Origin: Scyliorhinus canicula
Lineage: Eukaryota
Length of the DNA: 64,000 nt
Assembly: GCF_902713615.1 (NCBI RefSeq)
Contig: NW_024055494.1
Coordinates: 1-64,000 of the forward strand
Direction of reading: 5' to 3'
Shown here: piece after piece, positions 1 through 64,000 of the stretch
Layout of the letters: each line of letters starts with the position of its first letter
Position numbering within the stretch: position 1 is the stretch's first letter
Translations under genes and position numbers: made by a program
The notes under the pieces: model-generated
Told to the model about the DNA's origin: nothing
What the model saw: the letters and a program-made list of their open reading frames with translations, nothing else
The model's database searches: none

Positions 1-560
1 CCTTCACTCTCGTTTCCAACCCTGGCTGGACCGACAACCTGAATATGGCCTTCGGGGGTCCGGGTACAGTTTACATGCACCACTTTAGAAATTACCCTAA
101 AAATCTCCTTCCAGTAATCCTCTAGCTTTGGACAGGACCAAAACATATGAACATGATTAGCACCACCTCACCCCCGCCCCGAAGCGTTCACACACATCTT
201 CTACTCCCTCAACGAATCGCTCATCCTCGTGAGGCTGTGCTCTGTATACCACCTTCAGCTGTATCAGCCCAACCTCGCGCACAAGGTGAGGCATTCACTC
301 TCCGTAGCACCTCACACCAGAACCCCTCCTCCATAACCTCTCCCAACTCCTCCTCATACTTTGCTTTGATCCCTTCCAGTGGTGCCCTCTCCTCTTCCAA
401 AATAGCTCTGTAAACCGCTGACACTACCCACTTCTCCCAATCCCCCTGTCGTCAGCCCGTCCTCCAGCAATTGTGGAGGACTGGCTCCTCAGGGAAGTTC
501 TGTATCTCCTTTCTGTCAAAATCTCGAACCTGCATGTATCAAACATTTCCCCCTGCGCAC
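1..560 (-). mobile_element. L1-clade LINE ORF2 C-terminal fragment (degenerate)
   Basis: ORF 221-424 (KAKYEEELGEVMEEGFWCEVLRRVNASPCAR) is homologous to the L1 C-terminal region at 1224-1520. Confidence 0.7.
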
Positions 561-599
561 ACCTAGGAATTTGAAGCTGTCAACCATCTCCATCTCATT

Positions 600-1935
600 T
601 TAGAGCGCAGTCGGGGGGGGGGGGGGGGGGGGGGGGCAGAGGGTTGGCGCTACCGAACTTCTGTAGCTACTACTGGGCGGCTAATGTAGCCATGATTAGG
701 AAATGCGTAATGGAGGAGGGGTCGGCGTGGAGACGACTAGAGGCAGCGTCATGCAAAGGCACCAGCCTAGGGGCACTGGTAACGGCACCGCTGCCATTCT
801 CGCCGCGCACAATATACCACAAGCCCGGTGGTGACTGTGGCATTGGGGTCTGGGGTCAGTGGAGAAGGCACAGGAAGGAGGAGGCGGCCTCAGTTTGGAC
901 CCCGATATGGAACAATCATAGATTTGTCCCGGGCAAGATAGACGGAGGGTTTCAAAGTTGGCACAGGGCAGGCATTAAAAGGATGGGGGACCTTTTATAG
1001 ATGGGACTTTGCCTAGCTTGAAGGCACTGGAGGAGAAATTCAATCTGCCCCCTGGAAACGTCTTCAGATACCTCCAAGTCTGCGCTTTTCTCAAAAAACA
1101 GGTGGGGACATTTCCGTTGCTACCCCCTCATAGGATACAGGAAAGGGTGGTCTCTGGCATCTGAGTAGGGAGAGGGAAGGTGTCGGGCATTTTCCAAGAT
1201 CTGCAGGAGGCTGAGGAAGCCCAGTGGAGGAACTGAAGGGTAAGTGGAAGGAGGAGCTGGGCGAGGAGCTGGATGAGGGCCTGTGGGCTGATGCCCTCGG
1301 CAGGGTGAATTCCTCCTCATCATGTGCCAGGTTCAGCTTAATTCAGTTTAAGGTGGTACATTGGGCACACATGACGACGGCGAGAATGAGCAAGCTCTTT
1401 GGGTTGAGGACAACTGTGCGAGATCTTACAGAGAGCCCAGTAAACCATGTCCATATGTTCTGGTCATGCCCGGCGCTATTCTGGCAGGGTTTTGCGAAGG
1501 CTATATCCAGGATCTTATAACGCTGGTGAAGCCGAGTCCAGAGATAGAGATCGTTGGGGTGTCAGAGTGCAGGAAGCAAAATGAGGCCGAGTTTTGGCCT
1601 TTGCCTCCCTGGTAGACCGGAGACGGATCTTGTTAATGTGGAGAGACTCGAAACCCCTGAGTGTGGAGACCTGGGTTAGTGACATAGCTGGGTTTCTCAG
1701 TCAGTGACATGGCTAGGTTTCTCAGTCTTGAGAGAATAAAGTTTGCCTTTAGAGGGTCCTTGCTGGGGTTCGCCCAGCGGCGACACCGTTTCCTGTACTG
1801 AGAGGGGGGCGGGGAGGGTGGGGGAATGTTCAGTTCAATGTATATTCTCGTTTTGTATAACAATAACAGCCACCTTGTTTTGTTAAATATTCGTCTTTTT
1901 TTTCATTGGTTATGTAAAAATTCTGTTTGAGAAAA
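600..1935 (+). mobile_element. L1-clade LINE 3' portion (ORF2 C-terminus and 3' UTR), frameshifted
   Basis: (GG)LALPNFCSYYWAA and KWKEELG..W..L.RVNSSSSCARFSLIQFKVVH..HVHMFWSCP motifs typical of fish/shark L1 ORF2; A-rich end. Confidence 0.8.
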
Positions 1936-1969
1936 AACTTCCTGCCATCAACAAACATTTTCCACAGTC

Positions 1970-2180
1970 TCTCCTGGAGTTTGAGACAAAGCAGCTTTCA
2001 AAATGATGCAGGGTTTCAGCCAATGAGGGAGATCCGGGCTCAGCCCAGCCCCTCATTCACTCTGATTGGTTGGAGGACCGGCTTCTGCCGCTCGGTCCTC
2101 CAGCCGCGCCCCCTCTTCCTATTGGTCAGGAGCTGCCGTCAATCAACCGGGCATTGTGATGGAGAGCATGCGCAGTGCGG
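1970..2180 (+). promoter_or_regulatory. ZNF-cassette promoter module, copy 1
   Basis: CCAAT 2020, ATTGG 2065 and 2121, CCGTCAATCA 2136, inverted repeat 2071-2102, GCATGCGCA (NRF1-like); about 600 bp upstream of the acceptor of ZNF-A. Confidence 0.7.
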
Positions 2181-2898
2181 GTAGGAGCTGGGCTCGGCAA
2201 TCGCGGATCTCCGGAGCTGATGAGAAACTGCGCGGTGAGACGAGAGGGATGGAGCCGGCGGGTGGGTTGGATATGAGGGCTTCCCAAACACCCGCAGTAC
2301 GCTCCAAACCCCCAATATGAAGCTCAAATTCCTGCCTTTGCCTCCGAATGAGAAATCGCTGAGTTCGTTGCCGCCATTTTCGTAGGGGCGAGGCTCAGCC
2401 AGGCGCATGCGTAGTCGCCATTTTTGTAGGTGGCAATCTCTGGTCAAACAGCCAATGAGGGACCTTCCGGTACCTGCCCCGCTGCTGCGAGACCGGCTTC
2501 CAACACACATTGTGATTGGTCGGAGGACCTGATAACCTATTAGTCCTCCAATCCCGCCCCTTCGCAATCCAAACAGAAACTGATTGAATTGGGGATGAAT
2601 GATCTCTGCTTCACCCCCTGACTCTCCCACCATCTCCCCTGTCTGTTTCCTACTCCCTCACCTTGGTCACTCTTTCCCAGTGTCAATCCCACAAATTATC
2701 AGATTCATTCAACTCGATGTGTTTTATTTCTTTCTGTTTTTGTGGGTTCTCTCTCACTCCCTTATTTCTGTTTTAAATCAATCTCACAGGGTATAGTAAA
2801 GACAGGATTTGCAATCGGGAAAGAGAAACTAATCCAAACATCATATCAGGATCTGACAGACTCAATTCATCAGGAGTGACGATCACCAGCCTTCGAAC

Positions 2899-3767
2899 AT
2901 GGCAGCAAAAATTACTATTCACCCAGGGACAAAACCGTGTAAATGTGGGGACTGTGGGAAGAGATTCAGTTACCCGTCTGAGCTGGAAATTCATCGGCGC
3001 AATCACACCGGGGAGAGGCCATTCACCTGTTCCGGCTGTGGGAAGGGATTCACTAGTTTCTCTTCCCTGCAGAAACACCAGCCTGTTCACGCTGACAAGA
3101 GGGAGTTTAAATGCTCCGACTGTGAAAAGAGATTTAAAAGCCTAAATGTACTGCGGATGCACCAGCGCATCCACACTGTGGACAGGCCATTCAGCTGCTC
3201 ACAATGCGGGAAGAGGTTCAGGGCATCATCTGACCTGCTGATGCACCAGCGAGTTCACAGTGACAAGAGACCTTTCAAATGTCCGGAATGCGAAAAGTGC
3301 TATAAAAGGTCAGAGGAACTGCGGCGCCATCAACTTGTTCACACTGATGAGAGACCGTTCAGATGTTCTCAATGTGGGCATGGTTCAGGCGATCAGCTGA
3401 CCTTGTTCGACATCAGCGCACTCACTCTGGGGAGAAGCCTTTCACCTGTTCTGAATGTGGGAAGGGATTTGCTCAGTTATCACACTGGCGAACACACCAG
3501 CAAGTTCATACTGAAGAGAGACCTTTTAAATGTCCAGACTGTAGGAAGTGCTTTAAAAGTTCAGAGAAACTGCGGATCCATCAACGTGTTCACTCTGACA
3601 AGAGACCGTTCAGGTGCCCTCACTGCGGAACTGGGTTCAAGCAATCAGGCAACCTCATTATACACCAACGCACTCACACTGGGGAGAGGCCTTTCATCTG
3701 CTCAGAGTGTGAGAAGGGATTCATTTGTTTATCCAACCTTATGAGACATCGGCGAGTTCATCAATGA
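2899..3767 (+). pseudogene. C2H2 zinc-finger gene ZNF-A, 10 fingers, single -1 frameshift in finger 6 (pseudogene or assembly error)
   Basis: ORFs 2899-3744 and 3363-3767 join into 10 tandem fingers if one G is added at 3382-3383; acceptor ...tcacag at 2788-2789. Confidence 0.85.
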
Positions 3768-4284
3768 TGCAGAGTTTAGATTCTGACAGCTGGGGTTTAT
3801 TTCTGATGTCATTTTCACCCATTAGACTTATCCTATACTCCACACCATGCTTCATTCATATCGCAATAGACCATTATAGCTGTAAACATCCTTTTAAAAT
3901 TTAAATCTCTTAGTAACTGTATTGAACTAAAGATGAACAAGAAACAGATCCCAGTCCAATCCTGCAGCTCCATATTGACAGGAGAAAGTTTGTTCTGTAA
4001 CTTGAGGTTGAGGTGGTAAACTCTGAATGTTGGTAATCTCATCTGTAGGCTTCTTAGACATGCTGTTAACTTCTCAGATGTTAAAGGGATCACTCTTAAA
4101 GTATACTCACCAATTTATAACCTGACACTGGACCCTGCTGTAACTAATAGCATCCATTTGTGATGATTTACAGTGAAAATCCTGTGGAATCTTTGTTCCT
4201 TGTTTTATGAAATAGCTCCCTCCGTTAGTGCTGAAATTCTGGATAACTCTGATTACGTTCAGATATGTTTAGTCTATGGAAAAT

Positions 4285-4555
4285 TTTGTGGCTCAAGCGT
4301 CCCTACCTCTGAGCCAGAAGCTCTGGATTTGAATCCCACCCCAGGATGTGATGGCCAAGGAAGGAACGTTTGTAACACAATCAAACAGGTTTAGTGTCAA
4401 CCTCCAAAATTCTCCCAAAACCTGCCAATGGCTGGCGGTAAGAGTGGGAGAGAGTCCTGGTCAGCCATGCTTGATGTGGAGTGGCACCCCTCAAGCTATA
4501 AGCCTCTGGCGATACACTAGCGAGTTGCTTCTGGAATAATTAGCTATGAAAACAG
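4285..4555 (+). mobile_element. Probable old tRNA-derived SINE (distinct family)
   Basis: tRNA-like head gtggctcaagcgtcc..ggatttgaatccc (box B-like); single copy in the window. Confidence 0.35.
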
Positions 4556-4729
4556 ATTAACAGATAACAGAAGAGAATTGGAATAAATGGTCTGTGTGCT
4601 CAGATTTAATTGTAATGTGTAACCAATGGACAAGTCAGTCTGTCCTGACTTGTACTCTGGTGTCTTGGCGATTTGTGAAGATTTAATTCACTCACTCAAC
4701 AGCTTGAGAGGAATCACACTGAGGTTTCA

Positions 4730-5885
4730 AGAACATTAAAATAGGACTAGAAATGGGCCATTCAGACCTTCGAGTCTCCTCTGCTATTCAATACAATTAT
4801 GACTGATCTTCACCCTCCCCATGATTCTTAATTCCCTTCGTATCCAAGATTTTATTGTCCCCTCTCTTAAATATAACTGAGGCTTTACAGCTCCCTGGAA
4901 TAGAAAATTCCAAAGATTCAGAATCCTTTAAGAGAAAGAATTCCTTCTCATCTCCGTCCTAAATGGTTAATCCCCGACTCGGAGACTAATCGCCATATTA
5001 TAGGTTCCCCAGACACAAGAAACATTTTCTCCGCATCTACCTTGTCAGGCCGATTAAAAATTTAAAATTTCAATCAGATCACCTCTCAATCTTTCAACCT
5101 CCATCAGTATCAGCCCAGCGAACTCAATTTTTCCTCTTGGGTCAATCCCCTCCTCCCAGGAACCAGTCCATAGAACTGCTCCTCAAGCCCCCTCGGTAAA
5201 TATGGCCTTCCCTGGGTAAGGAGACATAACCTGTGCACAGTCCTCCAGGTGAGGCCTCACTAATGCTCTGCATAATTGAAGTAAGACATCTTTACTCTTG
5301 TACTCCAAGCCATTTCAATGAAAGCTAAAATACCATTTGCTTGCTGTGGTTCCGTGTTAACTTTCTCTGCTTCCTGTACAATGACACCCAGGTCCCTCTC
5401 AATGCCAGGGCTGGTTTAGCTCACTGGGCTAAATCGCTGGCTTTTAAAGCAGGCCAGCAGCACGGTTCGATTCCCGTACCAGCCTCCCCGGACAGGCGCC
5501 CGAATGTGGCGACTAGGGGCTTTTCACAGTAACTTCATTGAAGCCTACTCGTGACAATAAGCGATTTTCATTTTCATTTCATTTCATGCAAACATTTCGC
5601 AGTCTCTCACCAATCAAACAATGTTCCACTTTTTAAAAATTCTGAAAATGCCGGTGTATTCTCACTCTCTGTTTTCTGTCAATTAACCGATCCACAATCC
5701 AGTGATAAGTTATTAACCCGAATCACACGAGCCCTAATTTTGTGTAATAACCTCTTGTGTGGCACCTTCTCAAATTTTTTTGAAAATCCAAATACACGAT
5801 ATCCACAGATTTCCCGCGTTACCCATTACATCTGCAGAAACATTTCCACACATTTGTCAAATGTGATTTCTCTTTCATAAATCAG
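4730..5885 (-). mobile_element. CR1-clade LINE 3' fragment, interrupted by a SINE
   Basis: Reverse complement has the CR1 3' tail and a degenerate VYLDFQK.F.KVPHKRL RT motif near 5750-5800. Confidence 0.7.
5407..5586 (+). mobile_element. Short SINE, family B (tRNA head plus Rex1-like tail)
   Basis: ggggctggtttagctcac..ggttcgattccc..ttttcacagtaacttcattgaagcctactcgtgacaataa(ttttca)n; 9 near-identical copies in the window. Confidence 0.85.
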
Positions 5886-5892
5886 TGAAATC

Positions 5893-6375
5893 AGTTGGAG
5901 TGCAGCTCCAACAACACGCAAGAACTCAACACCATCCAAGACAAAGCAGCCGGATGGATTGGCACCCCTTTCTCAAACATTCACTCCCTCCACACCGACG
6001 AATAGTGGCAGCCTTGTGTACCATCTACAAGATGCACTGCAGGAACTCACCAATGTTCCTTTGGCAGTACCTTCAAAACCCACGACCACTACCATCTAGA
6101 AGGACAAAAGCAGCAGATACCTGGGAACCTCCCCACCTAGAGGTTCCCCTTCAAGTCTATCACCACCCTGACTTGGAATTATATCGCCGTTCCTTCAATG
6201 TTACTGGGTCAAAACCATAAAACTCCCTCCCTAACAGCATGGAGGGTGCACCTACACCAAAGGGGCTGCAGCTGTCCAAGCAGGGAGCTCACCACCGCTT
6301 TCTCAAAGGCAATTAGGGAGAGGACAATAAATCCTGGCCTGGCCAGCAATGCCCACATCCAGTAAATTAATTTTT
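5893..6375 (+). mobile_element. LINE 3' end (CR1/L2-related family)
   Basis: SAAPTT.K.LNTIQDKAA.LIG-type RT C-terminus; homologous copies at 44095-44240 and 51095-51745. Confidence 0.6.
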
Positions 6376-6432
6376 GAAAAGTTAATCATTTTCTAAGTGT
6401 CCTGTACCCATCTCCCTAATAACAGGTTCTAA

Positions 6433-6662
6433 GGGGAACCACGGTGCTGCAGTGGTTAGCATTGCTGCCTCACAGCACCGAGGTCCCAGTTTCGATCCCG
6501 ACTCTGGGTCACTGTCCGTGTGGAGTTTGTACATTCTCCCCGTGTTTGCGTGGGGTTCGCCCCCACAACCCAAAGATTTGCAGGTTAGGTGAATTGGCCA
6601 CGCTAAACTGCCCCTTAATTGGAAAAAATGAATTGGGTATTTTAAATTTATTTAAAAAAAAT
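6433..6662 (+). mobile_element. V-SINE/HE1-like SINE, family A2 (short, A-rich tail)
   Basis: tRNA head, V-domain-like core gtgtggagtttg.acattctccccgtg, tail ccttaattggaaaaaatgaattgggta..(A)n. Confidence 0.85.
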
Positions 6663-6717
6663 AACAGGTTCTAGCATTTGCCAACTACAGATGTCAGACT
6701 CGATTTCCCATTTTATC

Positions 6718-7046
6718 TTCATAGAATTCACAGAATTTACAGTGCAGAAGGAGGCCATTCGACCCATTGACTCTGGACCAGCTCTTGGAAAGAGCACCCT
6801 ACTTAAGCCCACACCTATACCCGTAACCCCACCTAACCTTTTTTTTGGACACCAAGGGCAATTTATCATGGCCAATCCACCTAACCTGCATATCTCTGGA
6901 CCGTGGGAGGAAACAGGAGCACCCGGAGGAAACCCACGCAGACACGGGGAAAATGTACAGACTCCACACAGACAGTGACCCAAGTTGGGAATCAAACTTG
7001 AGACCCTGGAGCTGTGAAACAACCGTGCTAACCACTGTGCTGCCCC
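6718..7046 (-). mobile_element. HE1-like SINE, family A1 (CR1-type tail)
   Basis: Full-length head and core, tail atgggtcgaatggcctccttctgcactgt..ttctatg. Confidence 0.85.
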
Positions 7047-7640
7047 CCTTTTTTGAGAAGTGAGATTATGTTTGTGAACTTCGGTTCCTTGGGAACTGTT
7101 CTAGAATGTAAGGAATTCTCAAAGATCAAACCTAATGAATCCACCATCTTACAATCCCTGTGGTGGTCAAAGAACAAAAAGAACCACAGTTACCGAATGA
7201 CAAGAAGAAAACCAATGAACAAGGTTTCACTTTTTATACATTTTACTTTCACAATCAACCAAAAGAAACAAACTAGATATGAATTTAAATTCAGTCAACA
7301 TTAACTATAAATTACACATTAAATAGCAGATGTAACAAAGATAAATCTCCTGTATTTTCCAGGCAGTCCATTAAGCTGGAATGATGCCACTTTCTGCTGC
7401 AAAGTCCTTAAAGGCTCTTAAATTCCCCATGCAGAAACCCAGCTCCTTTTCTTTGAGGATTTTGCCACTGGTTTCTGGGAACTGGTTGTTTTTCGAAGGT
7501 AAGATTTTTATTAAAATGACAACACAGACTGTGTCCACCCATCGATCTCTCTGGACTAACCTGTGCCTCACAGTCAGGATTACGTGTTTATGAAGAGGAG
7601 GTTATTGTCCAGTATCTCCTAACCAACTCTCGAAGTTATA

Positions 7641-7808
7641 TGAAAATGAAAATCGCTTATTGTCACGAGTAGGCTTCAATTAAGTTACTGTGAAAAGCCC
7701 CTAGTCGCCACATTCCAGCGCCTGTCCGGGGAGGCTGGTACGGGAATCGAACCATGCTGCTGGCCTGCTTTAAAAGCCAGCGATTTAGCTGAGTGAGCTA
7801 AACCAGCC
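7641..7808 (-). mobile_element. SINE family B
   Basis: Reverse complement of 5407-5586. Confidence 0.85.
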
Positions 7809-8612
7809 GATAATATATTGTCTTCCTTCCAGGCACTTCCATCTTGCTAAAGTCTATTGTGTGGAACTTTATTGAATGACTTTTGGAAGTCACTATGATA
7901 ACATTCATAGACATTCCCTTACCTACCATATTAGTGACCTCCAAAATACAACATGGTTAGTTAGACATGACTTAATCTTTAACAAGTCCATGCTGTCTCA
8001 CTCTGATCAGTCCATATTTGTCAAAGTGAGAATGGGGTGAATGATGCAGATGGCATAAACCCCTGAATCTCCTATTTATGACTCCATTCCAGGCTCCTGT
8101 TAAACACATTTGCTGAGTGGGTTTAAATTGGGTTTACAAGCTTGATGTTCCATTCACACATCGAAGGTGAGAGAGATGCTGTGGGATACACACTCAGTCC
8201 TGTAGCTGAAAATGACTGGGATTTATGGCGAGAGATCTCGGAATTCCTACCAATACCTTCCCTGGGTCTCAAGGCGAGGAGAAAGACTCTGAAAGGTGTG
8301 GGGAGTTGGGACTTGTCTGAGGGAGCAATAAGGTATGAAAATGAAATAATCTAGAGTTGGAAAGGAGGAAAGTCCCAGAAATGGAGCGGTGTGTAACAGG
8401 ACATCAATTAGTTGCCTCTTTTCCTGGACAAATTAAGGATCAACAAAGTGTGTGTCTGAAACAACATTAATTCATTTGACAAATATCAAAACATTACACC
8501 CCAACCAGTTACAGGGATTATCAGCAGAAACAAACTCCAGCTGTCAGAGGGAATGTGCTTCAGTCCCAGGTGTAATCACAGCAGCAATAACAGCAGAATC
8601 CAATCTCTGCAG

Positions 8613-9287
8613 TCACTCGTGAAGTCTCTGGTGTCTCAGCAGATTGGATGACCAAGTAAATCTCTTCCCACACACAGAACAGTTGAACGGCCTCTCCCCG
8701 GTGTGAGTGCGTTGGTGTTTCAGCAGATCAGATGTAGTTTTATAGCTCTTCTCACAGTCAGAACATTTAAACGGTCTCTGATCACTGTGCACAAGTTGAT
8801 GTGCAGCAAGGTTCCATACGTGAAGGAATCTCTTCCCACACTCGGAGCAGGTGAACGATCTCTCTCCAGTGTGAACTCTCTGGTGTCTCTGCAGGTTAGA
8901 TAAATGATTAAATCTCTCCCCACACACAGAGCAAGGGAATAGCCTCTCCCCCGTATGACCTTGTTGGTGTGTGAGCAGGTTGGCTGACTGAGTGAATCCC
9001 TTCCCACACTCGGAGCAGATGAATGGCTTCTCCCCGGTGTGAACACGTTGGTGTCTCAGCAGATCCATTTCGCTTTTGAAGCTCTTCTCACAGTCAGAGC
9101 ATTTAAGAGATCTCTTATTACTGTGTACAAGTTGATGTTTCAGAAGGTGTGCTGACTGAGTAAATCCCTTTCCACACAGAGAGCAGGTGAACGGTCTCTC
9201 TCCAGTGTGACTGCGTTGATGAGCTTCCAGCAGGGATGGAGATTTGAACCCCTTCCCACAGTCTCCACATTTCCACCGTTTCTCCAT
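8613..9287 (-). CDS. C2H2 zinc-finger protein ZNF-B, 8 fingers, no effector domain
   Basis: 224-aa [17 protein letters not shown].. with TGERPF linkers; acceptor ttttacag at about 9615; degenerate fingers at 9290-9530 in the same exon. Confidence 0.9.
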
Positions 9288-9820
9288 GGTGCCGATGTCC
9301 TTGTGTCTCTCCAGGTTGGAGTCTCATCCACACACAAAACACTTGTACGGTTTCTCCCGACTGTGAATGGTGTGATGTTTTTCCAGGTTGTGTAACTGGT
9401 TCAGGCTCCACAGTCAGTTCACTGGAACATTCACTCAGGTGTGTGTGTCTCAGTGCTTTTCCAGTCACACTGATGTTTGAAATCTTTTCCCACAGATAGA
9501 ACAGACAAAGATTTCTCCTTCCACATTGAGGGGTTGATGATATTCATATCCTGACAAATCAAAAGGCTCTCTAATCTTGAGTTTGATGTCTGCAAATGTT
9601 TCCATTCTAATACCCTGTAAAAGGAGATTAAATAGAATGATACTCAATATACAGCAACAGGTAATTGTGCCCAGTGTCAGTGCCAATGGGTCTATCGCTT
9701 CTCTCAGCAGGTCTTTCTATTCCTTTCTCTCTCGTGTCTGCAACTTGTTAAGTGCATTCATGTTTTTTTCCTCAACTCGTCCCTGTGGCAGCAAGTTCCA
9801 CACCCTCCGGAAAAAGACAA

Positions 9821-10390
9821 TGGGCTGGATTCTCTGCACCGCAACACTGAAATTGCAGCCGGCGCAAGGACTGGTGCCGGTTCACCGATTCTAAGGGCCC
9901 CGAAAAGCAGCGTACTCCCCGCCTGGGACCTACCTGGAGCCATTGCCAGAGGCCCGCTCTGCCCCCGACTGGCCAAAGTCCCGATGGCATGGAACTAATG
10001 TGCTCCAGCTGGTCAGGATACTCGCGTGGTGGCCATGGACTGAGTCTGTGGCTGCCCTGGTCAGGAGCACTCAGATTGTAGGAGGTGGGGGGGGGGGGGG
10101 GGCCTTATAGGCGGCTGGTAAATGCTTGTGCAGGAATTGAGCGTCGGGAGCGCGGCCAATTGGGGGGGTTCTTTTTTGCGTCCAGCTCCACGGTCTGAGT
10201 TCACCATGGAGCACGGCGCGGAAACTTGAGGACGTCATCGTGCGCATGCGCAGCCACTGAGCCGGAAGTGCGGGGGCCCGTATCTGCAGCAAAAGCTGCG
10301 CGATCTACTCCGGGTCCCTGCAAAGCTAAGAAGTTGTGTCCCATTAATGTCAGTTTTTCTTCCGTAAAACTCTACCGTTTCGACACTTTT
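9821..10390. mobile_element. GC-rich MITE-like non-autonomous element (one terminus recognisable)
   Basis: Starts with gggctggattctc, resembling the TIR of 26577-27210; GC-rich with a poly-G run, embedded in AT-rich intron. Confidence 0.5.
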
Positions 10391-11164
10391 TTGAACACAA
10401 AATTTGTTTTGAGTAATTTTCTTTTCGCAAATCTAAATTTGCAGAGTATGGCATGGGAATTTGCATAAAAACAACTTAATTAACACTTGGGGTTTTATTC
10501 TCAGCCTCTCGTTTTGATGGACGGCTTGCCTGTTCAATCCGAAAGCGCCAGCGGTTTCTTTGTAGGCGGGTGACTGCTGCTTTTCGGTCGATTGCAAGGC
10601 CGGGCCACACATGCTCCTGCCGCTAAATTACATTGTTACACACCCATTTTTTCGGGGGGAAAAAGAGAAAAATAAAGAACGAGAGTTGCAGTGTTTCGAC
10701 ATCAGGCTGCACCACCATGCTGCCCGTCTTAAGTGGTTCTTGATGGACAGTGCACTCTTTGCATTTAGTGAAATGGCCAATAACGATTTTGGATTTTATT
10801 TTGGTTCCATCCAGGTTTAGAGAATCACAGAGGTGCATTGCACAAGAGGTGTTCAGCCCATCTTTCCTGTACTGACTTTTAGACAGAGCATACTTGTTCA
10901 GTCCCTCATTCCCATTTCGTGACCCGAGCCCTGCAACCTCCTCATCCTCAGGTAACTGTCCACCTCTCTTTTGAAAGTAATTACGGAATCAGATCACACT
11001 GCCTTTTCAGGCAGATCCTGAAACTTACTGAGTTTTACTCGACTGCCACTGTGATACAGGATTTACAGTGGACGGTACGAGAGTATTTCAAAAATATCAA
11101 CAGAAAAATATGTTTAAGTATTTAAATTATTGGATGTGTGAGAGGAGCTGGTCCAGGGTCCAGA

Positions 11165-11560
11165 ATGATTTTTCTCCTGGTCACTGGGACCCCGAAGCCT
11201 CCACTTCCTGTTCCCTCACCAAGATGGCCGCACATGCGCAGTCACTTTGCTTCTACCAAGATGGCGACCGGTTACCCTGGGTCAGGGCGGCTGTCAACCT
11301 GGTCTGTCACCGCGGGGTTAACACGGTGCCTGTGGGCTCTTAGTCGAGGCTTTAGGCTTCCACCGGTGTTTATGAACATTTCCAGCCCCCTCCCGATTCC
11401 CCTTCCACCGCGACCCCCACAATCTTTTTACCGCCTCCAGGAACCATCTCTTCCGCCTTAGTCCGTCACAGCCACTGCCATCGCGCATGCCCAGACCACC
11501 AGTTGATACTGCGCCGACGCACCTGAGCCTGTAATCATTGATAGGGGACTTTCTGACCCG
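11165..11560 (-). promoter_or_regulatory. Non-coding leader/promoter region of ZNF-B
   Basis: YY1-like AAGATGGCG at 11268, GCGCATGC, and ggcttcggggtcccagtgaccaggaga shared with 19830, 25280 and 37770. Confidence 0.55.
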
Positions 11561-12279
11561 CGGGGGCCGCTGGGTTAATAAACTGCCATTTAACTGTGAA
11601 TAGCCTTCAGGAAAAATTGTTTTGTCATCCCCTGGAGATTACAGACGGAGAGGCAATCATCAAAATCAATTTATAAAATATACAGAAATGTACGATGGCT
11701 CCCACTTTTCAGTTACTAATTCCAATCATTATAATAGCTAAGTGTTTCTTCGCTGTGTTTTTGGAATCCAGTGCAGGCCTGTCGTTAAGAGATAAAGTTA
11801 GGAGGCCTCGTTTTTTTGTTCCTATCATCGAAAGCTCTCTTTGTGCCTTAAATCAATTGGTTGAAATATATTTTTCAAGGTGGAAAGGGGGTGAAAACCC
11901 TATTGCCAATGCATCATCCATGCGACAGAGAAATCCACTGTATCAATCCACCTGCTACAGGGCTTAGTGTCGACTCCAACCACTCACTGGTCCATTGTCT
12001 CTGCAGAATGTACAGTCGACAAAATATGTTGAGTCCAAGTCTAGGAAGTAGAATGAATGGAGAGATGGCTACAAAACAGGACTCTATTAAGAGGTGTTTC
12101 TCTTTGTTACTGGAACGCTCAGTTTTATGGATCTCACGCCCTGGGATGGATTAATTATCCCGTTGTGGGAACAGAGGGGTGGAATAATGTTCAGTCCATA
12201 GTGCACCTATCTTGGGAGAGTAATGCCCAGGATATTCTATTGCGGCACCTTATTTAAATATGTACCATTTACATGCAAC

Positions 12280-12558
12280 ACAGTGGTTATGTCAGCAGAA
12301 CTTCCTCAGTACCAGTTCCTGCTTTGGATGACTATGTGGAGTTTGTATGTTATCCCCATTTCTGCATGTGTTTCCTCCGGGTGCTCTGGTTTCTTCCCAT
12401 GGTCCAAAAATATGCAGGTTAGGTGATTTGACCATGATAAAACGCCTTAGTGTGCAGGTTAGGTGGGGTTGCAGGGGATAGGGTGGGGGAATGGGTTGGT
12501 AGGGTACTCTTTCAGATGGCTGATGGAGCTTTTGCACTGTAGAGATTCTATGTTTCTA
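12280..12558 (+). mobile_element. HE1-like SINE (diverged)
   Basis: V-domain-like core and tgcactgtagagattctatg tail. Confidence 0.7.
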
Positions 12559-12689
12559 TTTAGTTCATACTGCCTCTCTTCATTTTTCCTTCCAAAATCC
12601 ATAATTGACTGATCACTTTGATATGCTCGGAGGGTGCTAAACGAACACGAGAACTTTTGTTCAGTTTTGTAACTGATATAAAGTTGTAG

Positions 12690-12826
12690 ATAAAAGCAAA
12701 CTACTGCGGATGCGGGAATCTGAAACCAAAACAGAAAATACTGGACAATCTTAGCAGGACTGACAGCATCTGTGGAGCGAAAAGGGAAGCTAACGTTTCG
12801 AGTCTGGATGCGTCTTTGTCAAAGCT
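12690..12826 (-). mobile_element. Penelope-like element terminal (pLTR) fragment, family 2
   Basis: Homologous to the 3' end of the Penelope element at 37140-37265 and to 38020-38125. Confidence 0.65.
12788..12826 (-). ncRNA. Minimal type I hammerhead ribozyme-like motif, U3-A8 variant, stem II degenerate
   Basis: Reverse complement AGCU-UUGACAA-A-GACGC AUCCA GACUC-GAAA-CGUU-AGCU. Confidence 0.5.
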
Positions 12827-13045
12827 GCCTTGGGTCACTGTCTGTGCGGAGTCTGCATGTTCTCCCTGTGTCTGTGTGGGTTTTCTCCAGGTGCTCCAGT
12901 TTCCTCCCACAGTGTAAAGATGTGCAGGTTAGGTGGCGTGACTGGGATAGGACAGGGGAGTGGCCCTATGTCGGGTGCTCTTTCATTGGGTTTGTGCAGA
13001 CCCAATGGGCCGAATGGCCTCCCTCTGTACTCTAGGGATTCAATG
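12827..13045 (+). mobile_element. HE1-like SINE A1, 5'-truncated
   Basis: Core plus atgggccgaatggcctcc tail. Confidence 0.8.
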
Positions 13046-13144
13046 GACTAACCCCATATATGGTCCACAAGGGAGGCAGTGGGACCAATGTCCATGTTTC
13101 AATTACCACCAAAAAGACTTGATTAATCAGTCTGATTTTGGTTA

Positions 13145-16125
13145 ATGTATTTTATTCCAAACTTAAATAAAAGTTACAAAACATAAACAATTCGGAATTG
13201 AACTTCCCAGCACATTATAGTTTGTTCAAATTTTCCCCCTTTTTCACCCCCCCCCCCCCCCCCCCCCCCGCCCAAGGAACAGCTCCTCAAAAATGGCCAC
13301 AAACATCCCCCACCTTGCCTCAAAACCCTCCACTTAAACCCTTAATTCATATTTGATATTTTCCAGCCAAAGAAAGTCTTACAAGTCACCCAGCTAGGCT
13401 GCTACACCCGGTGGTCGCCACTCCAATAAAATTCACCGGGAATAAGGGAGGCGAAGGCCACAACATCGGCCTTCCTCCCCTCCATCAGGTCTGGCTTCTC
13501 TGATATGCCAAATATCGCCCCAAAGGCTCCGGCTCAATCTCCTCCACTATCCTTGTTAGCATCGCAATCTCTCCCTCTCAGAAACCCTCCAACTTTTCGC
13601 AGCCCCAGAACATTTGTGCATGGTACCCGCCCACACTTCTCATGCTCATCTGCTACCCCCTGGAAGAACCCAATCATTCTTGCCCGAGTCATGTGCACCC
13701 TGTGTACAATCTTGAACTGTATCTGGCTCATCCTTGTGCACGAGGCAGCTGCTTTTACCCTTTATAATGTCTCACTCCATACTCCCGAACTTATCTCCCT
13801 CCAACCTTCCCTCCCACCTCTCCTTAATCTTCATCACCTGCTCACCTCCCTGCTCTCCCAGCCACCTGTATATGTTCTCAGTCCTGCCCTCCGTTCCGTG
13901 TCCGGAAGCAGCAATCAATCCAACAGGGTGTACCTCGGTAACCTGGGAACCTCTTACCAAAGTTTCCGCGCATCGTCTCTTACCTATGGGTACTTAAATT
14001 AACTTCCTCTCAGGATCTCTACCCTCTCCTTCAGTTCCTCTGCACTGGGAAATCTCTCTTCCAGGTACAGAACCCTCACCTGAGCCAGCCCCACTTCTCT
14101 CCACTTACTATACATACCGTCTATTCCTCCCCCACCCCCTCCGCCCCAGCTTGAAACCATGGTTTTCACACAGCGGCGCCAACACTGACATCCCTTGTAT
14201 CCTGAAATGCCTCCTCAGCTGCTTCCAGACCTTTACTGTAGACTGCACCACTGGGCTCTACACGTATTTCCTTGGCACCATTGGCAAAGCCGTTGTCACC
14301 ATAGCCCTCAAGCTGGATCCCCGATTGGATTCGTCGTCCACCCTAACCCATTCTGCCCCCTCTCCTTTCCGCCACTGCCTCACCTTCTCCACGTTTGCCT
14401 CCCAGTAATAATGCAGCAGGTTCAGCAAAGCCAACCCTCCCTTCTGCCTGTGTCTACATAACAGGGTCCTCTTACCCTTGGCCCCTTCCCTACTCATACA
14501 AAATCTGAAATAATCATATCCAGTTTTCACAAGATGGCCTTCGGTACAAATATCAGAAGTGTCTAGAATATGAATAGGAACTTCAGCAAAATTCTCATCT
14601 TCACCACTTGGACCCTCCCTGCCAGAGTAAAATGCAGCATGTCCCATTTCTTCAGATCCTCCCTAACCTCCTCCACCAGCTTTGTTAAATTCCATTTATG
14701 TAGCATCGCCCATTGCCTCGCTACTTGAATCCCCAGATACCTAAACCTGTCTCTGGCTACTTTGAATGGCAACCCCACCTAGGTTGGCTCGCTGACCCAA
14801 CGCGTTCACTGGGAACACTTTACTTTTCCCTACGTTTAACTTATATCCTGAGAACGCCCCGAACTTCCCCAACAGGCCCATAATCCTCTCCATGCTCTCC
14901 AGCGGGTCCATTATATACAATAGCAGTTTGTCCGCATATAGTGACAACTATGCTCCCTATGTCCCCTCATAATCCCTTGCCACTCTATCAACCCCCTAAG
15001 AGCCATTGCCAGTGGCTCCATAGTTAGTGCAGACAACAATGGCAACAGCAGGCATCCCTGCCTTGTCCACCTGTGCAGTTCAAAGTTTCACGAACCCACA
15101 TTGTGGGTCCGCCACCGTTGCAACGTATAACAGGCACCCCTTCAGTGGTATCAATGTGATTGTTTCCTGCGTCATCTCCGGCAGCTCCCCCTTCTCCAAC
15201 ACCTCATTAAACACTCCCAAGAGATATGGCACCAGGTCCGTCACAACCTCCTTATAAGATTCCGCTGGGTAACCGTCGGGCCCAGGGGCCTTCCCTAACT
15301 TCATACCCCTTATACTATCCATTTCCTCCCTCAGCCCCAAGGGCTCCTCCAGCACTGCCTCTTCTTTTCCTCCAACTGTAGAAACTCCAGTCCATCTAAA
15401 AACTGTCCCATGTCCCCCTCTTCACACCCCGGGTCTGCCCTATACAGCTCCTTATAATAATCCCTAAATGCCTCATGGCTCCAAGGCCACATCCCCTGCC
15501 TCAGTCTGTAGCCCCCAAATTTCCCTGGATGCGGCCTGCCTCCGTCACTGATGTGCCAACATTCGACTTGCCTTCTCCCCATATTCGTATTGCCCCCCTT
15601 TGCCCTAATTAGCTGTCCTACTGCCCTCCCCGTCATCAACCTATCAAATTGCCTCTGTAACTTTTTCCTCCTCACCAATCCCTCCGTGGTGGGGCCCTTG
15701 AGTCCTCCCCATCTACCTCAACTATCTTTCATTAACCACTCATATACCTCCCTCCTTTACCTGTCCGCATGTGCCTTGAACAAGCTAATCTCCCCTCGGA
15801 CCACCACTTTTAGTGTTTCCCAAAGTGTAGCCACCGACACCTCCCCATTTTGGTTCAATTCTGCATAATCTTTAGTCATAGTCTGCACTTTATCACAAAA
15901 CCCTCGATCTGCCAACAACCTCGAATCAAGCCTCCACCCCGGACTCTGCTCCCATCCCGATCTCAGCTGTATCTCCAACCAATGGGGCGCGTAGTCTGGG
16001 ATTACCATCCCTGCGTACTCTGCCCCTCCACCCTGACCAAGACCGCCCGGCTCACCACAAAGAAGTTGATTCTTGAATATACCCTGTAAACATGAAAAAA
16101 ATGAATACTCCCTTCCCCCTGGGTT
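13145..16125 (-). mobile_element. L1-clade LINE, degenerate ORF2 (endonuclease end, RT, C-terminus) plus 3' UTR
   Basis: Fragments YSRI.FFVV, PDYAPHWL (SDHAP), KAPGPDGYPAE, SLYADKLL (YADD), FRYLGIQ, GGLALLNL..YYW, IQFKIVHR; AATAAA near 13150. Confidence 0.9.
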
Positions 16126-16248
16126 CTTGAAGCGCCACAGTAATCAGTCTGATTGCAGTTTGTGGAATCTTATTTTGAGCAAAATGGCTGTTGTGAAACA
16201 GTAACAATATGTATCTATATAATGCAATTAATGGAATAAAATGTTTCA

Positions 16249-16428
16249 AGGGACTGATTTAGCACACTGGGCTAAATCGCTGGCTATTGAAGCAGACAAA
16301 GGCAGGCCAGCAGCATGGTTCAATTCCCGTATCAGCCTCCCCGAACAGGCGCCGGAATGCAGCGACTAGGGGCTTTTCACAGTCACTTCGTTGAAGCCAA
16401 TTTGTGACAATAAGCGATTTTCATTTCA
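16249..16428 (+). mobile_element. SINE family B
   Basis: Similar to 5407-5586. Confidence 0.85.
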
Positions 16429-16559
16429 GAGGAGGTTCGTAAAGAATAAATTGATGCTGAGTCACATAGGGCGATATTTGGGTAGATAACCAAAACCTCG
16501 ATTGGAGAGGAAGTAATAACAGGAATCTTTCATCAGGAGAGGGAGCTGGAGAAGTTTTC

Positions 16560-17279
16560 GGTTTTATTCCTCGGCCCCACCACCAATAGTAAAGTAATTA
16601 AAATCAGGGATGACAAAGAAGCCAGATTGAGAAGAATGTCGATATCTCAGAGGATGGTGGGACTGGAGATTGTAGAGACAGGGAGGGACAGGACTGTGGA
16701 GGAACTTGAAAACAATGATTCAAATTTTTAAATCAAGGCATTACTTCACTTGGAGCCAATGGAGGACAGTGAATGTGACTTGGATGTGAGAAAGTACAAG
16801 GGCAGCAGAGATTAGGATAATCTCACATTTCCATGTGGGAGTGGGGTGAATGGAAGAGGCTGGTTAGGAATGTATTGGAATCAGGTCTAAAGGTAACACA
16901 GGCATGGATGAGGGTTTCAGCAGCATCTGAGTCGGGATGGGGGTGGAGACAGGCTAGAGTTTGGAGATTGAAATATCTGGTATTAGTGCTGGTCTGTATA
17001 TGTGGTCACAAACTCATCTTGGGGTCCAATCTGACCCGGAGATTGTGCAGAGTGTTGTTCAGCCTCAGACAGTTCCCAGGGAGAGGGATGGACTTGGGAG
17101 TTAGGAAAGGGAATTTCTAATTGTGACTGAAGGCAATGGCTTTGATCTTCCTAATTTTTAATTGGAAGAAATTTCTGCTCATTCAATACTGGATGTGGGA
17201 TAAGCAGTTTGATAATTTAGTGATAGTGGAGGAATGGAGAGGGATGGTGGTGAGGTAGAGCTGGGTGTTGTCAGTGTAT
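16560..17279 (-). mobile_element. L2-clade LINE fragment
   Basis: Reverse complement near 17250-17279 reads YTDNTQLYL (YADDTQLY), followed by a W..N.L.L..K-type motif. Confidence 0.65.
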
Positions 17280-17450
17280 GAAATGAAAATGAAACTAAAA
17301 TCGCTTATTGTCACAAATAGGCTTCAAATGAAGTTACTGTGAAAAGTCCCTAGCCGCCACATTCCGGCGCCTGTTCGCGGAGGCTGGTACGGGAATTGAA
17401 CCGTGCTGCTGGCCTGCCTTGGTCTGCTTTCAAAGCCAGCGATTTAGCCC
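17280..17450 (-). mobile_element. SINE family B
   Basis: Similar to 5407-5586. Confidence 0.85.
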
Positions 17451-17454
17451 TAGC

Positions 17455-17730
17455 ATAGATCTGGATAGTTGTGGCCCCATCACTAATCCCAGGGGTAGTC
17501 CATTAGTTACAGTGTGCCAATTTGAAAATGACCCATTTATCCCAACTCACTCTTTGCTGATAGTTCTCCAAACCTCGATCTGTGCGAATATATCACCCCC
17601 AACACCATGAGCTCTTATCTTCTGCAGTAACCTTGTATGTGGTACCGTACTGAAAGCCTTTGGAAATCCAAACACACAACATTGACTGGTTCCCTTTATC
17701 CACCCTGCTTATTATATCCTCAAATAATTC
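17455..17730 (-). mobile_element. CR1 RT fragment
   Basis: ELFEDIISRVDKG..VV.LDF.K remnants. Confidence 0.6.
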
Positions 17731-17967
17731 AAGGCTCCTCTGTCTTTCTGGAGGGGAGGATAGGGAATAGAGGGGAGAGGGAGATCCCTTCAAAAGGAAC
17801 TAGCTTGTGTTGGAGATATTAAAAAGTCCTAACACAATGTGTGCTTAGCACAAAACTGATTTGACTGTTAACTGGAATATTCATTCCTATAACAGGGCTG
17901 GACTTTCTTAAACTCCGAAACAAACCCCAAGGACAAATGGATAAACAGCAAAATCCAATCAAAACAG

Positions 17968-18837
17968 TTATTTGTGAGCTCGCTGGTGTCTCAGCAGGGT
18001 GGATGAGTGAGCAAATCCCTTCTGACATATGGAGCAGGTGAATGGCTTCTCCCCAGTGTGAACTCGCTGGTGTGTCTGCAGGGTTGATGACTGAGTGAAT
18101 CTCTTCCCACACGTGGAGCAGCCAAATGGTCTCGCCCCGCTGTGAATACGCTGATGTTCCAGCAGGTCAGTTGACCCAGTGAAACCCTTCCCACACACAG
18201 AACAGGTGAATGGCCTTTCCCCAGTGTGAACTCGCTGGTGTTTCAGCAGTGCTGAAGAATTAGCGAATTCCTTCCCACAAACAGCGCAGGAGAATGGTCT
18301 CTCTCCAGTGTGAATTCGCTGGTGTGTCATCAGGCGTGACGACCGACTGAATCCCTTCCCACACTCGTTGCAGGTAAACGGGCTCTCTCCAGTGTGAATT
18401 CGCTGGTGTACAGTGAGGTCAGATAATTGCCTGAACCCAGTCCCACAGTCAGAGCCCCTGAAAGGCCTCTCGTCACTGTGAATACGTTGATGGCGCATCA
18501 CTTCCCCAGAACTTTTATAGCAATTCCCGCAGTCTGGGCATTTAAAAGGTCTCTCATCAGAGTGAACACGCTGGTGAGCCAACAGATTGCAAGACAGACT
18601 GAATCCCTTCCCACACGTGGAGCAGGTGAACGGTCTCTCCCCAGTGTGACTGCGCCGATGAGTTTCCAGCTCAACTGGATAATTGAATCCCTTCCCACAG
18701 TCTCCACATGTCCATGCTTTCTCCCCATTGTGTCTGCACTTGTGGTTCCAGAGGTCAGATAATTGGCTGAAGTCTCGTCCACACACAGAGCACGTGTTCA
18801 GTTTCTCCCAACTGTGAATGGTCCTTTCTCCTTCCAT
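17968..18837 (-). CDS. C2H2 zinc-finger protein ZNF-C, 10 fingers (finger 5 Cys to Gly)
   Basis: [15 protein letters not shown]..; acceptor ttcacag near 18946. Confidence 0.9.
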
Positions 18838-19699
18838 ATTCAAAATCCAAAGATATTCAGGTTACGATAAATTGGACGACTCAATCAGATCCTGATGTGA
18901 TATTTGGTTTCAGTTTCCAAACTGCAAATTGTCCCTTTCTAATACCCTGTGAAATTGATTAAAAATAGAAAATGGTGTAAGAGCAAACCTACAAACAGAC
19001 AAGGGCAGGTTGTAAAACTGAGCCGAATGAATCTGGTCACTTGTGGGGCCAGCACGAGGAATAAGTGACCATAAAAACTGCTGGATTGTTGTAAAAACCA
19101 AACTGGTTCAGTGATGTTGTTCAGGGTAGGGAACCTGCCAAACTTGAGTTCATCCAAATATCTGCTACCATGTCCTCTGAACTGTGTCCCACTCACTCAT
19201 CACCCCTGTTCTCACTGACCTACTGGCCCCGGTTAAGTAACATCCTGGTTTGCAAATCTTGCTCCACCCTATTTCCAGCTGCACAAATGTTTAAATCTTT
19301 AACCTTCTGTAAAACAGAAACACTTACATTTGGGTACTGATGAACTAAGTGACTCTCAGTGTTTGAAGTGAATCTTGGGTGAGTTTTCCACCTTAAAATT
19401 CTGCTCTTCTAATGTCCTGTAAAAAGTCATCACTGTCAGTGCAGGATTAAAAATTCAGAAGAGAAAAATATTTCTCTTGGTTTGAGTTTACTGTGTGTAA
19501 ATCCTCCCCTTCTAACCCCCCTGTAAAAGGAGTTTCCAGAACCCAACACTGTCAGTCCAGGAGAGAAATTCGCAACATTCTCTCCTCCTGCTGTCAGGAC
19601 AGGGTGCACTGCACAGGCGCACTGTCCCCTCCCCAAACAAATGGGTCCAGTCTCCCGGATGTTGCCCCGCAGGATTGAACATTAGATTCTTAATCTTAT

Positions 19700-20240
19700 C
19701 CTGGAATCTCCACAGGGTGTTTATGGAGCCTCCACATCCATTCGGCCTCCTCTTATAATCAGCCGTTATTTACCACTTGAGGCATTTCCCACCCATTAGC
19801 AGATTGATATGAAGATCAACGAGTCAAAGATTTTCTCTCCTGGTCACTGGGATCCCGAAGCCCCGCCCACTCCAGCTACGTGTCCAAAAAGTCCCATATG
19901 CGCACTGCTCCAGCTGAAACAAGATGGTTTTTAAACCTGGGCCTATTCTCAGGAAAAAGCCTCCAACCTACAAACCCCGGGCCTGCGAGGTGATATTTGG
20001 GCTTAGGGCCTATCCCGGGTGTTTATGAAGCCTCCGCTCCCTCCCCACCCTCACCCTCACCTCCCGGCTCCCTTCCTCCCTCCCATTAACAATAACCTCT
20101 CCCGCACTCACCCGCCTCTGGGCAAGGTGAGCCTGCGCATGTTCCGGAGAGCTCAGCACTGAGCCTGCGCACTGACCTCCCGCAGAGTGAATAGGGCACG
20201 TTCACAAGCGCGTGGAATGCTGGGTAACGGCAGCGCCATT
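19700..20240 (-). promoter_or_regulatory. Leader/promoter region of ZNF-C
   Basis: ggaggcttcataaacaccc motif, YY1-like AAGATGG, NRF1-like TGCGCATG, GC boxes shared with the other cassettes. Confidence 0.55.
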
Positions 20241-20489
20241 GAAGCATCCAAACAGAAGAAAACTAATTTTGTTCAGCAATTGAAGCGAATTAAGAAATAC
20301 AACACATAAATTCTTGTGAATATCTGCGCTGCTATATTCAATTTCTAAAATACCTCTATTTTCCTATCAGTACACGATGAGTTTTTAAAACTTTTTCCAA
20401 CTTTTCCCTAACTCCTTCTCTCAGGGTGCTAAGTCTGTCTGCGTCAATCTCACAGTCACTGGTTCCTCTCCTCTATTTACTGATGCTGA

Positions 20490-21185
20490 ACTGCAATTCA
20501 ATGAGGGAAAATGTGAGATTGTTCATTTTGGAAGAATGAATGAGAAGGCGGATTCTTGTTTAAATGGTGAGACTGCAGATAGCTGCAGCAGAAAGGGACT
20601 TGGGGTTCTAGTTCATGAAACTCAGAAATTAGCATACAGGAGCAGAAGGTAATAGGGAAGGCAAATGTAATGCTGCTGTTTATTTCAAGGGAGATCTGGT
20701 CCCCTCATTTAAGGAAAGATATAATATATATCTGAGGCAGTATAGAAGAGATTTACACCAATGATCCCAGGTATGGAGACATTTCAATATGAGTAAAGAT
20801 TAAACATGTTGGGTCTGTACTCCGAGGAGTGCAGAAGTATGAGAAATGATATGATTGAAACATACAAGATTTGTAGAGGGTTAGACAGGATAAATATTGG
20901 GTGGATGTTTCCACTCATGGTAGAATGTAGGACCAGAGGACATAGTTGCAGAATAAAAGCATTTGAGGAAGAATTTATTCTTCCAAAGAATTATTTCCCC
21001 TGGGAAGCTTTGGAGGCTGTGTCCTTGAACATTTTCAGGGCTGAGATCAATAGGTTTTTAATAATTTAAGGAAATCTGGGTTATAGAGAGAAGGGAGGAA
21101 AGTGGACTTAGTGTTGGATCAGCCATTTTCTTATGAAATGGAGGACCAGGCTTGAAAGGCTGAATGGCCTACTACTGTTCCTGTT
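20490..21185 (+). mobile_element. CR1 LINE 3' end
   Basis: CEIVHFGR.N, RDLGV.V, RNDMIETYKI.RG.DR motifs and gatcagccat..gaatggcctact tail. Confidence 0.8.
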
Positions 21186-21289
21186 GAATATTAATTATTC
21201 TATGGAATGATACAGCACAGATGGAAACTATTTGGCCCATTATACCAGTGCTGGCTCTTTGGAAGATTCATCCAATTAATTCCACAGTC

Positions 21290-21592
21290 ATAATAATGAT
21301 AATTTTTATTATTGTCAAAGTAGGCTTAAACATTGCAATGAAGTTACTGTGAAAATCCCCTATCACCACATTCCGGCACCTGTTTGGGTACACTGAGGGA
21401 GAATTCAGAATGTCCAATTCACCTAACAAGCACGTCTTTCGGGACTTGTGGGAGGAAACCGGAGCACCTGGAGCAAACCCACAAAGGCACGGGGAGGTTG
21501 TGCAGACTCCACACAGTGACCCAAACCAGGAATTAAACCCGAATCCCTGGCGCTGTGAAGCCACAGTGCTAACTCTGTGCTAATGTGCCGCC
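21290..21592 (-). mobile_element. SINE family A3 (head and core A, Rex1-like tail shared with family B)
   Basis: V core followed by cccgaaagacgtgcttgttagg..ttttcacagtaacttcattgca..tgacaataa. Confidence 0.85.
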
Positions 21593-21684
21593 AATTAATT
21601 AACTATGATTAACACAAACTGATTTGACTTGATTTTTATTCAGAATTTAATTTCTTACAACAGGGTTGGAGTTTATGAACATCA

Positions 21685-22036
21685 TAATAATAATAATCTT
21701 TATTATTGTCACAAGTAGGCTTATAGGAATACTGCAATTAAGATACTGTGAAAATCTCCTAGTCGCCACATTTCAGCCCCTGTTCGGGCATAGATAGAAT
21801 TTACAGTGCAGGAGGCCATTCGGCCCATCGAGTCTGCACCGGCTCTTGGAAAGAGCACCCTACCCAAGGTCAACACCTCCACCCTATCCCCAAAACCCAG
21901 TAACCCCACCCAACACGAAGGGCAATTTTGGACACTAAGGGCAATTTATCATGGCCAATCCACCTACTATACAGAGGGAGAATTCAGAATGTCCAATTCA
22001 CCTAACAAGCATGTCTTTCGGGACTTGTGGGAGGAA
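21685..22036 (-). mobile_element. SINE A3 fragment with a nested A1 3' part (about 21790-21966)
   Basis: A3 tail split by an A1 tail. Confidence 0.7.
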
Positions 22037-22099
22037 CATACCCCAATGAATATGGTTCAGTCCAAGCTGCGATTCCCAAAACAATCCAGTCACTGAAGT

Positions 22100-23080
<981 letters not shown>

Positions 23081-23296
23081 AATCCAAAGGTATTCAATTT
23101 ACGATAAATTCGGTGGGTGTTAGATGCTGATACGATGTTTAGTTTGTGTTTCCTAACTGCAAATCCTCCCTTTCCAAGACCAACTATATTAACAGCTATA
23201 ACTGAGCTGGAGGTATTTTTCAATTCAGCAGAAACAGACTCAAATGAAGATAGTTCAATCCTGAATATGATTAACAGCATAATCCAATCATAACAG

Positions 23297-23908
23297 TTAC
23301 TTGTGAATTTGTTGGTGTTTCAGCAGGTTGGATGACTGACTGAATCCCATCCCACACACTGAGCAGGTGAATGGCCTCTCCCCGGTGTGAATGTATCGAT
23401 GTGCAAGTAGGTGGGATGATTGTGTGAATCCCTTCCCACATTGGGAGCAGATGAATGGCCTCTCCCCAGTGTGAACTCGCTCGTGTGTCCGCAGGGTATA
23501 TGAGTGAGCAAATGTCTTCCCAAAATGGGAGCAGGTGAACGGCTTCTCCCCACTGTGAACTCGCTGGTGTAATGCCAGGTTGGTTGACCAATTGAATCCC
23601 AACCCACACACAGTGCACATGAATGTCCTCTCCTGAGTGTGAATTTGCTGGTGTCTCAGTAGAGTGAATGTGTGACCAAATCCCTTCCCACACTGGGAGC
23701 AGGTGAATGGCTTCTCCCCAGTGTGGCTGCATCGATGAGTTTCCAGCTGGCATAGGAAATTGAATCCCTTTTCACAGTCACCACATTTCCAAGGCATCGC
23801 CCTGTCGTGACTGCAATTATGTTCCAAAAATCCAGATGATTGGTTGAAATCTTGTCCACACACAGGGCACAGCTTCCCCCCACTGTAGTCGGTGCTTTTT
23901 CCTTCCAT
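23297..23908 (-). CDS. C2H2 zinc-finger protein ZNF-E, 7 fingers (finger 5 Cys to Phe)
   Basis: 203-aa ORF MEGKSTDYSGGKLCPVCG..; conserved acceptor near 24018. Confidence 0.85.
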   Translation of the reverse strand: MEGKSTDYSGGKLCPVCGQDFNQSSGFLEHNCSHDRAMPWKCGDCEKGFNFLCQLETHRCSHTGEKPFTCSQCGKGFGHTFTLLRHQQIHTQERTFMCTVCGLGFNWSTNLALHQRVHSGEKPFTCSHFGKTFAHSYTLRTHERVHTGERPFICSQCGKGFTQSSHLLAHRYIHTGERPFTCSVCGMGFSQSSNLLKHQQIHK

Positions 23909-24214
23909 GTTCCAAATCCAATGATGTTCAGGTTACAATAAATTGGCTGTCTCCATCAGATTCTGATATCATGTTCGATGTCAGTTCCCCAATTGCAAAG
24001 CCTCCCCTTGTAATACCCTGTGAAATTGATTTAAAACAGAAAAATGGGAGTGAGAGAGAACCCACAAAAACACAAAGGCAGGTTGTGAAATTGATATGAA
24101 TCGATCTGGTAATTTGTGGGGCCGGCAAAGGGAAAAAGTGACCTTGAAAACTACTGGATTGGCATAGAAACCCAACTGGTTCACCTCTACTGGAGTAGAG
24201 AGAGAGTGAAAGGG

Positions 24215-24662
24215 TCTGTGGGAGGAAACCGGCACACCCGGAGGGAAACCCACAAAGACTGGGGAGAATGTGCAAACTCCACACAGTCACCCAAGGTCGG
24301 ATTCGAACCCAGGTCCTTGCACTGTGAGGCAGTGGTGAAATCAACTGTGCCACCCCGTTCTTTCTTCTCTGCCGCTACTCTGCCTCATCAGTGAGACATT
24401 GGGACTCAATGATAGATTGGCTGAGATACATAGAAGGAGGCCAATCGGTCCATCGAGCCTGCACCTCACTTCCACCCTGTAACCCAATAACCCCTCCTGA
24501 CCTTTTTGGACACTAAGGGGCAATTTATCATGGCCAATCCACTTAACCTGCACATCATTGGACTGTGGGAGGAAACCAGAGGTCCCAGAGGAAACCCATG
24601 CAGACACGGGGAGAAGGTGCAGACTCCGCAACAAACAGTGACCTCGGGGGAATGGAACCTGG
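24215..24662 (-). mobile_element. Two adjacent HE1-like SINE fragments
   Basis: Heads and cores at about 24215-24356 and 24428-24662. Confidence 0.7.
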
Positions 24663-24979
24663 GATATATTTTTTTTAATACTCCTCCGGGTCATTGGACA
24701 TTTGCCCCCCACAATGATGGCGATCACGCATGCGCCCTGATGCACATGGCGTCTATTAAATATGGCGGCCGATAACACGGGCTGAACGGGAGGATCTGCA
24801 GTCCCGCTCGGTACAAACTGGGTGGTCCAGTAAGCTCTTTTCAGAGGTTTGTGGCTCACACAACATATTTAGGCAGCGTTTCCGTAGAGTCACGTGATTC
24901 CTCGCGCCGTCCGTACTTACCAATTACGGAGTTGAAGAAGCCACCCTCTGTCGCCATTACGCACACTTCAATCACAGCG

Positions 24980-25115
24980 GGCCACGCCCCTCATTCACCC
25001 CGATTGGTTGGAGGACCAGCCGCTCTGTTGGTCCTCCAAGCCCGCCCCTCATCCTCCTATTGGGCGGGAGCTGCCGTCAATCACCCGGGCATTGTGACGG
25101 TTACAAATGCGCAGA
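24980..25115 (+). promoter_or_regulatory. ZNF-cassette promoter module, copy 2
   Basis: GC box, ATTGG, inverted repeat 25008-25039, ATTGG-N10-CCGTCAATCA, ATGCGCA. Confidence 0.7.
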
Positions 25116-25452
25116 AAATTGAGTCTCCAGATAAAACCTGCTGATGGCCACAAGCTGAGAATAAAAACCTGCTGGTCCCAAATTTGCTGGTCTGGGGCTT
25201 TTTCCCCGGGAACAGTCACAGGCTAATGGCTGCCATCTTGGTTCAGGGAGGAGCAGAGTTGTGAGGGAACAGGGAGTGGGTGGGGCTTCAGGGTCTCAGC
25301 GACTGGGAGAGAAAATTATTGAGTCGTTAACTTCACTCTCAGTCTGCACACTGGTTAGAACTGAACTGAGCCAGAGTAGACGATGGAGGAAAACTGGGAG
25401 TGGAGGAAAGGAATGGTGGAGATGGGACAATGAGTTGATAATAATCTTTACA

Positions 25453-26045
25453 GGGCAGCACGGTGATGCAATGGGTTAGCACTGTGGCCTCACGGTGCCG
25501 AGGTCCCAGGTTCAATCCCGGTTCTGGGTCACTGTCCGTGTGGAGTTTGCATATTCTCGCCGTGTTTGCGTGGGTTTTGCCCCCACAACCCAAAAGATGA
25601 GGGCAGCAGGGTAGCACAGGGCAGCAGGGTAGCATGGTGGTTAGCATAAATGCTTCACAGCTCCAGGGTCCCAGGTTCGATTCCCGGCTGGGTCACTGTC
25701 TGTGTCGAGTCTGCACGTCCTCCCCCTGTGTGCGTGGGTTTCCTCTGGGTGCTCCGGTTTCCTCCCACAGTTCAAAGATGTGCAGGTTAGGTGGATTGGC
25801 CATGATAAATTGCCCGTAGTGTCCTAATAAAAGTAAGGTTAAGGGGGGGGGTTGTTGGGTTACGGGTATAGGGTGGGTTTGAGTAGGGTGATCATGGCTC
25901 GGCACAACATTGAGGGCCGAAGGGCCTGTTCTGTGCTGTACTGTTCTATGTTCTATGTGCAAGCTAGGTGGAGTGGCCACGGTAAATTGCCCCTTAATTG
26001 GAAAAAAATATGAATTGGGTACTATAAAATTTATTTTAAAAAAAT
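25453..26045 (+). mobile_element. SINE A2 with a nested A1 SINE (about 25600-25957)
   Basis: A2 breaks after cccaaaagatg and resumes at atgtgcaagctagg. Confidence 0.8.
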
Positions 26046-26320
26046 AATAATCTTTATGACAAGTAGGCTTACATTAACACTGCAATGAAGTTACTGTGAA
26101 AAGGCCCTAGTCGGTACACTCTGGTGCCTGTCCGGGTAAACTGAGGGAGAATTCAGAATGCCAATCCACCTAACAAGCACATCTTTCGGGACTTGTGGGA
26201 GGAAACCCTCGCAAACACGGGGCAAACGTGCAGACTCCGCACAGACGGTGACCCAAGCAGGAATCAAAGACGGAACCCTGGCGCTGTGAAGCAACACAGC
26301 TACCCACTGTGCTACCGTGC
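26046..26320 (-). mobile_element. SINE A3
   Basis: Similar to 21290-21592. Confidence 0.8.
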
Positions 26321-26354
26321 CATGTTCACGGTTAACAGTTATTCGATTCAATAG

Positions 26355-26545
26355 GATCAGAATGTTACAGGCCTTTGAATGTGGAAGGAGCAATGTTAAG
26401 TCTATTCTGCCCATGGAAAAGATTTCAAATATTATTGTAACTGGAAACGTGCCGATACACATACGCTCAAGTGAGTGTTCCAGTGAACTGACTGTGAAAA
26501 GAGCTTCACCCAGTTACACAGCCTGCAGAACGATCATACATAGAG
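26355..26545 (+). pseudogene. Orphan ZNF leader-exon remnant (fossil fingers only)
   Basis: LNVEG..KRFQILL*LE..VFQ*TDCEKSFTQLHSL, homologous to 9360-9540 and 38770-38960; no finger array follows. Confidence 0.7.
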
Positions 26546-26576
26546 TAAGTCAGTGTGAAATATTTGGCAGATCTCA

Positions 26577-27210
26577 GGTGGGATCCTCCCATTCGGCGGC
26601 AGAGTGTCCACGGCGTCGGGAATGCCGTCGCGTTTAACGACAGCGTGAACGGCCCGCGGGGAGTACCAATTCTGGGCCAGTACGGCACTGGAGCGGTTCA
26701 TGCTGCTCCAGCCTCCCAACTGGAGCCCTCCGAACTGTGCGCCGCGCTAACCCGCGCATGCACGGTGGCCTCCCTCAACATGCCGGCCCCGATGCAACAT
26801 GGCGCTGGAGTTCAGGGGCCGGCGCGTGACAAATAGGCCCGGGGAGCGAGAGGCTGACCCGCAAATCGGCGGGCCCCGATCACGGGCCAGGCCCCATCGG
26901 AGCCCCCCCCCCCCCCCCCCCCCCCCCCCGGGTCGGAGCCCCCTCGCCCACAGGCCGCCCCCGACCCTGAGTGGAGAGTCCCCGCCAGCTGCCAGCAGGT
27001 GTGGATGGCGCCTGCGGGACTGCCTTTTCAGAGCGGCCGCTCGGCCCATTCGAGCCGATGAATCGTTGGCCCGGCCGCGTACAGCAGCCCGCAACCAGCA
27101 CCGCACCAAATGCACAGCGCCAATTCTCCGCGGAGCGCAGAATCACGTGCCGGCGTCGGGGCGGTGCGGTTGCAGGGATTCTCCGGCCAGGGGCTGGGAG
27201 AATCCCGCCC
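26577..27210. mobile_element. GC-rich MITE-like element with imperfect TIRs
   Basis: Left ggtgggatcctccc, right gggagaatcccgccc; internal poly-C; no coding capacity. Confidence 0.6.
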
Positions 27211-27974
27211 AAAGTACAATTTGGGGAAAAAGTGAAGTTGACCCATGTTGGGAATAATAATAATTTAAATAGAGAGACTGCAGAATACCACAGTAGAGAA
27301 AGTTGTGTGTGTCCTTGTACACGGACCACAAGTGTATTTATTACCTCACACTCCTCCAGATTGATCTCCATTTGCTTCTTTACTGCCCAGCTGATCAGTC
27401 TACCGATATCTTCCTGTAGTCTCCAACTTTATTCCTCACTGTCAATCACACACTGCAAATGTCTCAACCATGTCCCTTTGTGAAAGTCTAAATCATTCAT
27501 ATATACCACACAAAACTTGGAATCTTGTCCTGAACAATCCAGAACTCCGCTGGAAAGTCTTTCGATCACAAAAATACCTCTGAACCAATCACCTTTGCTT
27601 CCTGCTGCTCCAGCTGATGACATTTCCAGCGCAATGGCCGTGCCCTGGTTTTCCCAAATGGAACTGGATGTGTAATCCGCTGGGCTGGGATGTCCTGCCC
27701 TGTCTTTATTTATTTCATTATTAACATTATTAACCTCTCATTATCTAAATTTCCATTTCCCACTTTTATCTCCATCTGACCCAGTCCATGGCTTTCTCCT
27801 TTATTGTCTAAAACACATCAGCAACTTTTGTATAATCCTGGTGCATTCATTTCAGTCTAAATCATTGATATATACCAGAAAACTGTGGAGCCCCACCGGA
27901 AACAGACGTCCAGGCATCATTCAGTCCTGGATGTGACTAACAGCAGCAACAACAGCTGAATCCAAACACTGCTG

Positions 27975-28668
27975 TTGCCTGTGAACTTGCTGATGTCTGA
28001 GCAGGTTGTTTGACTGAGTGAATCTCCTTCCACACGCGGAGCAGTTGAACAGCCTCTACCAGTGACTCCCCAGTAACGTTTCCATGTGTGGGCAGCATGG
28101 TAGCTCAATGGATAGCACTGTTGCTTCACAGCTCCAAGGTCCCAGGTTCAGTTCCCGGCTTTGGTCACTGTCTGCACGGAGTCTGCACGTTCTCCCTGTG
28201 CCTGCGTGGGTTTCCATCGGGTGGTCTGGTTTCCTCCCAGTCAAAAGATGTGCAGGTTAGGTGGATTTTCCAGGCTAAATTGCCCTTAGTGTCCAAAAAT
28301 GTTAGGTGGGGTTACGGAGTTATGGTGGAGGTGTGGGCTCAAGTAGGGTGCACTTTCCAAGGGCCGGTGCAGACTCAATGGACCGAGTGGCTCCTTCTGC
28401 ATTGCAAATTCTATTATTCTGTTTCAGTGTGAAGTCGCTGGTGTTTCAGCAGATTCGGTTTACTTTTAAATGTCTTTTCACACTCACAACATTTAAAAGG
28501 TTTCTGATCAGTGTGAACAAGTTGGTGTGTAGTCAGGTGGGATGACTGAGTGAATTTCTTGTCACACACGGGGCAAGAGTACGGTCTCTGTCCAGTGTGG
28601 ACTCGCTGGTGTTGCAGCAGGTTGGATGAATCATTGAATTCCTGCCGACACATAGGGCAGCTGAACGG
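27975..28668 (-). pseudogene. Out-of-ORF 3' fingers (9-12) of ZNF-F
   Basis: Three intact in-frame fingers after the TGA at 28671-28669, then a SINE insert, then a last finger CSACGRRFTQSNNLLRHQQVH. Confidence 0.8.
28090..28420 (+). mobile_element. HE1-like SINE A1 inserted in the ZNF-F array
   Basis: Full-length copy. Confidence 0.85.
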
Positions 28669-29349
28669 TCACTCCCCAGTGTGAACTCGATGGTGTCTCA
28701 GAAGGTGGGCTGACCGAGTGAATCCCTTCCCACATTTGGAGCAGGTGAATGGCCTCTCCCCAGTGTGAACGCGTTGGTGTTTCAGAAGATCCCTTTTGCT
28801 TTTAAATGTTTTCTCACAGTCAGAACAATTAAAAGGTCTCTGATCAGTGTGAACAGATTGATGAGTCAGAAGCTGGGATGAACAAGTGAATCCCTTCCCA
28901 CACACAGAGCAGGTGAACGGCCTCTCCCCAGTGTGAGTGCGTTGATGTATCATTAAACATTTTTTACTTTTAAAGCTCTTCTCACAGTCAGAACATTTAA
29001 AAGATCTCTTGTCAGTGTGAACACGTTGGTGTGTCCGGAGGTTCGATGTCTGAGTGAATCCCCTCCCACACATGGAGCAGGTGAACGGCCTCTCCCCAGT
29101 GTGACTGCGTTGGTGGAACAATAAATCCTTTCTGCTTTTAAAGCTCTTCTCACAGTCAGCACATTTAAACGGTCTCTGGTCAGTATGAACATGCTGGTGT
29201 GTGATGAGGTTGGATAATGTAGTGGATCCCTTCCCACAAACGGAGCAGGTGAACGGCCTTTCCCCAGTGTGAATACGTCGATGAGTTTCCAATTCAGACG
29301 GGGATTTGAATCCTTTTCCACAGTCCCCACATTTCCATGGTTTCTCCAT
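28669..29349 (-). CDS. C2H2 zinc-finger protein ZNF-F, 8 fingers before a premature TGA
   Basis: [23 protein letters not shown]..; alternating finger types; ends TGE*. Confidence 0.8.
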
Positions 29350-29357
29350 GGTTATCG

Positions 29358-29472
29358 ACAAGTTATCAGGTGTAGGTGGGATGCAGATTTTAGGTCACTA
29401 TCAGATCAGCAGTGATGTTATTAAATGGTGGAACAGGCTCATGGGGCTGAATGTCCAATTGCTGCTTCTTGA
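29358..29472 (+). mobile_element. CR1 3' tail inserted immediately upstream of the ZNF-F ATG
   Basis: agatcagcagtgatgttattaaatggtggaacaggctcatggggctgaatg matches the CR1 tails elsewhere. Confidence 0.65.
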
Positions 29473-30127
29473 TTGCTGTCGTGCGAATGTCCTTATGTCT
29501 CTCCAACTTGCATCATCAGTTGAAGTCTGAGTACGGTGTCTCTCTGATGTAAATGCTGCAATTTCATTTCATGCTGTGTGATTGGTTAAAGCTCAGTTCC
29601 AGCTAACTGTGGAAAATTACTGAGATGTATGTGTCTTGGTGCTTTTCCAATCAAAGTGATTTTTATCATTTTTCCCCAAAGACAAAACAAACATTTCTCC
29701 TTCCATGTCGAAAGGCCGGTCCTGATGAATCAAGGGTCTCTGTGAGATCTTGACATGATGTTTGCATCTGCAAATATTCTGCAAAAGGTCATTGCATTGA
29801 ATTACTGTGAATATATTAAGACACAAACAGGCCATTCTGTCACAGATTCTGCTGCTGTCCATACTTGGCACAAATTTCCTACTGTCCCACCTATCTCATC
29901 TTTCCATGGTAATGAGTTGCACATTCTAAACCTGTAAGTAAATAAATTTGTCCGTATTGCCCCCTTTGATTTATTCGTAACTATCTTGGATTTATGACTC
30001 GTCGTTTATTGATCGTACCCGGTTTTAGACTCTCTCCCATCACCCCTCTCCAAACTACTGATAATTTACAAGATTTCTATCAGGTCACTGCTTACTTCCT
30101 TGTTTTCAATAGAGAAAAATAAAATGG

Positions 30128-30297
30128 ATGAAATGAAAATCACTTATTGTCACGAGTAGGCTTCAATTAAGTTACTGTGAAAAGCCGCTATTCACCACAT
30201 TCAGGCGCCTGTCCGGGGAGGCTGGTACGGGAATCGAACCGTACTGCTGGCCTGCTTTAAAAGCCAGCGATTTAGCCCAGTGAGCTAAACCAGCCCC
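30128..30297 (-). mobile_element. SINE family B
   Basis: Similar to 5407-5586. Confidence 0.85.
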
Positions 30298-30924
30298 TCT
30301 CCCACTCCACTCCATAATGCCCCACTCCATATAATATTTCCTGATCACTGTAATCTCTCATTTTACAAAAGTAAATGCAGGATAGAATTTGCAAAGAGAC
30401 AAATCTTTCTGTTGGGTTTAGTTTTTTGTGTAAATTCCCTACTTCTAACTCCCTGGAAAAGGAGTTTACAAAAGCCACCACTATCAGTCCAGGATAGAAA
30501 TTCTGAACAGGCAATTCTAGTTTCTCTGGAACATTTTTTTCTCTCGTTCCCCCAAAACTGTAAATCCCCGTCCCACACACTCTCCCTCCTCCCTGGGCTG
30601 AAATCCAAACCCATCTCTTTCCTCCCTGCCTCCCCTCTGTCTGGGTTCAGTTCTCCAGCTCCTGTTTGCAGACTGACAATAAAATCAATTGGTTTGGGGC
30701 CTTCAGCGGATGTTGGTGAATCCTCCCCGCCCACCTGACAGGGTTTCCTTCCTTGCCAGAGATCAGTGTCGTCATTGATTTGAGTGCAAAGTCTGAACTC
30801 TTATTTATTATCCCCCCTCCCCCATCCTGTGATGTGAACCACCCTCCAGTGTGGGAAGAAGGATGGTGCCCGTTAACCTGGGACTACAAACCAGGGAGCT
30901 GACAATGATTGTGACGAGGTTGCT

Positions 30925-31045
30925 CCAGCTCACAATGCCCGGGGACTGATTGACGGCGGGTTCGGACCAATAGAAAAGGTGGCACGGCTGGAGGACCGAA
31001 CGAGAGCAGGTTCCAGCCAATCAGAGTGAATGGGAGGCGGGAAAG
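30925..31045 (-). promoter_or_regulatory. ZNF-cassette promoter module, copy 3
   Basis: TGATTGACGG-N10-CCAAT, ctggaggacc, second CCAAT, GC box. Confidence 0.65.
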
Positions 31046-31249
31046 AGCTTCAGTGGACGGTTAATTTGGGCCTGTCTGGGATAAAAGCCCGCGCAATTTT
31101 TGCCGTCAAATGTCGTATCCGAGCATTCGGGGCTTACGGCCTGCACGGTGTGTTCATGAAGCCGTCCGACCCACCCGCCGACTCCCTCCCGGCGGTATCA
31201 GATCGACTGAGAATTTCCAAACGATCGCCTGAACCGGAGTTACTCTCAA

Positions 31250-31460
31250 TACTGCGCATGCTCCTGCTCACCATGCCCCGGGGAGTGATTGACAGCAGCC
31301 CCGGACCAATAGACAAAGGGGGCGGGACTGGTGGACTAGCGGGAGCAGCTGATCCTCCAACCAATCAGAGTGAATGAGGGGTGGAGCTGAGCCCGGACCT
31401 CATTGGCTGAAACTCTGCATCATTTTGAAGCTGATTTGTCTCAAACTCCAGGAGAAAACT
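31250..31460 (-). promoter_or_regulatory. ZNF-cassette promoter module, copy 4
   Basis: TGCGCATGC, TGATTGACAG-N10-CCAAT, three CCAAT boxes; extended homology to 1970-2180. Confidence 0.7.
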
Positions 31461-31989
31461 GGACCTTTCTGTTTGTGGCTTTAAACAGATGAGAGGAAAT
31501 GAAGGGATCTGGAAAGCAGCAGCTTCTTCATTTTGTTCCAGGAAAATGGGGCCTGTGGAATGTCAGGTTTTACACAGCACACGGTCAGCCTGTGGTTTCA
31601 CGCTGGGTAAAGAATCTACAAACAAGGCAAGGGAATAAATCATCAATGGTAGGACCCGAGGAAGTGCATGTCCATTGGTGGACAGGTTTACAGGGTGGTT
31701 AAAAAAAATATGGAATACTTGAAATAAATACTTAAACAAAAAATTATACAATACTTGAATAAAAGAGGCCTGGACAATTCCCATTCACCACCGCTCTAGT
31801 CTGCCTGGCTGAACTCGTTCTATTGCTCAACAACTTGACCGAGGAAGCGAGGGAAACGCGGTGGTCTGCAGGTTAGACTGAAGCAACGCGGTTTCAAGAC
31901 CCCTCTTCCCAGCATACTCCTGGCAAACGTCGAAGCGATTGAAAACAAGCTGGATGAACTTAACGCCAGACTTACCTCTCAGAGGGAAG

Positions 31990-32116
31990 CCATGATGTGG
32001 AGATGCCGGCTTTGGACTGGGGTGAGCACAGTAAGAAGTCTTACAACACCAGGTTAAAGTCCAACAGGTTTGATTCAAACACGAGCTTTCGGAGCGCAGC
32101 TCCTTCCTCAGGTGAA
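31990..32116 (-). mobile_element. 127-bp Penelope-like pLTR fragment (family 1) with a 13-bp target-site duplication
   Basis: tctcagagggaag at 31977-31989 and 32117-32129; homologous to 53461-53585. Confidence 0.75.
32080..32114 (-). ncRNA. Minimal type I hammerhead ribozyme motif
   Basis: Reverse complement CAC-CUGAGGA-A-GGAGC UGC GCUCC-GAAA-GCUC-GUG. Confidence 0.7.
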
Positions 32117-35100
32117 TCTCAGAGGGAAGTAAGAGACTGCTGTGTGCTCTGTTTCACAGAGACATGGCTCACCCCCGCCTCACTGGACTGCGCCATACAA
32201 CCTGAAGGCTTCTCTATTCACCAGGCGGACGGCTTGGCATCTTCAGGCAAAGCGAAGGGTGGAGGGGTTTGCCTCCTCATCAACTCCTCCTGGTGCTTGG
32301 ATGTGGTGACCCTGGTGACCTACTGCTCCCCAGACCTGGAATACCTGACCGTGAAGTGCCGCTCATACTATCTTCCATGTGAGTTCACTTCAGCCATTAT
32401 CTCAGCGGTCTACATCCCACCCCAGGCAGAAGTGAGGAAGACGCTGGATGAACCATACACAGTTGTAAACAATGACGAAACAGAACACCCGGAAGCATTG
32501 TTCATCGTGGCCGGAGACTTCAACAAAGCCAACCCAAGAGCGTACTGCCAAAATTCCACCAGCACATCTCCTGTCCCACCAGGGGCGACAGCACTCTTGA
32601 CCACTGCTACTCAAAAATCAAGGACGCCTACCGTCCCATCCCCCGACCGCACTTTGGGAAATCAGACCATAAGACAGTGCTCCTTCTCCCGGCTTACAAG
32701 CAGAAACTCAAGTGGGAGAATCCAGCTAAGAAGGTTGGCAGTGCTGGTCCGAGGAGACAGAAGAGCTCTTACGTGACTGCTTAGAGACAGTGGACTGGTC
32801 CATATTTAAGAACTCAGCGACTTAAAGAGTATGCCACCACCGTCACAGACTTCATCGGCAAATGTGTGGACGACTGCGTGCCAAAGAAGGCAGTACGTAC
32901 GTTCCCCAACCAGAAACCATGGCTCAACCACGAGATTGACTCCCTACTGAAGGACAGATCTGAGGCGTTCAAGGCAGACGACCCTGACCTATACAAGAAA
33001 TCCAGGTACGACCTCCGCAAACCCATCTGAGATGCCAAGAGAGAATATCAAACTAAGCTAGAGTCACAGACAGACTCTCAGTGTTTGTGGCAAGGACGAA
33101 ACAACATAACGGGCTACAAAGTGAAGCCAAGCAGTATCTCCGGCAGCAGCGCACCCCTCCCCGATGAACTTAATGCATTTTATGCTTGGTTCAAGCATGT
33201 AACCAACATTCTGCTGTAGAGTGCTCCAGCAGCCCATAATTCATCCATACCCACCATCACAGCTTCCGAAGTCCAATCGGCCTTCCTGAAAGTGAAACCA
33301 TGGAAGGTGACGGGCCCGGATGGGATCCCTGGTCGTGCACTCTGAGCCTGCGCATACCAGCTGGCAGAGGTATTCACAGACATCTTTAACCTGTCCCTAC
33401 TCCACTCCGAGGTCCCCACCTGCTTCAAGAAGACCACAATCATACCGGTACCAAAGAAGAACCAGGCAAAGTGCCTGAATGACTACCGCCAGGTGGCCCT
33501 GACTTCAGTCGTAATTAAGTGCTTCGAGAGGCTGATCATGAAGCGCATCACCTCCATACGCCCCGAACACCTTGATCCACTTCAGTTCGCATACCGCTGC
33601 AACGGGTCCACATCAGATGCCATTTCCCTGGCCCTGCACTCATCCCTAGAACATCTCGAAAACAAGGACTCCTACATCAGACTCCTATTTATTGACGACA
33701 GCTCCGCCTTCAACACCATAATCCCAGTCAAGCTCATATCAAAGCTCCAAAACCTAGGACTTGGCTCTCCATTCTGCAACTGGATCCTTGACTTTCTGAC
33801 CAACAGACCACAGTCAGTAAGAATGAACACCAACACCTCCTCCACAATAGTCCTCAATACCGGTGCCCCGCAAGGCTGCGTACTTAGCCCCCTATTCTAC
33901 TCCCTGTACACACACGACTGTGTAGTAAAACTTGGTTCCAACTCCTTCTACAAGTTCGCTGACGATACGACCATAGTGGGCTGGATCTCGAATAACGACG
34001 AGTCGGAATACAGGAGGGAGATAGAGAACCTAGTGGAGTGGTGTAACAACAACAATCTCTCCCACAATGCCGGCAAACGTAAAGAGCTGGTCATTGACTT
34101 CAGGAAGCAAAGTGCCCCCTGTCAGCATCAACTGGGCCGAGGTGGAGATGGTTAGCAGTTTCAAATTCCTAGGGGTGCAAATCACCAAAAATCTGTCCTG
34201 GTCCACTCACGGCGATGCTATCGCCAAGAAAGCACAATAGCGTCTATACTTCCTCAGGAAACTAAGGAAATTCGGTATGTCCACATTAACCCTTACCAAT
34301 TTTTTACAGATGATCCATAGAAAGCATCCTATCGGGCTGCATCACAGCCTGCTTTGGCAACTGCTTGGCCCAGGACCGCAAGGAACTTCATAGAGTTGTG
34401 AATAGCGCCCAGTCCATCACACGAACCTGCCTCTCATCCATGGACTCCATCTACACCTCCCACTGCCTGGGAAAGCGGGCAGCATAATCAAGGATCCCTG
34501 CCACCCGGCCTACTCACTCTTCCAACTTCTTCCATCGGGCAGGAGATACAGAAGTCTGAGAACACACACGAACAGACTCAAAAACAGCTTCTTCCCCACT
34601 GTCACCAGACTCCTAAATGACCCTCTTATTGACTGACCTAATTAACACCCTGTATGCTTCATCCAATGCCAATGCTTATGTAGTTACATTGTATATCTTG
34701 TGTTGCCCTATTATGTATTTTCTTCTATTTGCTTGAATTTTGTTTATTTCCCTTTTCTTCCCATGTACTTAATGATCTGTTGAGCTGCTTGCAGAAAAAT
34801 ATTTTTCACTGTACCTCGGTACATGTGACAATAAATAAATCCAATCCAACTTCTCCTTTAATTCATCCTACTTTCTCCAAATCAAAGGTAGCAATGGGTA
34901 CCCACATGGGTCCTAGCTATGCTTGATTTTTTATGGGGTATATGGATCATTCCTTATTCCAGGCCTACCCGGGTCCCCTCCCACAACCGATGACTATTGG
35001 TGCTGCTTCAATGCTCTCGTCCGGAACTGCAAAAATTCATGAACTTCGCTTCCAGTTTCCACCCCTTCATCACTGTGACCTGGTACATCTCAGACTCCTC

Positions 35101-35394
35101 CCCTCCTCTTCCTTTGCCTTGTTGGCTCCATTTCCGGCAATAGACTGTCTACTAATATCTATCACAATCCCACTGACTCCCACAGCTATCTTCGCACCCT
35201 ACACCCTGTAAGGACTCCCTCCCTTTCTCTCAGCTCCTCCGCCTCCGTCTCATTTGTTCCGATTATGCCACTTACCAAAGTGGTGTTTCAAATGTGTTCC
35301 TTCATCCTCAACCATGATTTATCACCTACAGCTGTTGACAGGGCCGTTAACACTGTGCGGTCCATCTCCCACACCACTACCCTCGCCCCGTCCC

Positions 35395-35570
35395 CTGTTT
35401 AGCACAGGGCTAAATCGCTGGCTTTGAAAGCAGACCAAGGCAGGCTAGCAGCACGGTTCGATTCCCGTATCAGCCTCCCCGAACAGGCGCCGGAATGTGG
35501 CGACTAGGGGCTTTTCACAGTAACTTCATTTGAAGCCTACTTGTGACAATAAGCGATTTTCATTTCATTT
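35395..35570 (+). mobile_element. SINE family B nested in Penelope
   Basis: Similar to 5407-5586. Confidence 0.85.
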
Positions 35571-36127
35571 CCTTCCAAGGACAAAGCTAGAATCCCTCTC
35601 ATTCTCACATTTCTCACCACCAGCCTCCGTATGCAAAGCATAATCCTTTGCCATTTTCACCAACGTCAACGTGATGTCACCACCAAACACATCTTCCTTT
35701 CACTCTCTCTGTCATCATTCCACAAAGACCATTCCCTCCAAGATAAACTAGTCCACTCCTCCATCATACCCAACACCTCTCCCATCACCCATGGCATCTT
35801 CCCATGCAATCGCAGAAGGTGCAACACCTGTCCTTTTACCTCTTCCATGATTAACATCCCAGGCCCAAAACATTCATTCCAGGTTTAAGCAGCGTTTCAC
35901 ATGCACCTCTTTCAATTTGCTCTACTGCATTCACTGCTCCCAATGTGGTCTCCTCTATATCAGAGAAACCAAATGTAGACCTTCGGTCTGTGCGCATTCA
36001 GGTCCCTGACCTTTCTGTTGATTGCCATTTTAACACAAGACCCTGTTCCTATGCCCACCTATCTGTCCTTGGCCTGCTGCAATATTCCAGTGATGCTCAA
36101 CGCAAACTGGATGAACAGCATCTCATC

Positions 36128-36326
36128 AGTCCAAAGATGTGCGGGTTAGGTGGATTGGCCATGCTAAATTGCCCGTAGTGTCCTAAAAAGTAAGGTTAAG
36201 GGGGGGGGGGGGGGTTGTTGGGTTACGGGTATAGGGTGGATACGTGGGTTTGAGTAGGGTGATCATGGCTCGGCGCAACATCGAGGGCCGAAGGGCCTGT
36301 TCTGTGCTGTACTGTTCTATGTTCTA
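36128..36326 (+). mobile_element. 5'-truncated SINE A1 nested in Penelope
   Basis: Near-identical to 25770-25957. Confidence 0.8.
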
Positions 36327-36504
36327 TCTTCTGGTTAGACATGCTACAGCCTTCCGATCTCTACATTGAATTCAACAACTTCAGATGATTCGCTCTCACC
36401 CACCTCGACCCCTTTGTTTTCATTCCATTTCATTTTAATTGCCTTTTACCTTTTATTTCTTTGTCTTTATATATATTTCCCCCTATCTGATCCCCCCCTC
36501 TCCC

Positions 36505-36742
36505 ACTGTTACCAGATTCCTAAAGGACCCTCTTATGGACTGACCTCAGTAACACAACACCCCTGAATGCTTCATCTGATGCCGGTGCTTATGTAGTTAC
36601 ATTATTTACCTTGTGTTGCCCTATTATGTATTTTCTTTTATTTCTTTTCTTTTCATGTACTTAATGATCTGTTGAGCTGCTTGCAGAAAAATACTTTTCA
36701 CTGTACGTCAGTACGCGTGACAATAAACAAATCCAATCCAAT
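36505..36742 (+). mobile_element. Rex1 3' end fragment nested in Penelope
   Basis: Homologous to 34597-34850. Confidence 0.8.
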
Positions 36743-37439
36743 TCTTCCCCCCTTCACCTCATTTTACTTCTCTCCCTGTCGTGTCTCCCCTTCCCTCAAC
36801 ATCTACATCTGTCACAACATACTCTCCGATTTTAGTTTCTCTGCTATTTGCCCTTTTATTTTCTCTGGGGACTGCCATTTTCATAGAATTAGCAGTGCAG
36901 GAGAAGGCTATTCGGCGCATCGAGTCTGCACCAGCCTTTGTAAAGACCACCCTAATTAAGCCCATGCCTCCAACCTATCCCCATAAGCCGACGAACATTT
37001 TGGACACAAAGGGGCAATTTAGCATAACCAATCCACTTAACCTGAACATTTTAGCACTCTTTTCCCTTGGTTTCTGTGGTTATGACTCATCTTTCATTTC
37101 CTCACCCTACAGTTAAATATCTTCCACTTTCAACGGCTTTTCGCTTTGACAAAGGGGCATCTGGGCTCTTTTTTCTCCTTACAAATGCTGCCAGACCTTT
37201 TGAACTTTTCCAACATTTTCTCTTTGTTTCAGATTCCAGCATCCATAGCAATTTGCTTTTGTTTAGAACAGCCATTTAAATCACTTTGGGATATAGAGCA
37301 TAACACAACACCCATTTACACGAATTTGTGTTTTATCTCAACGATGTAACAAAATACATCTTCTACTGCCTATTTGGAGTTTCAATGGTGCTGTTATTAC
37401 CCAACATACCCAGCGTTTGTGAATCTGCCCTGATCACTC

Positions 37440-37800
37440 CCCAGGAGCCCAGTACGCAGGAGCAATGTTGTATCTAGAGCATGCGCAGTTTCACTTTGCT
37501 CCGAGAACTGCGAGTGCGGGAGAGGCTTTTTTCGGCAGGTGAGGGTCGCTGGGGCGGAGAGAGGAATGGAGCCGGAAGGTGGGGTGGGGTGGGGAGGGAG
37601 CCCAGACTTCATAAACACCTGGTGCAGGTTGCAAGCCCCGTCAGAAGCCTGCACGTCAGATGCTTTGTGCTCCAGGGCTTTTTCCCCGGGAACAGGCCCG
37701 GGTTAACGGCCGCCATCTTGTTTGGGCAGGCAGCGTAGCGCATGCGCGGAACGGCCGGACGAGTGGGCGGGGCCTCAGGGTCCCAGTGACCCGGATGGTG
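37440..37800 (+). promoter_or_regulatory. Leader/promoter region of ZNF-G
   Basis: GCATGCGCA 37479, cttcataaacacc, YY1 CCGCCATCTT, GCGCATGCGC 37738, GC box. Confidence 0.6.
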
Positions 37801-37877
37801 ACAACTTCCAAACTAAACAGCTGGAGGACATTCCACTGAGCTGACTGGGTGGGATGAGGTCTGAAGGTTCAAATTAG

Positions 37878-38125
37878 AGCAAAATACTGCGGATGCTGGA
37901 AATCGGAAGTAAAGACATAAAATGTGGATAAATGTTCAGGTCTGTCAGCTTCTTTATACTGTGGAGTGAGAATGGAGTCATCTTTCATGCATAAATCTTT
38001 ACTACTATCTCTGTCTTTTAGCTTTGACTAAGGGTCATCTGTACTCCAAGCATTAGCTCTTTTCTCTCCCTACAGACGCTGCCAGACCTGCTGAGATTTT
38101 CCAGTATTTTCTCTTTGGTTGCAGC
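37878..38125. mobile_element. Inverted pair of Penelope pLTR family 2 fragments
   Basis: Minus copy at about 37878-37950, plus copy at about 38010-38125. Confidence 0.55.
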
Positions 38126-38329
38126 TCATATTTGTTGTGACCTCCTGGACAGGAAGCTGTGAGCATGGATCTGACAATCAGCCTGAATCAGCATCTTCAG
38201 GAGAATAGGGAGGGTGAATAGCGCCGTAGTGTGGCGACGAGGGGATTTTCACAGTAACTTTATTGCAGCGTTAATGTCAGCCTACTTGTGACACCAGTAA
38301 ATATTCTTATTATTTGATACAACAGGGGG

Positions 38330-38545
38330 AGAGGCTGCACAGTGGTGCAGTGGTTGGCACTGCAGCTTTACAGCGCCAAGGTCCCATCCTGGCTCTGGGT
38401 GTGTGGAATTTGCATATTCTCCCCTTGTTTGAGTGGGTTTTGCCCCCACAACCCAAAAATGTGCACAGTAGGTGGTTTGGCTATGCTAAATTGCCCCTTA
38501 ATTGGAAAAAAAATGAATTGGGAACTCTAAATTTATTTTTAAAAA
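38330..38545 (+). mobile_element. SINE A2
   Basis: Similar to 6433-6662. Confidence 0.75.
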
Positions 38546-39045
38546 GAGATAGGAGGGAAGGTGTTGGGATGGAGATCTAGAGCTTTTGGGGAATAAGAGA
38601 GAGGAAAAAATATGACATAGAAACTAGAATTGTCTGTTCTAAGTTTTTATCCTGTACTGACTGTGATGAATTTTGTCAATTGTTTTCACAGGATATTAGA
38701 TGAGGAATTACAGACAGAAATCTCAAATGTTGCGTCTCGTTCTGACAGTCAGTACTTTTATTGGAACCTGAATATCATTGGCCTTTGAATCAAGAAGAAC
38801 TATTTGTCCAAACTGTCAGCTAAAGATTTCAAACATCAGTGTTACTGGAAAAGCACCGAGACCCACACAACACACACCCAAGTAAGAGAGTTTCAGTGAA
38901 CTAACTGTAGAAAGAGCTTCAACCAATTACATGGTGTGAAGAACATCACACCATTCATAGCGGAGAGAGACCATACCCGTACTGTGTATGTGGAAGAGGC
39001 TTCAACTGATTGTCCAACCTGGAGAGACACAAGGAGACCCAAAAC

Positions 39046-40080
39046 ATGGAGAAACCATGGAAATGTGGGGACTGTGGGAAGGGATTCCGAGTCCCATCTG
39101 TGCTGGAGGTTCATCGACGCAGTCACACTGGGGAGAGGCCGTTCACCTGCTCTCAGTGTGGGAAGGCATTTACTCAGTTATCCAACCTGCAGAAACACCA
39201 GCGAGTTCACACTGGGGAGAGGCCACCTTACTGCTCTCAGTGTGGGAAAGGATTCTGTGATTCTTCCCTCCTATTGAGACATCAGCGAGTTCACACTGGG
39301 GACAGGCCGTTCATTTGCTCTCAGTGTGGGAAAGGATTTGCTGAAGTATCCAAACTGCAGAAACACCAGCGAGTTCACACTGGGGAGAGGCCATTCACCT
39401 GTTCTCAGTGTGGGAAGGGATTCACTCAGTCATCCACCCTGCAGACACACCAGCGAGTTCACACTGGGGAGAGGCCATTCACCTGCTCTCACTGTGGGAA
39501 TGGATTTACTCAGTTATCTCACCTGCTGACACACCAGCGAGTTCACACTGGGGAGAGGCCATTCACTTGCTTACAGTGTGGGAAGGAATTCACTCGGTTA
39601 TCACACCTGCAGTCACACCAGCGGGTTCACACTGGGGAGAGACCGTTCACCTGCTCTCAGTGTGGCAAGGAATTCACTCGGTTATCTCACCTGCAGAGAC
39701 ACCAGCAAGTTCACACTGGGGAGCGGCCATTCACCTGCTCTCCATGTGGGAAGAGATTCACTCGGTTATCTCACCTGCAGACACACCAGCGAGTTCACAC
39801 TGGGGAGAGGCCATTCACCTGCCCTCAGTGTAGGAAGGGATTCACTCAATTATCCAGCCTGCAGACACACCAGCGAATTCACACTGGGGAGAGCCCATTC
39901 ACCTGCCCTCAGTGTGAGAAAGGGTTCCGTGATTCATCCAACCTGCGGAGACATCAGCAAGTTCACACTGGGGAGAAGCCATTCTCATGCTCTCAGTGCG
40001 GGAAGGGATTCACTCGGCTATTCAACCTGCAGTCACACCAGCAAATTCACACTGGGGAGAGACCATTCAGCTGCTCTTAG
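39046..40080 (+). CDS. C2H2 zinc-finger protein ZNF-G, 12 fingers, highly homogeneous 84-bp repeat
   Basis: [23 protein letters not shown]..; ends CS* (TAG where paralogous fingers have CAG) with 1-2 decayed fingers after; acceptor ttcacag near 38691. Confidence 0.9.
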
Positions 40081-40667
40081 TGTGGTCATGGATTCAGTCA
40101 TTCATCCACCCTGCGGACACACCAGCGAGTTCACACTGAGGAGACACCGTCCACCTCTCAACGTGAGAAGGGATTACATGTTTCATCAGACCTGCTGTGA
40201 CACCAACAATTTCACAATTGATTACAGGGGTTGGATTCTGCTGTTATTGTTTCTGCTCTGCACCCAGGACAGCATTTTGTTCATTCTGACAGGTGGTCAG
40301 TGGGGATGGTCGGAGGGTTTCTTTCTGCTGGACTAGGCGGTCTCACCACTTTGCCTCCAGTTGGCTGATTCTCTTTGAACCTTGTTACTAATACCTGGCT
40401 TCAAATTGCACAAGGATCACAGAGTGAAAGGGTGTTTGGAAGTGTGGAGATATTTAGTTTCCATTTCTGTTTGGAACCACGCAAAGCATGCCGCATTGCC
40501 GTGGAGATGGGCCCTGGTTGTTACATGGTTCTTTTGTTTAATTTATCTGGGTGTTCCGCACAGAAGAAAACTATCAGGGTTACGAGGGGCAAGTTGTTTG
40601 AGGTGGACTGGGAGACTGATTGGTACGGGGAATACCTAATATTTAAGGAATTATTACATATTTATCA

Positions 40668-40870
40668 GGGGTTGGTCAGCTCAGTTGGCTGGACGGCTGG
40701 TTTGTGATGCAGAACAATGCCAACAGTGAGGATTCAACTCCCAAACTGGCTGGTTTATTCATGAAGGCCCCGCCTTCTCAACCAGTCCCTTCGCCTGAGG
40801 TGTACTGAACCTCGGGTTAAATCACCTCCAGTCAGCTCTCGGTCAAAGGCGAGAGCAGCCTATGGGATCT
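40668..40870 (+). mobile_element. tRNA-derived SINE with a family-B-like head and a different body
   Basis: ggggttggtcagctcagttggct..ggattcaactccc head, then gaaggccccgccttctcaacc..gcagcctatgg. Confidence 0.6.
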
Positions 40871-40929
40871 TTGCGAATTTTATTTTACATTTTTACAACA
40901 AATATAGATTCCTTTAAGGAACGAAAATC

Positions 40930-41455
40930 CAACAAGAAAAGTGATGCAACCTTGGCTAACAAGAAAAGTTAAAGATTCCATTAGATCAATGGAAGAGGTT
41001 CAGAACGTGGTCAAAATATTAGTAAACCTGCGGATTGGGAAATGGTTTAGAATTCAGAGAAGGAGGGCCAAGAAACTGATAAAGAGCAATAGAATATGAG
41101 AGAAAACTGGGGGGAAACATAAAAACCGACTGGAAAAGCTTCTATAGGTATTTGGAAAGGAAAACACTGTCAAATACAAATGTGGGTCCATTCCAGGCAG
41201 AGACAGGAGAGTTCATGATGGGGAGTCAGGAAATGGCAGAGAAACTGAGCAATGTGTGTCTGTCTTCACGGATGAAGATGCAAAACTTTCTCCAAAACAC
41301 ATGCAAACCAAGGGACTCGTGAGCACGAGGAACAGGAAGAGATGAGAATTCGTGAAAAAGTAGTCCTGGAGAAATTAATGGGGTTGGAAGTGAATAAATC
41401 CCCAAAAGCTGATCTACATCCCAGAGTGTTGAACGAGGTGGCTGTAGAGATCTCT
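40930..41455 (+). mobile_element. CR1 ORF2 fragment
   Basis: PWLTRKVK, KT..KSFYRY, KSP..D.LHPRVL.EVA motifs. Confidence 0.75.
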
Positions 41456-41459
41456 ATTC

Positions 41460-42530
41460 CTTATTCTAGATTCTCCTGACTATCTGGAATGGACAAACGT
41501 TTCCTTTTTACGTACCTATAGATCTTTTTACAGTCCATTATAATGTAATTTGCTGTTTCACATTCATATTCTATTCTCCCTCGCTTTCTCAGTGACTTAG
41601 TCCTTTGCTGTATTCTAAAATCCTCACAATCCTCAGGTTTATTCCTATTTCTGATAACTGTGTCGGTCTTTTCTTTCAATCTTATACAATACTTCACTTC
41701 CTCTGGTTCTCTGACCTTTTGGGGTTTTTGTGCTCGGAAGAAATGTAAAGTGTGATAATTATTGAAAGTCTATCCATTGCCTGTGGACTGTCACACCTTT
41801 TAATGTATTTACCCCAATCCACCTCAGCTAATTTGTCTCTTCTACCTTCATAATTTCCTTCAAACTTAATACCTTGGCTTCAGATTAGAATACCTCATAT
41901 TCAATATTCTGGTCACTCATCCTGAAAGGTTATTTTTCAGCACGATTATCGATTAGCCCTTTTTTAATGCATAATATTAGATCTACAAGCACCTGTTCTC
42001 TAGTTGGTTCCTCAACTTACTGCTGTAGATAACTGTCCCGAACACACTCCAGAAACTTGCCCTCCACAGCATCAGTGCCCATTAGGTTAACCCAGTCTAT
42101 ATGCAGATTGAAGTCACTCCTTAATATTTTACCCATGCTATAATGTTTTACCTATTCTCTAATCTCCGATTAATACCATGTCCCACACTACCCCTACTGT
42201 TTGGTGGCCTATAACACCTCTCACCAATGTTTCCTGCCCCATGCTGTTTCTTGGCTCCACCCAAACATATTCCACGTTTTGTATTCCTGATCTGAGATCC
42301 ACCCTTACTAATATTCTGATGCCGTCCCTTATTATCCGAGCAACACCACCTCCTTTTCCTTTTTGCCTGCATCATCAGCAAACTAAGTGAGCATACCTTT
42401 GGTCCCATCATCAAAGTCATTGTAAAACGTTGAGGCTCCAGCACTGACCCCTGTGACACACCACTCATTACATCTTGCCAGCCAGAAAATGGCCTATTTG
42501 TGCCTACTCTCGGTTTTCTGGCAGCTGGCT
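41460..42530 (-). mobile_element. CR1 ORF2 fragments
   Basis: CYRPPNS, DFNL..DW, DCKKIYRYVKRKR, GVSQGSVL.P. Confidence 0.75.
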
Positions 42531-42705
42531 AATCTTTCACTGTGAAAGACAATTCTGGGATTAAAGGCTGCCTGACTTGAAAAGAAAAGAACGGAAGTAA
42601 ATCCTGGGGAATGAATCATCACTTTGGACTGGTTCTGAGATTCAGTTTCTACTTGCAGGGCAGAGTAACTATAATCGTGCAGTTCAAATTTAGATTGCGT
42701 AACTT

Positions 42706-43010
42706 TGGTACGGTAGCACAGTGGTTAGCACTGGTGCTTCACCACCAGAGTCCCAGATTCAACTCCCACTTGGGTCACTGTTGTACAGAGTCTACACGTT
42801 CTCCCCGTGTCTGCGTGGGTTTCCTCCAGATGCTCCGGTTTCCTCCCACAAGTTCCAAAAGGTGTGCTTGTTAGATGAATTTGGCATCCTGAATCCTCCC
42901 TGTGGGCACCCGAACAGGCACCGGACTGTGGCGACTAGGAGATTTTCACAGTAATTTCATTGCAGTGTTAATGTCGGCCTATTTGTGACAATAATAATGA
43001 TTATTATTAT
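42706..43010 (+). mobile_element. SINE A3
   Basis: Head, core and Rex1-like tail. Confidence 0.8.
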
Positions 43011-43604
43011 TTTAAAATACCAAAGTTCTGTGGGTAGGTTACAGTAGCATCTAGTTTGTTTGTTGCATTAAAAGTGATAAAACGTGAAGTCCCGTTGTGT
43101 GATTCTTCAATTTGTTGACTGGGAATTCAATTTTTTTTAAAGAAGTTGCTGACCTTTATGGAGGTTCTAATCCACAAATTCTGACTTCCCTTGTGCACCT
43201 TTCTGTCTGTACTGCTCATGTCAATGACAGCCAGGTGATGGAGCTGAGGGCTGAATTTAGCTGAGAGTAAAGGAGCCTGTGCACAAAAGAGAGGGGAAGG
43301 TGCTGGAGGCCTGACTTGAGAAATGGATCTCCAACTAATCAAGGATGATAGTGGCTGATGGTGATGCGACCCCAGGGTTCGGTGCCCCTGTGTCCAAAGC
43401 GGGGAGTCACAGGAACGGGGTACCAGAACATTGTGAACATCCTTTTACTCGGGTTGTCTTTGATCCTCAAGTAATTCTCTGTTCGATTTTTTTAACCATG
43501 TTCAGTTTCGTCAATAAACTTTCAACCAGAAAATACATTAATTTGTTCGACTTTCCTGGGGTAGAGAAGATTTGATTTTTCTTTTGATATATAGTTTGAA
43601 AATG

Positions 43605-44005
43605 AGGTTCAGGGACTCAATCGTGACTAATTTATCAAGGTACTTTGAGGAGGTAACAAGGGATGTCAATAAAGGAAAACCTGTAGATGTGCTTTATGTA
43701 GATTTCCAGAAGGTATTTCCCAAGGTGCCACATCAAAGGTTATTCCACAAAATAAGAGCTCATGGTGTAGGAGCAACATATCAGCATGGATAGAGGATTG
43801 GTTAGCGAATAGGAAGCAGCCAGTAGGTATAAATGGGCCATTTCTGGGTGGGTAAGATGTGACAAGTAGAATGTCACCAGGATCAGTGCTGGGCTCCCAA
43901 CCATTTACAATCTGTATGAAAGTGTTGGATGAAGGGATTGAATGAATGACTCATACAGGTAGGGAAGTAATATGTGAAGTAGATTTAAGGAGGCTGCAAA
44001 GGATG
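43605..44005 (+). mobile_element. CR1 RT fragment
   Basis: TNL..YFEEVT..V.KGKPVDVLYVDFQKVF.KVPHQRL. Confidence 0.85.
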
Positions 44006-44239
44006 AGAGTCACCCAAGGCTGGAATCGAACCTGGGTCTGGCACTGCGAGGCAACAGTGCTAACCACTGTGCTCCCGTGCTTCCCCTTCGACTGACTCTT
44101 TACTGTCGCTGGGTCAAACTCCTGGAATTCCCTCAGGAACGCACAGTGGGTGTCCCAACACCACACCGACTGCAGCAGTTCAGGAAAGCAGCTCACCACC
44201 TTCTCAAGGACAATTAGGGATGGGTAATAAATGTTGGCG

Positions 44240-46150
44240 AAGATTTTGTAATCTGTGCTGAGGAGGGAGACCAGTCACCAGTTTTTAAGGTGGGGGAGAT
44301 ACCCCCCTCTTTGGCAGCAGGGTAATGGTGGCATCTCCCCAGTCGCCAGACTTTCCCCCAGGACCCCTGCATCGTCGTTCCCCAGGAAGTTCCAGAAAAC
44401 TCAAAGTCTGCACGGTCAGCCCGGGGGTTTTGCCCCTGGACAGGCTGGCGTGGGCACAGGTCAGATCCCCCAGGCTGAGAGGGTTATCAAATCTCCCAGC
44501 GCCTTCTGGGCTGATCTACAGCAGGTCCTACCACAAAACTCGATGGACAGATCCAGGAGAAATGGGCACTAAATGTTTTGAATTTGGGCCCTGACCCGAG
44601 ATGAGGGACCTGTCGTCAGCCAGCCAGCAGTGTAAGGAACTGCTGACCGACCCTGCGCATTTTTGCCTGAAGCAGGAAAGCTGGGGTCCATGACGATCTG
44701 GATCTATGACCTCAGATACACGCCACGGGACCTGACAAGTTGCAGATCCCGCAGTGCGCACTTCTTCTCCGAGTACACCAGCCACAGGGCCGGATCCTCA
44801 TCGGGCTGACTGAGACATGACTCCAGGTCACGTACCTCCTTTTCCAACTCCTCAACCTTGGACTTCTTGTCGACCCCATCACATACACCTGACAGAAGGT
44901 AGGCATGGGAGTCTTGTCCCATCATAACCTCAGGGAGGGGAAGCCTCTCCGCTTCCTTCTCCAGCCGGTCCAGATCCGATGAACGAGCCAAAGGAACCGC
45001 TCGTCCTCCAGCAGCAGGTTGTTGAAGTGCCAGTACGCAGACCACGTCTGAGGGTGAGACCCACCCAGACCAGACAGTGGTGCAATCACGGCACCTGCTG
45101 CACAGAGGCCATCAGGAAATGGGGCAGGGTAGCACGGTGGCACAAGTCGTTAGCACGGCTGCCTCACGGCACCGAGGTCCCAGGTTCAAACCCGGCTCTG
45201 GGTCACTGTCCGTGTGGAGTTTGCACATTCTCCCCGTATTTGCATGGGTTTCACCCCCACAACCCAAAAGATGTGCAGCGTAGATGGATTGGCCACGCTA
45301 AATTGTCACTTAATTGGAGAAAATGAATTGGATGCTCTAAATTAAAAAAAAGAAAAATAATGGAAACGCGGCAGCTGTGACCTTGAAATGTAGAGGCGGC
45401 CAATTCTGCACACTACGAGCCCAGGCCTCAAAAAAGTGAAGACGCTGGAGTCAGGATGGAGAGTCTGCCAGACATCCACCAGTCAAAGAACCCAACCAGG
45501 TTCCTTAACTTCACCACCGCACGAGAGCTGCACAGGGTACCGAGGCGGTCCTTTGTCCCGAATGTGCAATTGAAATTAAACCCCTCCCCCCGCCGGAATG
45601 ATACACTTGCCTGCAGCGATGATGCCAAGGAGAGTGGATACTTGCTCGAAGAAAGCCGTCTGCTGCTGGCCAGCCTAGGGGGCGTAGACATTCACAAGGT
45701 GAGGTACCTCACCCCCCTCGCGGACCGTCAGGTGCAGCAACCGACCTGGCACTGGCTCCTTGACCCTCAAGATCTCCGTCTGAAAATGTGGGACCAACAA
45801 GATAGCCAACCCACCTAAACGTGAGGATAGGTGACTTATGTAGACCGCCCCCCCCCCCCCCCCCCACTCCAGGAGCCACGTGGCTTTGTCTCCCAGAGCG
45901 GTGTTGGTTTCCTGCAGGAAGTACGCCGCATACTTCCCGTCACAGAGGACCGAGAAGTTCTGGAACCTGTGGAGTGTGTCCCAGCTGCCGTTAATGTTGA
46001 GGTTGGCTGTAGTCACCTCCATGTCAGCAGTAAATTGCCACCTGCACTGCCATCTATTGAGAGCTTGGAGGGAAAAGAGGAGCACGGGCCCCTTCATTCC
46101 CTCAGGAGCCGGGCGAGGAAAGATTTCAGCTTGCACTGCTCAGTCACGTC
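44240..46150 (-). mobile_element. Tx1-clade (L1-related) LINE ORF2 5' half, degenerate
   Basis: ANLNINGS..YFLQET..W..EW, VPGRLLHL..LVNVYAP, WHFNNLLLED, GKTPGL motifs. Confidence 0.7.
45122..45355 (+). mobile_element. SINE A2 nested in Tx1
   Basis: Similar to 6433-6662. Confidence 0.85.
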
Positions 46151-47339
46151 TGCGTCTCCTGCCTCTTTCACGTAGGTGCGGGAAGATTTAACGAGCAGCG
46201 CCATGTCGGAGCACAGGTTGAGGGCGAGCTGCACTCGGGTTTCGGCGACCACAGTTTACATATAGAAAATTCCGGAGTTCCCCTCGGGGAAGTGTGTGTA
46301 AAGGCCCCAGTGTTACAGAAATTCAAGTAAACAAGTTGCAAGGAGAAAGAATATAATAGAAATGTTTGCACTGAGCAAGAGAAAACTCTAAGGCTACAAA
46401 AGTAAGAACCTTATTGATTCTCGTGATGGGGAATGTAGACAGAGTGAGGCAACGCAGAGAATATCTGAATAACTTTAATAAACATTATTCAACAGTAATG
46501 TCACTTACACACATTAAAACTAAGGACCTACAATAGAAACAGATTCTCAGAGGTCAGACTGAGGCTAAGATTACACATGAAGAGATAAATAATCTGTAAG
46601 GACAGACAATGTATGTTCTCGACACTGAGCCAGAGGGTCAGGAGATGGACTAAATACAAAGACATTCTGAAGTTTTTAAGAAAGAGAGGAGATATTCAGT
46701 TACAAAACATGAGAAACGTGGTGACCATATCACACAGACTGACTAAAGAGCATGACATCATTTACCAGGTGAATTAATGTGTTCATGTGTTCCACTTTGA
46801 TAAATAAATAACCAGAGTGTGTTGACAAGTTAAGAATACATTACTAAAGTCAAGAAGGATCAATACAAAATCTCGGTGTTCCTGACCAGGTCTACCTTTG
46901 AGCAGATTGATCAGATTAGAATAACGTGCTCACAGATCTTTCTCATGAGACCTCCCGTCAGTATCCAGTAATCTCATGGTCTCTGTCTGGAATAGGTTAG
47001 GTGATAGAAATAAAAACATTGAACAAATGTCTCATTATTTCTTAGTTTCCGAGCTCGTATTAAGTGATATGGATAATTCGGTAAAAACACATGGTATATT
47101 TAGTTTTTGGGGAGCAACACTGTAACAATTTGAAATGAAATCCAGGATCTCTGATCAATATGAAATTGATTATCAGAAGCTTTCCAGGCAGCACACACAC
47201 ACCCTCTGTGCAGTGTGAACTTATTGATGAGTTAAAGGTTTAAACGGCTGAGTGAGTCGCTTCCCACTCAGAGCAGGTGAACAGTCTCAGCCCAGTGTGA
47301 ACTTTCATCAGGTAAGTTGAAACATTTCCATACATGGAG

Positions 47340-47610
47340 AAAGTGAATGACTGTCGAACAGCAGACTGTGTGACTGAGTGAATCCCTACACACACACACA
47401 GGGCAAGTGAATGACTGTCAAACAGCAGACTGTGTGACAGTGAATCCCTACACACACACACACACACACGCAGGGCAAGTGAATGACTGTCGAACAGCAG
47501 ACTGTGTGACAGTGAATCCCTACACACACACACACACACGCAGGGCAAGTGAATGACTGTCCAACAGCAGATCGTGTGACTGAGTAAATCCCTCCACACA
47601 CACACACAGA
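47340..47610. repeat. About 4 copies of a 60-70 bp unit containing (CA)n, derived from a truncated finger
   Basis: gggcaagtgaatgactgtc.aacagcagactgtgtgacagtgaatccct(ac)n. Confidence 0.85.
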
Positions 47611-48341
47611 GCAGATGGTTGGCCTCTCCCCAGTATGAATACACTGCTGTCTCAGAAGGGTGTATGTCTAATTGACTCTACTCCCACACTCGGAGAATGA
47701 GATGGCCTCTTCCCAGAGTGAGTGCAATGGTGAATTTGAGGTGAGATGTTTGCCTGAATCCAGTCCCACAGTGAGAGCACCTGAACTCACTCACATCCGT
47801 GAACACGTCAATGGGAGATAAAGTTCCTCGGAAAGTGTACAGCACTTCCGCAGTCTGGGCATTTAATAGGTCACTCATCAGTGTGAACTGCCTGATGTCT
47901 CACCAGGTTGGACAAGTGAGCAAATCCCATCCTACACTTGGAACAGGTGAATGGCCTCTCCCCAGTGTGAAGTCGCTGGTGGATCAGCAGGTAGGATGAA
48001 TGAGTGAATTGTTTTCCACGCACAGAACAACTGAATGGTTTCTCCCCAGTGTGAACTTGCTGGTGTATCCACAATTGGAATGACTGAATAAATCCCTTCC
48101 CACACTCAGAGCAAGAGAACGGCCTCTCCCCAGTGTGAATGCACCGATGTATCAGCAGTTGGGATGACTGACTAAATCTCTTCCAACATTCAGAGCAGGT
48201 GAATGGCCTCTGCCCAGTCTGAATTCACTGGTGTCTGAAGGCAGGATGCGATACTGAATCCTTTCCCACATTCAGAGCAGGTGAATGGACTCTCGGCAGC
48301 GTGACTGTGATGTACAGTGAGGTCAGATGAATGCCTAAACC

Positions 48342-48529
48342 TACTGTCTGTCTGTGCGGAGTCTGCATGTTCTCCCCGTGTCTGCGTGGGTTTCCTCCGG
48401 GTGTTCCGGTTTCCTCCCACAAGTCCCATTACGTACTTTGGACAGTCTGAATTCTCCCTCATTATACCCGACCAGGTGCTGGAATGTAGCGACCAGGGGC
48501 TTTTCACAGTAACTTCATTGCAGTGTTAA
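48342..48529 (+). mobile_element. 5'-truncated SINE A3 in the ZNF-H tail
   Basis: Core and ttttcacagtaacttcattgcagtgttaa tail. Confidence 0.75.
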
Positions 48530-48654
48530 CAATTCCCACAATCTGGACATTTAAAAGGTCTCATCAGTGTGAACCTTCTGGTGTGTCAGTAAATGTGATG
48601 AACAAGTGAATCCCTTCCCACACTCACAGCAGGTGAATGGCCTCTCTCAGTGCA

Positions 48655-49080
48655 AGTGCCCTGATGTACAGTAAGGTCAGTCCAAAGAAGTGCAGGTTAG
48701 GTGGATTGGCCATGTTAAATTGCTCTTAGTGACCAAAATAAAAGGTTAGAAGGGGTTATTGGGTTACAGGGATAGGGTGGAAGTGAGGGCTTAAGTGGGT
48801 CGGTGCAGACTCAATGGGCCGAATGGCCTCCTTCTGCACTGTATGTTCTATGTGAGTGCCCTGATGTACAGTAAGGTCAGTCCAAAGAAGTGCAGGTTAG
48901 GTGGATTGGCCATGTTAAATTGCCCTTAGTGACCAAAATAAAAGGTTAGAAGGGGTTATTGGGTTACAGGGATAGGGTGGAAGTGAGGGCTTAAGTGGGT
49001 CGGTGCAGACTCAATGGGCCGAATGGCCTCCTTCTGCACTGTATGTTCTATGTGAGTGCCCTGATGTACAGTGAGGTCAG
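48655..49080 (+). repeat. 200-bp tandem duplication of a truncated A1 SINE bounded by three 26-bp TSD copies
   Basis: agtgccctgatgtacagt(a/g)aggtcag at 48655, 48855 and 49055. Confidence 0.9.
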
Positions 49081-49155
49081 ATGATCGTTTAAACCCAGTC
49101 CCAATGGGAGAGCAGCTGAATGGTCCTTCATCAGTGTGAATACGTTGACGTGACT

Positions 49156-49830
49156 TCAGTTCCCAGGAGCTTCGACAGTACTTCCCACAGTCCAGGCATT
49201 TAACGGTGTCTCCCCATTGTGAATCCGCTGGTGTCTCAACAGATTGGATGACTGAGTGAATCCTTTCCCACAATGAGGGCAGGTGAATGGCTTCTCTCTG
49301 GTGTGAATTCGCTGGTGAACCAGCATAGCTGATGCACAAGTGAACCCCTTCCCACACTTGGAGCAAGTGAATGGCTTCTCCCCAGTGTGAATGCGTTGGT
49401 GTGTCCGCAGTTGGGATGGGGTAATAAATCCTTTCATACAGTTAGAGCAGGTGAATGGTCTCTCCCCGGTGTGAACTCGCTGGTGTTGAGTGAGGTTAAA
49501 TGATCGCCTGAACCCAGTCCCACAGTGAGAGCATCTGAACGGTTTCTCGTCAGTGTGAACACGTTGATGGGACTTCAGATCCCCAGAACTTTTATAGCTC
49601 TTCCCGCAGTCTGGGCATTTAAAAGGTCTCTCATCAGTGTGAATCCGCTGGTGTCTCAGCAGGTTGGATGACTGAATGAATCCTTTCCCACACTGAGAGC
49701 AGGTGAACGGTCTCTCCCCAGTGTGACTGCGCTGATGTTTTAACAGGTCAGATGATTGTCTGAATCCTCGTCCACACACAGAACACGTGAACGGTTTCTC
49801 CTCACTGTGAACAGTGCTTTTCTCTTCCAT
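49156..49830 (-). CDS. C2H2 zinc-finger protein ZNF-H, 7 intact fingers then a frameshift
   Basis: [20 protein letters not shown]..; frameshift in the linker after finger 7. Confidence 0.75.
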
Positions 49831-50129
49831 GTTCAAAATCTGATGATATTCAGGTGATGATTATTGGCTACTTTTCCAATGTCCTGTCAAACTGATTTAA
49901 AACAGAAAAAAGGGAGTGAGAGAGAACCCACAAAAACACAAAGAGAGAGAGCGATGTGGAGCAGCAGGGTTGAAGGGGATGAAGTTTATACAGCTACAAC
50001 TCGACAAAAGTCTGCCAACCCTCAACATGTACCACCCAAAAGGACTGGGATAGCAGGTATATATTAATAATAATAATCTTCCATATTGAACATCGTCATC
50101 TTGTGTTTCCCCTCCAGGTAACATACCGT

Positions 50130-50370
50130 CCTGACTAATCAGATATCCAGTACTGGATAAGCAGAAATTTCCTCTCTCAATTTCATTATTGACAAGACTG
50201 AAGCCTTGTCTTCAGTCCCAGCTATAAACTCCACTCCCTCACCAGTGGCTCCATCCCTCTCCCTGGGAACTGTCTGAATCAGACGGTTCACAATCTCAGT
50301 GTCATCTTTCACCTAAATATGGGTTTCCAACCACATCATAACCAAGACCGTTTATTTCCACCTCAGTGCT
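50130..50370 (+). mobile_element. L2 fragment
   Basis: Homologous to the reverse complement of 16990-17200. Confidence 0.55.
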
Positions 50371-50686
50371 TGTCTCTCTCTCACTGTGTAATCTCCTCTC
50401 TGCCCTTGACACTCTCTCTCTCTCTCTTATCTTCTCCCTGCTCTGGTCTTTCTCTTGTTAGTTAGAGGGAGGGAAGTGGAAAAAGTTCATTTGTTCTCGC
50501 AGAGAGCTAGCACAGGCTAGACAGGCCGAATGGCCCCTGCCCCTGTCTGTATTGTAATCACTCAATGATTCAATGCAAAAAGACTTACACTGGAGGCCAT
50601 GGACCAGATTCTGCCTCTGGACCCACCCTGCTAAAAACTGGATCTTAATTGGTCTGCCTGTGTTTCCATGAGTGACTCTGTGGTGA

Positions 50687-50795
50687 GGTTCCCGTATCAG
50701 CCTCCCCGGACAGGCGCCGGAATGTGGCGACTAGGGGCTTTTCACAGTAACTTCATTGAAGCCTACTCGTGACAATAAGCGATTTTCATTTCATT
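50687..50795 (+). mobile_element. SINE family B, 5'-truncated
   Basis: Similar to 5465-5586. Confidence 0.8.
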
Positions 50796-51094
50796 TTAAT
50801 TTCTTGCAATAAAAAAATCAAAATACTGCAGTTGCTGGAAAGCTGAAATAAAAAGAGGAAATGCTGGAAACACTCAGCAGGATCTGTGGGGAGGGAAACA
50901 GATTTCACATTTTCACTTTGTGCAGAATGAACTCCAGAGAATAAAAATGGTCAATATAAACTCAGAAGTGGAAGAAAAATGCTTTACGCCACAGGAAAAA
51001 CAGTTCCTGACTCTGAAAGGTGCAGTGAGATGGTCGGGGGATGAGCAGTGATGGAAACCTCATTTAGACATGGTCGGTGGAAGTAACAATAACA

Positions 51095-51745
51095 TTTTAA
51101 AAAAAAATTAATTTACAGGATGCTGATTAGGCCAGCATTTATTCTCCATCCTTAGATACCTTTCAGAAGGTGGCACTGAGTTGCCTTCTTGAACCACTGC
51201 AGTCAATGGCATGTAGGTACATCCACTGTGCTGTTAGGGAGGGAGTTCCAGGATGTTGCCCCAGTGACAGGAGGAGCGGCGATATATTCCCAGCTCAGGG
51301 TGGTGAGTGACTTGGAGGGAAGCCTCCAGGTGGTGGGGTCCCCAGGTGTCTGCTGCTCTTGTCCTTCTAGATGGTAGTGGTCATGGGTTTGGATTGTGTT
51401 GTCTAAGGAACCTTGGTGAGTTACTGCAGTGCATCTTGTAGATGGTACACACGGCTGCCACTGTTAGTCGGTGGTGGAGGGTTTCAATGTTTGTGGAAGG
51501 GGGGCAATCAAGCGGGGCTGCTTTGTCCTGGATGATGTTGAGCTTCTTTAGTGTTGTTAGAACTGCACTCATCCAGGCAAGTGGAGAGTATTCCATTACA
51601 GTCCTGACTTGTGCCTTACAGATGATGGACAGGCTTTGAGGCGAGTCAGATGGTGAGTTACTCGCCGTAGGATTCCTGGCCTTTGACCTGCCCTGGTAGC
51701 CACAGTATTAATGTGGCTAGTCCAGTTCAGTTTCTGATCAATGGA
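51095..51745 (-). mobile_element. LINE 3' end (same family as 5893-6375)
   Basis: YKAQVR..MEYSPLAWMSA..TTLKKLNIIQDKAA. Confidence 0.75.
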
Positions 51746-52220
51746 ACCATGCTAAATATATTTAAAATATGTTAAACTCATTCATTACTGAAGACAGAGA
51801 ACAATGGTGGAAGGTGATTCGGGAGAGCAGGGGTAAAGCAGATGGAGATGGATTCAGGCCCAGAGTAAAGAACAGACCCACAAATCTTTGGAGGCATGGT
51901 GCACGATATCCCAGGATGGAGAGAGATCCAGAGAGCAGAATTCACTTATTTTCCTTTACTTCTCTACTTATCATCTGGGTCCCTGCAAACAAGGGAAATG
52001 GAGGGTCAAATTCCCCAGATCAAAGGCTAATGCAGTTTGATGGACAGGCTGCCTCCATTCTGAACAATGGGAACAATCTCCTCCCAGTCATTCAAAATTT
52101 TGCCCCTTACACAGATGGCGGCCGGACATGCGCCTTGCTGCATCTTGCCCACCAGAAAGATTGAGCCTCCAGTCTTTGGGTAAACATTTTCCAAGGCGGC
52201 CTTCAAGATACACGACAACA

Positions 52221-52443
52221 AGGGCGGCATAATAAGTGGTTAGCACTGGGACTGCAGCGCTGAGGACCCGGGTTTAAATCCTGGCCCTGGGTCACTGTCC
52301 TTGTGGAGTTTGCACATTCTCCCCATGTATGTGTGGGTTTCACCCCCACAACCCAAAGATGTGCAGGTTAGGTGGATTGGCCACACTAAATTGCCCCTTA
52401 ATTGGGGAAAAATAATTGGATTCTCTAAATTTATTTTTAAAAA
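52221..52443 (+). mobile_element. SINE A2
   Basis: Similar to 6433-6662. Confidence 0.8.
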
Positions 52444-52532
52444 GACACACGACAACACAGAATTGCCGAGCAGAAACTGGTCGTCAAACTCTGCTCGCGT
52501 GAGGCCGGCCTGAACCGGGATCTCGGGTTCAT

Positions 52533-53233
52533 ATTGGATTGGATTGGATTTGTTTATTGTCACATGTACCGACGTACAGTGAAAAGTATTTTTCTGCAAG
52601 CAGCTCAACAGATCATTCAGCACATGGAAGAAAGGGGAATTAAACAAAATTCAAGAAAATACATGAGAATACATAATAGGGCAACACAAGATATACAATG
52701 TAACTACATAAGCATTGGTATCGGATGAAGCATACAGGGTGTAGTGTTAATGAGGTCAGTCAATAAGAGGGTCATTTAGGAGTCTGGTGACTTTGGGGGA
52801 AGAAGCTGTTTTTGAGTCTGTTCGTGCGTGTTCTCATACTTCTGTATCTCCTGCCCGATGGAAAAAGTTGGAAAAGTGAGTAAGCCGGATGGGAGGGATC
52901 TTTGATTATGCTGCCCGCTTTCCCCAGGCAGCGGGAGGTGTAGATGGGGGTCAATGGATGGGAGGCAGGTTTGTGTGATGGACTGGGCAGTATTCACGAC
53001 TCTCTGAAGTTCCTAGCGGTTCTGGGCCGAGCAGTTGCCATACCAGGCTGTGATGCAGCCCGATAGGATGCTTTCTTATAGTGCATCTGTAAAAGTTGGT
53101 AAGGGTTAATGTGGACATGCTGAATTTCCTTAGTTTCCTGAGGAAGTATAGGCACTGTTGTGCTTTTTTGGTGATAGCGTCGACGTGAGTGGACCAGGAC
53201 AGATCTTTGGTGATGTGCACCCCTAGGAATTTG
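52533..53233 (-). mobile_element. Rex1 LINE 3' fragment
   Basis: FKFLGVHITKDLSWS..KKAQQ.LYFLRKL, (ccaat)n tail. Confidence 0.85.
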
Positions 53234-53244
53234 AATTTGAATGT

Positions 53245-53585
53245 GATAGGAATTATCACATTACATGTAACCCCTACCATACTGCCCGGATTTACAGAAT
53301 CCTACTCACTGTCCTGGTTTGAGACAATTCACACCTCGATTACCTGTGATTATCCCTCACTCCACTCAGACTGTTCCTACAGAGACTCACATTCCAGTCT
53401 GCAATTATCTGGCAATTATTTATCTGCCTATTTCTACTGTGCCTGTGAACCTGCCTCCACTTCACCTGAGGAAGGAGCAGCGCTCCGAAAGCTTGTGATT
53501 TCCAATAAATTTGTTGGGCTTTACCCTGGTTTTGTGAGACTTCTCCCTGGGCTCACCCCAGCCCAGAGGCGGCATCTCCACCCCA
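53245..53585 (+). mobile_element. Penelope-like pLTR, family 1
   Basis: 3' part homologous to 31990-32116 and 55746-55800; contains a hammerhead motif. Confidence 0.7.
53462..53498 (+). ncRNA. Minimal type I hammerhead ribozyme motif
   Basis: UCAC-CUGAGGA-A-GGAGC AGC GCUCC-GAAA-GCUU-GUGA. Confidence 0.7.
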
Positions 53586-53779
53586 CCAGAAAGGTGGCGT
53601 CAACTAAGGCCTATCACGAGAAGTTGTGACCCTGTTCGGTGCAAATATGGGGACGGAGAAGTTATTTCTCATGGTTTCATCTTGAAAAGGATGTTTTGAT
53701 GCCTCTCCACCAACCTGGCAGATCTGTCCTCCCGGAGCACCGTCAACTCCCCCCGGAACCGATCACGGACCCGAGACAA

Positions 53780-53950
53780 CTCAGCCCCGCCCCTCATTGT
53801 CTCTGATTGGCTGGAGGACCAGCCTCTCCCACTCGGTCCTCCAGACCCGCCCCCACTTTCTGTTGATCGCGAATCGCCGTCAATCATTCCCAGGGAGCTG
53901 GAGCATGCGTGGTGCAGCTGCCAGGGCTGAACATAATTGCGCATGCGCGG
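53780..53950 (+). promoter_or_regulatory. ZNF-cassette promoter module, copy 5
   Basis: GC box, ATTGG, inverted repeat 53811-53844, CCGTCAATCA, GCGCATGCGC. Confidence 0.7.
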
Positions 53951-54351
53951 GGTCGAGGCCTTCGGCGGAAGGAGCCGGAGAAGCGGAGTCAGCGTCAGGC
54001 GGTGGGTGGGAGGATTTGGAAACACTTTGTGGGTCCGCAAACCCTTCACCATCATTGCCAGCTCCCTGGTTTGCAGCTGCGGGGCTAAAATCAATGAGGA
54101 CTCTGATCTCTGGCAAGGAAGGAAATTCCCAGTCAGCAGTGGAAGCTGCTTCATTAAATATATTCAAGGCTCAGTTAGATCCAAAAGGCAGTCAAAGGTT
54201 GTGGGTGACAGGAAGAAAATGAAGTTTAGGGTCACAATCCGATCAGCCATGATCTTATTAAATAGAAGAGCAGGATTGATGGGCCGAATGGCCGATTCCT
54301 GTCCTGAGGTTCTTAAGATCTCTCCGTTGAGAATTTGAAATGCTGTGCAGA

Positions 54352-54512
54352 TGAAAATGAAAATGAAAATCGCTTATTGTCACGAGTAGGCTTCAATGAA
54401 GTTACTGTGAAAAGCCCCTAGTCGCCACATTCCGGCGCCTGTCCGGGGAGGCTGGTACGGGAATCGAACCGTGCTGCTGGCCTGCTTGGTCTGCTTTTAA
54501 AGCCAGCGGTTT
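54352..54512 (-). mobile_element. SINE family B
   Basis: Similar to 5407-5586. Confidence 0.85.
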
Positions 54513-54577
54513 ACCAGATCTGTCCATCAGTATGTGTTAGCACCTTCAGGTGTATCTTCGATGCAGCAGAGTGAGAA

Positions 54578-54820
54578 CGGAGGGAGTGAGTGTATGTGGG
54601 TGGGTGGGTGGGTGGGTGGGGGGGGAGGGAGTGAATGTATGTGGGGGGGGCGGAGGGGGTGAGTGTATGTGGGTGGGGGGGAGGGTGGGTGGAGGGAGTG
54701 GGGGGTGGGTGGAGGGAGTGGGGGGGTGGGTGGAGGGAGTGGGGTGGTGGGTGGAGGGAGTGGGGGGGTGGGTGGAGGGAGTGGGGGGGATGGAGTGGGG
54801 GGGGATGGAGTGTGGGGGGT
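54578..54820. repeat. G-rich minisatellite (about 20-21 bp unit gggtggagggagtgggg..)
   Basis: Visible tandem units. Confidence 0.85.
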
Positions 54821-55029
54821 ATATAAAAATATTGAAAATGGGATAAAGGTCGTTTGGCTGACGGTCAATCACTGTCCTGTGAGGTAATGAGTCATTTTGC
54901 TTCCCAATTGGCTGAGGAAGGCAGTGTGTCACAAGGATGGATGTGTTGACCGATTAATGGCTGGAGGATGGGGCAGGTCATGTGATCAACCCTCCAGGAA
55001 TACATTTAATCAAAGTTGGCGAGGAGAGA

Positions 55030-55278
55030 ATGTTGTGAATTTCTATCCTAAACTGACAATGAGGTTCCTGTAAATTTGCAGGATACTGGAAGTGGAGGTT
55101 TAACAGACGGGAAACACAAACCAAACGTCACATCGCGATCTGACACAGTCACTCGATTCATCAGAACCTGAATTTCAGCAGCATCTGGGTGTGGAAGGTA
55201 AAAGTTTGTCTGATCTGTCTGTGAGGGAAGATTTCAGGTCTCTGTGTGACTGGAAAAGCCCCGAGATTCACAAACCCT
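55030..55278 (+). pseudogene. Orphan ZNF acceptor and leader remnant, truncated by CR1
   Basis: tttgcag acceptor, ..SVCEGRFQVSV*LEKPRDSQT, homologous to the other leaders. Confidence 0.65.
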
Positions 55279-55279
55279 G

Positions 55280-56340
55280 GTTAGACCAAACCTGGAGAAC
55301 TGTGTTCAGTTCTGGGCAACAAACCTGAGGAAGGATAGAATGGCCTCGGAGGGAGTGTAGCACAGATTTATCTGAGTGATATCTGAACCCTCCGTGGTTA
55401 AATTCCAAAACTAGATTACACAAAAGAGTCAGAGACATGATGGCACAGAGAAGGGCGTTCGGCCATTGAATCCATGCTAGCTCTCTGGAACAATCCAGTG
55501 TGTGCCATTCTCCTGCTCCCTGTATCCTCACAGGTTTATTTCCCTCAACTGTGTATCCAATTTCCTTTTGAAATCAAATGATTCATTGTGTCTATTTTCA
55601 AACTCCCTGATAGGCAGCAAGTTTCAGGTCATTGCCGCTCGCTGTGTAAAAACATATTTCTCATATCACCTCATATCTCCTGTACCTTTCACATACAAAC
55701 TAGGAACAGGCCACTCGGCCCCTCGAGCCTGCTCAGCATTCAATAGGTTTGAAACAAATCTGTTGGACATTAACCTGGTGTTGTAAGACTTCTTACTGTA
55801 CAGCATTCAATAAGATTGCGGCTGATTTCATTCTAACCTCAACTCCATATTCCTGCCTACCACTGATGACCTTTCACCCCCTTGCTCATCAAGAATCTAT
55901 CCAGCTCTGCCTTAAAAATATTCAAGGGCTCTGCTTCCACTGCCTTTTAAGGACGTGAGTTCCAAAGTCTGATAGCCCTCAAGAGAATAAAAAATCCTCA
56001 TCTCCATCCGAAATAGGTGACTTCTTATTTTGCAACAGTGACACCCTCGTTCTCGATTCTCCCTCAAGAGGAAACATCCTCTCCACATCAGGATCTTGTA
56101 TAGTTCAATCCAGGTTTTACCCAAAACTTTAAATCTGTGTCCCTAGTGCTTGTACGATCAGTGAATGGAAACAGTTTCTTTGCCCACCTGATCAAAACTT
56201 GGCAGAACCTTGTGGACCTGAATCAAATCTCCCCTCAACCTCCTTTGCTGGAACCATTCTGGTAAATCTCCTCAGCACCTTCTCAACAACCTTCACATCC
56301 TTCCTGAAGAGTGGTGACCAGAGCTTTATAAAGATTCATA
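55280..56340. mobile_element. Cluster of CR1 3' fragments in both orientations
   Basis: LVRPNLE.CVQFW and several reverse-complement CR1 tails. Confidence 0.65.
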
Positions 56341-56354
56341 GAATAGAATTAGAA

Positions 56355-56680
56355 CCATAGAATTCCTACAGTGCAGAAGGAAGCCATTCGGCCCATCAAG
56401 TCTGCACTGATTCTCTGAAAGGGCACCCTGCCTCGGCCCACACCCTTACGCTGTCCCTGTAACCCCATAGCTCCACCTAACCAGCACATCCCTGGACACT
56501 AAGGGGCAATTTATCAAGGCCAATCCACCTAACTTTCCCTTCTTGTTGGAGGAAACCTGAGCACTGGGTGGAAACCCACGGAGACACGGGGAGAAAGTGC
56601 AAACTCCACACAGACAGTCACCACGGAATTGAACCCGGGTCCCTGGTGCTGTGAGGCAGCATTGCTAATCACCGTGCCAC
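56355..56680 (-). mobile_element. HE1-like SINE A1
   Basis: Head, core and tail present. Confidence 0.8.
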
Positions 56681-57085
56681 CAGAAGCATAGTTTTGGTAT
56701 CAGTATTACTGTTTATGAAGCTCAAGGTCGAATTTGCTTTGCCATCTATTCTCTTTAATATGACTCGCAGATATACAAAATCCCTCTACACCTCTTTCTC
56801 TCTCCTCCCAAAGAGGCCAGTTGGGTTTTATAACAATCCAGCAGTTTTCATGGTCACTTTTTCCCAGTGTAGACCCCACAAATGACCAGATTCATTCAGC
56901 TCAATTTCACAACCTGCCTTTGTGTTTTTGTGGGTTCTCTCTCACTCCCTATTTTCTGTTTTCAATCATTTTCACAGGGTGTTCGAAGGGGAGGCTTCAA
57001 AGTCCGGAAACTCAAACCAAGCATCACATCAGGATCTGACTGAGTCCTCAATTTATCATATCCTGAATATCAATGTACTTTGAAC

Positions 57086-57955
57086 ATGGAAGGAAAAAGC
57101 ATTGTTCACAGTGGGGAGAAACCGTACACGTGTTGTGTGTGTGGACGAGGATTCAGTCAATCATCAGGCCTCACAAGCCACAAATGCAGTCACACTGAGG
57201 AGAAACCGTGGAAATGTGCGGACTGTGGGAAAGAATTTAGTTCCCCATCCAAGCTGGAAACTCATCGACGCAGTCACACTGGGGAGAGGCCATTCACCTG
57301 CTCCAAGTGTGGGAAGGGATTCACACAGTCATTCGACCTGCGGAAACACCAGAGAGTTCACACTGGGGAGAGACCATTCACATGCTCCAAGTGGGGGAAG
57401 GGATTCACTCAGTCATCCACTTTGTCCATACACCAGCGAATTCACACTGGGGAGAGACCATTCACCTGTTCAGAGTGTGGGAAAGGATTCACTAAGTCAT
57501 CCCACCTGCTGAGACACCAGCGAGTTCACACTGGGGAGAGACCATTCACGTGCTCCAAGTGTGGGAAGGGATTCACTAAGTTATCTTCCCTGCTGAGTCA
57601 CCAGCGAATTCACACTGGGGAAAGACCGTTCACGTGCTCCAAATGTGGGAAGGGATTCACTGAGTCATCCACTCTGTCCACACACCAGCGAGTTCACACT
57701 GATGTGAGACCGTTTCAATGTCCAGACTGTGGTAAGTGCTATAAAAGTTCCGGGGAACTGATGAACCATCAACGTGTTCACACTGATGAGAAACCGTTCA
57801 GGTGCTCTCACTGTGGGACTGGGTTCAGACAATCATCTAACCTCATTGTACATCAACGAATTCACACTGGGGAGAGGCCATACACCTGTGTCAAGTGTGG
57901 GAAGGGATTCACCACTTCATCCAACCTGCTGACACACCAACGAGGCCACAAGTAA
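57086..57955 (+). CDS. C2H2 zinc-finger protein ZNF-I, 10 fingers (finger 4 Cys to Trp)
   Basis: [20 protein letters not shown]..; acceptor ttcacag near 56977; in-frame TGA at 57041. Confidence 0.9.
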
Positions 57956-58289
57956 CCATAGTGATTGTATTTTGCTGTTCCTCACATTCAGGACTGAACC
58001 AGGTTAATTTGGGTCTCTTTCTGCTGATCACAAACTCCAGCCCATTTACAGGAGCTGATATTCTGGCTAAAAATCAAATAAATTAGATTTATGTTAAATA
58101 CGCAGTGTGTTGAAACTTTTTAATATCTTGACACAAGTTAGTTCCTTTTGAAGTTCTCTCACTCTCCCCTGTCTCTTCCATCCTCACCTCCAACAAGAAG
58201 TGTGAGGAGCTTGTGGAGCTTCTTTGTGACTGAGGTTGAGTAAATCCGATCAGCTGCCTCTGCTGCTTCCCTCCCTTCCACGAGCACAC

Positions 58290-58700
58290 CGGACCAAACT
58301 GTCTCTAAATTTCATCCTTTCCCGAGCCCTGAACCCAGATCTTTCTCTAGTTTCTCTCCCCTCATGCCCTCTCAGCGCTCATCTTGTCCATGAGACCCAG
58401 CTCCTGCTACATCGACCCTATTCCCACTGAGCTACTGATCAGCCAACTACCCTGTGTCCATGGATATTGTCAACATTTCTCTCTCTCCAGGTACTGTCCG
58501 TCTGTCCTTCAAATCTGCCATCATCACCCCCTCAATAAAACAAACCCTTGACCCTGCCATCCTTACAAATTACTGCCTCATCTTCAACCTCCCTTTCCTC
58601 TCCTAACTCTTTAAACATGTTGTCACCTCCCAAATCCTTGACTATCTTTCCCAGAATTCCCATGTTTGAACCCTTCAATCAGGTCTCTGCCCTGTCACAG
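58290..58700 (+). mobile_element. L2 RT fragment
   Basis: SCYIDPIPT, KSAIITP, LDP..L.NY.LI.NLPFLS motifs. Confidence 0.65.
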
Positions 58701-58714
58701 TGAAATACAAGAGA

Positions 58715-59030
58715 CAAACAGAATCTCACCCGGAGAGAAAGACAGACAATCCGGGAGCTTGGATCCAACACGGATATGTTCATAAGACCAGAAGACAAGG
58801 GTAGCAGCACAGTCATTATCGAGAGACAACAATACCTGCTGGCGACAGACAACTAAACAACATGAATCACAACACCAAGCTACCTAGACCCATATACCCC
58901 AGACAGGACGGAGAATTGGAGACAGACTGGAAGAACTCAGACTCCAGACACATTAACCAAAAACAGATGGAATATCCGAGGGGACAACAGGTAGAATAAA
59001 GGAAGTTCAACCAGCTCCCTAAAGTACCCA
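58715..59030 (+). mobile_element. Penelope RT N-terminal fragment
   Basis: QNLTRRERQTIRELGSNTDMFIRPEDKGSSTVIIERQQY (NL..E..L..N..I.IKPADKG motif). Confidence 0.7.
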
Positions 59031-59034
59031 AACA

Positions 59035-60130
59035 TATAATAATATTCTTTGTTATTGCCACAAGTAGGCTTACATTAACATTGCAATGAAGTTACCGTGA
59101 AAAGCCCCTAGTCACCACAATCCTGTTTGGGTGTACAGAGGGATAATTCAAAATGTCCAAATCACCTAACAAGCACATCTTTCGGGACTTGTGGGAGGAA
59201 ACCGGAGCACCCGGAGGAAACCCACGCAGACAAGGAGCGAACGTGCAGACACCGCACAGACCGTGACCCAAACACGAATTGAACGAGGAATCCTGGCGCT
59301 GTGAAGCAACAGTGCTAACCACTGTGCTACCGTCGGAAATACCGGCAAACAGACACATCGGATCAGACTGTGAGAGAGAAAATCCTCCAGAATCAGAGAA
59401 TTTACAATGCAAAAGGAGGCCATTCCACCCATTGAGACTGCATCAGCCCTTGGAAAAGCACCCTATTTAAGAGCATGCCTCCACCCTATCCCCGTAACCC
59501 AGTAATTCCACCTAACCTTTGTTTGGACACTAACGGGCAATTTCGATTGGTCAATCCACGCAACCTGCACATCTTTGGAGAAAATTGGAGCACCCGGAGG
59601 GAACTCATACAGTCACGGGGAGAATGTACAAACTCCACACAAACACCCAAGGCCGGAATAGCTGAAATATCAACACACTGCTCCTGGTAGTTCATGCGAC
59701 AGTGGTTCAATAAATATAATTAATGGATCAAAAAGGTGTGTAATATAGAATAAAAACAGAAAATGCGAGATTAACTCAACAGATCTGGCAGCATCATTGA
59801 ATCCCTACATTGCAGAAGGAGGCCATTCGTCCCATCGAGTTTGCACCAATCCTACAAAAGAGCACCCCACCCAGGCTCAAACTCTCTTGCCCTATCCCCG
59901 TAACCCAACTTCACCTTTGGACACTAAGGGGCAATTTAGCACAGCCAATCCACCAAACCTGCACATCTTTGGACGGTGGGAGAAAACTGCAGCACCCAGA
60001 GGGAACCCACACAGACACGGGGAGAATGTGCAAACTCCACACAGTCACACCAGGCTGGAATTGAACCCAGGTCGCTGGTGCGGCAATGCTAACCACTGTG
60101 CAATGCAGCAGTGCTAATCACTGTGCCCCC
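59035..60130 (-). mobile_element. SINE cluster (A3 59035-59333, A1 59395-59660, A1 59797-60130)
   Basis: Similarity to the other copies. Confidence 0.75.
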
Positions 60131-60294
60131 ATGCCACATCTGTGGCGAATGAAACAGAGTTAACGTTTGTTGTTCCTTGTAGCAGTTCTGTAGAAGGCTC
60201 AATGGACTCTAAAAATAAATTGTTTTATTCAAGTTTGACTCAGGAAGAAGTTTCAGTCTGTGTGAAGCTCAATATTCAATCACACAAAACCCGC

Positions 60295-60595
60295 AGACTG
60301 ATTGGATGGAGGACCAGAGTCCATCCGGTCCTCCAAGTCTTCAATTGGTCAACACCTCTCAGGCAGGAAATGAGATTCTGGAACCCACGCCACGTGGCCA
60401 ATGGGAAGAAAAAATGATGCAGACTCTCAGCCAATGAGGGAGGTCCACGATCACCCCCGCCCCTCATTCACTCTGATTGGTTGGCGAACCAGCCGCTCCT
60501 GCTCGGTCCTCCAGTTTCCCTCTCTTCCTATTGGTCCGGAGCTGCCGTCAATCATTCCCCGGGTATTGTGATGTTGAGCATGCGCAGTGCAACTA
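60295..60595 (+). promoter_or_regulatory. ZNF-cassette promoter module, copy 6, preceded by a partial copy
   Basis: Inverted repeat 60307-60335; CCAAT, ATTGG, ATTGG-N10-CCGTCAATCA, GCATGCGCA. Confidence 0.7.
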
Positions 60596-61019
60596 ATGTC
60601 CAGGGACAGACGCTTGTTTCTCTCATCGTTAGGCGGGAAGGAGGCGGATAGGCGGAGGCAGCGTTAGGGGCAGTGGGTGGGAGGGGAGGCTTCACACACA
60701 CCCAGTGGCCTCAAAGCTAAAACAAGAAATTACCACTCCCAAGTTTGCACCGAGGGAAGGTTTTCCTGTAGAGCCTTTCTCCAGTTAACCACCGCCATCC
60801 TCGCAGGGGGCAGTGTGCAGCAGGGCGCATGCGCGGTGATCCCTGTCCACTCAGCAGAACTGACAGTGATGGATTCTGGAAACTCCTTTTACAGGAGGTT
60901 AGAAGGGGAGGATTTAAACACAGCAAAGTGAAATCAAACAAGGCATTAAGACCTGAACTTCTGTTTTGAACCAAATGTATTGACAATTTTTATATGATGC
61001 AGAACAAGGCCAGCAGTGT

Positions 61020-61318
61020 GGGCAGTACAGTGGTTAGCATTGTTGCTTTACAGCACCAGGGTCCCAGGTTCAATTCCTGGCTTTGGTCACTGTCTGTGCA
61101 GAGTCTTCACATTCTCCCTGTGTCTGCGTGGGTTTCCTCCGAGTGCTCCGGTTTCCTCCACAGGCCCCGAAAGACATGCTGTTAGGTAATTTGGACATTC
61201 TGAATTCTCCCTCCATGTACCCAAACAGGCCCGGAATGTGGCGGATTAGTGGCTTTTCACAGTCACTTCATTGCAGTGTTAATATAAGCTAACTTGTGAC
61301 AACAAAGATTATTATTAT
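61020..61318 (+). mobile_element. SINE A3
   Basis: Similar to 21290-21592. Confidence 0.8.
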
Positions 61319-61539
61319 AAATAAATCAAATCAAAACGTGGGTGAGGGTCACATTCAGGAGAAGTTATTAAAACGTAACCAAATACAGATAAACTATATC
61401 AGATTTACTTATATTTCCATTTGAATCACTGCTCCTGGTACCTGAGACCTCTTAACTTGATCCATCACACCAACATTTGGACTAACTGACTGGGCTGAGG
61501 TCGGTATTGGATAAAAACCAAAGGATCACTTGTCATCAC

Positions 61540-62105
61540 AGAATCCTAGAAATTTACAGCACAGAGGAGGCCATTCAGCCCATTGTGTCTGTGTTGGCTG
61601 AAAATGGTTTATCGGGTCCACTTTCCACCTCTTGGTCTGTAGCCCTGCAGGTCACAGAAACTCCACATCGGGGTGTCTTTAAATGTGATGAGCGTTTCTG
61701 TCTATACCTACCTTTCAGAGTTCCAGACCCCCACCACACCCCTTGGTGAAGAAAATCCTCAATTCCCCTCTAATCTTTCCAATAGATACTTAAATCTCTG
61801 GCCCCCTGGTTACTGACCAGCCTGTTAATGAAATAGGTCCTTCTGCCGTCTGATCCACTATATCTGGGACCCTCATGATTTTATACACCTCAATTAAATG
61901 TCCACTCAGCCTCCTCTGTTCCACAGAAAACAATCCCAGTCAATCCAATCTTTCCTCTTGTTAAAATTCCCCAATCCTGGAAACATCCAGATAAATCTCT
62001 TCCGTACTCTCTCCAGTACAATCACATCCTTCCTGTAATGTGGTGACCGGAACTCCGTACTCTAGCTGTGATATAACTCGTGTTTTTTAGTTCTGGAATA
62101 ACCAT
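61540..62105 (-). mobile_element. CR1 3' end
   Basis: Reverse-complement CR1 tail and RT C-terminus. Confidence 0.65.
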
Positions 62106-62531
62106 TCTCTTAACATTTCATTGACTTCAATGTGATGGAAACTGACAGTTGCAACCTGTCAGCATTTGAAAGATATTTACAAATGATTTGAGAGTTTCTT
62201 ACAGTTGGGATATTTCTCTATCCTGTCCATTCGAGGTGTTTGATAACAGCCTTTCTCCTGTGAACATCCAGCTGGAGTATTATGCCCTGATATGTTTCCT
62301 TATTCACCTTGTTGACTAAATATTGAATCTTGTCGTTTTCAGATACCAGATAATCAAACTGCCAACAACAAATCGTCTTTTACTAATTTTATTTACAGCG
62401 CTGCAATAATACAGACAGTCAAATCCTTACATGGTTCTGGTCCTCAGTGAAATACTGAAATGATGAACTTTAGATGTACTTCATATATTCCACAGGAAAC
62501 AAAGTACATTTGGTTTGTCCACATCGAGTCC

Positions 62532-62748
62532 TTTTTTAAAATTTAGAGTACCCAATTGTTTTTGTTCCAATTAAGGGGCAATTTACTGTGGCCAATCCAC
62601 CTACCCTGCACATCTTTGTGTTGTGGGGGTGAAACCCACGCAGACACAGGGAGAATGTTCAAACTCCACACGGACAGTGACCCAGGGCCGGGATCGAACC
62701 TGGGTACTCAGCGTCATGAGGCAGCAGTGTTAACCACTGCGCCACCCC
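62532..62748 (-). mobile_element. SINE A2
   Basis: Similar to 6433-6662. Confidence 0.8.
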
Positions 62749-62789
62749 ATCCACATTTAAATTTTATAAATTTTTACAGATGCACCACA

Positions 62790-62979
62790 GAAATGAAATG
62801 AAAAAATGAAAATCGCTTATTGTCACGAGTAGGCTTCAATGAAGTTACTGTGAAAAGCCCCTAGTCGCCACATTCTGGCACCTGTCCGGGGGGGCTAGTA
62901 CGGGAATCGAACCGTGCTGCTGGTCTGCTTGGTCTGCTTTAAAAGCCAGTGATTTAGCTGAGTGAGCTAAACCAGCCCC
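62790..62979 (-). mobile_element. SINE family B
   Basis: Similar to 5407-5586. Confidence 0.85.
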
Positions 62980-63132
62980 TGGTTTAAGTAACCTATCTTA
63001 CTGCATCACACCTTGTATGGTAACTGATCAGCCCAAGACCGGATTAACCATGCTAAATTGCCCCTTAGTGCTCAGAAAACATGCTTACGGTTAGGTTAGG
63101 GTCGTTGGTATAGGGAATGGGAGTGGACTTTT

Positions 63133-63345
63133 ATAATCTTTATTATTGTCACAAGTAGGCTTACATTAACACTGCAATGAAGTTACTGTGAAAGACCCTA
63201 GTTGTCACATTCCGGCGCCGGTTGGGGTACACTGTGGGAGAATCCAGAATGTCCAATCCACCTAGCAGCACGACTTTTGGGACTTTTGGGAGGAAACTGG
63301 AGCACCCGGAGGAAACCCACGCAAACACGGGGAGAACATGCAGAT
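63133..63345 (-). mobile_element. SINE A3
   Basis: Similar to 21290-21592. Confidence 0.75.
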
Positions 63346-63654
63346 TTCAATGTGGGTTTTGAGGAGAGATTTAGCCTGCTGCTGCTGAGTAGACTGAACA
63401 CTGGTTCTGAAATACTGTCACACTGATCCAAATCCTCCCAGCCAATCCAGAGTTCCAGATTTAAGTAGAATTATTTAAATAAAAAAATATGTACCATTTA
63501 ATTTCTTTACACTTGGGTCAGCAAACCCGGTCACACAAACTACAAGAGATAGTCTTTGAGATTAATTATTCCTTTAATGTCTGTGTTGTTCTGAATGTTG
63601 ACAGTATTAACCTTCTCCCTAACCTGCGCTTACCCTTCTTTAGGATCATTCTAA

Positions 63655-64000
63655 AAATGTTTAACTAACTTGCTGGAGTTTTTTGAGGCGCTAACAAAAG
63701 GCGTTGATGAGGGTAATGCGACAGATGTGGTGTACATGGACTTTCAAAAGACATTTGATACAATGCCACACAACAGACTTGTGAGCAAAGCTATAGCTCA
63801 TGGAATAAAAGAAACAGGAGCAACATGGATACAATATTGGCCGAGTAATAGGAAACAGAGAGGACTGGTCAATGGATATTTTTGGGGGCTGGAGGAAGAG
63901 TTTAGTCGCGTTCCCCAGAGGGTGGTATTGGGACACCTGCTTTTCTTGATATATATCGATGATCTAGACGTTGGTGTACAGGGAACAATTTCAAAGTTTG
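63655..64000 (+). mobile_element. CR1 RT fragment running off the window
   Basis: CLTNLLEFFE..VDEGNATDVVYMDFQKTFD..PH.RL, VPQRVVLG. Confidence 0.85.

What the first reader, a model, noticed from the sequence alone, without database searches (positions are those of the whole stretch)
1970..60960. Cassette-built, effector-less zinc-finger gene family in a TE-dense shark locus (candidate analogue of KRAB-ZNF defence)
Seen: nine finger arrays and two orphan leaders in 64 kb, each built from homologous promoter, leader, acceptor and 3' UTR parts, with varied recognition helices and frequent gene death. In ZNF-A, B, C, E, G, H and I an in-frame stop lies shortly upstream of the ATG within the same exon (for example TGA 2854, TGA 39007, TGA 57041), so a KRAB, SCAN or BTB exon cannot splice in frame through the visible acceptor. 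Known: clustered birth-and-death ZNF families (tetrapod KRAB-ZNFs, cyprinid FiNZ-ZNFs) repress transposons through an N-terminal domain. Inference: this is a chondrichthyan family doing a similar job with fingers only.
Basis: partly seen in the sequence, partly recalled or inferred. Interest (0 to 1): 0.75.

Follow-up and report, generated by a model that had tools for sequence, protein, structure and literature searches.

The report
Catshark fingers-only zinc-finger gene cluster
A transposon-rich stretch of catshark DNA holds about nine duplicated zinc-finger genes (four intact, the rest broken) from a shark-and-ray family that encodes DNA-binding fingers and nothing else; the cluster is real but of a familiar kind, and its proposed role in silencing jumping genes is untested.

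Summary
The observation largely holds. The window carries 82 C2H2 fingers in nine arrays. Six copies of a CCAAT/GC-box promoter module are present.

Corrections:
- Array G is the broken 3' end of H.
- D is two units, D1 intact and D2 dead.
- B, C and F have no promoter copy.
- There are three orphan leaders, not two.

The ORFs start 4-15 residues before the first finger and stop 1-3 residues after the last. I found no KRAB or SCAN exon and no other conserved upstream coding exon. The leader shows no codon-like substitution pattern. RefSeq models in five other sharks start at the same two methionines.

The family is marked by a constant head finger (W-x-CGDCGK-x-F-x2-P-x2-LE-x-H-x-RSH) that I found only in sharks and rays. 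DNA-contact residues evolve at dN/dS about 1.0, against about 0.3 for the rest of the finger.

So this is an elasmobranch finger-only ZNF cluster evolving by birth and death. Repression of transposons is plausible by analogy but nothing here tests it. Earlier notes of this scan describe the same family on other pieces of this genome.

The parts
2031..2178 (+). Promoter module P, copy 1 (CCAAT boxes, GC boxes, CATGCGCA site, central dyad). A donor-like GGGTGGGT follows at about 2260.
   Evidence: nhmmer E=6.6e-44; alignment A1; dyad; donor
2790..3767 (+). ZNF-A finger exon. Acceptor CAG ends at 2789, last in-frame stop TGA at 2854, ATG at 2899. Five fingers, then a frameshift between 3342 and 3447, then four more fingers in another frame. 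Broken gene.
8613..9629 (-). ZNF-B, short form. Acceptor/leader at 9576-9629, decayed upstream fingers with stops at 9288-9560, intact CDS at 8613-9287 (224 aa, 8 fingers, starts MEKRWKC).
   Evidence: exact product on record in GCA_902713615.2
17968..18946 (-). ZNF-C, long form. Exon starts at about 18946, leader has 2 in-frame stops, intact CDS at 17968-18837 (289 aa).
   Evidence: exact product on record
19373..19589 (-). Two extra acceptor/leader copies (module X) upstream of ZNF-C.
22032..23181 (-). ZNF-D2, a dead partial duplicate. Its leader has no acceptor and is fused about 130 nt after the D1 stop. Stops lie inside fingers and a SINE is inserted at 22259-22598.
23297..24017 (-). ZNF-D1, long form. 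Exon starts at about 24017, leader has 3 in-frame stops, intact CDS at 23297-23908 (203 aa).
24969..25117 (+). Promoter module P, copy 2. It lies head-to-head with D1 and points at the orphan short-form leader at 26378-26539.
26378..26539 (+). Orphan decayed-finger leader (short-form type) with no array behind it.
   Evidence: blastn matches to 9370-9527 and 38822-38951
27975..30521 (-). ZNF-E, short form. Acceptor/leader at 30402-30521, decayed leader fingers at 29531-29705, CDS at 28669-29349 (8 fingers). A premature stop is followed by 3-4 decayed fingers and a SINE at 28090-28420.
30911..31399 (-). Promoter module P, copies 3 and 4 (30911-31055 and 31249-31399), in tandem upstream of ZNF-E. 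Donor-like site at about 31176.
38623..40230 (+). ZNF-F, short form. Acceptor/leader at 38623-38727, decayed fingers with stops (TGA 39007), CDS at 39046-40080 (344 aa, 12 fingers). A stop lies inside finger 13; the original end was near 40225.
47799..49883 (-). Exon starts at about 49883, CDS at 49156-49830 (7 fingers). Then come a frameshift, a SINE plus a 200-bp duplication at 48655-49080, and decayed fingers at 47799-48631.
53772..53915 (+). Promoter module P, copy 5. It lies head-to-head with H and points at the dead leader at 55019-55276 and at ZNF-I. Donor-like site at about 53999.
55019..55276 (+). Orphan acceptor/leader with a decayed first finger.
56978..57955 (+). ZNF-I, long form. 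Exon starts at 56978, single in-frame TGA at 57041, intact CDS at 57086-57955 (289 aa).
60442..60947 (+). Orphan unit: promoter module P copy 6 (60442-60590), donor-like site at about 60676, acceptor/leader copy at 60855-60947, no array.

Best explanation
This is a tandem cluster of two-exon genes from a C2H2 zinc-finger family restricted to sharks and rays. The genome is most likely that of the small-spotted catshark.

Shown:
- A short non-coding first exon follows a CpG-enriched promoter that carries CCAAT and GC boxes and a CATGCGCA site.
- That exon would splice to one large exon holding a ~110-nt untranslated leader, an ATG in good Kozak context, and the whole reading frame.
- The protein is 6-12 fingers with only 4-15 residues before them and 1-3 after.
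- There are two subtypes. The long form starts MEGKS and has two constant head fingers. The short form has lost the first part and starts MEKPWKC at the second head finger.
- Copies arise by local duplication, sometimes as head-to-head units around one promoter. They die by frameshifts, stops and SINE insertion.
- The finger scaffold is under purifying selection, while the DNA-contact residues change about as fast as silent sites.

Inferred: the proteins bind DNA sequence-specifically, and their targets turn over. The constant head finger or fingers most likely supply the function common to all members, such as a partner contact or an anchor. Transposons are the most plausible targets, by analogy with KRAB-ZNFs and FiNZ-ZNFs. 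I give transposon silencing roughly one chance in three.
For: - Arrays and ORF limits.
- Shared acceptor, leader and in-frame stops.
- ATG context GAACATGG or ACCATGG.
- No codon-type substitution pattern in the leader. Differences per codon position are 0.316, 0.345 and 0.243.
- Pfam finds only C2H2-type families in ZNF-I.
- No KRAB or SCAN match when 26 KRAB/SCAN-type N-termini are searched by tblastn.
- Shark RefSeq models start at the same Met: P0015, P0124 and P0135 with MEGKS; P0006, P0069, P0147, P0161, P0188 and P0250 with MEKPWKC.
- The head-finger signature occurs in 15 of 184 retrieved proteins (14 named, all elasmobranch; one unnamed ENA record). It also occurs in 8 of the top 150 hits of an unbiased library search, all sharks.
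- The head finger is 75% identical among paralogs, against 49-61% for later fingers.
- dN/dS is 0.86-1.06 at contact residues and 0.31-0.35 elsewhere.
- Six promoter copies carry conserved donor-like sites.
- Two of them sit head-to-head with a long-form gene.
- A published phylogeny infers that KRAB-ZNFs arose in bony vertebrates, with only PRDM9 in a shark (PMC11603059).
Against: - There is no transcript, translation or binding evidence of any kind.
- Exon joins are inferred from motif conservation and from gene models in other species. Some of those models simply take the longest ORF: P0038, P0132, P0134 and P0126 read through the leader.
- B, C and F have no recognisable promoter in the window.
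- Only four of nine units are intact, so most of this particular locus may be inert.
- Stingray relatives (P0050, P0052) are modelled with ~200-residue N-terminal extensions that are weakly similar to each other. An ancestral N-terminal region therefore cannot be excluded.
- The dN/dS estimate uses non-independent finger pairs chosen by identity.
Confidence: 0.8

Rival explanations
1. The family is a true functional analogue of KRAB-ZNFs. Each member targets a transposon family through its variable fingers. Silencing is recruited through the constant head fingers, or by simple occupancy of the site, with no separate effector domain.
For: - Birth-and-death cluster in repeat-rich DNA.
- Contact residues evolve at dN/dS about 1 while the scaffold is at about 0.3.
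- The head finger is conserved across sharks and rays.
- ZNF numbers track TE load across animals in general (PMC10547256).
Against: - Nothing here links any member to any TE.
- Contact-residue dN/dS of about 1 fits relaxed constraint as well as an arms race.
- Paralogs are not very young (dS 0.2-0.8).
- The main text of that metazoan survey does not mention sharks or cartilaginous fishes.
Confidence: 0.3
2. An effector domain exists but was missed. It could be encoded by a diverged or distant upstream exon joined through another acceptor, or supplied in trans by a partner protein.
For: - Some paralogs and orthologues have an open leader in the finger frame (P0038, P0132, P0134, P0126).
- Stingray models have long N-termini.
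- B, C and F lack a nearby promoter, so their first exons are unknown.
Against: - In-frame stops follow the only conserved acceptor in A, B, C, D1, E, F, H and I.
- The leader shows no coding-type substitution pattern.
- No upstream ORF is shared between paralogs apart from the promoter, leader and SINE copies.
- The read-through extensions in other species carry no Pfam domain.
- Part of the P0050 N-terminus matches a region at 43548-43772 of the window, and its sequence looks like LINE reverse transcriptase (my reading of the motif).
Confidence: 0.1
3. The locus is essentially a pseudogene graveyard. The family works elsewhere in the genome, and these copies are decaying duplicates with no present function.
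For: - Five of nine units are frameshifted, truncated or interrupted by a SINE.
- There are three orphan leaders.
- B, C and F have no promoter module.
Against: - B, C, D1 and I keep full ORFs of 203-289 aa with intact Cys/His ligands in most fingers.
- The scaffold dN/dS of about 0.3 shows past purifying selection.
Confidence: 0.2

Closest known systems
Tetrapod KRAB-zinc-finger gene clusters
   Same: - Tandem clusters of poly-C2H2 genes with TGE(K/R)P linkers.
- All fingers on one large last exon.
- Birth-and-death turnover.
- Fastest change at helix positions -1, 3 and 6.
- Location in repeat-rich DNA.
   Different: - No KRAB A/B exon and no N-terminal domain of any kind.
- The protein starts 4-15 residues before the first finger.
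- The upstream exon is non-coding.
- One or two constant head fingers mark the family.
- No evidence for a TRIM28-type partner.
Cyprinid FiNZ-ZNFs (Wells et al. 2023, PMC10547256)
   Same: A lineage-restricted, clustered and highly duplicated ZNF family in a fish lineage that lacks KRAB-ZNFs.
   Different: FiNZ genes are defined by a conserved N-terminal FiNZ domain. Their early-embryo expression and TE de-repression on knock-down have been measured. Here there is no N-terminal domain and no functional data.
Finger-only poly-ZNF proteins (OZF/ZNF146, ZNF239, ZFP2, Xenopus XlCGF 'gastrula zinc finger' proteins)
   Same: The whole protein is a finger array. NCBI names the shark relatives after these proteins: 'OZF-like', 'ZNF239-like', 'ZFP2-like', 'XlCGF-like'.
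   Different: Those names come from generic finger similarity, not orthology. The elasmobranch family has its own head-finger signature, leader and promoter module, and it occurs in large tandem clusters.
The same family noted on other pieces of this genome by this scan (s1-240154, s1-236521, s1-200271, s1-253617, s1-213844)
   Same: Finger-only genes, a constant first finger, a shared CCAAT-type promoter island, head-to-head units, and many dead copies.
   Different: In this window the head-to-head unit is visible only twice (D1/orphan and H/orphan). It is disrupted by TE insertions, and several genes have no promoter copy.

Membership tests
KRAB-ZNF | N-terminal KRAB A (and B) box encoded on upstream exons | tested here: not met
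   - tblastn of 24 KRAB-bearing N-termini hits only finger arrays.
- Pfam on ZNF-I finds only C2H2-type families.
- In-frame stops follow the acceptor.
- No elasmobranch hit carries PF01352.
KRAB-ZNF | Tandem C2H2 array with canonical linkers on one exon, with the genes in tandem clusters | tested here: met
   82 fingers in nine arrays within 64 kb; linker consensus TGERP
KRAB-ZNF | Recruitment of TRIM28/KAP1 and H3K9me3 silencing of TEs | not testable with these tools
   Needs protein interaction and chromatin assays
FiNZ-ZNF | Conserved N-terminal FiNZ domain before the fingers | tested here: not met
   The ORFs have only 4-15 residues before the first finger. No conserved upstream coding exon is present. 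No FiNZ profile was available, so this rests on architecture.
SCAN- or BTB-ZNF | N-terminal SCAN or BTB domain | tested here: not met
   Two SCAN N-termini give no hit outside the arrays. No BTB or SCAN family appears in Pfam for ZNF-I. BTB was not searched across the six frames of the whole window.
Elasmobranch head-finger, finger-only ZNF family (unnamed) | Head finger W-x-C-G-D/E-C-G-K-x-F/Y-x2-P-x2-L-E-x-H-x-R-S-H as the first or second finger | tested here: met
   - Present in A, B, C, D1, E, F and I; absent from H.
- Present in Scyliorhinus, Cetorhinus, Heterodontus, Chiloscyllium, Mustelus, Pristiophorus, Carcharodon and Hemitrygon proteins.
- Absent from every non-elasmobranch protein retrieved.
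- The pattern was written from these same sequences, so the test is partly circular.
Elasmobranch head-finger, finger-only ZNF family (unnamed) | Translation start at MEGKS (long form) or MEKPWKC (short form), and a stop 1-3 residues after the last finger | tested here: met
   Window ORFs and RefSeq models in other sharks
Elasmobranch head-finger, finger-only ZNF family (unnamed) | Shared CCAAT/GC-box promoter island, partly used head-to-head | tested here: inconclusive
   There are six copies. Two lie between a long-form gene and a short-form leader. B, C and F have none, and two-way use is not shown.

The most novel reading that the evidence does not exclude
Sharks and rays run a large TE-surveillance system built from finger-only proteins. 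In this reading the one or two constant head fingers, rather than a separate KRAB-like domain, recruit the silencing machinery. That would be an independent, domain-free solution to the task that KRAB-ZNFs perform in tetrapods.
Probability: 0.15. Interest if true: 0.65.

Novelty: new member of a known kind. Interest (0 to 1): 0.35.

Why it matters
Lineage-specific expansions of tandem zinc-finger genes are known across animals. They are linked to transposon control in tetrapods (KRAB) and in carp-like fishes (FiNZ). Cartilaginous fishes have very repeat-rich genomes, and according to a published phylogeny they have no KRAB-ZNFs. A large family there, defined by its own head finger, leader and promoter, would be the obvious candidate for the equivalent system.

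In six literature searches (five on this question) I found no paper describing it. The value of this window is a clean anatomy: start codons, exon structure, two subtypes and the signature finger. That anatomy makes the hypothesis testable. It does not show any function.

Tried and rejected
- **KRAB/SCAN exons.** tblastn of 26 N-termini taken from retrieved KRAB- or SCAN-ZNFs gave only degenerate-finger hits inside the arrays.
- **Stingray N-terminal extensions** (P0050, P0052), skate PRDM9-like P0094 and the S. torazame read-through N-terminus against the window. Nothing matched except the leader itself and one region (43548-43772) that I read as a LINE reverse-transcriptase fragment.
- **Leader as a decayed coding region.** Rejected for these paralogs, because there is no excess of third-position change. 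It remains open for the deep ancestor.
- **Pfam on ORFs** in and around the promoter copies and other long ORFs. Only the LINE endonuclease and RT matched.
- **Rfam on the whole window.** No family reached threshold, so the SINEs stay unclassified.
- **Transcript evidence through the look-up of encoding contigs.** Products B, C and F are on record only in the genome assembly, I and H are not on record, and no DNA was returned for any place, including the ENA contig of P0143.
- **Profile search of the 70-residue N-terminal module** against 1.84 billion representatives. The ranking was swamped by very long poly-ZNF proteins (166,915 hits). It was useful only after filtering by the signature.
- **Literature.** No paper on an elasmobranch ZNF family turned up. 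The metazoan ZNF/TE survey does not mention sharks in its main text.


Full report
**What is in the window**

A pattern scan of all six frames finds 82 C-x2-C-x12-H-x3-4-H motifs. They fall into nine blocks that match the long ORFs: A 2899-3767+, B 8613-9287-, C 17968-18837-, D 22632-23908-, E 27981-29349-, F 39046-40134+, G 47799-48631-, H 49156-49830- and I 57086-57955+. The window has no N.

The exact products of B and C are on record on one record of NCBI assembly GCA_902713615.2. The nearest named proteins come from Scyliorhinus canicula and S. torazame, at 83-90% identity. The DNA is therefore catshark. That the accession belongs to S. canicula is from my memory.

**Gene anatomy**

Upstream of the first finger, A, C, D1, H and I share a polypyrimidine tract ending in CAG. 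About 110 nt of homologous leader follow, then an ATG in the context GAACATGG.

In the finger frame the leader carries stops in every copy.

B, E and F have the same acceptor and leader further upstream (9576-9629, 30402-30521, 38623-38727). In these three the ancestral ATG is mutated and the first fingers are decayed and full of stops. Translation would then start at a second ATG (ACCATGG) that gives MEKPWKC.

So there are two subtypes. The long form (C, D1, H, I) starts MEGKS. The short form (B, E, F, and A with a variant start) begins at what is finger 2 of the long form.

All ORFs stop 1-3 residues after the last histidine. About 50-130 nt of 3' UTR (TAACTG..TGATTGGATT.TGCTGTT) is shared by B, C, D1, E, F and I.

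**Promoter module**

A ~150-bp module occurs six times at E of 1e-35 or better: 2031-2178+, 24969-25117+, 30911-31055-, 31249-31399-, 53772-53915+ and 60442-60590+. It carries:
- several CCAAT/ATTGG boxes;
- GC boxes;
- a CATGCGCA site;
- a central dyad, TGGAGGACC-N12-14-GGTCCTCCA.

The copies are GC-richer and CpG-richer than the window: GC 0.54-0.61 and CpG o/e 0.55-0.74, against 0.47 and 0.44. In four copies a conserved GGTGGGT donor-like site lies about 85 nt downstream. This fits a short non-coding first exon.

The copies are placed as follows:
- One copy each precedes A and the I region, and two tandem copies precede E.
- Two copies sit head-to-head with a long-form gene (D1 and H) and point at a short-form leader that has lost its array (26378-26539 and 55019-55276).
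- One copy heads an orphan leader (60855-60947).
- B, C and F have no copy.

**Corrections to the gene count**

G has no leader. The sequence just upstream of its first finger is the end of an H finger (…LTVHQGT) followed by a linker. It is separated from the rest of H by a SINE and a 200-bp unit repeated 2.1 times at 99% identity. So G is the dead tail of H.

D is two units. D1 is intact (203 aa). D2 (22032-23181) has a leader with no acceptor that follows the D1 stop by about 130 nt. It also has stops inside fingers and a SINE at 22259-22598.

State of each unit:
- Intact: B (224 aa), C (289), D1 (203) and I (289).
- Truncated by a stop: E and F.
- Broken by a frameshift: A and H.
- Dead: D2.

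**Is an effector domain hidden somewhere?**

- Pfam finds only C2H2-type families in ZNF-I.
- N-termini of 24 KRAB-bearing and 2 SCAN-bearing ZNFs returned by the first search hit nothing outside the arrays.
- The N-terminal extensions of two stingray relatives have no counterpart in the window.
- Apart from the promoter, leader and SINE copies, nothing upstream is shared between paralogs.
- The leader shows no third-position excess of substitutions. Differences per codon position are 0.316, 0.345 and 0.243. It does not evolve like coding sequence.
- Independent gene models in other sharks start at the same two methionines: Cetorhinus P0015, P0124 and P0135; Pristiophorus P0006; Mustelus P0069; Chiloscyllium P0147; Heterodontus P0188, P0208 and P0248-P0250.
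- A few models read through an open leader (P0038, P0132, P0134, P0126), but the added residues carry no domain.
- A published tree places the origin of KRAB-ZNFs in bony vertebrates, with only PRDM9 in a shark (PMC11603059).

The finger-only reading is well supported. No RNA data back it.

**Family identity**

The finger that opens the short form and is second in the long form is unusually constant. Its pattern is W-x-CGDCGK-x-F-x2-P-x2-LE-x-H-x-RSH, and mean pairwise identity among seven paralogs is 0.75, against 0.49-0.61 for the next five fingers.

A pattern for it matches 15 of 184 proteins retrieved by three word-indexed searches. Fourteen are named shark or stingray proteins and one is an unnamed ENA record. 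It also matches 8 of the top 150 hits of an index-free profile search of 1.84 billion representatives. All 8 are from Carcharodon or Heterodontus.

The pattern was derived from these sequences, so the test is partly circular. Even so, none of the many bony-fish, amphibian, mammal or invertebrate hits carries it.

**Evolutionary mode**

- Entropy across 68 intact fingers peaks at helix positions -1, 3 and 6.
- For finger pairs in three identity bands, dN/dS is 0.86-1.06 at the four contact codons and 0.31-0.35 elsewhere.
- The pairs are not independent, and a value near 1 fits relaxed constraint as well as diversifying selection.
- At least 34% of non-array bases have another copy inside the window.
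- One LINE has endonuclease and RT ORFs.
- SINEs have landed inside three arrays.

**What this means**

The cluster is a real member of an elasmobranch finger-only ZNF family that evolves by birth and death. Nothing here tests whether it represses transposons. The analogy with KRAB-ZNFs and FiNZ-ZNFs (PMC10547256) is reasonable but unsupported by data. Proximity to TEs carries little information in a genome this repeat-rich.

The most interesting open point is the constant head finger or fingers. They could be the family's shared functional module, so 'effector-less' may be the wrong word.

Earlier notes of this scan describe the same family on other pieces of this genome, including the constant first finger and head-to-head units. 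I checked both of those points on this window and they hold in part.

Noticed in passing
31997-34849 (+); also 52539-53235 (-) and 36499-36775: A LINE with endonuclease and reverse-transcriptase ORFs (Pfam PF03372, PF00078). Its 3' end recurs at 91% identity between ZNF-H and promoter copy 5.
   Followed up: partly
5408-5585, 7632-7808, 16251-16426, 17275-17450, 30117-30296, 35397-35577, 50689-50809, 54355-54513, 62790-62978: A ~180-bp SINE-like family with at least nine copies at 82-97% identity. A second, ~300-bp family (for example 6434-7045) has more than 20 copies. Neither matches an Rfam family.
   Followed up: partly
48655-49080: A 200-bp unit repeated 2.1 times at 99% identity, made of SINE plus the flanking finger. 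It lies inside the dead tail of ZNF-H and is much younger than the gene duplicates.
   Followed up: partly
47341-47608: A 70-72-bp tandem repeat (3-4 copies, 88-92% matches) containing (CA)n, at the end of the decayed G/H array.
   Followed up: no
54596-54803: A G-rich low-complexity tract (GGGT/GGGGAGT units; 21-bp unit repeated 5.9 times) between promoter copy 5 and ZNF-I.
   Followed up: no
13500-16200: A 2.7-kb stretch with strongly negative GC skew (-0.22 to -0.51). It is possibly a minus-strand LINE. The ORFs there have no Pfam match.
   Followed up: no
39046-40080 (ZNF-F): The exact F product is on record on a 4.9-Mb record of GCA_902713615.2, whereas B and C are on a 577-kb record. This means either an identical second copy or redundancy in the assembly.
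   Followed up: no
2068-2105, 53811-53844 and the other promoter copies: The promoter module has a conserved dyad at its centre: TGGAGGACC, a 12-14-nt spacer, then GGTCCTCCA. It may be a factor site relevant to two-way promoter use.
   Followed up: partly
8655-9210 and 28677-29283: In the short-form genes B and E the array has a 168-bp (two-finger) period. A '[12 protein letters not shown]' finger type alternates with a '[13 protein letters not shown]' type.
   Followed up: no
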